From: Ginglymostoma cirratum
Taxonomy: Eukaryota
Assembly (NCBI GenBank): GCA_024137785.1
Contig: JAHRHZ010000013.1
Span: 4,431,782-4,495,781, forward strand
Length of the DNA stretch: 64,000 nucleotides
Direction: 5' to 3'
Position numbers and translations under genes: made by a program. This document shows, in pieces, positions 1-64,000 of this stretch. The notes beneath the pieces are model-generated. The model ran no database searches, had not been told where the DNA came from, and worked only from the letters and a program-made list of their open reading frames with translations. Every line of letters starts with the position of its first letter. Within the stretch, counting starts at the first letter, position 1.

Positions 1-245
1 ATGGAGCCAGTAAAGGTGAGTGTAGGTGGGGGGGGGGTAGGGAGGAGATAGGTCAGTCTAGGGAGGACGGACAGGTCAAGGGGGCGGGATGATGTTAGTA
101 GATAGGAGATGGGGGTGGGGCTTGAGGTGGGAGGAGGGGATAGGTGAGAGGAAAAACAGATTAGGGAGGTGGAGATGAGCTGGGCTGGTTTTGGGATGCG
201 GTTGGGGGAGGGGAGATTTTGAAGCTTGTGAAATCCACATTGATA
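1..245 (-). mobile_element. Inverted copy of the 3' part of the same PLE
   Basis: gtgaaatccacattgata ending at 245 is the reverse complement of tatcaatgtggatttcac (~1005-1022); 1-245 mirrors ~1005-1190. Confidence 0.85.
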
Positions 246-1430
246 TCCACGCCGCATCTGCTCCCAGGATGAGACATTCCACTCCCGCACATCTCAGATG
301 TCCTCATTCTTCAAGGACCGCAACTTCCCCCCCACAGTGGTCAAGAACGCCCTCGACCGTGTCTCCCGCATTTCCCGTAACACATCCCTCACGCCCCGTC
401 CCCGCAATAATAACCAAAAAAGAATCCCCCTCGTCCTCACGTACCACCCCACCAACCTCTGGATCCAACGCATCATCCTCCGACACTTCCGCCATCTGCA
501 ATCAGACCCCACCACCAAAGACATTTTTCCCTCTCCACCCTTATCTGCCTTCCGGAGGGACCACTCCCTCCGCGACTCCCTTGTCCGCTCCACACTCCCC
601 TCCAGCCCCACCACACCCGGCACTTTTCCCTGCAACCGCAGGAAGTGCTACACCTGCCCCCACACCTCCTCCCTCACCCCAATCCCAGGCCCCAAGAAGA
701 CTTTCCACATCAGGCAGATGTTCACCTGCACATCTGCCAATATGGTATACTGCATCCGCTGTACCCGTTATGGCTTCCTCTACATCGGGGAAACCAAGTG
801 GAGGCTTGGGGACCGCTTTGCAGAACACCTGCACTCAGTTCGCAACAAACAACTGCACCTCCCAGTCGCGAACCATTTCAACTCCCCCTCCCATTCCTCA
901 GACGACATGTCTATCCTGGGCCTCCTGCAATGCCACAGTGATGCCACCCGAAGGCTGCAGGAACAGCAAATCATATTCAGCCTGGGAACCCTGCAGCCCA
1001 ATGGTATCAATGTGGATTTCACAAGCTTCAAAACCTCCCCTCCCCCAACCGCATCCCAAAACCAGCCCAGCTCATCTCCNNNNNNNNNNNNNNNNNNNNN
1101 NNNNNNNNNNNNNNNNNNNNNNNNNNNNNNNNNNNNNNNNNNNNNNNNNNNNNNNNNNNNNNNNNNNNNNNNNNNNNNNGGCTCCATCCCCGCCTCTTCG
1201 ACTTGTCTGCCTCCTCTCCACCTATCCTCTCCTCTATCCATCCTCTATCCGCCTCCCCCTCTTTCCCTATTTATTTCAGAACCCTCTTCCCCTCCCCCAT
1301 TTCTGATGAAGGGTCTAGGCCCGAAACGTCAAGTTCTCCTGCTCCTATGATGCTGCTTGGCCTGTTGTGTTCATCCAGCCCCACGCCTTGTTATCTCAGA
1401 TTCTCCAGCATCTGCAGTACCTTTTGTCTC
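246..1430 (+). mobile_element. Penelope-like retroelement (Neptune-type), 5'-truncated: RT C-terminus, Cys linker, GIY-YIG endonuclease, 3' terminal repeat
   Basis: ORF 298..1350 has RIPLVLTYHP (PLE RT C-terminal region), PCNRRKCYTC (Cx4CxxC linker typical of Neptune PLEs) and VYCIRC..LYIGETKWRLGDRFAEH (GIY-YIG). Followed by a C-rich tract and a hammerhead-containing terminal repeat. Spans the N gap. Confidence 0.92.
1303..1330 (+). ncRNA. Minimal type I hammerhead-ribozyme-like motif in the PLE terminal repeat
   Basis: CTGATGA-A-GGGTCTAGGCCC-GAAAC-GTC: conserved core boxes, GGG/CCC helix II, palindromic ACGT helix III. Confidence 0.75.
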
Positions 1431-1431
1431 C

Positions 1432-1543
1432 AGACCCGAAGTGTCGGCTTTCCTGCTCCTCTGATGCTGCCTGGCCTGCTGTGTTCATCCAATCCCACAC
1501 CTTGTTATCTCATCCTCCAACATCGGCAGTTCCTACTATCTCT
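1432..1543 (+). repeat. Second, partial and more diverged PLE terminal-repeat unit
   Basis: gacccgaagtgtcggctttcctgctcctctgatgctgc...gcagttcctactatctc repeats the preceding unit without the CTGA box. Confidence 0.8.
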
Positions 1544-1549
1544 GTGTGG

Positions 1550-2600
1550 ATGTACAGGCTTCCTTCACTGTGCTGTTGATATGCCACACACATTCAGGAA
1601 TTATTGAATATCCTGATTCATTCCTGGCCAATACACTTGATGCATTACTTGAGGACGGGCCCAAGTCGAAACTAAAGTGGCAGGTCACCAACAATTGCAC
1701 GCTTTCGGTGCAAACAACATCAATTATGCGATAAGTAAGGCATGCAATTTTTCTTGAAATTTGTAATATATGTGGCACCAAATGTCGTTGAACATGCATA
1801 TACAGGAAATCTGGTTCCGAAACCTAAGCTACATGTCAAAACAAATGACTGGAACCAGCAAGATGACAAAACACAACGCCACTCGCTTCAAGAAAAATGT
1901 TAATATGATGCACAAACATATCAATAAGGCTCAGAGTCAATCAAGTGAAAAGCAAATTTCAGAACATGACCAGGTTTTCAATGGTGTCAACTTTGCACAT
2001 CATGTTGATGGTATAAGGTGATCAGGAACACTTTCAACCATTTAACATTATGTGTCCTGAAAAGGCAGAATGACCGCACAAACTAAGAGCTAAAATTGAC
2101 ATAGGTTAGTACTAACATATTACTGCTACATATCCTGAAAACTATGCATCTTGGCAAGTGGTGATTCACAGTACTGCCTACAAGATAGCATCCTACAGCA
2201 TATGATGGCACATCATTTCCATGCATTAGCGGAATCCCAATGCAGTGCCAAAATGGAAGCTCATCGTGCCTCCCCAAAATCTTCAAGCTGGTCAGCACCA
2301 ACATCCAGCAGTGTCAGGACTATCAATATTCATAGACTTCAGTACGGTCACAATTCATGAGATTCAAACTATACCAACCGGGCCGGAACAGACCACATGT
2401 GATGTAATTGAATCAGTAAATGATTGGAAAAACCTCGAACTAGACAAGTTTGTTTTAATCAACTATTTTAAGGGTGATGCAGTATTGCAATTTAAGGATG
2501 TTATGTCATCATTTATTGATCCTCCAAGGAAGTTCAGTCTGCATATTCAGGAGAAGCTTTGAGTGGAACTGAGTGAAATCAAGTGAAATCTTATGATTTA
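1550..2600 (+). mobile_element. Decayed Gypsy-type LTR retrotransposon gag-protease-pol fragment
   Basis: Frameshifted protease motif LRAKIDIG/STNILLLHIL (~2082-2150), AYDGTSFPCISG (~2198-2235), and FKGDAVLQ..IDPPRKFSLHIQEKL, which resembles the pre-RT region of Gypsy pol. Confidence 0.65.
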
Positions 2601-4839
2601 ATAGGTTGATTGCCTCACAGTTTGATTAAGTTTCATCAAGTCCATTTTAAAAGAAGATAAGCCATAAGATGAGCCTCAGTCCAACAAAGCATACTGCCAT
2701 CCCAACCCTTAACCCTCCCCAAAAAGTTTTGCCATCTCTGCTTTCGCCTCCCACATCAATCTGTCACCAACCCTTCTATTCCCCCTCACTGCAGCATGTC
2801 AGCCTGGCCCTGATGATGACCTCCTCACTTACCTTTGAATTCCTTTGGTGGGTGCATGCAGCAGTAGCCACTTCTCCTGATGGTGCTGTGGGGACCAGTG
2901 AGCTGCTGGGAATTTGATTGGCGAGTAGCTTTCATAGGTATGACTTCCTTCTCAGATGGGGAGCAGAAAGACGATGAAGCAAGACCTGTAGATCCCAACC
3001 TAGAAAGCTGGAAGCAACAAATCTACATAATGGTGTTTGTATAAAATAGTTACTGAGGTTGGTGTCTGAGATTTACTGAAGATTGGACAGATGGAATTAT
3101 AATGAAGGATAAAAAAATGCCAAGATATTAAGCTACATAATTCTAGTGAGTGCAAGTGCAGCAAGATAAAACAGGTTAATGTGTGGCTGGGGAAATAATG
3201 CAAGAAAGAGTACTTCTGATTTCTTGATACTATGTTAGCCTAGATTGTGGATTGGTTTGTGATCAGAAAATAGAGCAGAAATAAGTGAAATGTGAAGATC
3301 GTGTACTAAATTGTAGTTAAGGCTGAAGATCAGCCCTGATCTTGTCGAACAGTGCAGCTAATTCGAAGAAATAGTGACCTTTCATATTTCCTGACTGCCT
3401 AGGTTTTATTCCTTCTCCATTCTTATACCTTTATCAATCCTTTTTCAATTGCTAAATACTATCCTGTCTTCTATGGAAGACCAATAATAATGTGCTATAT
3501 CACTGTAAATAAATCTGTTCATCAGTTTGGTGTATATTACCTAAACTTGCGACATCTACCATTTTTGTACTTAGAACTGTTCCATATTATACATGGTAAT
3601 CCAGAAAGGTTCCTTATCCTTCAATATCCCAAACTTTAAAATTATGTGCAATTTAGCCTTTTTTATTTTAAATAAGACAATCTAATCCTTCCAATGGTCC
3701 CACTATCCCTACTTCTGCAACCTGCTATAACCCTATATTTGTCCAAGGTTTATGTACTCTTGACTTCTTGGGCTTGCTATTTTTTCGTTATTTCACCATT
3801 GGCAGCTGGGTATTCAGCTTTCAAGGCCCTTGAATTTACCTTCAACCTCTTTGCTTCTCTGTCTCACCCCCTTAAAGCTAAAGAAACCTAATATTTTGAC
3901 TAACATTTTAGTCATATGTTCTAATTGTCCCTTCTGTTAATCAGTGACAAATTTATTTAGCTAACATGCTATATGACTATAAACAGTTGTACAGTGCCTT
4001 GCACTATATAGATACCTGTTGTTATTGTTGTAGTATACATGTTATGGTAGTGTCAATACCAGCTTTCTGAATATCTCCAAGTTTTTTTGTATTCAGCAGA
4101 ATGACTCAAGGGCTGATAGCTAAATGGGCATTGAAGCTTCTAAGGTCGATATAATGTTGCCTACCAACTACACTAATTTAAGATTTGGAAAGAATTTAAA
4201 TGGGAAATTTTATTTACAATATCCTTAAAGCATTCTTACATTAACAATGCTGTTTGACTTACAACATGGACATTTGAACCAACGATGTCATAACTAATTC
4301 CCTCTAGTATCCTAGGTGATCAAATCAATATCCCTTATTTTATGAATCTATACAAAAAAGACCTGTGTATCAACCTTAAATCCAGAGGTTTGCTGACCTG
4401 ACACATAGATTATAAAAGATTGCAATGATTCTATGTGTAGCAGTGCAGAACAGGGATAGCTGCAGTGCTACCCTCTAGAGTATTAGAAGCTAAATCCACT
4501 GCATAATAAAACAGCTCCTTCATATGGAAGGAAGTGTGGAATAAAATAGCCATTCAGCCCATCAAATTCATTTCCCCTGTAAACCATGTACATTTTAATC
4601 CTATTGTTTAATCCTTTCTTTCATGCATCCTTACATTATTAATGCTGCCTGGCTATCAACACAGATATTTGAACTAATAATGTCATAGCTAATTCATTCT
4701 AATGTCCTAGGCAATCAAATTAAATTCTTTGTATCTGTATAGGTACAGAAACAAATTTGCATAATTATTATATTTCATCTTGAGAAAAGGATATGGTAAG
4801 TTTCAAATGGGATGATAGCCAAACTGCAGTGCTTTCCCT

Positions 4840-4936
4840 TTTCTGAAGAAGGGTCTAAGCCCGAAACGTCAGCTTTCCTGCTCCTATGATGCTTCTTGGC
4901 CTGCTGTGTTCATCTAGCTCTACACCTTGTTATCTC
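4840..4936 (+). mobile_element. 97-bp hammerhead-bearing PLE-derived monomer with 9-bp TSD
   Basis: CTGAAGAAGGGTCTAAGCCCGAAACGTC at 4843-4870; GCTTTCCCT at 4831-4839 and 4937-4945. Confidence 0.85.
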
Positions 4937-5264
4937 GCTTTCCCTGAAGTTGTCTTGCTGCACTAAAGTACACATTCCAACCCTCCTTCAGTGGAATGCC
5001 CTGTAGTGATTTACTTTAACCTCTCTAATATGTCACAGGTATCCAGTAAAACATACAGCAGTTTCAATAGGTTTAAAACAGCATGAAGTAGACGCAATGA
5101 AAATTGGTAGCCAATTTCTCACCACTCCAGTTTTACTTTCCATTAACTTTGTACGGAAGTATGGTTAGCTCATATTTAACCAAATCTGCGCTGTAACTTG
5201 ACTAAATTTACTGTACCAGCATGCTTTGAGAAACTGAGTGCTGTTTTCCTGGCAAAATTCTCTA

Positions 5265-5800
5265 AGAATTAGAATTTAGAATTAGAATATCCTTTTTCAT
5301 GTGTACTCAAGTATGGGAGTACAGAAATATGGTGAAAAGTTTACAATGTTGCCCCATATGGCGCTATCTTAGGCACAAAGTACCTAGGTACAGATCTTAG
5401 ACACAAAACACAGAAATAAAGGGAAAAAGAAGGATAAAGTTACATACAGTTGTTCATAGTATGAGTTAGAAAAATAAGAATAAAATTAAAAAGACAAGCA
5501 TTACAGTCGTTCCATAAAAGCCTGCAGAAAGTCAGCACAGTGAGCTTCCACACATGGTTGGCCCAGGCTCGCAAGCCACTGATTGTCTGCACTGGTCCCC
5601 AGTCCAACAAGCATCCTGTTCCACTCCAGTCTCCAGCACGCTGGCTGTCCCTGCTCTGCGCTGGCCTGCAGCCCGGTCTACCACAGGAGAGAACACCAAG
5701 AGGGGAAAAAATGGGGGGGAAAAAGGAGAAGAAAATGGGAAATAAACAGAAAGAGTGGAGGACCTCCGGTTGGAGTGTCCTACTCTGTTGCCATCTTGAC
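5265..5800 (-). mobile_element. Non-autonomous non-LTR element with (TTCTAA)n-like tail, possibly Rex/Babar-related
   Basis: agaattagaatttagaattagaat tail at ~5265-5290; minus-strand 5' end caagatggc near 5797; no coding capacity. Confidence 0.4.
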
Positions 5801-6120
5801 TGGCAAGGTGGGTTTCTGTGGTTTTTAAACTATTCTTACCAATTTAAACACAGCTATTCCAGTAATCTGGATTTTTGAGCAATGTGAGCAACTGCCATTG
5901 TGTGTAGTAAATTACTAAATCAAGCTGATTAGAATGGGACCAGGTCACAGTTGGGAAAATAACATCTCAGGTGAGGCAAACAACTTCAAGGAATTCTGGA
6001 AGTCAAATCTTTGAACCATGTCAAAAGTGAGGAGCTTCTGCAAGCCTGCGAAGATGGCTTTGAGGCTCACTGGTGGAAAAGAAATACTAATAACGAATAA
6101 TTGTTACTGAAAGCAGGACA

Positions 6121-6352
6121 ATTTTCTGATGAAGGGTCTAGGCCCGAAACGTCACGTTTTCCTGCTCCTATGATGCTGCTTGACCTGCTGTGTTCATCCA
6201 GCCCCATGCTTGTTATCTCGGATTCTCCAGCATCTGCAGTACCTTTTATCTCTGATTTTCTGATGAAGGGTTTAGGCCCGAAACGTCAAGTTTTCCTGCT
6301 CCTATGATGCTGCTTGACCTGCTGTGTTCATCCAGCCCCATGCTTGTTATCT
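6121..6352 (+). mobile_element. Head-to-tail dimer of the hammerhead-bearing unit (period 134 bp)
   Basis: Cores at 6126-6153 and 6260-6287, both with CTGATGA and GAAACGTC. Confidence 0.88.
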
Positions 6353-7136
6353 AGGTGACTTACCTGTGAACTGCGCATTGATAAATTCCCTGATAATATG
6401 CGCTGAAAGCAGGAAATTGTGTAATATTGACTATGAATCTTGAATATCATTGAATAATTTCATACTTAGGACTTTGGTTGAAATAAATCACCTTTAAACA
6501 AACCAGGACACTTTTTTAAATTTAAAAATGGCTGCAGAAGCCATCTGTTCTTACAGCTGGCCAAGGTCCATTGACAATTATAAAATGAATGTCTAAGAAT
6601 TATTGTTAGGGAGCTGATTTGCATTAAGGTAATTCAAACTGAAAACAAGGCCTACACTTCTTGTCTGCAGGAATGACCAGAGGCTTAAAAAGTAGGCTGA
6701 GGATACCCCGATTAAATTTCGATGAAATCTTGGTAGTTTAGACATCGGAAGATCAAACCTCTTTAGTTAATATGAATTGCCTCCATTGTGTGCCAATAGC
6801 CAGGTGTCATAAGTCAAAGCTTCACCTAAAAAATATTAATGTTACAAACTTATGTTTGTTACCAGAGATTTGAGATATTGAGAAGGCCTGCATAATGGAA
6901 TAAGCAAAGCTCTTTCTCAAATTAGTCAACCTGAAACTCTACTTCCACTACAAGGAGGAATACATCACAGAGATAGAAATTTAAAAAAAAGCCACTTGAA
7001 GTGTGGTTCTGGGTAAAGGACTGGTTGCAGTTTAAAAAGAGTCTACTTCCAGAAGTATAATTGATTTATAGCAGTTAGTAGTTGTGTCATTTGTGTCAGA
7101 GAACCAAAGGAACATATGATTGTAAAGTTCTTTTAG

Positions 7137-7455
7137 TTCATAGAATCCCGACTATGGAACTGGCCATTCAGCCTAACGATCTACACTCACGCTCCAAAGA
7201 GCATCCTACCCAGACCCATTCCCCCTTACTTATCCCTGTAACCCTGCATTTCCCATGGCTAACCTACCTAATTTACATATCCCTGAACACTATGGGTAAT
7301 TTAGCATGGCCACTTCACATAACTTGCACATCCTTGGACTGTGGGAGGAAACTACAGCACGTGGCAGAAACCCACACAGACATTCACTGACGGTGAAATC
7401 AAACTCAGGTCCCTGGTGCTGTAAGGCAGCAGTGCTAACCACTGAGCCACTGCGT
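7137..7455 (-). mobile_element. HE1-type tRNA-derived SINE
   Basis: Reverse complement of the 7908-8198 family: tRNA-like head (gtggctcagtggttagcactgctgcc) and ggattctatg tail. Confidence 0.8.
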
Positions 7456-7907
7456 TATGGACTTCAGTTTTTTTTTCAACTCCACACACCCTAACCTCGT
7501 AACTTGTTTTGCGTATATGCGTGTCATAATAAAACAACCACTTGCTAACTTTAAGAGATCTGTCTGGCTTGTTTCTTCATCACTTTTCACACATTCCGTT
7601 GCAAATGGAATGAATAAAAGCATACCTTTTCAAAAATGCAAGTTCTGTTATACCAACATCGAGAGTGAAAACAGAAGAAGTTATTTCCCCCATCCAGACT
7701 TGGTCACTACTGTATTATTTCATTCAATATTAGAAAAGACTGGCAGGTCTCGCAGTATCTTTGCAGAGAGAAACTGAGTTAACCTTTCAGGCTTTTATTC
7801 AAAACCTTTCTAATGATGTTCTAATGAACGGTCTTGACCCGAAACATTAACTCTGAACTAGATCTTCCAGTCTCTCTACAGTCAGGCACCAGATGTGGTG
7901 TGGTTTG

Positions 7908-8198
7908 GGGCGGCACAGTGGCTCACTGGTTCGGACTGCTGCCTGACAGTGCCAGGGACCTGGATTCGATTCCATCCTTAGGCGACTGTCTGTGTGGAGT
8001 TTGCACATGCTCCTCGTGTCTGCGTGGGTTTCCTCCAGGTGCTCCAGTTTCCTCCCACAATCCAAAGATGTGTAGGCTAGGTGGATTGGCTATGCTATAT
8101 TGCCCATAGTGTCTGGGAATGGGTCAGGGTGGGATACTCTGAGGTTCAGTGTGGACTTGTTGGGCCAAAGGGCTTGTTTCCATATTGAGGGATTCTAT
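7908..8198 (+). mobile_element. HE1-type tRNA-derived SINE
   Basis: A-box-like tggctcactgg, B-box-like gattcgattcc, central gtgtggagtttgcac...ggtttcctcc domain, gggattctatg tail. Confidence 0.85.
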
Positions 8199-8439
8199 GT
8201 ACCCCACAAATTGTGTGTTGGTCCTCCTCATAAGTCACAACACATTAACCACGTAGGAATCACCAGGCATTTTAAACTTCAGTTGGATTCAGACCCTGTG
8301 ACTAGAACCCTCTAAACACATCTGCAACTTTATCTTTGTGTCATAGCATTTGGAGTCCGCTGATTCACTTACCTGTATAGTTATCAGCGATCATTAAAGG
8401 TCAAGTATTATAGACGCCCTTATGGAGGACAATTCGTGT

Positions 8440-10640
8440 CTTCAGATAACTGATGAGGCCAACCCTGGTTCCACAGATTCTAGTGCAGTGTGAGCATTGA
8501 TGTGTGTTAATGGTGTTTGGAGGTGGTGTTGGATGGGCCATCCTGACGTTCTATCTCTCCTTGCGCAAGTGTTGCTTCAGTTCAACTACGCAGGAAGATA
8601 ATTTTTGTGGTGTATAGCACCCCACTGGATAATGTTTCTCCAGTCCTCCCAGTTGTTGATATGGAATTTCTTGAGGTTGGTCTGGATGTTATCTTTGAAG
8701 CATTTCTTTCGGCTGCAGAGGCACGCTGACCATCCTTCTGCTGGGAGTACATGATTTCGGGAGGCATGAGTTGGGCATTTGGATAACATGGCCAGTCCAT
8801 CGGAATTGCTATTGAATTACGGTGGTGGTGATGCTAGCCATGTTGGCCTCCTCCAAGATGCTGGTGTTACTGCACTTGTTTTCCCAGGTGATCCGCAGGA
8901 TTTTTTGTACGGATCTCAGTGCTTTAAGGTGCCTTCTACGGGTCGTCCACATTTCAGCTCCATATAGCAGTGTGGGCTTCGTAGACCAGAGGTTTAGTCT
9001 AGGCCTGTAGATCATGGTCTTCAAACACCCTTTTTGCATCAGGCATAGGCTCCACTGGCACAGCTCAGATGGTATTGTATTTCTGCATCAATATTGGCCT
9101 TGGAGGAGAGAAGACTGCTGAGATATGGAAAGTGATCTACATTTTGAAGGGAATGGTTTTTGACTCTTATTGTAGGATGGGTGAAGGGACTATTGAATGG
9201 TCGTTGATAGCGTACTAGAGTCCTTTGTTTTATGTTAAAGGTAAGGCCTAGGAGCTTGTATGCTTTGGTAAACCATCCAAGATGCACTGCAGATCTTCTG
9301 CATTGTGCTGCAATGGTGTTGTTGTCAGAATATTGAAGCTCCAAGGTGGAAGTGGTGGACACCTTGCCCTTGGCCTTGAACCTTTTAAGGTTGAATAGCT
9401 TGTCATCCATATGGTAAATGATTTGAATTGCCTTGGGCAGTGAGGCCAGCGAGATGGAGGATGGTGAACAGGCTGGTTGCAATGATGCAGCCCTGATTGA
9501 CTCCTGTCAGCACAGTGAAAGGCTCAGTCTCCAATCCACAGTTGCTAAGCACTGTCACAGACATGTCATCACGCAGCAGCCTCAGTATCCTGATGAACTT
9601 ATCGGGGCAGCCGCATTGTGACAGTATCTGGAAGAGATCTTGGTGATTAATTGTGTCAAAGGTCTTAGTTAGGTTGATGAAGGCCATGTAAAGCAGTTGT
9701 TTCTGTTCCTGACATTTTTGTTGTAACTGACCTGCTGTAAAGATCATGTTTGTTGTTCCTCTGGATGGGCAGAAGCCACACTGCGACTCAGGGAGTATTT
9801 CTTCAGGTAACGGCAGAAGTCTCTTGGCAAGGACATGTGCAAATGCTTTGCCTGTGGTTGACATAAGGGAGATACCTCTAATTTCCAGTCACCCAGTCAC
9901 AAACAGACTATCTATGAGCTCTGAGGGGTGTTCTTCTTTGAACCAAATCTTCAAGAGCAAAGCATGTATGTGTTCATGGAGCTGTGAGCCATCCTCCTTT
10001 AGAAGCTCTTCAAGAATCCCTTCAGGACCAGAGCCCTGTTGTTTCTTAGTCTCCTTATTGCACCTTTTGGTCACACTGGGAGGTTCAATTTCCATGTCAC
10101 TCTCATCTACCCAGCCCTGATATTTTCTGGACTTATTGCAGGAACTGAGAATAGTTGGTTTAAGAAGATTCCAGTGTTTTCCTATGTCCACTGGGTAATC
10201 CCAATGTAAGTTTTTAGCAAGTGAGGCCTGTGGATGTTGCTTAGTGACCATATCATCCAGGCTCTCGATGTTGAATCTTTGCCAGGTCTGCTTCTTTTAA
10301 GCCCTTGTCTTTCTGTGTAATCTAATGGACATAGTGGAATGGATAAGGGAGTGATCAGTCTAGCACTCAGCTGAGCCAACCATAGCCCTGGTGACATTCA
10401 CGTCCTGATGATCCCTGGAGCGAAAAATGACATAATCAATGACACGCCATTGTTGAGCGTAGATGTCTCCAAATTGCTTGAATTTGTTTTTCTAATGGAA
10501 GTGTGTATTTGTGATGGTGAGCTTATACTCAGCACATTTTGTGAGAAGAAGGGCTCCATTAGAGTTGAAGTTGCCAATACCTTCCCTTCCTATGGTGCCA
10601 TTCCAAGGATTGTGGTCTCAACTAACACTGACATTTCTTT
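8440..10640 (-). mobile_element. Decayed RTE-clade LINE (APE C-terminus and RT)
   Basis: Minus-strand fragments IDYVIFRSRD..DVNVTRAM, KRLLPLPEEILPESQCGF..RGTTNMIF..QLQQKCQEQ..LYMAFINLTKTFD, LELQYSDN (degenerate YADD), VDHFPYLSS, PTLLYGAEMW; many stops and frameshifts. Confidence 0.9.
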
Positions 10641-12699
10641 TCCTGAGTCAGTTTTGTATCTAAGTTGTGACTGACCCTTTAATTCCATGATCCATAATTT
10701 TTCCCAAGTCTTTGTGTATCAGTGTATGTACTACTAATATGGATCAAAATATCCAGATTGAAAGAATTGGACCTCCGTACCTCTCTTTAATGCTAGAAAA
10801 TTGTGGAGTATTTCCAACATTTTCTGTTTTTACTTCACATTTCAAGTTTTCATAATATTTTTCCTTCAGACCATCAATCTTTGCCCTGAGTGGTCAGTCC
10901 CATGATAAGGCTAAAAATCCCTGTTAGACTAAGCAAAAACATTATTACATTTCTTACAACCTTCACAATGTTTAAAATGTTCATCATTTTGCAAAAAGGG
11001 AGTAACAATAAGAGTAGGAAATTAATCTTCATAAAAACTTTGAAATATCAAGCTGTGAATTTCACTGGATGTGGGGGACAAAAATAGACACCAATTATTA
11101 TCATTATTGTTTAAAGATATCAATGACTTTTAGATGTAATTCCTGGTTATTTCTATGAATAGCTAAATCCTAAAATGTCATCTTTTCTATATTATACTTC
11201 TATTTTTGAAGGACAACAAAATTATAGTTTCTGTTCACCCAGAATGTTTTCATAGCTCAATTTGGGAGGTGCATCTGTTAGCGGGTTTATTTGTTCATGC
11301 ATACATGGTTGTGGGGCATGAGGAGGGTTGGGGAAAGTGGGTGGATAGCAACTGGACAACAAAAACAGCGGAAGGTAAAGAAAGTCCAATGGGAAGGTAA
11401 GTCTGGCTGGAGAGATTGGTTGCACCATCATTGAATAAATTTAGGGCTAAACCTGATAGATTTTTGGTCTCTCAGGGATTTGTGGGATAAAGATCAGCCA
11501 TGATTGTAATGAATGATGGAAGAGGCTCAAGGAGCCATATAGTTTACTCCTGCCTCTATTTATTATGTTTTTTGTAATTCTGCACAAATTTATTTACTAA
11601 GAAATGGATTTTTTAAGAACAGATCCTGTGCCCCTTGCTAAGCATGTCTACTTTCTTATAATAATTCATACAAAGAGCAAATTATGGTCTGTAAACTAAA
11701 ACCATACTTAAATCTGGTTTGAACTGATCATTGATTATCTCCTTTCATTACTAGTTGTAAAGGTCACATATGAACTGAATTTATGCAGTCTTAACCCAAA
11801 TTAAGTGACCATAAATATGGCTGGTGTAAAGATTGGAACAAAATCCAAATGGTCCTCATCCGAGGTGAAGCACTATAGGACACTGCTGTGTCCAATGGAG
11901 AAAGCTTTAAATATTCTGTGTCACCATACGCAAGGTGATGATTCAGTGAAATAGGTCATTGGCCCTTCTCCTTGATCTTTTCAAATTGAGAAGTGGACAT
12001 TCTCTAGACAGCAAGTCTCAAAAATTAGACTTATTTGACTTTGCATCTGAAAATTACTGCACAAGCTTCTTATCAATGATTATTAGAAAGTAAAATACTG
12101 TATGTTTTTCTTAATTTTCACCAACTTTTCGTACTTCATTTTCAGGAATAGAAGCCCTGCCAGCATCACTAAGCACAGAAAGATAATTTGTTGGTTCTTT
12201 CTCTATTATAAAAAAAAAATAATGTTCACTAAAATTAGCAAACAAAGAAATGTAAGTTCTATTTTAAAATATGTTTGTGTAAACCCATGGTAATACTTTT
12301 AGTTTATAGCTTTTTTGAAGAAAGCACCAAAATCAATTCCACACATGACATTATGCACATTAGTCAGGCAATGTTTAAAAACAAAACACTTCAAGCTTTT
12401 ATTTATTTCCAGTGGTAAAAGCAAGATGGTTTACTTCAGTAAAGGCCTAATTTGCTTTTTGCACAAGAGGACAATACATGTCTTATTTGCTATTACTTCA
12501 CAGATGTAGAATAAGATATTTTATCTCATGTTATTGTTTTACACAAGTTGTGCAATTTTTTTTATTATTGTTCCCTCTAATCTGCTATATATCCATGGTC
12601 AGAGTTGTGTTAGAGCCCCCGGTGATCTATGAGCAGGAGATTTTCAATCTTGATGCACTAATGGAATATTTTTGATTCCTTACCAAACCCACAATCTTC

Positions 12700-25920: not shown

Positions 25921-27642
25921 AAAGATAATGACTAGCATCTTAGATACAGCTACACCTGCCCTCTTGGAAAGCTAAAGTTTTTGTCTCCACCCACAGAGTG
26001 CGTGTAATGGGTAGACCAAATGTAACAGAAATCCCTTTGGAATCTTCACCTATACAACAAAATGCAAGAATATTTGGTGTATTTTTCTTATATCTTTTGT
26101 ACTCAAGCAAAGATTTCTAGTCACCAGAGTCAAAGTAAGATATAATTGCACCTCTTGCTCTGCGAAGTTATTTGTACTTTGTAACGTAAGGTAGCTTAGT
26201 GATTAATGTTTTATTTCATCTCACTGATTGTTTCAATCTGCCTTTGAAAACAGTGGAGAAATACACGTCTGGATATCATGATACCATGTTAAGATGACAA
26301 GGTGGTCCTACTCTTATATTCCCAAGGACACACTATTATATAATTGATTATTTGGCAGTACTGGCACATTTCTGAGCATAGGGTATTCAGACAAGAACAG
26401 GAAAACACAATACAATATTTAGGGCAGATCCAAAACTTAATTGTAAAAATTGATTGCAACTTCATCAAATATTGATTTGCACTTTGTGAGAAAAGCAATC
26501 TAAAACATTTTAAATTTGAAAGTTAACTAATCAGAAACAATGGAGTAGGCTTTAAACTTGTCAGCAGGTCAGCTGTTTGTTATGCAAGTTGTCTAATTTC
26601 CATCTCTATTGACAATGAAAATAAAATGGTTTCTTGAGCAGGTGGTCATTATTTAACATGATTGTTATTGGCAGCCAAGAATTTTTAGATGATCTATTCT
26701 CCAGTATTATTGCACAATTCAACTAACTTGGAAAAAGAAACTAAATATAAGCTGCTTGTGTAGCATGTAGAGATAAGTCGATTAAATTTAGTTGCTTTCT
26801 TCAATTACAGCTAATAAGACAGCATTCTCAGTCATCATATTTTGCGAAATACAATCATTGTATTTGCGTAGGGATTATAAACTTGGATAAGAAATGGCAA
26901 TTCCTGGTGATTTCAGTAAAGGAAATCAGTAGTACTGTATCTTAGCTACAATATTTTCACATAATCAGTGCACCAATTCTATTCCCCATTCATAATTACT
27001 ATCCAGCGAATGCCCTGACAACCTTCCGCATACCATCATTTCTCTATATGTTGTTGTTTAGTGTGTAGTGACATGTAACTTTGTTTCTCTCTTCACTGAT
27101 ACTACCAGACCTGCTGTGTATTTTCAACATGTTTTTGTTTCTTATCACTCTTGCCCTTGACGTTTTAGGAGACATGTGAATTCTTTGCTGCAGATGGAAG
27201 GCAACTCATACATATTCAAAAGCCAGGAGCCAGTGTGCATAGTGCCAATCACACCAGAGAGAAAAAAAACTGGCAACAGATGGACCAAAGGCAAGAGGAG
27301 GCAAAGCAAGGTAGGTGTTTATTTAATGTTGTGTTGCTTTCCTAGTGGGCAAATTGTGATCAGGCAGGCTTATTCAGGTTCCAGATGGAAACTTTGGTCC
27401 ATCCATCTTCAGAGTTTCCCAATCCTCCAAGAGCAATCACATGTCAACCCACCTTTTCAATGTGATGACTCATTCTAGATGCACAGAAGTTTCAAAAAAT
27501 CATAACAGTGGCCTTCTTAACTTACTCCATTATATCCATTCTGTTCTATTCTGTGGATCTATGATCTATCACAATTGATGTAGCAAGGTTTTCACTCAGT
27601 AGCACTAAGATGTCAATTGATAGGAATTAATGATTATTAATG

Positions 27643-27963
27643 GGCACCATGGTGACTCAGTGGTTAGCACTGCTGCCTCATACAGTTAGACACCCAGGTT
27701 CGATTCCAGGTACAGGCAACTCTGTGGAGTTTGCATGTTCTCCATGTGTCTGTGTAGATATCCTCTGGGTGTTCTGGTTTCCTCCCATAGTTCAAAAATA
27801 TGCAAGTTAGGTGAATTGGCCATGCTAAATTGCTCACAGTGTCCACGGATGTGCAGGCTAGGTGGATTAGCCATGGGAGGGTAGGAGGATGGGTCTGAGT
27901 GAGATGCTTTTCAAAAGGTTGATGTTGACTCAATGGGCCAAATGACACTGTGGACATTCTATG
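27643..27963 (+). mobile_element. HE1-type SINE
   Basis: gtgactcagtggttagcactgctgcc head, ggttcgattcc B-box, attctatg tail. Confidence 0.85.
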
Positions 27964-29664
27964 ATTTCACACCTTGATAATGCCTCAACTTGCCTTGTTG
28001 ATATTCAGACTCCTGTCTTACTAAACTTGCCAAAAAATTATGCCTTGACATAGGGGAAACTCAATAAGGGAACCAGAGTATATACCTGTCATTTTAGCTC
28101 ACCGCTTGCTCTGAATGACCCCCATGCTGGACACTGAGCAATAACATCACTGGGCATGATCCACAGGGACCAGCCGCATGCACCCTTTGTGCATGTACAT
28201 TGACATTCAGCATCTTCCAACACACCATGACTATCATGCATCAGTTTGACACACTTGCAGGCCACATCAGATGTACAAACCAACATTTCAGGGTGCACTG
28301 GTAATTTGCATTGAGAAGGCTGCAGTAGGGACACTTTGCATGGATGGACAGGCACCAGCTCATGGAATGGATCCTAGGGCTGCTCACATGCTCTCATAGC
28401 GGTCTCTTATTTTGCACCTACCTACATTCTTGCACCATTGGTGTCAAGTATTGCCTTGCCATGCTGTGCCATGTCTGTCAGTGCATTGGTGATTCAGCCA
28501 GAGCCAAGGGTTTTCACCACTGCAGTTGTAAGGGTGGTTGAGTGCAGACATACAGGCAGCCTGCTTATTATGCTTAAGAATAATGAAATGTCCTAATTTC
28601 ATCTTGGTGAATGGTACGCTAAGGTGGCAATCTAACATCTACACCATGTGCAAACTTGCCAACTTTGCACAGCAAACAAAATGCACTCGCATTCAAACAA
28701 ATCGCCAAGTTTTGGAAAACTGGTGGGGCAATAACACTCAGTCTAGTTAAGGCACCCTACTGTTGCTTAGGGCATGCCAGTACAGTCGGTCAGGCCATAG
28801 CTCACTCAGTCTAGAGTGTTTGAAACAGTTACCTGTCCACTTTGAATGCTGACAGTCAGGATATCTGTCCCAGTGTTGTCAAGGGGGTGTTCAGCAGTCA
28901 GTCCTGTAAAGCCAGCAATCAGGGGAATTGTATATCATTATTTGAGGAGCTGCAAGCATAGATGTCAGGGCTCTGGTCAGACATGTCTAGGGACTACTTG
29001 TAACGTTGGTCAGTGGTCTGATAGTGAGCACCATTGTAGCCTGCACAAGGGAAGCATAAAGGAGCAGGGTGGTCATCAACATTGTGTAATGTCATGGTTT
29101 GGAGACAGTGAAGACAGTTGTAGATGAAGTCCAGTGTGACTAATCTCCAGAAAAAGTTGTTGAGTTGAAACGGACTGTCAGGATAATACAAGGTAATAGG
29201 GACATGTGGCCTATGGAGTGAACAGGGTGGGGCCTGTTGTTGGAAGAAGTCAGCTTTGCCAGTGGATGTTCAATGCAGATAAGTCCCCATTATCCACATC
29301 CAGCATGTCCTGCTGTGCGTTAAATTGTGCTCTGGAGGGTATACTGTTCTGAGATCTAAGAAACTGTTTTGCTGCTTCTGAGCTCAGTGTCATACCATTC
29401 CACTGTGAGTGATGGGCATGACTGCTATTAGAATGCTGGTCACTGTGGATGTCTACCTAAGAAGACAAAGATAGATCCAAGATGAGCAGGACTGACAGCA
29501 AGCCCATGTACAGCAGCAAGCAGAAGATGAGCTCGCGGGGAGGTTTTGCAGACAGGGTCCCTCAGGATACATGAGGTACACTGGAGTTCGAGGGTCATTG
29601 ACTCATTGATCTGTGTGGAATCTCTGTCATTTCTACAGTCCAGAGTGTAGTATTTTGGGAATAT

Positions 29665-29925
29665 AGCTGTGATTCCCCGAGATGCAGGATGCCACCTTAC
29701 TGCTCATACATGGCACTGAGAGCGCAATAATACAATACTAGAATTCATCAACCACAAAGGATTCATTCCAACAATGAGCAAGTGATCCATAATCATGGAT
29801 AAAATTTCCTGGAATTGTGTGCCTACTACTTTGGCAGCAGCAATAACTCAAACATGCCAGAGCAGTCTCGGATACCTTCTGTGTTTGATGCTCCGGAGCT
29901 TTACAAGGCTGGTTAATGGGGGTTA
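29665..29925 (+). mobile_element. Decayed Harbinger (HARBI1-like) DDE transposase fragment
   Basis: Frameshifted reading FPEMQDA..CSYMALRA..EFINHKGF/HSNNEQVIHNH..FLELCAYYFGSSNNS..QSRIPSVF..LQGWLMG matches the FxNRKGxHSxNVQ..ARxPGSxHD..GWLLGD pattern. Confidence 0.7.
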
Positions 29926-30978
29926 AGAACTACCCACTGCAACCAGGCTCCATAGTTGACAATGCCCACTGGAGACCTGCAGGTTGCCATTGCAGACAAA
30001 GTAGCACACACTTAAAGGGTGTTCAAACAGGATGTGGCTAAGAACAGGGAAGGTGTATGGCATAATATTTAAGTAGGGATGAGGATGAGAGAATGGGATT
30101 TTGTATGCGAGGGAGTGTGGACCATGTGCCATGACAGTGTGGCTTTGTGACTGTCGCGTCTTGACATTGCCAGTTAGGGGCATCGCTGGATTGTCAATGC
30201 TCAACCAGGTCGAGAGTGACCTTTCAAAGGTGGCATGGGCACAAGGAATTCTAATCTTTGAGCAGATAGCTACTGAGTGGTGAGTTGTTCTGGAAATGTC
30301 ACATGTTAACATGGGACTGAAACTGGATGTGAAAGATGCAATAGGATCGTGGTAGGTAGTTAATGCAGTGAGTTTCATATGATAGAGTACACCTGCCAGG
30401 TCTTCCAGCAAAAATCCCTCCAAAAAACTCCACCGTTCAAATTAGCCAAAAAAATTGTAAGATTCAGCCCAATGTCAGGAAGCTACTTAAAAATGGAAAT
30501 GAATTTTCCAGTTGAAAATTGACTGTTTCCTTCCATTTCAAAGAAAGGGATTTAAAAGGCCATGGTTACCAGCCCCATCAGCACAATGAAGATGGATTTG
30601 TCAAAATAGGGTATGTTGATGGGGTATCAAACATCTCCCCAGTGGCATATGAGTCACCTCACCTCTAAGCCATTATGTGGACACATGAGACGCATCAGAA
30701 CTGTCATTTCATGATCACCACCAGCAAGAAAGGTTATTCAAACCTTATTACTCCACAAGAGAGGTTACTAAAGCTTATTATGACACAAGACCCAGTAAGG
30801 CATCTGGGATAAGCAGTAGAAAAATCACCACCAGCAAGAAAGAAGATCGCAAATGGGCAGTCATCTCAATTTTTGAAAAGAGCAGCTAATTTGTTTTCAC
30901 TTGCATGATTATATTTCATATAAGTCATCAACATATAACTCTACTAGTTAAAACTAATTCATTTATAAACTCCACCTT

Positions 30979-31013
<35 letters not shown>

Positions 31014-31035
31014 GACATGCGCGCGCGCGCACGCG
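30979..31035. repeat. Alternating purine-pyrimidine (CA)n/(CG)n tract
   Basis: acacacgcgcgcgcacac...catgcgcgcgcgcgcacgcg. Confidence 0.95.
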
Positions 31036-31889
31036 AATAACATTGTTATTACGAAGGAACGACCAGAAAGGGAGTTCAGTGCTTCTTGCTGACTGGGTTG
31101 CTAAGACGATTCTTTGACTGATCAGAATGCTCTTCACAATCTTCTTTCTTTGGACGCTTCTACTGATTTGAAGGATGCATAGGGTGATTGATTCGCACTT
31201 GTAAAAGATCCCTGAATTTTAATTAAAAGGTCACAGCTTACAGCAACTGCTGAAGATAAAACAAAATTATTTTGGTTCAAACTTAGTGTTTTTTTTCCTG
31301 TAAAGAAGAGACAGCTGATGGAAATTGTTGGCTTACCACATCTTGTTTATAGCCCAACCTATTTAGCTACTTGAGAACAAAATCATATAGTTGATAGCAG
31401 AAGGCCTTTGTCATCGATAACTGGTCACTAATCCATAGACTAATCAGCTACTTGTTGCTGGATGAATTACCATTTCTAAACACTTTTGGCTGTAGTTCAT
31501 CTACAGCTTCTCTTCTACTACTTGAAGTAGCAGCTGAGTAAACAGTACTTACAATGAGTATCAGGTTACTTCCTTTCAAAAGACATGCAGTAATCCTTCA
31601 GCAATCCTTGGATCTAAACTGGGATTCTTCCCATTTTAGTCCACAATCAAAAATACACAAAAATGAAAAGATACGATCTTTACAACCCAGAAAATTCCAA
31701 CTTCCATTGTCTTCAAAGAACAAAGAGAAATAAAGTTCTGGTCTTGCAAAGCTTTTCATCTTAAAGAGCGGGTTAGGAATAAGTGACTCATTTCTTGTAA
31801 TTACGTTAATCCAAGTGCATGTTTTGTCTTTAGAAGTAATCTTTTATTCTATTCATGTATGTAAATTAATTTCAAGACTACAATCAATT

Positions 31890-32201
31890 AATTCCCCTTC
31901 AAGTCCCACCTCGTCCATTCCACCTTCTGACCCTCCCTTCCAGCCACCAATTGGATTCATCCCTCCCATTGACCAACCAGGTCGTACCTACTACCAGTGT
32001 CCACCTATCACCACCATTCCGCCTCTATCCCTCCCTCTTCTCTTTATCTGCAGATCCCACTACCCCACATCCAGTGCTGAAGAAGGATAATACCTGAAAC
32101 ATTGACTGCTCCTTTCCTCCAGATGCTGCTTGGCTTGCTGTGTTCTTCCAGCCTCCTGTCTGTCTACCTTGGATTCCAGCATCTGCAGTTTTTTTGTCTC
32201 T
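31890..32201 (+). mobile_element. Diverged PLE 3' fragment with degenerate hammerhead core
   Basis: C-rich tract then ctgaagaaggataatacctgaaacattg...ccagcatctgcagtt. Confidence 0.65.
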
Positions 32202-33521
32202 AATCAATTAATTTTGTTGGGCAGGAATGTCAAGAAATCAGGATGAAAAATTCAGATTAGCTATGATTTAATTGAACGAGACATTATGAAAAGGCTGAAC
32301 AACAAACTCCTGCCATACACATGGGGAATCCTATAGGTATATTGCTGAATGGTCCACCCAAACTAAATCTACTGAGAGCTGGCTTAGGTCCTGCATTTGC
32401 TGGGAGACTGTATTTGCATGTTACTATTGCATGAACCTGGGTTGTCCATAAGCAGTGTCTTAAATTAGGAATCCTGCTTGAGACATATTTTCAGTCCCTC
32501 CCGAGCTCAGTTTTAACTGAAAACAGCAATTCAAATTTATCTTCTAAGTTTCCATATTGATGTAAAAATATTCAGAACATTTCAATGTCTGCCTTTAATG
32601 GTTTGATTCATATTCAGACCATTTACTTCTTCAATAAATGGCAAAAGCTAAACGGACAAATTCTCAAAAATGTAATTTTTGAAGCTTTGAATAATGTTAC
32701 ATTTTTCTGAAATGTCCTAATTGCATTGCATGGTCACCAAACAAACACTGATAATGTGGCACGCAAAATAGCTACATAACTGTTGCTGTCTTCAAAAAAG
32801 AGAATCATTCAGAAAATATGCCATAATGAAATGCATTCATTATTACTTTGGTTAATATGGGATGTAAACTGCAGAAAAAACTAATTGGTCATTATACAAC
32901 ATAAATGTAGGATGTTGCATACTCATGCAAGGTAGCGTTGCTGTAAGATATATTTTCTTAGTAAATTACTGTATTTATTCTATAAATGTAATTCATGATA
33001 TACTGTTTCAAAATGATAAATGCACCGAAAAGACAGCAGTTCTCATTACTTTCCTGTACGGAACTTGGATTCTTTAGGCAGAGGAAAACAGGTTGACACA
33101 TTTGGTCAGAAGATTACTGTAAATTTAATCTTACTAGAAATTCAGAAATAAGGTTATCAGCAGAGGAACATAAATTGCAACTACCTCAGATTATTAAGGC
33201 AAGGAGATTGATGTGATTTGACAATTACCAAAATATCTAATATACAGATTATTTTGGAGGTCTATCCAAATTGAAATGTGAAAATTAGAGGAACTCAGCT
33301 TAGACTTAAAGATTTTTTTTAAAGAATTAGAAGAGAGTTTTACACCTAACAAGATTATTAAAAAATCATTCATGCTTTCAATTGGCCCAGCCTGCCAATT
33401 GTTCAGCATATTGTGATGGGCAAATACTGCCGAGTTAAGTGGATTACCTTTTTTGATGTTCTCCTTATTTAATGGGGGTTGGGTTCTGTTGACCAGAAAA
33501 CAGCCCACCATAGATGGGCAA

Positions 33522-34771
33522 AGATAACAAGGTGTAGAGCTGGATGAACACAACAGGCCAAGCAGCATCAGAGGAGCAGGAAAGCTGATGTTTCGGGTCT
33601 AGACCCTTCTTCAGAAATGAGGGAGGGAAGGGGATTCTGAAATAAATAGGGAGAGAGGGGGAGGCGGATAGAAGATGGATAAAGGAGAAGATAAGTGGAG
33701 AGGAGACAGACAGGTCAAAGAGGTGGGGGTGGAGCCGTAAAGGTGAGTGTAGGTGGGGAGTTGGGGGGAATAGGTCAGTCCAGGGAGGACGGACAGGTCA
33801 AGGGGGCGGGATGAAGCTGATAGGTAGAAGATAGGGGTGGGGCTTGAGGTGGGAGGAGGGGTTAGGTGGGAGGAAGGACAGGTTAGGGACGCGGGGTTCC
33901 GGAGAGAGGAGGGTAACTTCTTCAAGGTAGGCATCCTTAGAAGAGGCTTTGCAGTGGGGTTAAAATTGTTTCAGAGATAGTAGGAACTGCAGATGCTGGA
34001 GAATCTGAGATAACAAGGTGTAGAGCTGGATGAACACAGCAGGCCAAGAAGAATCAGAGGAGCAGGAAAGCTGACGTTTCGGGTCTAGACCCTTCTTCAG
34101 AAATGAGGGAGGGAAGGGGATTCTGAAATAAATAGGGAGAGAGGGGGAGGCGGATAGCAGATGGATAAAGGAGAAGATAGGTGGAGAGGAGACAGACAGG
34201 TCAAAGAGGTGGGGGTGGAGCCAGTAAAGGCGAGTGTAGGTAGGGAGTTAGGGGGGGATAGGTCAGTCTAGGGAGGACGGACAGGTCAAGGGAGCGGGAT
34301 GAGGCTGGTAGGTAGGAGAGGGGGGNNNNNNNNNNNNNNNNNNNNNNNNNNNNNNNNNNNNNNNNNNNNNNNNNNNNNNNNNNNNNNNNNNNNNNNNNNN
34401 NNNNNNNNNNNNNNNNNNNNNNNNNGGATGAGGCTGGTAGGTAGGAGAGGGGGGTGGGGCTTGAGGTGGGAGGAGGGGTTAGGTGGGAGGAAGGACAGGT
34501 TAGGGATGCGGGGTTCCGGAGGGAGGAGGGTAACTTCTTCAAGGTAGGCATCCTTAGAAGAGGCTTCGCAGTGGAGTTAAAATTGTTTCAGAGATAGTAG
34601 GAACTGCAGATGCTGGAGAATCTGAGATAACAAGGTGTAGAGCTAAAGGAACACAGCAGGCCAAGAAGCATTAGAGGAGCAGGAAAGCTGATGTTTCGAG
34701 TCTGGACCCTTCTTCAGAAATGGGGGAGGGGAAGGGGATTCTGAAATAAATAGGGAGAGAGGGGGAGGCGG
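33522..34771 (-). mobile_element. Tandem array of ~486-bp non-coding PLE-derived units, three hammerhead cores, single TSD
   Basis: Units start at 33522, 34008, 34625; cores at 33587-33614, 34073-34100, 34690-34717; flanked by ATAGATGGGCAA (33510-33521) and ATAAATGGGCAA (34772-34783). Contains the second N gap. Confidence 0.85.
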
Positions 34772-34814
34772 ATAAATGGGCAAGTGTTTATTAACTAGCT
34801 GCAAGAGTCCTCTT

Positions 34815-34925
34815 GCGGAACAGTGGTAGTGTCCCATACTATACTGAACTGGGAGGCCCAGGTTCAAGTCCTACCTGGTTCAGTGTATGTAATAACATCT
34901 GTGAACAGGTTGCTTAGAAAAATAG
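34815..34925 (+). mobile_element. Short tRNA-derived SINE (same family as 23725)
   Basis: ggttcaagtcc B-box; tgtaataacatctgtgaacaggttg. Confidence 0.6.
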
Positions 34926-36112
34926 GTTAATTTTTTAAAAACTACATGCAAATAAGAGAAGCATCATCTCAGAATGGTTCCTGCCATTTTTATTATTGCA
35001 GGAAGAGCCTGTTTGTTCCAGGTGTCCAGCATTCAATGGTTGGTAACAGGCAGACCCAGAAACTCTGTGCATAAAGTGTCTGCCCAAGCATTAAAGGTAC
35101 ACTGCTTTACAAAGCCCCTGGGGAGGGAACGAGATGTTTTTAATTAAAATAAAACATTTTTCAAGCAGCACAGAGGCTGCCTGCCTTCAGGTCTATGGCA
35201 GGCTTCCAAGACCTGCTGTGTCAAAACTCCAGAGACACTACTGCAAAATGTTAATGACCTTGATGTTTTCACATCAGCCAGAGTCAGGGACCATGTCCTT
35301 GACCGGACAAAGTCTTACTCGCCCACAACTTAAAGACATATGACAAAAGGAGTAAGGCAGAAGCTTCAAGTGGAATCTTTTTAAGTGTCTATGCAATGCG
35401 GGTTGTGGAAAGATGTGTGACAGAATCTGGGGAGGAGCCTAGGAAGGCACATCTTGACGTTGAGGTCATTGCATCCTCCTCCTTTATGCTTTTCACAAGC
35501 AGTGTGGCCAGCTTGTCACTGGTCAACAGTAACTTGCTAATTGACAGTACACCGCAATTGACCCTTGTTATTGTCCTAGTTGAAGAATCAACTTGCTTCA
35601 TTAATGTTTCTGATGAGATATTACCAAATCCACCAAGCAAACTAGATGTCAGGAAAACTTGACATGGAAACCATTGTGGGTTCTCATTGGGTTCAGCTCA
35701 CCGCTCATTCTAGAAGACCTCCATGTTTGACATTGGTCAAATAGTACAGAAGATGAAAGTGGGTGACAAAGTTGTTACTATTGGTGCTGGTGATTGGGTC
35801 GGAGGTGTCCCAAATGAGTGAGTAGGCAGCACAGGGGGCATGCAAAGTTAGCGATACAATGGGTTAGGTTGAGTAAGATCGAGCGGAGAAGATGTTGCAG
35901 GCACTAGTCAGAGTGGTAGATCATGGTGCGATGTAGGCGTAGTATGAGAGATCATGAATGTGAGGTATCAGAGAGAAGATGGTGGATGGGGTGGATTGAT
36001 CTTCTACGTGCTGAGCTTTCCTCCAGACAGTTAGGCCTGCTCTAACCTGAGTGGTAGCCTTGCTTCAATCTGGCATGGTCTGGTGTCATGACTACCGCTA
36101 CTGGTCCTAAGG

Positions 36113-36410
36113 AAAGAACATAAGAACATAAGAACTAGGAGCAGGAGTAGGCCGTCCGGCCCTTTGAGCCTGCTCCGCCATTCAATAAGGTCATGGCTGA
36201 CCTTTTCATGGACTCAGATCCACTTACCCGCGCTCTCACCGTATCCCTTAATTCCTTTATTGTTCAAAAAAAATCTACCTTAGCTTTAAAAACAATTACT
36301 GAAGTAGCGTCAACTACTTCATTGGGCAAGGAATTCCCTAGATTAACAATCCTCTGGGTGAAGTAGTTCGTTCTCAATTCAGTCCTAAATCTGCTCCCTC
36401 TAATCTTGAG
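36113..36410 (-). mobile_element. Young CR1 3' end
   Basis: (AAGAACAT)n tail followed by ggagcaggagtaggcc...cctgctccgccattcaat, with CpGs retained. Confidence 0.85.
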
Positions 36411-37346
36411 AAAGGAGAAGTCACAGAATCACAGAAGTTTTATGGCACAGGTGGAGGCCATTCAGCCCATTCTGTCTACTCCAGCTGTTCAGATGACTTC
36501 TTGGCAATTTCCTGATTTTATTCCACACCATTGCATGTTATTTCTATCCAAATAATCACCTACTACTCTCCTGATTGGGTTCATGCCTGTGCAGCACACT
36601 GTCCAGCAGGAGCTCCAAGACCTTGTGAATAAAGTGGGGTGCTGATTTCCCCCTGTCTGCCAAATTCAGTGCAAATGTTAGGAATGGTACATGGCAGCTT
36701 TGGACTAACCATCCTTGTCAAGTGCATTGCAACCTTTGAAAGATGGTGCTGGCCCCCAGAATGCCACTCCATTCCAGGATTCTCTCCGCGTATGGTGAGT
36801 TGTTCCAGAAATGATGCATGACCAGATGTGACAGAAATCAAATGTGAGTTTCACCACAGGAACAGGGACAGCACTTAATGCAACGTGTGTGGTAAGATTT
36901 GGTGAGAAAAATAGCTTGGCCTTGTGGCAGGAATCATTCCACTGAATTTAAGATATGTTCAGTTCAGCCTTAGTGTCTTGAACCCCAAATGACTGATTAG
37001 CTAGGCGAAGGTAAGATAGGTGGACCACTTACCTGAGTCAAATGCCCTTATAGGCTGTATTTTTTTTTTGCCCAAGTGCAATTATGCCATGGTTTTTAGA
37101 GGGGTTTTCATTGTGAGGCCTGGCAGGTTTTCACATCCTGTTTTCCAAACTCACCTCATTCCCCATCCCATGATATCCTTCATGTCCAATTCTAATGTGT
37201 CTTACTACGTGCCATTCCTGGATCAACTTGCCACTGCCAGGATATTCTGGAATTACCTGCCATCCCTGTGCGAATGCTTCTTTAGAAGCCCATTGTGTAC
37301 CTACATAAAAACTGACAGTCCAAACCTGCCTTGCATGGTTCCTGAC

Positions 37347-37590
37347 ATGACAGGCAGAGGGAAATTAGTGCCCTGCTTTGCAGGCAAGAACCTATGGGTG
37401 CTGCTAGATAGGATGCTGGAAAGGCAGAAGCTTCTCTTCCTACAACGGCAACAGTGATGGCTACAACACTAGAACCATGCCAGCCTGGTTTGGGCTGCTA
37501 CTCGGTTCAGCGTAGACTCAATGTAGTCTGGAGCAATGCATAGCAATGTAAGAAAGAAGTCAATGTCTCTCTAATCCCCAGTGTAAGTGC
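37347..37590 (+). mobile_element. Harbinger-type Myb/SANT-like remnant
   Basis: MTGRGKLVPCFAGKNLWVLLDRMLERQKLLF then QCKKEVN-like sequence and a gtaagt donor; a mirror copy lies on the minus strand at ~35980-36670, split by CR1. Confidence 0.6.
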
Positions 37591-38656
37591 CACCATCTTT
37601 TCTCTGACTGCTAACACTCATTCTGTCTCTGTTACTGTACCCACCTCCCACCAAGGCTCCTGATCCACCAGTCTCACTATTGATTGAAACATCTTTCCTC
37701 ACTCACAGTCATCCATCCCAACACGTCAAAACCACTAACCCTGCATCCTCTCGGTGCTGCCTACTCACTGACTTAGAACGCCTCTCCACCTGGACAGAAA
37801 GCAATAGCTGTGCCACCCACTTGCATCTCCCTTAATACGTGCCTCTTTCTGTTTCTCTCTCAGTGTAGGGGATAACAGTCCCCATTAGGGCAGAAACAGT
37901 CAAGGTGGCCCAATGTATGCCTTATCACCCCTTAAAAGGAGGGCATTCTGAGAGCAAGTAAAGTGCGATTGGTCAAAGCATTACCATGCAGTGTGAATGC
38001 CTGATGAGAATTAGTGTATTTCTTTCTCACTCTCCAACTTGAAGGGGTCGGTTCCCCAATTGATTTTGCGGTCACTTTGCTCATTCTTCCTGTAGTCCCT
38101 GGTGTCATCCACACAGCTTGCAAGAATACTTAACATTTGAACAAGTGCAAGGGCTGGGTCTCCAAATGCTTCTTTTCATATCTCCATACTTGCTTGACCC
38201 ATAGTCAGACCCACTTGCCCATGTCCAAGGAGAAAATCTGCATATACTTACAGATATATGTAGGTATATATATTATATACACACACACAAGGCCTTGTCC
38301 TCTGCAGTAAGGAAGGGAATATCCAGGCAGTATTTATGGTTTGAGTTAAACAAAGAGTGTGGGACAACAATCATCTCCTCAATTTGAGGATAACACCTAG
38401 GATCATGAGTTTTTGCCTTGGCTCTTCATGTGACTGACAGGCTGATTTTCAATACACAGATGTTTGAGCACATGAGCAATGTGTCCCAAAGTAAGCGTTC
38501 CTTCTAATTTTTTTGCAGCTTCACAGGCCTCTGGGACCATGTGCTGAAGTGACCGGAAGTCAATGCCGCAATCAGTGTGTTAGAACATTGGAGCAGCTCT
38601 GCGCATGAAGCTTAGGGGAAACATTGTCCAAAATGAAATAGGACCTGAAGTGCAGA

Positions 38657-38888
38657 GATAATAGGTACTGCAGATGCTGGAGAATCCGAGATAACAAAGT
38701 GTGGAGCTGGATGAACACAGCAGGCCAAGCAGTATCATAGGAGCAGGAAGGCTTGACGTTTTGGGCCTCGACCCTTCATCAGAAATAGCATCAGAAATGA
38801 AGGGTCTAGGCCCGAAACGTCAAGCCTTCCTGCTCCTATGATGCTGCTTGGCCTGCTGTGTTCATCCAGCTCCACACCTTGTTATCCT
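38657..38888. mobile_element. Fold-back pair of hammerhead-bearing units with 11-bp TSD
   Basis: TGAAGTGCAGA at 38646-38656 and 38889-38899; arms are reverse complements; both cores damaged. Confidence 0.88.
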
Positions 38889-38999
38889 TGAAGTGCAGAT
38901 TTCCTTTTGTTTTCTTCACTGCAATTACAATGCATCATCATTGAGACATAGTGACTAATAGAGTTACCTAAGTCACCGGACACATCTTACAGCTGTAGT

Positions 39000-41730
39000 A
39001 GAAGAGAATATAATTAGCAATATAGATAATTTTCTCTGCTGCTGGGAGGGAGACTCTCAAAGGCTGACTTGCCTGTCCAGTGCCAAAGTTATGGATGTTT
39101 CCTCAGGCTGGAGGGGAACATTAAATGGGAGGGGAAGCATCCAGCTGTCATGATCCATTAGCTACTAATGTCCTAGGTAGGACTAAGAAAGTTATTCTGC
39201 TGAGAGCAGCTATGGGTTAAATAATGTTACAGAACCACAAAGTAATAATTTCTAGTTTACAATTAAAGTCATAAGAAAATGGGCATGAGGTAATTAAGAT
39301 CTGACAATTGAATACATGGTTTATGATTGGGGCAACACTAATGAGTTTTGAATAATTGGACACAAGCAGTAGTATTGGAGAACGAAAGGGTTGTTGGTTT
39401 GGAACAGACTCCATTTGGATCCGGCTGGTACCAGTGTCCTGTCAAATTGAATGACTAGGGATTTAAACATTGGAGGAGGAAGTGTCCAGATAAGGGGACT
39501 ATTAAGAAGTTTAAACACAAATCACAGGGTGATAGTGCAAGGTAGTGAGATGGGCAGTGATAGCTAGAGTATGATCGGAAGGGACAGAGCAAACCTAAGA
39601 GTGTATCAGGAAATAAGGTGAGAGTAGGGTAAAATGGTTCAGGCGCAGAATTAAAGCCTTTTTATGAATGCAGCATTTGTAATGTGATAGATTAATTAAA
39701 AGTACAAATAAAAATAAATCATTCTAATATGATACAATTATGTTGGCATGGATGCAAGTTGATCAAGCCTGGGAACAGGATAATAAAGGATTAAATATTT
39801 TTAGAAGAAAGGAAAATGAGGTGGGGTAACTGTGTGAAAAGAATAAGATCAGTACTGAAGTGAGAAATTATCATGCCTTATCATGCCCATTTATCAAGAT
39901 GTTGCCTGGGCAGTTAGTTATGAAGAATGACTGGATAAACTGGGTTGTTTTCCTTGGACTAGAGGAAACTGATTGAGATGTCTACACCCCTCATAATTTT
40001 ATACAAGTTAGATAGGTAGAAACTTTTCCCTTTGGCGGAGGCATCAATGACTGGGGCCATAGATTTAGAGTAGGGAGCAAGATGTTTAGATGAGATGTGA
40101 GGAAAAATGTTTGACCTCAGACAGTTGGGGCAAGGCGGGGGTGGGGGGGGGGGATGCGGTGGTGATGGGGAGGTGGTGTGCAGAATCTGGAATTCACTGC
40201 CTGTAATGGTGGTAGGGGAAGAAACCCTCATAACCTTTAAGAAGTACTTCAATGTACACTTGCATTACCAAGAAATGTAAAGCTATGGGACAAGAGCTAG
40301 AAAATGGGATTAGAATAGTTAGGTAGTTGCTTTTGACTGGGGCAGATTCGATAGGACGACATGCTTTTTTTCTTAGACATCTATGACTCTAAGCTCAAAT
40401 TGTAGAATCAATTTAGATGAAAGGAAAGAAGTTATTGGTAATAGGCCCACAAACTATAACTATACAGTGTTACACAGCTTGAATCAAGAAATAATGGAGA
40501 CTTATGCAAAAGTTACCCTGCTAAACATGGGTGATTTTAATTTTTACATAAATAGGACAAACCAAATTGGCAAAGACGGACCTGAGAACAATTATTTTCC
40601 TTCTGTCTTCATTATAGATAAAAGCAAAATTCCAATAGGAGCTGTAAATCAGGAGGTAGAAGGGAGTGAGAAACTTAGTGAACTTGCAATCTGAAGGCAA
40701 GTGGTACAAAGCAAACTGATGGAGCTTTAGGCTGACAAGTTTCTCCGTTTAGATGAACTTCATTCCATGGTCTAAGAAAAGATTGCTAATGAGGTAATGG
40801 ATGAGTTGATGTTAATTATTCAAAATTCTCATGATTCAGGACAGGTTCCATCAAACTGGAATGTAGCAAATGTAACCATTCTATTCGAGAACCAAGGAAG
40901 AATGAAATGCAGACAGATATAGATAGGTGAAGAGAGTGGGGAAATATCTGGCAAATGTGGTAAATGCGAAGATGTTCACTTTGGCAGGAAATGTTTATAT
41001 AAATATTATTATTTAAATGGAGAATGCTTGCAGAATTCCAAGGTGCAGAGGGATTTAGGCATTCTGGTGCATGAGTCAAAAACGTTGGTATGGAGGTGGA
41101 GGAAAGAATCAAGAAGATGAATGAGATGCTATCCTTTAATATGAGAAGAATTAAACAAAAAGTAAGCATGTTGTGCTTCCGTTATATAGGCATTGATGAT
41201 ACCATTTCTTAAATAATATGCAGTTTTAGTCATCTTATATAAGGAAGGATATAAATGCATTAGAAATCTTTCAGAGGATGTTTACCAGGTTGATATTTGG
41301 AATGAGTGGGTTGTCTTATGAGGAAAGTTTGGACAAGCCGGGCTTGTTTCCATTGGAATTTAGAAATTGAGTGTTTACTTGATTAAAACACAAAAATCCC
41401 TTTGGTCTTCACATAGTGGACTTGGAAATAATGTTTCTTCTTGTGGATGAATATAGAATTTTAAGAATGTTTTCTAAAATTTAGTGTCGTCCTTTCAGGA
41501 TGGACATGAGGAGAATTTTTTTTTCTGAGGATTGTGCAATGTTGGGCGATGGGGATGAGGTCATTGAATTTTTTTATCATAGTGGCGAAAAGATTCCTAT
41601 CAGGCAATAGAATCAAGGGTTATTGGGGATATGGAATTTAAAGCACTAACAGATCAGTTTTGATCATATTGAACAGTGAAGTAGCTAAAGAGGCTGAATG
41701 GTCTACTTCTGCTTCTATTTCAAATGATCA
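39000..41730 (+). mobile_element. Old, internally deleted CR1 LINE with a nested CR1 3' fragment (~39880-40390)
   Basis: ORF1 esterase-like remnants, MGDFNF endonuclease motif, WxxANVTxxF, CR1 C-terminal and 3' UTR motifs. Confidence 0.75.
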
Positions 41731-41860
41731 TGTATTTGTAAAACCAATGAACCTAAAGTATGATAAATCTAGGGATTTAAAGTGGGTGGCTGCTGGCATT
41801 GATTTTAATCTAGAATTCCCTAGATCCTGGAAATGACAAATGGGAAATATGAAGCCTTTT

Positions 41861-42718
41861 TGTGATAATGCTATGGCTTTAAGAGGTGTAGTTTGTCCTC
41901 TTGTTTTTTTTGAAGAAAGGTTTTGAGCCATAGGTGAAAAGTTGTTTCCTCCAAGCCAATAAAGTAAACAGCTTGTGAGGCCTTGGATTTGTTTAAAAAG
42001 TTGGAATAATAGAAGCAACATGAATGGATGGAGTCAGGGTCCCACAGAACCAGGATTTTAGTTTAACTTTCAGCAGTCGTTATGGTTTTGAAGTTGGCTA
42101 TGGAATCTGTTACTTCCCACTCTCCCTCTCTGTTACAGCAAAAGCCTTGGTTCTCTTTCTTCCAGAATCACATGTGAGACTATCTGTTTTACTGAGTTTC
42201 CCTTTGCCAAGGGTGTTTTTTTTGCGATGTTACTATATTGCTGTTTAGTAGTTAAATAATCTATTATTTTGTTAAGCTTTCTAACAAAGTTGTATTAATT
42301 CTTCTTTCTTTCCTTTGTATTTTAGCTGGGTAAGAATAAAGTGTAAACAAACAGAAATTGCTGAAAAAGCTCAGCAGGTCTGACACAACTGTGGAGAGAA
42401 ATCAGAGTTAACATTTCGAGTCAAGTGTACCTCCTTCATTTCACTCGACATGAAACGTCAACTCTGATTTCTCTCCACAATTGCTGCCAGACCTGTTGAA
42501 CTTTTCCAGCAATTTCTGTTTTGTTTCTGATTGACAGAATATGAAGTTCTTCCAGTTTTTATTAAAAATAACGTGTGTTTTGCTTAAAGCCAAATAGTGT
42601 GACAAGTGGAATTACATCTGGAACACAGAACCTTATACTTGCTCTTAAATAAGATAAAAGTTAGGGTCTAGTCTACCTCCCTGATATATTTGTAGAGAGT
42701 TTAGTCTGGTCCGTGACA
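41861..42718 (+). mobile_element. Probable solo LTR interrupting a CR1 fragment
   Basis: TGT...ACA termini and internal AATAAA; CR1 sequence (tggaaa..aaat / ctgtttaagaaaggag) resumes on either side. No clean TSD. Confidence 0.5.
42345..42566. mobile_element. Fold-back pair of the older hammerhead-like family, nested in the LTR
   Basis: Inverted arms; AATAAAGTGT (42335-42344) and AATAACGTGT (42567-42576) as TSD. Confidence 0.75.
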
Positions 42719-43515
42719 CTGTTTAAGAAAGGAGAAATACAGAATGGACAAAACTATAGATTAGTTGTCATAATACCTTTGTTTGAGAAAATGTGGGAAT
42801 TCATTATTAAGTAAGTAGTAACAACATACTTAGGAAACTTAGAATGTTTAGAAACAGACTCTGTTACTGTAATCCTGAATGTATACAATTTGTGAACGAT
42901 AACAAAGGGTGGTCAAGATGAGACATTTAGTGAATGTTATTAGTTTTGGCAACAAAGTGAAAACAGTCTCAGAGCTGTTATAAACAAACATGGCAGATAA
43001 TTTCCATTCTCATTTTATTTAACTAAACTCATTTGAAGTGCTTTGAACAGCATATTAAGCTTGAGATATGTAACAGAAGAGGTTATGTAGTTTTGATTGC
43101 TGACAGTTTTAAATTTAAACTATGTCAGCTATCAAAAGGGATATTGTCTGTTTCAAATGTCCACACAGGTGTTTCATGTGAATACATCTTTCATCTTACT
43201 GTAGACACATCAATATGCCTCAGGACAACTTCAAGCTTTTGATTTTTTGCTCCTAAGGATGATCTACTTTCAATGAACCTTGCAACCTAGTCCTTATGCT
43301 CAATGAGGTAATATTTTTTCATATAATGTTGGAAAAATATATGATATTGGAGGAAAATGTTCTTAATCTATACTGTCAAAAAAGTCAAGCTATTTTATAT
43401 AGCTATACAGTTGAATACAGTTTTATACAGTTGAATGAGAAATAGGAATCAATAAAGATATTAATATATCAGGAAAAATATAGTTTTTCATTGCAGCCAT
43501 AACCTACAATCTATT

Positions 43516-43655
43516 CAGAGACAGTAGGAACTGCCGATGCTGGATAATCTGAGATAACAAGGTATAGGGCTGGATGAACACACAGACCAAGCAGCATCAG
43601 AGGAGCAGGAAAGCTGACGTTTCAGGTGTGGACCCTTCTTCAGAAAAAAAAATGC
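43516..43655 (-). mobile_element. Hammerhead-bearing monomer with 9-bp TSD
   Basis: CAATCTATT at 43507-43515 and 43656-43664; gacgtttcaggtgtggacccttcttcag. Confidence 0.85.
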
Positions 43656-43779
43656 CAATCTATTGCTGACTTGAAAGATACAGTGTCATTTAGTGAGCAT
43701 TAAAGAAAATATTTAGTTTTTTGCACTGAGTTTTTAAAATATTGGGAAAACTTTGGCTCAATACTTTAGTGTTAGCTAA

Positions 43780-45620
43780 TAACAACAACTTATTTTTGAA
43801 TCATGTTTTGAATGTCACAAACCAGCCCAAGGCATTTCACAGTCTGTTCACAGTCAAATAGGCAGACTTCAATGAGTATTTTAAATAAAATGTGTGATAA
43901 AGAGACAGAGGGATAGATGAAGGGCATTTTAATTCTTGATGGATGACAACATGGTGGAGTGATTTAAACTGGGGAAGCTCAAGTTTGCAGGAATAGATGG
44001 CTGAAAGTATTTTCAAGCATTTTGAGCCTTAAGGAGATTACAAGGAAAGGAAGGAGCTAAGATTTGAAAAGAAGGATGCAAATTTTTAAATCAAGTAATT
44101 ACTTAATTGAAAGTCAACAATAATCAGTGAACACTGGTGTGATAGGTGAATGAAGGTTTGATGCAAGTTAAGAAAGGAGAAGCAGAGTTTTGAGTGATCT
44201 CATGTTAAGAAACAAATGAAGTTTCAGCGCACATGTGCTGCCACAGGCTTAAGTTGGGGAGAAGGAAGTGGTCCTAGTCACAGCAAGAGTATGTGGTCAA
44301 AAACCCATCTCAGGATCAAAAATAACACTAGGGATTGTGAAGTTTCCTTTAGTCTCAGTCAAGAAATGGGGTTAACGGGTAAAAAAGCTTTGGTAGCTAG
44401 CGTACAGAGTTTGGAGCTGGTACCAAAAACAATAACTTCAATCTTCCCAATATTTAATTGGAATTTTGGTCACTTTTAGTATTGTTAGTTGCATAATCAA
44501 GAAAGCTGTGAGTCATCACTGCTCATGTAAAAACTCATGCTGTAGTTTCTGTTGATACCACTGAAGAACTGCATGTCAATGAAGAATAGGAGGGTGTCCT
44601 GAATAGATCATTTTGGGACACAAAATGGTGCAGGAGCAGGAAGGGAAGCTGTTGTGTGGTAGAGTTAGATTGATAAGTATGTAACTGGGGAAAACAATCC
44701 CAGCCAAGTGAATGACAGTGAAACAGAGACATTGGAAAGGAATAGTAAGAACTGCCGATGCTGGAGTCAGAGATAACATAGTGTGGAGCTGGAGAAACAC
44801 AGCAGGCCAGGCAGCATCATAGGAGCAGGAAAGCTGATGTTTTGGGTCAGGACCCTTCTGATATTCTGAAGAAGGGTCCCGACCTGAAATGTTAGCTTTC
44901 CCGTTCCTCTGATGCTGCCTGGCCTGCTGTGTTCCTCCAGCTGAACACTGTGTTATCATTGGAAAGGAATGATGTTTTTAACCATGTCAAAGGCTGCAGA
45001 CATACCACAATCCTCTGTCCACTTCTATATTAAAGTCATGAAGTGGGATAGTTTGCCTTTGTCACAGTCATATTGATTGTCATTTGTACTTTTGATACGG
45101 ACTGTTTTGGTTCTATGTCATAGATGGAAATCTGATGGAAAGGATTAAATCATGGAGTTCCAGTAAGGGATTTGGGAAGTGACAATATGTTTGAGACATT
45201 GAGTTTGGAGATTGGACAGTAGTTTGCAAAAACCAGGAGACTTTAATTTGTGGATGGGAGTGATAACAGCTGATATTACGGAGAGAGGGACAATGCTTGA
45301 AGAGTGGGAGTTATTTACCACATCGACTAACATGGTAGCCAGGATGGGAAATCAGTGATCAACAGTTTAGAGAAAGTAAGATTTAAGGGAACAGGACGTG
45401 GGTCTAATAGATAATATAAGATTGGAGAAGGCACGAGGAGAAAATGGGCAAAAAGATAAGAGAAAATTGCAAGTTCAAGACTAGGGCATCAGAGATCTTT
45501 AAAGGAAGTTTGACCCAGTTGTCTACTGACAGGGAGGAACAGAGCAAAGACAGCTTCACCGTAAGGTCTTGATTATGATGACACAGAAATCCATGAGCTC
45601 CTCACACTTAATCTTTGAAG
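43780..45620 (-). mobile_element. Old L2-type LINE
   Basis: Minus strand carries remnants such as tctgcagcctttgacatggtt (SAAFDxV), a GVPQGS-like segment and atgcagttcttcagtggtatc region; heavily decayed. Confidence 0.65.
44744..44956. mobile_element. Fold-back pair of hammerhead-bearing units with 14-bp TSD
   Basis: CATTGGAAAGGAAT at 44730-44743 and 44957-44970; cores degenerate. Confidence 0.88.
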
Positions 45621-45984
45621 GGAGGTAATGGCATCTAATACTAAGACGCTGGCATAGTATGTCTTCAACACAAGATAGCACCTTCTTGACAAACCAGGTG
45701 TTAGAAGTGCCCCACCTTCCTCCCAAAACACCTTTCAGAAAATTGTTAAGGGCTAATTGATAATTAAACTACCTGCACATGTTTGTCAAAGAGATTGCAC
45801 TGCATTTTTGGTGAATAATGTTTCATTTTGTGACCTCTCATAACAGTATCCAGCTGAACAGGCACAAACAAATAATTGCCGAGCATTTTGAGCATGACCT
45901 CAAACTATGTGCAGCTGTCAATGTTCATTAAACAAAAAACAAAGAGCTGCAGAGGCTGAAAATATAAAACAAAAACAGTCCAAA

Positions 45985-46181
45985 AGTGGGCAGTTTAGAT
46001 GGATTGGCCATGCTAAATTGCCCATGGTGTCCAGGGATGTGCAGACTAGTCGGATTAGCCATGGGAAATGTAGGGTTACAGGGATAGGGTACAAGGGTGG
46101 GTCTAGATGAGATGCTGTTCGGAAGGTCGGTGTGGACTTGATGGGCTGAATGGCCTGTTTCCATACTGTAGGGATTCTATG
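45985..46181 (+). mobile_element. 5'-truncated HE1-type SINE
   Basis: ggattggccatgctaaattgccc...gtagggattctatg. Confidence 0.8.
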
Positions 46182-46329
46182 AGAAATTGCTGGAGAAATT
46201 CAGGCAGCATCTGTGGAGAAAAAGCAGAGTCAACATATTGGGTCTAGTGATCCTTTTTCAGAATAGTTCTGTATTGCTTTGTATCAATGTTCACTAACTG
46301 ATTGTGATTTTGCATTGCATTTGATGGGG

Positions 46330-49066
46330 AGTTTTGGATATATCAATGATGTCCCTGAAAGGGAAAGGGAGGTTGAGCAACCAGAGATCATGGTTCACAT
46401 CGATGCTGACAACATAGGCAGAAAGAGTGATGAGGTCCTGGAAAAGGAGTATAGGGAGGTAGGTAGTCAGTGAAATGTAGGACCTCTATGGTTGTAATCT
46501 CAGAATTGTTCCGTGTGCCATATGTCAATGAATCTAGGAATAGGAAGATAATATAGTTAAATACCTGACTAAAGAATTGATGTAGGAGGATGGGCTTCAG
46601 ATATATGGATCATTGGGATGTCTTCCAGAGCAAGTGAGACTGGTGCATGAAGGACGGTTTGCACTTACACTGAAAGGGCACCAATATTCTTTTAGGGAGG
46701 TTTGCAAGTGTCACTCGGTAGGGTTTAAACTAGTGTGGCAGTGGATTGGGAACCAGATTAGTAGGTCAGCAAGTGAAATGACCACAAAGGTCATTAGAAA
46801 CTAAGGCAAGTAAAGCTAAGAGGAAAATCAGACAGAAAGAGGTGACTGAACACAATGAGACTGGCAGTCTGAGGAATGAGCCTGGCCAATTGATCAAAAC
46901 TTCAGTGAGAAGCATTTTGGGAACAGTGGCCATTATTCTGTCAGTTTTATGGATAAGGATAGGAGTCATCCTCAGGTGAAAAGACTTAATTGAAGGAAGG
47001 TTAACTATGACAATACTAGGCAGGAACTGGGGAATATGGATTGGGGGTGGCTGTTTAAGAGAAAATTCACATCTGTCACATGGGAATCTTTTAAAGTTGA
47101 TTAGAATTCAGGACCAACTTGTTCCTGTGAAAATGAAGGATAAGGGTGGCAAGATTCAGGAACCATGGATGACAAGAAAAGTTGTGAGCTTAGTCAAAAA
47201 GAGAAAGGAAATATTCATAAAGTTTAGGAAACTGAAGACAGACTGAGCCCTTGAAAAATATAAAGAAGGAAAAGAAAGAACTTAAACAAGGAGTTAAGAA
47301 GGCTAATAGGGGCCATGATATGTCCTTGGAAAACAGGATTAAGGAAAATCCCAAGGCATTTTATGTGTATATAAGGAACAAGAAGGTAGCTAGGGCAAGG
47401 GTGGGTCCATCCAAGGACTAAGTAGGGAATTTATGCGTGGAGCCTGAGGAAGCGAGTGAGTCCTTAATGAATACTTTGCATTGGTATTCACAAAGGAGAA
47501 GGGCATGGTTGATTGTGAGTCTAGAGAGGATGTTATGAAAATCATTAAGGTAGACAAGACCCTGGGCCCTGATGGGGTCTATCCCAAAATACTATGGGAA
47601 GTGAGAGAGGAAATTGTATAGATTCATTTTATCCTCTTTAGTCACAGTAGACATCACAGAGCAATGGAGAATAGCCAATGTTGTTCCATCTGTTAAGAAG
47701 GGCAACATGGAAAATCTGGAAAATTACAATTGATGAGACTATATCAGTAGTAGGCAAATTGTTGGAGAAAATTTTAGGGATTGGATTCAGTCATATTTGT
47801 CACATTCATAAATATGAATTCATGAGCAATAAGCAGCATGACTATGTGGAGCATGGCAGTGTCTCACAAAATTGATTGAGTATTTTGAGGATGTGACAAA
47901 GATAACTGAGGGCAGGGTGGTGGGTGTCATCTACATGGACTTTAGCAAGGCATTTGACAAGTACCCTCAGGTTGATACAGAAGGTGAATTCACATGGGAT
48001 CCATGGTGAGCTGGTAAGATGGATACAGAACTTGCTTGTTCATAGAAGTCAGAGCAGTGGTGGAAGGATGTTTTTTTTCTGACTGAAAGTCTGTAACCAG
48101 TGGCGTTCTGCAGGAAACAGTGCTGGGACTCCTGTTGTTTGTAATATGTGTAAATGACTTGGAGGAGAATATAGGTGGTTTGATTAGTAAGTTTACAGAT
48201 GACACAAAGATTGGGGAGCTGCACTTAGTGAAGAGGATTTACAGAGAATAGAGTAAGTATACAGGTAGGCTGGAGACTTTGGAGAAATGGCAGCTGGAAT
48301 CTAATCGAACAGGCATAAGGTGATGCATTTTGGAAGGTCTAATCCAGGAGTAAAGTGTAGAGTAAATAGAGAACTCTTAGAAGTATTAGCATACAGAGGG
48401 ATCTACGTGTACATGTCAACAGTTTACTGAAATTGGCAACTGAAAGTGGATAAGGTGGTCAAGAAGGGAAATTGCATACTTGCCATCATCAGCCAGGGCA
48501 CACTATAAAAATGGGCAAGATGTGTTGCAGTTGTATAGATGGGCCACATTTGGAATATTGCATACAATTCTGGTCACCACACCACCAGAAGGATATGGAG
48601 GCTTTTCACAGAAAATTTTAACCAGGATGTTTCCTGGCTTGACAGCTATTAGTCATGAGGAGAGGTTGGACAAATATGGATGTTTTCACTTGAAGCTGAG
48701 GGGTGACCCGATAGAAGTTTACAAAATTATGAGAGAGATGGATAGAGTGGATGGTTCAAGTCTTTTTCCCAGGGTAGAAAAGTCAACTTATAGGGGACAA
48801 GGTAAAAGGGAGTAAGTTAAAAGGACATGTGATAGGTAAGTTTTTTTTTACGCATAGGGTGGTAAGTGCCTGGAATGTGCTGCCAGATGAGGTGGTAGAA
48901 GCAGATGGAGTAGCAATGTTTAAAAGGCATCTTGACAGATACATAAATAGGGAATAGAGGGATATGGCCCACGTAGGGGCAAAATGTTTTTAGTTTAGAA
49001 AGGTGTCATGTGTCAGCAGAGGCTTGGTGGGTAAAGGGCTTGTTCCTGTGCTGTACTGTTCCTTGT
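46330..49066 (+). mobile_element. Long decayed CR1 (HER1-like) LINE
   Basis: ORF1 esterase remnants, EPWMTR, WRIANVVP, VIYMDFSKAFDKV-type, ISKFTDDTKIG, LRGDPIEVYKIM motifs and ctgtactgttc tail. Confidence 0.9.
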
Positions 49067-49069
49067 AGC

Positions 49070-49745
49070 AGGACAGATAGATAAAATGCTTATGAAGACA
49101 TGAAATGCTCTTCTTTCTTAAGTGAGGCATAAAATATAAGACCAAGGAGCTTGTAGTAAAAAAAAGAAAACAATATTTAGGTTACAACTAGAGTGCTGTG
49201 TGTGTTTCTGGTGGCAGTATTACAGAAAGGACGAAATTGCACTCTGTAAAATGCAATTCTACTCCTCTAGAGGATACAGATAATTAGAAGGATGTTGCCA
49301 GGAACACAAAATTTTGTCTGCAGAAATGAATATTGGATACTTCAATGCTTTTTCTCTTCTGAAAAGAGTTGGTTGAAGGACGATGTAATTGAAGCATAGA
49401 AAATTATGAGAAGACTGGATAGACTGGACAGGAATGTCTACTTATCTTGGCAAAACTGAATAACTAAAGGGCACAAGTCTAAAATAATTGGCAAAAAGGT
49501 ACAAGGTGAGTTAAGGAGAAATTATTTCACTCAGATTGTTGTGGGGGTCTGGATCTCACAGTGTGACAGGGTAGGAATGCAGAACTGTGTTTACATTTAA
49601 AATATACTCATGTGTTACAATATCAAGGGCTGTTACCAAAATGCTGAAAAGTGGGCTTATGTCAACTAACTCTTTCTCATCTGACATGGTCATGAGACGT
49701 TGAATTTATCTGCCTTTTTCCTATAAAGTTCAATGAATTTATGAT
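49070..49745 (+). mobile_element. Older CR1 3' fragment
   Basis: Degenerate CR1 C-terminal and 3' UTR motifs. Confidence 0.6.
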
Positions 49746-51614
49746 GTGGAAGGACTCTATGTTTCATAACACTCTGAGAAATGAATATCTATGATATAAT
49801 ATTGCCAAATTTGGCCAAAGAAAGAGAGCTTTATATTTCAATAGGATTCACCTTGATCCTGGAAGCATTGAACTGTACGCTTGTGGCTGTGGTTTAAACT
49901 TGGTTGTATTCAGGAATGGACAAGTGTCACTCCTGAATGTGCAACTTCTCTGCAGCTATTGGCTGTGCATCTTTGCAGTCTCAGGAGTTGCCATGCTAGT
50001 TTTACAGTGAGACAGATGATTGAATTCTGTCATAATTTGTCTGTTTGGCTTTTAGGCTAACAAGTAATTTCCTCTGAGGCAATGGCTCATGTCTTTTCAG
50101 AGAAACTCCAAGGCACTAGCTAAATGTTCACACCATAACAGCTACTCACTTAACAGGGATAACATTGGTAGCAGTAAATGAAAGACAATGACACTCGAAG
50201 GAGAGAACCATTAACAATTTTGCTAATGTGGTTACCAGGGAGGAAAGTTGGGTCATTTGACATTTAGTGGGAATAAATTTGAAAAACCAGAGCGTTTCTC
50301 TCATGTGAGCTGTTTGCATTTATTCTGAAGGTGAGAGTTGACGGGACTCGGGCAAGGGGTTTATGAACATGGTTTACTGTAGAGAAAAAGGAAAGAGGTT
50401 CTCTTTGCTTTCTGGGCTTATCCTTAAAATAGTGAACAGGTGAAAGCAAAGGATCCAAAGGACACAACACAGCTCCAATATGGCTGATGGGAGTACCTGC
50501 CATCACCAGCTTTAAACAGTTACAGGTCTGATAAACTAATGCTCACGCACCACATGTTGAATTAAAAATTCTACACCAAATCACATTAAGCCACAGTGTT
50601 AATTATTTTTCAAACAATACAACTGGCTTCCCACTGCAGGGTAACTGTAATACTTCTGTCACTGGTACAATATCAACCCAACATCATACCATCGGGGTTC
50701 TCCTCTCATACGCTCCACTCTATTCTCTGCCCACCAGATAATTAATACCACTGTATTAATTATTGGATTTTCAACGTAATTTCAACATGACAGTAGTACT
50801 ATAGGTTTTCAGCTTCAGGCATTGTAATTTTTTTTTGTTTTATAACTCAACTGAACAATTTAGTACTGCAGAACTCAAGTAAAATTAATATTTGCATAAA
50901 AACTCATCTAGGTGTAGACGAAGAAAACAGTGGCAAAATAAGAAATTAAGAAATGTGTTTGTACATATTAAAATTAAATGTGGACCTGTTGCATTGTACA
51001 CTGAGATGAATGTGTAATTCCAATATCTTATGCCATCAAGTTATGATCTGGAATGCCTGATCTGAAAGGTTGCGGAACCAAATTCAGTGACAACCTTGAA
51101 AAGGGAATTTGTTCTACAATTGAAAAGGAAATGATTGTGGAGCTATAGGGACAGAACAGAGGAAGGGAATTAGTTTAAAAAAAAACTCTTTCACAGAACC
51201 AGCAAAGTCACCACGGGCCTCCTTCTGAGCTGTAATGTGGTATATAAACACAGTTAGAAATGAACGAGGTGTAAAGGGTGCCGGTGTAATTTTTAAAAAA
51301 TTTCTAAATGTATTGACGTCTTCAATACTCAGTGCAGTTGCTTCACTTTGAATTCATTGTGTTCGACCCTTTATTAAATGCATTTCTTTATTAATATTTC
51401 CTATAATGACCTGTTTACCTAGAGTTCTTCCTGCATCTATTTGCATCCATGTCTGTAGTCTGTAGTCTCAGAACAATGATAATTGCTTCTATTTCCAGTT
51501 TTTATTTGTTTGTTTATCACTTTCATCTCCTCTCCCTCCTTTCTTCATTCCTCCTTCCATTTTTCACCTTGAGGGTAAATGGTACTTTCAAAAAAAGCAC
51601 TCTAAATTTTGGTT

Positions 51615-52800
51615 AACAAGGTGGATGAACACAGCAGGCCAAGCAGCATCATAGAAGCAGGAGAGCTTGACGTTTCGGGCCTAGACCCTTCTTCAGAAAT
51701 GGGGGACGAGAAGGGGGTTCTGAAATAAATAGGAAGAGAGGGGGAGGCAGATAGAAGATGGATAGCGGAGAAGATAGGTGGAGAGGAGACAGACAAGTCA
51801 AAGAGGTGGGGATGGAGCCAGTAAAGGTGAGTGTAGGTGGGGAGGTAGGGAGGAGATAGGTCAGTCCAGGGAGGACGGACAGGTCAAGGGGGCAGGATGA
51901 GGTTAGTAGGTAGGAGCTGGGGGTGGGGCTTGAGGTGGGAGGAGGGATTAGGTGGGAGGAAGGACAGGTTAAGGAGGCGGGGACGAGCTGGGCTGGTTTT
52001 GGGATGCGGTAGGGGAGGGAAGATTTTGAAGCTTGTGAAGTCCACATTGATACCATTGGGCTGCAGGGTTCCCAGGCAGAATATGAGTTGCTGTTCTTGC
52101 AACCTTCGGGTAGCATCATTGTGGCACTGCAGGAGGCCCAGGATGGACATGTCGTCTGCGGAATGGGAGGGGGAGTTGAAATGGTTCGTGACTGGGAGGT
52201 GCAGTTGTTTAGTGCGAACCGAGTGTAGGTGTTCTGCAAAGCGGTCCCCAAGCCTCGGCTTGGTTTCCCCGATGTAGAGGAGGCCACACGGGAACAGCGG
52301 ATGCAGTATACCACATTAGCAGATGTGCAGGTGAACATCTGCTTGATGTGGAAAGTCTTCTTGGGGCCTGGGATGGGGGTGAGTTGGGAGGTGTAGGGGC
52401 AGGTGTAGCACTTCCTGCAGTTGCAGGGAAAAGTGCCGGGTGTGGTGGGGCTGGAGGGGAGTGTGGAGCGGACAAGGGAGTCACGGAGAGAGAGGTCCCT
52501 CCGGAAGGCAGATAAGGGTGGGGAGGGAAAAATGTCTTTGGTGGTGGGGTCGGATTACAGATGGCGGAAGTGTCAGAGGATGATGCGTTGGATCCGGAGG
52601 TTGGTGGGGTGGTACGTGAGGACGAGGGGAATTCTGTTTTGGTTGTTGTTGCAGGGAGGGTGTGTGAGGGATGAGTTGCGGGAAATACGGGAGACACGGT
52701 TGAGGGCGTTCTCAACCACAGAGCAGGGGAAGTTCTGGTCCTTGAAAAATGAGGACATCTGAGATGTACGGGAGTGGAATGCTGCATCCTGGGAGCAGAT
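51615..52800 (-). mobile_element. Neptune-type PLE, 5'-truncated and mutated; same family as 246-1430
   Basis: Near-identical to 246-1390 on the minus strand (GIY-YIG region with frameshift and stop); hammerhead core at 51669-51696. Confidence 0.92.
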
Positions 52801-53062
52801 ATCTCCCTCTCCTTCCTGGACCTCTCTGTCTCCGTCTCCGGCAACCACCTAGAAACTGATATCCATTTCAAGCCCACCGACTCCCACAGCTACGTGGAAT
52901 ACATCTCCTCCCACCCACCTTCCTGCAAAAAGCCATCCCCTATTCCCAATTCCTTCACCTCTGCTGCATCTGCTCCCTGGAAGAGGCATTCCAATCCCAT
53001 ACATCTCACACCTCTACACCTTTGTTATCTCAGATTCTCCAGCATCTGCAGTTCCTACTATC
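52801..53062 (+). mobile_element. Inverted 5' segment of the PLE (RT motif E region) joined to a terminal-repeat end
   Basis: LSFLDLSVSVSGNHLETDIHFKPTDSHSYVEYISSHP; possible TSD TCTAAATTTTGGTT (51601-51614) / TCTTAATTTTCGTT (53063-53076). Confidence 0.85.
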
Positions 53063-54135
53063 TCTTAATTTTCGTTGATCTTTGTGCACTTCTGTTGCTA
53101 TTCTAGGCTTGACACTGTCTTGGGAAATCCTACAGCTTTGCTCCATACCACTTTTGGCATTCCACAAAGGACTCATTTAGACATTCCTTAATCTACTTTT
53201 GTGAGCAGCAGCGTTAAATACTTCTCCATACTACCTCACTAATATTCCCACCAAACATGCCCAGTGGAAGCTAATCGTGATCATTTCCTCTGCATCCCAC
53301 AAATGCCTCTTTATGGACACTTCAAGCAGATAGACTATCCTCACACCTCACCACCTCTTCTTTCAGACGAAGGCCATTGCTGTCTATGGGTTCATTGAGT
53401 TTGGCTGCACTTAAATCAGGGCCTTGACAGAAACTTGTCTGAGGGATGATTACACTTTTCTGATAAATAAAGACCCAAACCTTTCGATAGAATCAGATCC
53501 TCTCATTACAATGCAGATTAGACAAAGCATTATCTCCTCCGGTTACTCTGTTCTTTCTGGATAGTCTTCTAATGTGAAATCATTCCAACCTCAGTCAGAA
53601 TAAGGATCCTTCTAGGGAGCCAAGCAGAGGAGCTATGCAGAAGCCACACCCCTTTTGTAGACACTGGCTGCTGTCTTCTTTGAAAAGCTATAAGGGGAAT
53701 GTATAAAGCGATAGGGTGACAGGATGGTAGGATGGTAGCTGGGTGGAGTGGCACAGTCCAAGAGTGGCAAGGTGGTAGGTGACTGGTGTAGCAATTGGAT
53801 CAGGTGGCAGGAAGGTAGAGAAGTGAAAGGAGGTGAGGTGAAGTTGGTGGAGCAGGTTTGAGGGTTGGGGTGGGTATGGGTAAAGCAAGACGTCTGGAGA
53901 AACCCAGGGATTCAGGCAGGGTGGGTTCTAGAGAGATGTCAGAGGGTAGAGTGGAGTCAGAGAATTGTGGGTTAGTAGGAGCATATGGGGTCAGGAGGCT
54001 GTTGATTGATTTAGTGGCCAGTGAGTTTGGTTGATTGAGGACAATGGGATAGAGTTTGGAAGGGTCAGTTGTACAGTTATCAGACATTAGACAAGGGTTT
54101 TACTGCTTGCCATTTCGTGGCTAGCTATCCAGGTC

Positions 54136-54910
54136 AGTATAAAAACAAAATACTGTGGATGCTGAAAATCTGAAACTTGTTAGGTGAAATGCCTTGGTGG
54201 AGAGAGAAACAGGGTTTACATTTAGAGTCCAACTTCAGACTGAAAGGGGTTAGAAAATATATTTTTTGACAAAGAGGTTTATATGGGGAACAGTCATTGT
54301 GGAGGCCCCGTGCAAAAGACAAACGTTTCTTAATTGTAGTGAAAGAAAAATGGAGATGTAAAACGGTAATAAGTAAATAAGACAGGCCATTGGGCTTGGT
54401 AGAATGGTGGAGAATGTAAGAAAATTGGAGAACAGACATAATGCAGTCAGGCTGTGAAGTTGACGCCACTCCTCATCACTCCTAACATTTCTTCATTCCC
54501 CATGACTTCATCTTACATAATCCAGGGAAGGTACGATACTTGCCCATTCACCTCCCTGTTCCTCACTGTCCAAGGTGCCAAACATACCTTCCAGGTGAAG
54601 TAGTGTTTTACTTGTAGACCTTTAAATCTAGTGCTGCTTGTAATGCTGTCTCCTTTACATTGGCAAGACCACATTTAGCCTGGGCAATGGCTTGACAGAA
54701 CACCTACACCCTCCACAGGAATGACCCCAACTTCCAGTTGCTTGTCATTTCAATAAACCAACTAGTCTCACATTTCTGTCTTGAGCTTGCTACAGTGTTG
54801 TAACGAAGCACAACACAAGCTCAAGGAGTAACAACTCATTTTCTGCTTAGACATTTTACAACATCTAGGACTCAGTATTGAATTCCACAACTTCATAGAC
54901 TGACCACATG
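54136..54910. mobile_element. Old PLE: inverted 3' end (54136-54420, minus) plus decayed GIY-YIG region (54520-54910, plus)
   Basis: TCPFTSL..VQGAKHTFQVK*CFTC..LLYIGKT..LGNGLTEHLH. Confidence 0.75.
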
Positions 54911-55739
54911 ATGGGCATCAGCCACCAAATCTCTCTTCCATGGACATTAGCATTCAGTATGTGCCAGCCTCTAGCAACCCCTCATGGTACATCTCTGATC
55001 CACTTACAGAAAATGTCTTTACTTCAAACCTGCACCTCCAGCTGTATTGATAACTATTGTTGTAATACTGCAGGAAGGAAACTGTGTTCAGGGGTATATA
55101 TTCAGCTCATAGACTGGACCAGATTGCATCTCCGGGCTCACCACTTGCTGTCATAATATTCAATCTCTCTCCATCTCTCTGAGCCTACCTGGATGTTCAT
55201 AGGATCACTGCTTCTCATTACCTTGCACTTTCAGCCAGAGAATCCCGGTTTACATTTCAATTTCACCACAGTTGTCAGCAAGTCTAAGTTAAGTCAAGGA
55301 GGATAACCTTTGCTCAGAGGATGCAGTAAGTCAAAGGCCACCTCCAATGCCAGTCCAGGGACTTAGAAATGGTCAGTCACCCACTCAGTCGTCAGAATCA
55401 GGCAGCTGCCCACATAAGAGGTGAGGAAACAAATGTCGGGTAGCTCACCAACCGTCTTGAGTCTTTCCACATTATTGTACTGTTTTCCTCCTGGAATGAG
55501 CAAGAAGTAGTTATTGCTTATGATTAAAATGAGCAGAAGTGCTGTTGATTTTGATACAGGTGGAAAGGTCTCCAAAGTGAGTAAGTAAGCAACACAGAGG
55601 GTTAGTGATATTGCAATTTGGGATGGCGAGTGGGGGAAGATGTTGCAATCAGTAATGGGTGGTAGAGCATGGGTTTTGGTTGTGGATTCGTACTGTTGCA
55701 GAGATTGAGGGTGTGAGGTATCAGAGAGAAGATGGTGGC

Positions 55740-55995
55740 ATTTATGCTTGTGGAGCAGAAAAGCACATTGACCTTCTTGCTACAGTGCTGGGTATTCCTC
55801 CAGATGGCTGAGGTTTCACTGAGCCTGGCAGACACCTCAGAACAGTCTAGCATGATCCAGCATTGTGAGCTCTACCAACTGGATGTCCTGTTCTGCGAAG
55901 ACTGTGCGGACATCACCCCATCCAGAGGGACTTCTAGGTTCCTGCCCGCAAAGTAGGGTGCCAAATTTCCCTTCTCTGCCATTTCTAGGGCAAAT
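55740..55995 (-). mobile_element. Harbinger-type Myb/SANT-like remnant
   Basis: MAEKGNLAPYFAGRNLEVPLDGV...SEVSARLSETSAIWRNTQHCSKKVNVLFCS. Confidence 0.65.
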
Positions 55996-57039
55996 GCCCA
56001 GAACCATGCAAGGCAGCTCCAAATTGATAGTACTTGTCCAGGTGCACAATCAAGTTTTATAGATGCCACTGGCACCAGGGATGCTAGTCAATTCTGGGAT
56101 GTATTGTCAGTGATAAATTTTTCCAGCAATGGTACAAGGTAAAATGGGGACTGAATCGGCTGGGAAGGTCGCCAAAGGGACAGAGTAGGTAGTTAATGAG
56201 GTGAGATTGTTAAGCTATGGTAAGGAAAAATGATGAAGTTTCACATCAAAACACCCTCCAAAAACTCAACGCAACTACCACTTAGCTAAAATTAAATAAG
56301 ATTCAGCCTGGAGACTTTGGTGGTTCCCAGAACTAGGGGACATTCCCACTGGAAGTTCAGACTTCATGAAGAAATTACAGTGTTCTTGCATCTGGACTTC
56401 GCTGTGGTCCTAGTATATACTTTGGGGTGCATCTAGTCTCAGATAATCCCCCGCTTGACTATACTATTCACCACTTGTCACGTCTAGACCATTGTAGCAG
56501 CAGCGTTTCACTTGTCACCAATTGTATCCTCATCTGCTGTAACTCCTCTGACACTTTCCCCTCCTTTCAGCATTTTGTCTTGTTCGCCTTCATCTCTCAA
56601 TTAAAGTATTTGTTCTCTACCACCTCCCAAGCAACAAAATGTTTTCTGACTAAAATATCTTCACTGTTTTTCTCTTAGAGGTTTCTGCGCAGAGCGACTT
56701 CTCATCCTAAGCGATTTCAGCTTCCATTCCAACTCATTGATTTCTCTATCCTGTCATTCACTGCCCTTTTATGCTCCCTTAATCATTCCCTCCACATAAA
56801 CTCTCTAATACATAATCACAGTTACCCTTTGACCTTAGTATTTCCATCATGTTCATCACAGATATTGCCATGTCTGATCACTGCATGAATTACTCTCCAC
56901 TCACATTCCTCTTCCTCCTTCAGTTTCTGCAAAAAGGGTAAGCTCGCTCCCAATTCACTGATAATTTTCCTGACTCTGACTCGTTAGTCATCACAACATA
57001 TCTGCAGCTAGCTATCTACCCATTCACACCTCCGACTTA

Positions 57040-57830
57040 ACACCATAAGAAATAGGAACAGGGGTAGGCTAAGATAACAAGGTGTGGAGCTGGATGAACA
57101 CAGCAGGCCAAGCAGCATCATAGGAGCAGGAAAGCTTGACGTTTCGGGCCTAGACCCTTCATCAGAAATGCATTTCTGAGCAACCTGTTTAACCATTGCT
57201 CAGAAATGCATTTCTGATGAAGGGTCTAGGCCCGAAACGTCAAGCTTTCCTGCTCCTATGATGCTGCTTGGCCTGCTGTGTTCATCCAGCTCCACACCTT
57301 GTTATCTCGGATTCTCTAGCATCTGCAGTACCTATTATCACAGGAGTAGGCTGTTCGGCTCCTCGAGCCTGCTCCACCACTCAACAGGATCATTGCTGTG
57401 TTTTTCCTGTAACCTTTGATTCCTCAACTGATCAAGAATCTATCTCAGCCTCAAATATACATGAGGACTCTGCTCCCATAGCTGTCTGTGACACGGAGTT
57501 TAAAAGGCTTTCGGACCTCTGACAGAAGAAAGTCATTTTCATCTCAAGACTTAAATTGGCATCTCTGGTCCTAGAACCCTCCCGTGAGGAGAAGCATCCT
57601 CTCAACGTTTACCCTGTCAAGCATCTTAAGAATCCTATATGTTTCAATAAGGTTACCTCTCATTCTTCTAAACTGCATTGAGTAGAGTCCCAACCTGTTT
57701 AACCATTGCTCATAAGACAATCCCTCCATGTCAGGGATCTAATGGATCTTCTATAAACTGCCTTCAATGAAATAACACCTTTCCTTAAATGAGGGGACCA
57801 AAATTACTCTCAATACTCCAGATGCCTCAG
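57040..57830 (-). mobile_element. CR1 3' fragment hosting the 57071-57339 insertion
   Basis: ataagaaataggaacaggggtaggc 3' end; ctcattcttctaaact; ggggaccaaaattactctcaatactccag. Confidence 0.8.
57071..57339. mobile_element. Near-perfect fold-back pair with two intact hammerhead cores and 13-bp TSD
   Basis: Cores at 57138-57165 (minus) and 57214-57241 (plus); ACAGGGGTAGGCT (57058-57070) / ACAGGAGTAGGCT (57340-57352). Confidence 0.9.
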
Positions 57831-58611
57831 CCCTATTCAAATTGTTATTTCCTCTTCCTCTAGCTGTTCACCAAGTAATGATCACATTTCTCTTTTTCCC
57901 AAGTCTGATAGACTCAGGCTCGAGTACATTTGGCAGACAAGTGGTTTAGCCATTCACATCTGCCTAGATTACATTAAGCTCTATGGGTTCAAGCATGGTG
58001 GGGTGTATGTCTCCATTCAAAATTGCCTTCATATGCTTCAGTCCTGTTTCCACCACCTGCAGCTTCAACAAGTTTGAACAGCTCTGAGTCATTAAAATTT
58101 GAAACCATTTAATTAGCTGCCCCTGCTGCTTCCCTCTCTGTCCTTTGGTTATGAGGTCAAACGTTCCTGAATGTCATCCCTTGACCTAGCATTGAACTCT
58201 AATCTTTCTCTAGTTTTTCTACTATCTCCTCTCATGCCTTTTCTGAGCTTGTCTTGTTCCTGAGACCCTCCTCATGATTCCTTACCTGTATTCCCACAAA
58301 TTCCCTTTGATTCTGCCATTTCCTGATGTTATGAACTGTTCTCTCACCTCAGGTATCGAGCGATCTTCCTCCAAATCTGCTGTTGTCACATATCTGCTCA
58401 AAACCAATTCTTAATCCCTTCCATTCTTCGGATTTATAATCTTTCTTTTTTTCTTTAAAGGTCTTGGATATGTTCTAATTGCCTAAATCCATGCCCATCT
58501 TAGCTGAAACTCTTATATTTTGCACTCTCCAATCTGGTTTCTGTGAGAATCTAAGCTCTAGAACTCCTTTTCTAAATGCCTTTGCCATTGTCATGCCTTC
58601 TCTCCTTCAGC

Positions 58612-59205
58612 AAAAATAGAAATTGCTGGAAAAACTCAGTAGGTCTGGCAATATCTGTGGAGAGAAATCAGAGTTTACGTTTTAGGTCCAGCAGTGACCC
58701 TTCTTCAGAGATGACTGTAGAATACAGCTAAGGAATCACAAGGAGGGTCTCAGGAAAAAGACAAGCTCATAAAAGACATGAGAGGAGATAGTAGAGAAAC
58801 TAGAGAAAGAAACTAGATGGAGAGATATCAGAGATTATGTTTTAGGTCCAGTAGTGACCCTTCTTCAGAAATGACAGTAGCTAGGAGAAGATTAATATTT
58901 ATGCAGAAGATAGGGTGGGGGTGGGGTGTCGGGGCTGGTGGAAATAGAGCCCAAAAGAGAGAGAAAGATAATTGAACAGAAAAAGAATTGGGTAAAGGTC
59001 AGCCTGGGAGAATGAATAGCTGCTGATGGGGTCCATTAGTAGCTGACAACGGGTTGTGTGTGGTGGCAGCCCATGTGGTGTCAAGGCCTAGCCTGAACGC
59101 CTTCTTTCAAGTCATTACCCCAATCCCCACACACCAGGCTGAGTTTTTCCAACAATTTCTGTTTTTGTTTCTGCTTCCAACATCCACAGTTCTTCAGTTT
59201 TTTTC
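58612..59205. mobile_element. Older-family PLE-derived element with duplicated core and captured flank
   Basis: Two copies of gttttaggtccag[c/t]agtgacccttcttcaga (~58679 and ~58839); inverted terminal piece at ~59130-59205. Confidence 0.7.
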
Positions 59206-60179
59206 CTTTACTCCTTCCTTTAAGTCACTCCTTAAAATCTATCTCCATATTCACCTGCCCTTTATCTCCCAATAAATTTGGCTGTTATATAGTATTAAGA
59301 ATGTTTTAATTTATTTTTAATTTATTTTATTAATGTTTGAATTTAATTTATTGTTTTAATTAATTTAATTTCATTTATATCAATAATCTTCAAAACATTA
59401 GTTTTGCCATTTAATTTCTGTCACATGAGCTGCAACAGTTGAAGAAGGTAACACACTACCATCTTCTCAAGAGCAATTTAGGGTAACCAACAAATGCTGG
59501 CCTTGAGAGTGATGTTTATATTCCACAAACAAATATAACAAAAGAAAACAATTGAATATTCAGGAAAATTATGCACAGTTGCTTTGTTCAAGAGAACTCA
59601 GCAGTAGTAAAGTACAAAGACAGTCTACGACAGTGGGAAAATAATCAAATACCCCACAACAAAGACCAGCTACTGAACAAATGTATTTATAATTCCATCT
59701 GTCAATCAAAGGTTTAACTCTCACTCTTCAGGAATATAATTACATAAATGCATGGAAAATGTAAATGGACAAACCTGGTGTTTTGAATTTTACTTAAGCT
59801 CATGAAAGTGTAAATTAATGCATCAAACTATATTGGCGAGAAAATTCACTTGAATTATGGGCCAAAAAATATTCTATGGGTTACAAAAAGGCACAATTGT
59901 AACTTTTATTTGTGCTGTTGAGTTGCAAGACATTACAATAAGTAACACTTGCAAGTACCTAGTATTTGTTATTTGGGTCTGAGTGCTGCTGTTAAGGCCT
60001 CATTTGTTGCCAATTCCCAATTACAATTGAGAAGCAGGGAAGGGATTTTTAGTGAAGGCTGGAAAGAGCGGGCTGCTACAAACTGTATTGCATCCTGGAC
60101 CTCAGAGGGGCAAAAATGCCAGACTGGAGAAATATTAAAATCCTTTTAAAAGTCATTTTGAATCCCCTACCAACATCCT

Positions 60180-61060
60180 TTATGAATAGTATTTAATCAA
60201 CATCAGATCTCAGGAAGAATCAGTATGTGACAGCAATGAGACTTCCAGCTGAATCTTGTCAGTTTGGACAATTGAAATATGATCTCAACCAAGATAGGAT
60301 TGCCTTCAGCAGAAGAGGTCCTGCCATGTGAGCATGTCTGCTGAGAGAAGAGAATCTTTTAAGGAAATTATCAACACATGCAAAAGGTGAACAGTCATCA
60401 ATCATCGGGTACAATATATGACTGGAAGGCCAGATGAGTAGTAATCCAGACTAATGAGGACAACACAATGAAGAAAAGGAAGAAATAGTTCTAGAAGAGA
60501 CAGCAGGAAGATTAAGGCCAGAGTACGTTTAGCCTGGGGCAAACATTGTCCAAACTTCAAGAACTGAATCATTTTGCATCCATGCATTTTGCTGGAAAGA
60601 ACAAAGTAAGCCTGTAAAAGTGACTGATGGAGAGCTGTCAGATAGTTCTGACAAATCACTTTATACCATATAACAGGTTGGTAGTATATCATCTTAAAGT
60701 AATAAATTGAAGAGTTAGAATAATAACAACAGAAGGAGAGTGCCATGTGAACATGATGTTTTAAGCAGACGCTGAAGATGATGATCCAAAATGAAGCCTC
60801 TGAAGGCAAGTTTGATGCTATATGATAGGATGATACTTCTCTCAAAAACAAATAAAGTTGAGAGCCCAAGCAATGTGAAGAATGAAGACCTGATGTTCCA
60901 GAAATTAAGAAAACTCCACTCATTTCAGTTGAAACTAGGCCAACAGTTGGCCAATAACACTACCTCTATCACAGGAGATTTGTAGCATTTCACAGGACAT
61001 CAGACCATTGACTCCTTAACAATCAGTTCTACATTGTGAGAACAATAACATTGAATCACA
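60180..61060 (+). mobile_element. Decayed Gypsy-type gag fragment
   Basis: AESCQFGQLKYDLNQDRI at ~60248-60302 matches the CxFGxLxxxxIRDRI gag motif; downstream boundary uncertain. Confidence 0.55.
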
Positions 61061-63379
61061 TGACCAAGGCATTTGACAGGAGTTGGCGGTGAAGCAACAT
61101 TGGAGAGATTTTTGATGGGCTACAGGTCCTTCTGTAACAGGTCTCATGGGCTCATGACAGCAGACTGGGGAGTTTTAGGAATACCCAACATTCCATTTCC
61201 ACAAAAAGAAGGGCTTCTCTGAGCTTGCTCTGTCCAGCATTGAACAGCAGCATCTGCCAGAGCAGCTGCACACCATTAGGAACAAAGAGCAAAGGTGTGA
61301 CATCGCGATAGAAAGACTTCAGGATTTCCACCTTGCACAGTCTTTAGTAGCACAAACTACTGCTCTGCCAAACCTCACTTTCAACTGATTTGCATTTCAC
61401 CAGCATAAACTAGAACCACAAAAATCAAATGTAGATTAACAATTTTCCCAAGGATTCATTGTTTTATATTTTAAAATGGTTTACATCAGAAACACTCAAA
61501 TGACCCATGAAGTTCCAGAAGTAACATGGGGTCTATGCTCAAGGGAGGGCCCTCCCAAAAGGCTCTCCCACTGTGTATGATGGTAATTGGAGGCACATTG
61601 TTCAGTAGTGCCTGGTTGAGCTTGAGCTGCTCTTGGCATTCAGTCAAAATGTAGAGGTGTTGGCTGAGCACCACAACAGCTTGTTGCTCTGTCAGCCCTG
61701 CAGGGGCAGCCCTTGTCACACAGCATGGCTCCACAGATGCTTTACCTGCCAGCTGGGCCATTGTGGCAGAAAATGATGATGGAACTCCATGAAATGCAGC
61801 TGTTTCACCACCATTAATTACCTCAGCACTATTTTGAAGTCCTAGGTTTCTAGAGTGGACATATCTGAGCTGTATCTTGCATTAACTCCATGCTTCACTG
61901 CACCATTTGTGCCACTGAATAGTCAATACTATTTGAAGGATGTCGTTCTGAAACAGTTAATATTGAAATTATATTTGCTTCATGTAACGTGAGGATATCG
62001 TGCATACTTTGGTTGGAGCAGCAATTAGACTTGTACAAAGTCCCAATGTGATAGACCTAGTTCCAGATTATTGTACTTTGGATTCAAATCACCTCCTAAT
62101 CTAGACATTCCCACAACCCCAAGACCCCAACCTGTCAAAAATTTTGTTTTAGCACTAGTGTGCTCAGCCTCATAATGTTTCCTATTTTATGAATTGATCA
62201 TCCTCTATCCTTTCTAACTATGAACTTCAAACATCCCAATATTGTCAATTTCAGAACAAGTATCTTCTGTGAATCTATGGCGTCAAGGAGCCAGTTTGAA
62301 ACCATTCAATTTCATTTCATCTTAGACAGTTAACAGATAGATAAGACTTTAACTGGATGTTAAAGTTTAAAGTGGATCCTCAGTTCTTTTACTCTGAAGA
62401 AGATGTAAGATGTTGACATCTGTGGACAATGACAAGGTTATCCATAATAACCGTGAGTACAGTCATGCAGCTGCTGGGTGTGGGAAACATTGACGTCCTG
62501 TTCTAGAAGCTGCAGCTACACATATACCTCAGAGGTTTACATGATGGCGGGAAAAATTAGGAGTGTCGTTACTGGACTATTCATTTGCAGAGTTGTGGGA
62601 TTCCACAACATAAACAAAGTGATGATAAGATCTCTGGTCCTGAAGCCCTACACCCATTTCCAACATATCCTATTTCTGTTGGGTAACTTGAAATTCCCAC
62701 ATGGGAAAACCCAAATACAATTGGGTCATTTAAACTTATGACTGGATTCAAACAGACCCTGTTTTGACTGAAGGAGAGCCTTATCCTACAGTGTGCAAGT
62801 TAGAATTTTTAAAAAGTAGGCATGAATGCATATCACCTGTGGATCTGTGAAGTTGTCAAGCTATTAAATCTTCCTTTTAAATTTTGAAAAGAAAATCAGC
62901 CCATCTATTGAAACAAATCTGTGCTTGCAGTTTCAATAGATGTTTGTTCACATAACGCTTAAATGCTACCTTTATAGCATTATTAATCTACGATTGCTTC
63001 CACATCTGGCATTTTCACATTGGAGTCGATAAATTCACAGTTTGACTGACAGCTCCAAGAGGTTACTAAAACATTAACTATCTTTGATTTGGAATTATGA
63101 ATATAAATATTTGTTTTATAAATAATTAAGTACTCCAGGGGATTTAAATGTATCAAATGGGTTTTTATGAATGCAAGATTTTTTTTCAACACAGTGAAAT
63201 CTATGCCAATACTTAGAAATATATTTTGCTTCATTCAACATGGGTCCCGAGGTCTGTCTGTAGTGGTTATTGGATGATTTGTAGTGGAAGTTGGACAGAA
63301 AAAGTGGGGTGGATGGGGTGTATAGGTTGGCATGACTTGGCACTAGGTTGGCATAGGATCTATAAGTGGCCTGGTATAG

Positions 63380-64000
63380 CGTCTAATAATTATGATACTA
63401 TGAAGAAGGCTACGCCTAATGCATGTGAGTTAGTTCCAGACGTTTACAAATATTGGACTAGAAATATGATGAATTTTTTTAAGGAAAAGGAGAGGGATTT
63501 GATAATTGGCATAGAGCTATGAATTTTAAGCAAGATACTGAAATTGTTAGATAATATTAATGGAAGAATTTAGTAACAGTATTCCTTTAAGGATAAAGTT
63601 CCACCAAGGAGACCATCAAGTTTCTAAGGTGAGAGAAGTGCCGTTATTATTGTAGGCTATTAACTATTCCACAAGTGCATAGTTAGCAGTAAACCTTACT
63701 TAACAAATCTACACAAACTGGAGAGAAATGTGTCAAAATAACGAACAGAACACTAATTACAGTGAGGGGAATACCAAATATGTGAAGACAGATTCTCCTT
63801 AGAATAGTAGAAAAAAGACAATGTGAGAGTTAGGTATGATTTGAGGTGACCAACATATCACTTTTACCATAAGATGTGGCATGTAAAAGCAGATGGGTGG
63901 CTATTAAAAGCTAAGCCAGTGGAATTAAGGGAATGTCTAGAGTTTTTCCAGAAATTGCTGTCCCAGTGAGTGAAGCTTACAACAAATCAGCACCACATAA
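63380..64000 (+). mobile_element. Highly decayed CR1 ORF2 fragments
   Basis: attcctttaaggataaagttcc, agtgaggggaatacc and gtgaccaacatatcacttttaccataag resemble CR1 endonuclease-region sequence. Confidence 0.4.

Follow-up and report, generated by a model that had tools for sequence, protein, structure and literature searches.

Short hammerhead-bearing repeats are stubby copies of one pseudo-LTR end of an abundant Penelope-like element

The 64-kb stretch of DNA analysed here (the window) contains repeats of 100–135 bases built around a hammerhead-ribozyme motif, and the question is whether they form a mobile family of their own or belong to a larger element. An earlier note had counted about 15 copies and read them as a ribozyme-delimited, SINE- or retrozyme-like family. 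All 15 motif copies were found where it had placed them and could be grouped into 9 insertion events, but the repeats are stubby copies of one pseudo-LTR (pLTR) end of an abundant Penelope-like element (PLE). The boundaries of these copies bear on how PLEs transpose and on what their hammerhead does. Positions within the unit are numbered from the C of CUGA (0), and the boundary base is A(−4). The copies and related features of the window are as follows.

C of CTGA, plus strand: 1303, 4843, 6126, 6260, 44866 and 57214
C of CTGA, minus strand: 33614, 34100, 34717, 43643, 51696 and 57165
Arms carrying the remaining motifs: 38653–38786 (minus), 38797–38886 (plus) and 44742–44858 (minus)
1–244, minus: inverted 5' arm of the first PLE insertion (ORF end/upstream pLTR), continuing past the left edge of the window
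250–1430, plus: 5'-truncated, putatively Neptune-type PLE, 94–97% to the full-length copy L051
1432–1544, plus: tandem second unit of an older subfamily, with a long tail and a 5' start within helix II
4839–4936, plus: solo short unit, −4 to +93, without a tail
6121–6352, plus: head-to-tail dimer, long-tail unit followed by short unit
32000–32200, plus: diverged pLTR end, ~71% to the main family, with a hammerhead core at 32077
33522–34779, minus: single insertion with three hammerheads, a partial tandem of 1.26 kb
38653–38886, both strands: head-to-head pair, long-tail arm (minus, ending at −4) and short arm (plus)
43515–43653, minus: solo long-tail unit, T-run grown from 3 to 8
44742–44957, both strands: head-to-head pair of an older subfamily, long arm (minus) and short arm (plus)
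51622–53065, minus: 5'-truncated PLE, running from 52800 to 51622, with a short 3' end
57072–57339, both strands: young head-to-head pair, short arm (minus) and long-tail arm (plus)

Three pieces lie beyond the 15 motif copies, namely 1432–1544, the tail-only piece 53022–53065 and the diverged relative at 32000–32200. The six TSDs of 9–14 bp that had been attributed to individual units are real, but they delimit insertion events rather than single units: two solos, three head-to-head pairs and the tandem 33522–34779. The solo 4839–4936 is flanked by a 9-bp TSD, GCTTTCCCT, at 4831–4839 and 4937–4945, and the solo 43515–43653 by one of 9 bp, AATAGATTG. The pairs share a single duplication each: 11 bp, TGAAGTGCAGA, at 38653–38886, where a restart piece separates the arms; 14 bp, CATTGGAAAGGAAT, at 44742–44957; and 13 bp with one mismatch at 57072–57339, where both arms end at −5 and the filler is palindromic. 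The tandem has a TSD of ~12 bp with one mismatch. It is a PLE with an internal deletion, made up of pLTR end, tail and ~75 nt of ORF start, and its copies include upstream pLTR sequence. In the dimer 6121–6352, each unit starts A-TTTT, that is, with one extra T, and a search for a TSD found none. The PLE at 51622–53065 additionally has a plus-strand inverted ORF arm (52804–53008) and, likewise on the plus strand, the tail piece already mentioned.

The unit is the pLTR (leader) end of a young PLE with intact RT/GIY-YIG copies. Frames of 700–850 aa with intact RT and GIY-YIG were found, near-identical between loci, in a single ORF with RT followed by a C-terminal GIY-YIG endonuclease; in the 850-aa frame of copy L042, both RVT_1 and GIY-YIG exceed the Pfam cut-offs. 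Copy L051 has the architecture pLTR-ORF-pLTR, and there the unit adjoins the ORF, whose first ATG lies just downstream at +166. The truncated copy at 250–1430 contains, in order, the end of the RT region, a CX4CxxC linker, GIY-YIG, the pLTR, the hammerhead and the long tail; this copy and that at 51622–53065 are the two GIY-YIG-coding PLEs whose 3' ends carry motifs (1303 and 51696), as had been noticed earlier. According to the available part of PMC8557442, a CX2-5CxxC Zn finger in the linker ahead of the endonuclease is common to Neptune and Nematis and absent from Poseidon. It is present here as CNRRKCYTC, so that the element appears to be Neptune-type by a feature that Nematis has too. EN+ PLE insertions are described in the available parts of PMC8557442 and PMC3846280 as having an inverted pLTR, an optional 30–40-bp tail and a TSD; here pLTRs, an inverted 5' arm, an optional tail and a variable TSD are likewise present. 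The TSDs and the identity with the pLTR support the earlier suggestion that the units were spread by the PLE RT and endonuclease.

The exact motif core occurs 55,274 times in the genome. A minimal type I hammerhead like those known from PLEs is predicted at 1299–1334 on the plus strand, in agreement with the earlier reading. Its layout comprises the helix I 5' strand (1299–1302), CUGAUGA (1303–1309), an extra A (1310), helix II (1311–1322) and GAAA (1323–1326), with a palindromic ACGU in place of helix III and a predicted cut after 1330 (+28). The core, the extra nucleotide after A9, the closing G-C of helix II, the palindromic stub and an NUH triplet are all present. The extra A and the short helix I had been considered grounds for doubt; both are normal in PLE minimal hammerheads, as far as the available part of PMC4209133 describes them. 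A generic minimal-hammerhead descriptor matched 80 times in 940 kb (the sampled blocks together with the window) but never in order-2 Markov sequence of the same total length, so the motif is not due to chance. An Rfam scan of the window at E ≤ 5 matched no hammerhead model; its 16 matches were all under the gathering score, the best being miRNA models on fold-backs. The core is intact in 14/14 of the youngest long copies. In a window alignment of 17 rows, one of them from a wrong region (47490–47545), helix II was 90.6% paired, and its covariation did not exceed that of shuffles. Pair 3 of helix I is U-G in young copies, G-C in a second family and a U.C mismatch in an older subfamily; pair 4 is A-U, but A.C in one subfamily. 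The predicted pairing probability of helix I in the monomer is at most 0.006, and in cofolding of the main family a helix II duplex between molecules (about −29 to −34 kcal/mol) is preferred over the modelled dimer (about −13).

Does this motif delimit an independent family? Such a family, with its own master copies moving as self-cleaved or circular RNA, would account for the discrete length, the TSDs, the very high copy number and the intact core of the units, and the window does contain a head-to-tail dimer as well as a tandem of three copies; in addition, animal retrozymes derive from pLTRs, according to the available text of bioRxiv 10.64898/2026.07.22.740005. We nevertheless regard it as very improbable. 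Short copies occur in every subfamily and have no clade of their own: short/long labels change 31 times on the tree, against a mean of 28.1 for shuffled labels, and the best identity is 93.7% from short to long and 94.4% from short to short copies. Short and long copies interleave, and a SINE-type source lineage with private diagnostic changes was not seen. No Pol III A box was found in the unit at one mismatch to the consensus, and the single B-box-like match, with 2 mismatches, lies inside helix II; short copies also lack a TATA-like box that precedes the unit in long ones. Of head-to-tail units, only the two local tandems were seen in the window. The dimer joins the tail to −4, not the cut site, and this exact junction has 16 occurrences genome-wide. 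The tandem 33522–34779 was rejected as a dispersed retrozyme family because its deletion junction gave 2 matches, both inside the window. The repeats should be annotated as PLE fragments, not as a SINE.

The 5' ends of the copies were analysed in an 876-kb sample of the genome (of 16 blocks of 100 kb, 7 consisted entirely of N and were excluded). As the earlier note had remarked of stand-alone copies starting close to the CTGA box, these ends are strongly non-random: 47/121 (~39%) fall in the 9-nt window −6 to +2, where the hazard per nt is 0.078, compared with 0.0028 at −44 to −7 and 0.0017–0.0035 at +26 to +60. The term "ribozyme-delimited" does not hold, since this boundary lies ~30 nt upstream of the predicted cut, around which (+26 to +30) only 2/121 ends were found; a cut-delimited unit was rejected. 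Counted genome-wide as exact junctions, position −4 has 3,609, against 583 for the cut site, 236 for +38 and 109 for +24. With flank composition corrected, cut-site junctions are 2–4 times as frequent as those at the two control positions, a mild excess that also speaks for a separate family and suggests that some cut RNA may be copied. AT-microhomology alone was rejected as the cause of the boundary: among 128 copies, no end lay in TATTTATTT and one lay in the TTTT run at +30 to +36; the longer AT-run at −37 to −27 contained 0 ends. A splice acceptor was rejected too, as no AG precedes −4; an acceptor-like TTTCAG is located at −29 to −24, and one 5' end was found between −40 and −8.

The sequence around the boundary and the second family add the following features.

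1268–1274, plus: TATA-like box TATTTAT, 31 nt upstream of A(−4), putative promoter element
1297–1303, plus: initiator-like CC-A-TTTC
1299–1334, plus: predicted minimal type I hammerhead
16385–16480, minus: short copy of the second PLE family, with the same hammerhead core and a start at about −1
25823–25915, both strands: fold-back pair of the second (or a related) family

Short copies most often begin at the A at 1299, which is probably the transcription start. TATTTAT is positioned at −31 relative to A(−4) in 30/42 long copies and within 1 nt of that spacing in 34/42. The resemblance is to the TATA and initiator consensus sequences, and such short motifs are common. The second family has 43–53% protein identity to the main one, with ORF remnants upstream of 5/8 long copies. 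Of its 5' ends, 21/30 lie at −5 to +3, and a TATAAA-like box stands ~29 nt before TCAGTT, whose A is again at −4. Short copies do not include the upstream TATA-like box and are probably dead. T-runs of at least 4 were found in 17/56 short and 0/106 long copies (p = 2e-9). The base before A(−4) is G in 2,197, A in 1,121 and T in 291 cases genome-wide; G thus makes up 61% of non-C bases, against 26% in the background. This excess is confounded, since AT-microhomology joining to the element's own arms would yield 60–67% G. It was modest in the small sample (11/24 non-C), and at cut-site junctions G was found in 20/100 among the matches listed. Inspection of 20 G-junction loci flagged 9 as inverted arms, while ~4 restarts or tandems and ~6 solos on genomic flank were classed by eye. 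Tail-to-head dimers were rejected as the source of the excess (only 16/2,197).

These characteristics allow us to consider it likely that the short units copy the last 97 or ~131 nt of the pLTR, with reverse transcription starting inside the leader and running off a predicted capped 5' end at A(−4). The intact frames and the pLTR-ORF-pLTR copy L051, the 5'-end pile-up and junction counts, the T-run stutter, the G in front of A(−4), the TATTTAT spacing, the second family, the paired arms, the RNA-seq depth and the work on PAc cited below were counted in its favour. Reverse transcription would start at the two known "tail" sites of the leader, +93 and +127; the units have their 3' ends at +93 and ~+127. 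The RNA would begin at the first base of hammerhead helix I, its predicted transcription start, and the template would mostly be uncut, probably capped RNA. The endonuclease may nick both strands 9–17 nt apart, and each nick could prime, one per start site, so that head-to-head pairs flanked by a single TSD would result. Altogether 25 such pairs were found, of which 16 share one TSD of at least 9 bp (control 0/176), and in 21/23 of the pairs that could be scored one arm is long-tailed and the other short (p = 3e-5). By an automatic rule, however, only 8/35 solo short copies have a TSD of at least 9 bp, which was counted against the reading. At the template end, the RT may stutter on the U-run and copy the cap; the finished cDNA end could then be joined by microhomology, or the RT could restart and give dimers. 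For the Anolis Poseidon element PAc, the available part of PMC11167929 reports that both strands are cut and extended, that two internal RT starts equal the tail and that uncut RNA is the main substrate. Cutting by the ribozyme, if any, would probably occur as a dimer or with protein assistance and would strip the capped 32-nt leader.

In unstranded poly(A) RNA-seq, depth was 160–420 in the ORF start (with no sampled genomic copies there) and 30–110 further in. The one useful run showed no site where many molecules begin or end, which was counted against the run-off reading; a second run gave 16 reads.

The same boundary could arise if the template extended upstream, without a start at −4, and the RT were blocked at the 5' edge of a folded or protein-bound hammerhead or at a C-rich tract, the stalled cDNA being joined by microhomology. 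The boundary matches the helix I 5' strand exactly in both families, the hazard is already raised at +3 to +25 (0.011 per nt), the main family has a C-tract directly upstream, and the PAc protein aids hammerhead folding in vitro (PMC11167929, available part). However, an RT going 3' to 5' reaches −4 only after traversing helix II and the core, the second family has the same boundary without a C-tract, and neither the TATA/initiator spacing in both families nor the confinement of stuttered T-runs to short copies fits such a block, which we consider unlikely.

The source RNAs could also be many. Long truncated copies retain the TATA-like box and both RT start sites, so short capped leader RNAs transcribed from their promoters and moved by PLE enzymes would give an identical 5' boundary, and pLTR sequence alone was sufficient in trans in a rotifer (PMC3846280, available part). 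Against this, the 3' ends stop at +93 or ~+127, no copy family with a transduced flank was seen among the matches inspected, and the RNA signal of PAc, in the available part of PMC11167929, includes sequence downstream of the start sites that truncated copies lack; mobilisation in trans therefore seems quite unlikely.

If the run-off at A(−4) is right, a very large set of copies records the RNA start of the element, and uncut RNA is the usual template, in agreement with one in vitro study. The transcript would then begin, from its first base, with the ribozyme, and cutting would take off the cap. A bolder version, which we hold to be rather unlikely, is a strong-stop-like cycle: the RT starts near the capped 5' end, whose first 36 nt are the hammerhead, runs off and normally jumps to the homologous 3' pLTR, so that short units would be failed jumps and the ribozyme a self-decapping switch. 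The stutter of short copies, absent from all 106 long ones, was counted against this jump, and linkage on 60 copies revealed no specific break at −4 (mean |D'| 0.49 across −4, 0.55 upstream, where gap columns inflate the set, and 0.87 downstream). The geometry of TATA-like box, start and hammerhead, a point counted against the run-off reading, is not general among PLEs, since Penelope of D. virilis has a TATA-less promoter and its start lies far upstream of the hammerhead, the two being separated by an intron (PMC2377424; PMC4209133).

Full-length LINE-1/SVA insertions show an untemplated 5' G read as a cap copy and twin-priming inversions, according to the available part of PMC4859970, and similar features occur here, although with a different RT class, with priming at internal sites close to the 5' end and with a G signal that is in part confounded. 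Animal non-LTR retrozymes, in the available text of bioRxiv 10.64898/2026.07.22.740005, are likewise non-coding, pLTR-derived and dispersed as monomers with a type I hammerhead. They are, however, defined as tandem repeats whose consecutive units each have a complete ribozyme, and are thought to move via cut or circular RNA, whereas here the units occur singly or inverted and have their boundary upstream of the cut.

With published PLE minimal hammerheads, as far as the available descriptions go, the motif shares the CUGANGA/GAAA core, the unpaired nucleotide between 9 and 10.1, G10.1-C11.1, the palindromic 15.2–16.2 without helix III and a helix I of few pairs. In both cases most motifs are dispersed singly, "probably related to truncated PLEs", and opposite-strand pairs occur. 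Helix II has 4 bp and a loop here and 7–8 bp there, and the first base of the motif is here the dominant 5' boundary of copies, a property not mentioned in those descriptions.

In the available parts of PMC8557442 and PMC3846280, EN+ PLE insertions share the inverted 5'-truncated arm, the tail on one end only, the 9–17-bp TSD and partial tandems, and the pLTR of rotifer Pen2a also has TATA and initiator-like motifs. Their 5' truncation is called variable, whereas here a 9-nt window contains the ends of ~39% of copies, and it is common for both arms to consist of leader alone. The closest parallels in mechanism are with PAc (Frangieh et al. 2024, PMC11167929, available part): cutting and extension of both strands, two internal RT starts defining the tail, uncut RNA as the main template and an RNA-seq peak at the pLTR-ORF junction. 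No mapped transcription start is described in that part. Unlike the element studied here, PAc belongs to the Poseidon clade and has no linker Zn finger, and its RT starts and ribozyme cut lie inside the ORF, whereas here they are located upstream of the ATG.

All 15 motif copies listed in the earlier note were found in the window, where they group into nine insertion events. In the numbering used here, the C of CUGA (C3) is 0, window positions excepted, and the ribozyme is predicted to cut between +27 and +28.

Insertion events carrying the motif in the window
1–244 and 250–1544: inverted arm and 5'-truncated Penelope-like element (PLE)
4839–4936: solo unit
6121–6352: head-to-tail dimer
33522–34779: three-copy partial tandem
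38653–38886: head-to-head pair
43515–43653: solo unit
44742–44957: head-to-head pair
51622–53065: 5'-truncated PLE
57072–57339: head-to-head pair

The six TSDs reported for individual inserts stand as a number once TSDs are counted per event (9–14 bp in 6 of the 9). A generic minimal-hammerhead descriptor gave 80 motifs in 940 kb vs. 0 in the Markov control, and an Rfam search of the window returned no hammerhead match. More hammerhead-headed short copies or fold-backs, from at least one other PLE family, were seen at 7821–7860, 16385–16480, 25823–25915, 42349–42480, 46216–46254 and 58614–58880. The filler between two arms at 57171–57208 is a nested palindrome and includes a short fold-back made of the first bases of the unit, a structure suggestive of self-priming with repeated restarts at the template end. 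The window also contains decayed pieces of another, LINE-type reverse transcriptase (9039–10296, minus strand) and a different dispersed repeat family of 120–200 bp, ~70–80% alike (7231–7382, 7990–8113, 20116–20307, 27720–27944 and 45967–46182), which is probably an older SINE.

A first-look search with the window's endonuclease fragment revealed 127,827 candidates in the 4.36 Gb assembly. Most of the 20 loci retrieved for their long open frames carry near-identical RT and GIY-YIG frames of 700–850 aa, and therefore the PLE family is young. Its linker CNRRKCYTC matches the CX2-5CxxC motif described for Neptune and Nematis (PMC8557442), a candidate clade placement based on this motif. A full-length copy (L051) has the layout pLTR-ORF-pLTR (pLTR, pseudo-LTR) with hammerheads 3,646 bp apart, and the first ATG past the tail is at +166; thus, the unit is the end of the pLTR, to which it is identical, and the leader ahead of the ORF. 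The young 28-nt core occurs exactly 55,274 times genome-wide. Sampling took sixteen 100-kb blocks at round coordinates, of which seven were all N and were dropped; the remaining 876,480 bp contained 147 unit matches, one per 6 kb, which extrapolates to ~350,000 copies assuming 2.1 Gb of readable sequence and ~730,000 on the full length. At five loci (L042, L045, L047, L059 and L060), the long insertions are also head-to-head pairs with inverted arms of 0.6–2.7 kb, and both arms of L042 have intact RT and endonuclease.

In the sampled blocks, 3' ends were bimodal, at ~+93 and at +126 to +135 (the PLE 'tail'). After exclusion of matches that adjoin N, stop short of +72 or begin past +60, 121 of the 147 were scored for 5' ends: 35 reached beyond −45, 47 lay at −6 to +2 and 2 at +26 to +30. 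The 5'-end hazard per nt was 0.0028 at −44 to −7, 0.078 at −6 to +2, 0.011 at +3 to +25, 0.0035 at the cut and 0.0017 at +31 to +60. The end positions thus form a 5' pile and two 3' classes, but the pile is not at the cut, and the description of the family as ribozyme-delimited is not supported: its 5' boundary is sharp but upstream of the cut. Genome-wide, exact patterns of 32 element letters preceded by non-template letters (two at −4, three elsewhere) gave 3,609 junctions at −4, 583 at the cut, 236 at +38 and 109 at +24, or ~5,700, 1,300, 530 and 310 after by-hand correction for flank composition; these are not independent events, since some hairpin junctions are listed twice, ~455 bp apart. 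The 2–4-fold excess at the cut over +38 and +24 is soft, because at least 21 of 100 listed rows resemble an intact motif altered by a 1-nt indel, and many are preceded by an A-run. Another 3,206 copies, in which a non-template letter precedes C(−5), combine starts at −5, microhomology cases and long copies with mutations. At locus L055 (4194–4226), a copy runs from the −4 boundary through the hammerhead and then enters the ORF by a jump at T-run microhomology; the result is an open frame of 714 aa.

The earlier note had proposed a SINE- or retrozyme-like family, and a lineage of this kind was rejected. Among 94 copies placed in a tree (60 short, leader-only; 34 long, extending upstream into the pLTR), the labels interleave, changing 31 times vs. 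a shuffled mean of 28.1, and every successive subfamily contains short copies. A Pol III A box was not found in the unit. By definition, retrozymes consist of tandem ribozyme units (bioRxiv 10.64898/2026.07.22.740005); exact tail-to-head junctions number 16 genome-wide, and the tandem at 33522–34779 is a one-off deletion derivative.

The assignment to minimal hammerheads of the PLE kind is supported: the core, the additional A, G10.1-C11.1 and the palindromic stub agree with the published description (PMC4209133). Helix II of the long copies is G-C, G-C, G-C, U-A or U-G across subfamilies and in a second PLE family with the same core (family 2). Helix I has four pairs in the youngest subfamily (14/14) and in family 2 (G-C replacing U-G), and one mismatch in long copies of both older classes. 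Per-column conservation of the core, a check proposed earlier, was not above that of the flanking leader, as expected because the copies would be dead; retention of the core between families with differing tails is the stronger sign. Helix I did not form in monomer folding and cofolding favoured a helix II duplex, so the predicted activity would depend on a second RNA or other partner, or on a protein. Helix II (window 1311–1322 and 33595–33606) is a perfect or near-perfect 12-nt palindrome at which two RNAs can pair, and may serve for dimerisation.

The sampled blocks and the window together hold 161 copies, of which 50 are arranged as 25 head-to-head pairs. One TSD of 9–17 bp flanks the whole pair in 16 of the 25 (mismatched-flank control, 0/176), and 21 of 23 scorable pairs combine a long-tail arm with a short one (p = 3e-5). 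Of the 35 short copies that stand alone, an automatic rule assigned a TSD to only 8. We consider it rather probable that transcription starts at A(−4) of the leader and reverse transcription is primed internally, within the leader; run-off at the template RNA's 5' end would give short copies, double priming would give head-to-head pairs, and the short copies would be dead. Neither the −4 boundary nor a start-site explanation was found in the passages of the literature that were searched.

Several features bear on −4 as an RNA end. The T-run ahead of CUGA is lengthened in 17/56 short vs. 0/106 long copies (sampled blocks, window and selected loci pooled). Promoter-like motifs were judged against the TATA and initiator consensus sequences: in 30 of 42 long copies, TATTTAT starts 31 nt upstream of A(−4), and the A lies in the context CC-A-TTTC. 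Family 2, which differs in helix II and tail, has the same pile-up (21/30 at −5 to +3) and a TATAAA-like box ~29 nt ahead of TC-A-GTT, its A also at −4; ORF remnants, 43–53% identical, lie upstream of 5 of its 8 long copies. The base before A(−4) in the genome-wide junctions is G in 2,197, A in 1,121 and T in 291, so that G makes up 61% of non-C bases vs. 26% expected and 20/100 listed cut-site rows (hand count). Untemplated 5' G in LINE-1 and SVA was taken as a cap copy (PMC4859970); however, AT microhomology to the element's own arms predicts 60–67% G, and only ~6 of 20 inspected G loci were solos on genomic flank. If that share holds, its interval being wide, solo G cases (~660) would still exceed all T cases. 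In a poly(A) RNA-seq run (X19), depth was 160–420 at the ORF start, a stretch from which sampled genomic copies are missing, and 30–110 further in; no pile of read starts was reported, and the support for an RNA end at −4 is weak because the reads are unstranded and passively transcribed copies dominate them. In young subfamilies (leader +3 to +47 of the L051 5' pLTR; window 1306–1350), an AUG within the core (CUG-AUG-A) begins an upstream frame of 14 codons, 7 nt from the putative start; older subfamilies have A at that position, without AUG. The predicted cut would remove this AUG.

The pairs share the inverted pLTR plus tail published as a PLE insertion structure (PMC8557442, PMC3846280), and they fit the extension of both strands from two internal start sites described in vitro (PMC11167929). 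TATA and initiator-like motifs are described in a rotifer pLTR (PMC3846280). In contrast to the TATA-like box before A(−4), the Penelope promoter of D. virilis is described as TATA-less, with a start upstream of an intron (PMC2377424).

Follow-up and report, generated by a model that had tools for sequence, protein, structure and literature searches.

The closest described relatives of the insertion analysed here are the inverted-pLTR insertions of Penelope-like elements (PLEs). In passages of PMC3846280 and PMC8557442 these are described as inverted, 5'-truncated copies: the pLTR arms lie head to head, one end carries a tail of 30-40 nt, the pLTR contains a hammerhead, and the insertion shows a junction palindrome and a target duplication. 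All of these features recur in the insertion at positions 57072-57339 of the window (the whole 64-kb stretch of Ginglymostoma cirratum DNA that was analysed). Parts of PMC2377424 and 10.64898/2026.07.22.740005 supply general background. How PLE inverted structures originate is still treated as open in passages of PMC8557442 and PMC11167929. Passages of PMC3846280 describe captured host DNA, either in long spacers or lying between solo pLTRs, and do not derive it from the neighbouring sequence. Flank-templated filler is familiar from LINEs, both as extra nucleotides at the 5' end of ZfL2 insertions (PMC4245944) and as templated insertions of somatic L1 (10.1101/2024.08.27.596794), as far as passages of these sources describe it. 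The inverted layout of PLEs and the flank-templated type of scar are both already known; in the literature searched, mostly the main texts of openly accessible papers, the inverted junctions of PLEs were not found to be reported with filler templated by the flank. Unlike the known inverted-pLTR PLEs, the unit described here is a short insertion of about 270 bp that has no ORF and holds at its junction a copy of DNA from its own neighbourhood.

The features of this insertion are collected in Table 1. The first-pass annotation had described a hairpin with arms of ~110 bp and a 12-nt loop, a 22-nt identity between its centre and a host repeat, and a self-palindrome on each side of this filler. 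All three descriptions hold: the arms (57072-57183 and 57196-57307, 112 nt each) are complementary at 112/112 positions around a 12-nt loop, the 22-nt identity is exact, and the palindrome is present at both positions. The one-sided tail of 32 nt and the 13-bp target duplication go beyond that description. The donor of the filler begins 351 nt past the end of the tail at 57339, and comparison of the centre with the rest of the 64-kb window yields this donor as the sole match longer than 12 nt. It lies in a host LINE that we tentatively take to be a CR1, since the minus-strand frame 57571-57738 resembles the CR1 C-terminal motif. The tail-less arm stops at the TTGTTATCT site, which is the same terminus as in other copies, and the filler-free head-to-head join that corresponds to the flanking palindrome is common genome-wide. 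The G at 57180 is absent from the donor and absent from the element.

Table 1. Positions in the window of the features of the fold-back insertion and of its filler donor
Feature	Position	Strand	Remarks
Left TSD copy	57058..57070	+	13 bp, 1 mismatch against the right copy
Tail-less inverted arm (pLTR front end)	57072..57170	-	Minimal hammerhead core reads outward
Left 16-nt palindrome CAGAAATGCATTTCTG	57163..57178	.	Equals the sequence of the filler-free head-to-head join
Four bases GCAA	57180..57183	+	Complement TTGC at the far end of the filler itself; probably a short snap-back
22-nt filler	57181..57202	+	Identical to 57691-57712; last 3 nt (TCA) common to the element end
Right 16-nt palindrome CAGAAATGCATTTCTG	57201..57216	.	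Second copy, other side of the filler
Direct arm (pLTR front end)	57209..57307	+	Hammerhead core 57214-57241, predicted cut after 57241
PLE tail, 32 nt	57308..57339	+	Right arm only; compare passages of PMC8557442, PMC3846280 and PMC11167929
Right TSD copy	57340..57352	+	13-bp direct repeat partner of 57058..57070
Filler donor	57691..57712	+	Within a decayed host LINE (presumably CR1-like) on the minus strand

The arm represents that end of a Penelope-like retrotransposon which carries the hammerhead. In longer copies a pyrimidine-rich 3' region lies upstream of the arm and is itself preceded by an ORF. One such copy (L198) carries a 514-aa frame with a GIY-YIG match that passes the curated Pfam cut-off (E 4.1e-5) and an RVT_1 match that falls short of it (E 1.7e-4). 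In this frame the RT precedes a C-terminal GIY-YIG, and the frame is followed by the same hammerhead-bearing end; the arm sequence is linked in this way to an ORF for RT and GIY-YIG. The linker between RT and GIY-YIG in L198 and in others reads CX4CX2C, and a CX2-5CxxC linker at this place marks PLEs of the Neptune/Nematis type in passages of PMC8557442. By this definition the element is of the Neptune/Nematis type, the two being taken together. A decayed longer PLE copy lies on the minus strand of the window at 51600-53100, with GIY-YIG-like and RT-like motifs and with its RT-side end on the opposite strand, a 5' inversion; a Pfam search of five fragments of this copy gave no match. Elsewhere (L060), tandem units of 366 bp join the ORF start to the 3' UTR and hammerhead and resemble a retrozyme-like, internally deleted PLE.

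Hammerhead cores of the form CTGATGA...GAAAC-GTC are present in both arms and both point outward, so that the claim of two intact, outward cores is upheld in the sequence. Compared by eye with passages of PMC4209133, the layout is that of a minimal type I hammerhead, with the core, an unpaired base before helix II and a palindromic 15.2-16.2; helix I comprises about 3 bp, and an Rfam search of the 64-kb window gave no hit at the gathering score. Minimal PLE hammerheads are proposed to act as dimers and showed no cleavage as monomers (passages of PMC4209133). The first-pass annotation had further proposed that either strand yields one ribozyme. This holds at the level of sequence. Folding predictions place the read-through RNA in a single 112-bp duplex of -245 kcal/mol in which the whole core is paired, and a single arm folded alone is predicted not to adopt the hammerhead. 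The intact cores would be buried in duplex, and no function is implied.

A question is whether the 22-nt filler was copied from the flank or came from elsewhere. Across the 4.36 Gb of the genome there are 7 exact copies of the 22-mer, 2 of them at this locus and 5 in other LINE-like contexts, and none of the 7 belongs to any other fold-back. Given six possible donors, the chance that one would lie less than 1 kb away is about 3e-6 by our own arithmetic. Because so few occurrences exist in 4.36 Gb and no other fold-back carries the 22-mer, the filler is neither a chance match nor a subfamily feature. A rival origin would be a non-local template, with a different member of the host LINE family supplying RNA or DNA, or descent from a propagating subfamily; the 5 other exact 22-mers and the very high contig depth of the donor repeat in a related species speak for it, but there are only 6 candidate donor loci in the genome, one of which lies at 351 bp, no second fold-back has the 22-mer, and other loci show a large local excess. 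Such an origin is largely refuted and hardly credible at this locus. The alternative that the 22-mer belongs to a consensus present in many copies is likewise excluded, since the centre is unique to this fold-back. A self-propagating fold-back mini-element, that is, a MITE- or retrozyme-like subfamily, was considered and rejected on the grounds that centres vary from copy to copy and that this one is unique.

Fold-backs of this PLE arm family are common in the genome, and their centres differ between copies. Searches with tight fold-back patterns covered three classes of centre: 0-9 nt (1407 matches), 22-50 nt (344) and 51-80 nt (115). Over these classes the total is about 1,900 or more, some loci being counted twice. 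From these, 140 loci were taken: for centres of 22-50 nt the first 30 matches listed and 60 of the next 70, and for centres of 51-80 nt the first 30 listed and 20 picked by eye as foreign-looking. The flank searched on each side measured about 1.4 kb at 60 loci, 2.8 kb at 60 and 4.8 kb at 20. Filler was called where at least 12 nt of non-element sequence remained after masking of element words, and a flank match was required to reach at least 32 bits. Such filler was found in 59/140 fold-backs, this locus included, and matched its own flank in 22/59 cases, compared with 28/8201 control pairs of a filler with another locus. Two of the matches (L090 and L126) were removed as captures, their whole fold-back centre being repeated across an N run. 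The 20 captures kept include this locus; the remaining 19 are 19/58 of the other loci, with 8/38 among loci not hand-picked and 11/20 among the hand-picked ones; in one of the 19 (L152) the donor sits in a common repeat. The genome-wide comparison of fillers with flanks that the first-pass annotation had proposed therefore supports copying from a local template, with flank matches at 19/58 other filler-bearing loci against the 28/8201 of the control.

Captured segments measure 22-82 nt over the 20 loci (24-82 nt in the 19 others) and derive from donors 61-3217 bp away, with a median of 645 and 14/20 within 1 kb. Donors lie to the left in 10 cases and to the right in 10, and 15 captures are direct and 5 inverted. 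At the filler ends that abut an arm, 14/26 have at least 2 nt in common with that arm, which is an upper estimate because the A-run of the arm is variable. No local donor was found within the 1.4-4.8 kb of flank for 37/59 non-element fillers. Many of these, inspected by eye, consist of scrambled or repeated pieces of the element's own ends, and three that were traced genome-wide gave, respectively, a donor 2.2 kb from a duplicate locus, a common repeat and no second match. Long local captures constitute perhaps a few percent of all fold-backs by rough extrapolation, and a large share of the long foreign centres.

Several other centres were observed in the same survey. In five loci (L076, L086, L119, L131 and L158) the filler comes from the start of the element's ORF, downstream of the tail and outside both arms, which suggests that RNA or another cDNA serves as template too. 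The centres of L040 and of G000:C141:2728025-2728206 are built of numerous slipped 3-5-nt repeats that look like the 5' end of the element, as from repeated realignment, and the fold-back G000:C221:734194-734365 contains three telomere-like AACCCT repeats in its centre. A distinctive centre is common to each of the pairs L038/L056, L049/L050, L088/L089 and L146/G000:C165:262496, the last with a donor nearby (2.2 kb) in the C165 copy only; such pairs may reflect segmental duplication or re-mobilisation.

A second and older local capture lies 1.3 kb from the fold-back at 57072-57339. There, a hammerhead-bearing insertion of another family (58611-59167) includes at 58720-58810 a stretch of 91 nt that repeats 58203-58293 in inverted orientation at 92% identity, followed by a 63-nt repeat of the insertion's own arm.

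The possibility of an assembly artefact at a palindrome was weighed at this locus and in the sample. N runs occur in 19 of the first 52 loci, many of them starting inside an arm, two loci (L090 and L126) show the same junction on both sides of an N run, and at this locus the filler and the arms are 100% identical to their partners. Against this, the locus contains no N, its TSD and tail are as in other copies, the G at the junction occurs in neither donor nor element, and the filler has diverged from its donor in 12/20 captures, as expected of aged duplications and not of an assembler product. The artefact is thereby weakened, only indirectly, by the TSD, the extra base and the diverged fillers elsewhere, and we regard it as very improbable. 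Among the sequencing runs listed as sharing words with the window, none contained half of them (best fraction 0.21), and no RNA run was among them. Four contig sets differ from the unique left flank at 14-16 of 340-368 bases and so come from a related species; these contigs break in repeats, leave the loop bin 57188-57195 uncovered, and neither confirm the junction nor show an empty site.

It is also conceivable that the filler was added after integration, when a filler-free palindrome broke at its centre, as a cruciform or at a replication stall, and was repaired from a local template. The 16-nt palindrome on either side of the filler has exactly the sequence of the filler-free join, itself a common form, and a duplicated palindrome is what the opening of two hairpin ends would leave. 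However, most other captures abut plain arm ends with no duplication of the palindrome, and the arms and filler at this locus are undiverged, which leaves little time between two events. Later repair would moreover be expected often to trim the arms, whereas the sampled centres keep their arm ends, a property that is partly built into the search pattern. We therefore judge later repair unlikely.

How do the two arms arise? A target duplication of at least 11 nt was found at 89/94 scorable loci, compared with 3/470 shuffled pairs, which indicates that every fold-back goes back to one insertion event at a staggered cut. One explanation is that a single cDNA jumps to the donor, folds back and copies some 112 nt of itself as the left arm. 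Consistent with such a whole-arm snap-back, the arms at this locus are 112/112 identical and the loop is closed by 3 nt of self-complementarity already present in the donor; snap-back of R2 cDNA has been reported (passages of PMC11371274), and self-priming has been proposed for PLE inverted junctions (passages of PMC3846280). In addition, arm variants match in most copies, with at most one diagnostic difference in 79/94, so that most arms derive from one RNA or one source. Snap-back predicts, however, that the tailed arm is at least as long as the other at the centre and that both carry the same variants. Among copies with a target duplication, the tail-less arm is longer on the centre side in 6 and the tailed arm in 3, and the arms carry different family variants in 7/94 TSD-bearing copies, including a 1-nt indel in 6 of the 7. 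This rules out a whole-arm snap-back for 13 copies, namely the 6 whose tail-less arm is longer and the 7 whose arms disagree. L053 was left out of the variant count for an internal deletion, L093 because it has substitutions only, partly at CpG, and L070 and L156 because no target duplication was found; from the length comparison L023, L093 and L094 were removed as chance 11-nt matches.

Whole-arm snap-back also leaves unexplained the fixed stop of the second arm 32 nt short of the tail end, a spacing that is the expectation for a second RT start according to passages of PMC11167929. In vitro, according to the same passages, the PLE protein of an anole cuts both strands and extends each of them, and two adjacent RNA start sites bound the tail. 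Given the discordant copies and this in vitro behaviour, two cDNAs, one per nick, are the simpler reading, and it is more likely that the arms are two cDNAs primed at both target nicks than that they are whole-arm snap-backs, which we consider improbable. This copy, with its identical arms, cannot itself separate the two. Of the snap-back synthesis proposed in the first-pass annotation, the part that survives is the few bases closing the loop (GCAA at 57180-57183 with TTGC), and snap-back is not needed for the left arm as a whole. Priming of two cDNAs resembles L1 twin priming as described in passages of PMC11702581, in that both nicks prime reverse transcription, the TSD is kept and end joining closes the inner junction; it differs in that twin-priming cDNAs represent different parts of the RNA, whereas here both represent the same 100 nt and thereby give a palindrome. 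A cap-derived G at the cDNA end was considered and set aside as evidence: G precedes the start in 56/215 ends and T in 4, but the excess is not counted because copying of the element's own end yields the same letters. One idea is that the arm ends mark a candidate transcription start with the initiator-like motif CCATTTC.

We consider it probable that the ORF-less PLE insertion at 57072-57339 was built from two cDNAs started at the nicks of a staggered cut, with the 22 nt at the junction likely copied via repeated priming at microhomologies. The anatomy, the 13-bp TSD, the local origin of the filler, its recurrence at other loci and the link to an ORF for RT and GIY-YIG are observed; the steps of synthesis that follow are a putative course of events. 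The element's endonuclease would cut both strands about 13-15 nt apart, and reverse transcription from two sites 32 nt apart would run off at the RNA 5' end upstream of the hammerhead. In bottom-strand terms, the tail-side cDNA end would then copy about 8 nt of its partner, prime on the donor via TGA/TCA (3 nt) and copy 19 more bases. Its terminal TTG would pair with CAA inside the copied piece (3 nt) and be extended by a few bases, after which the extended end would anneal to the other cDNA end and the gap would be filled. The fold-back via TTG/CAA would account for the G at 57180 and for the four extra paired bases. The simplest path has one difficulty: its template is the right flank's top strand, and 5' resection would take away precisely this strand, so that strand invasion or a more complex order would be required.

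For the steps that follow run-off, the most likely polymerase is Pol theta of the host or an enzyme like it. In passages of PMC7454005, Pol theta makes insertions templated at distant and nearby sites and by snap-back, with microhomology at start and end and with repeated priming on 2-3 nt. The present junctions are alike in these respects, with filler copied from near the break and microhomology at both ends, although the counts are upper estimates. They differ in that Pol theta copies 5-35 nt in those passages and 22-82 nt are copied here, and in that the ends here would be two cDNA ends with the TSD kept. The LINE fillers of ZfL2 and somatic L1, in the passages cited above, resemble the present case in that host DNA near the target is copied in during integration. 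In contrast, LINE filler lies between element and flank and the present filler between two element arms, and somatic L1 templates are typically no more than 15 bp from the site (passages of 10.1101/2024.08.27.596794) compared with 61-3217 bp, median about 645, here. A less probable alternative for the same steps is the element's own RT. We tentatively hypothesize, at a level well short of the preferred reading, that PLE integration routinely leaves two free cDNA ends opposite one another within an intact TSD, and that the telomerase-like RT of PLEs, instead of host repair, joins these ends through repeated realignment and through jumps onto DNA up to several kb away.

The insertion itself is a dead by-product, a repair scar with no function of its own. 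A filler copied from the flank shows that the inverted junction arises on the spot, separately in each copy, and is not inherited from a master element. The analysis adds a controlled count of such fillers, a scale for donor distances and two tests that weigh against whole-arm snap-back. Donor distances of up to 3 kb on both sides, with the TSD kept, set a scale for the neighbouring DNA that is open during integration, and the pattern matches, about 1,900 or more in a single genome, make the question testable by counting. If the RT of these elements does join the facing cDNA ends, thousands of mini fold-backs would constitute a germ-line record of an unseen step in PLE transposition.
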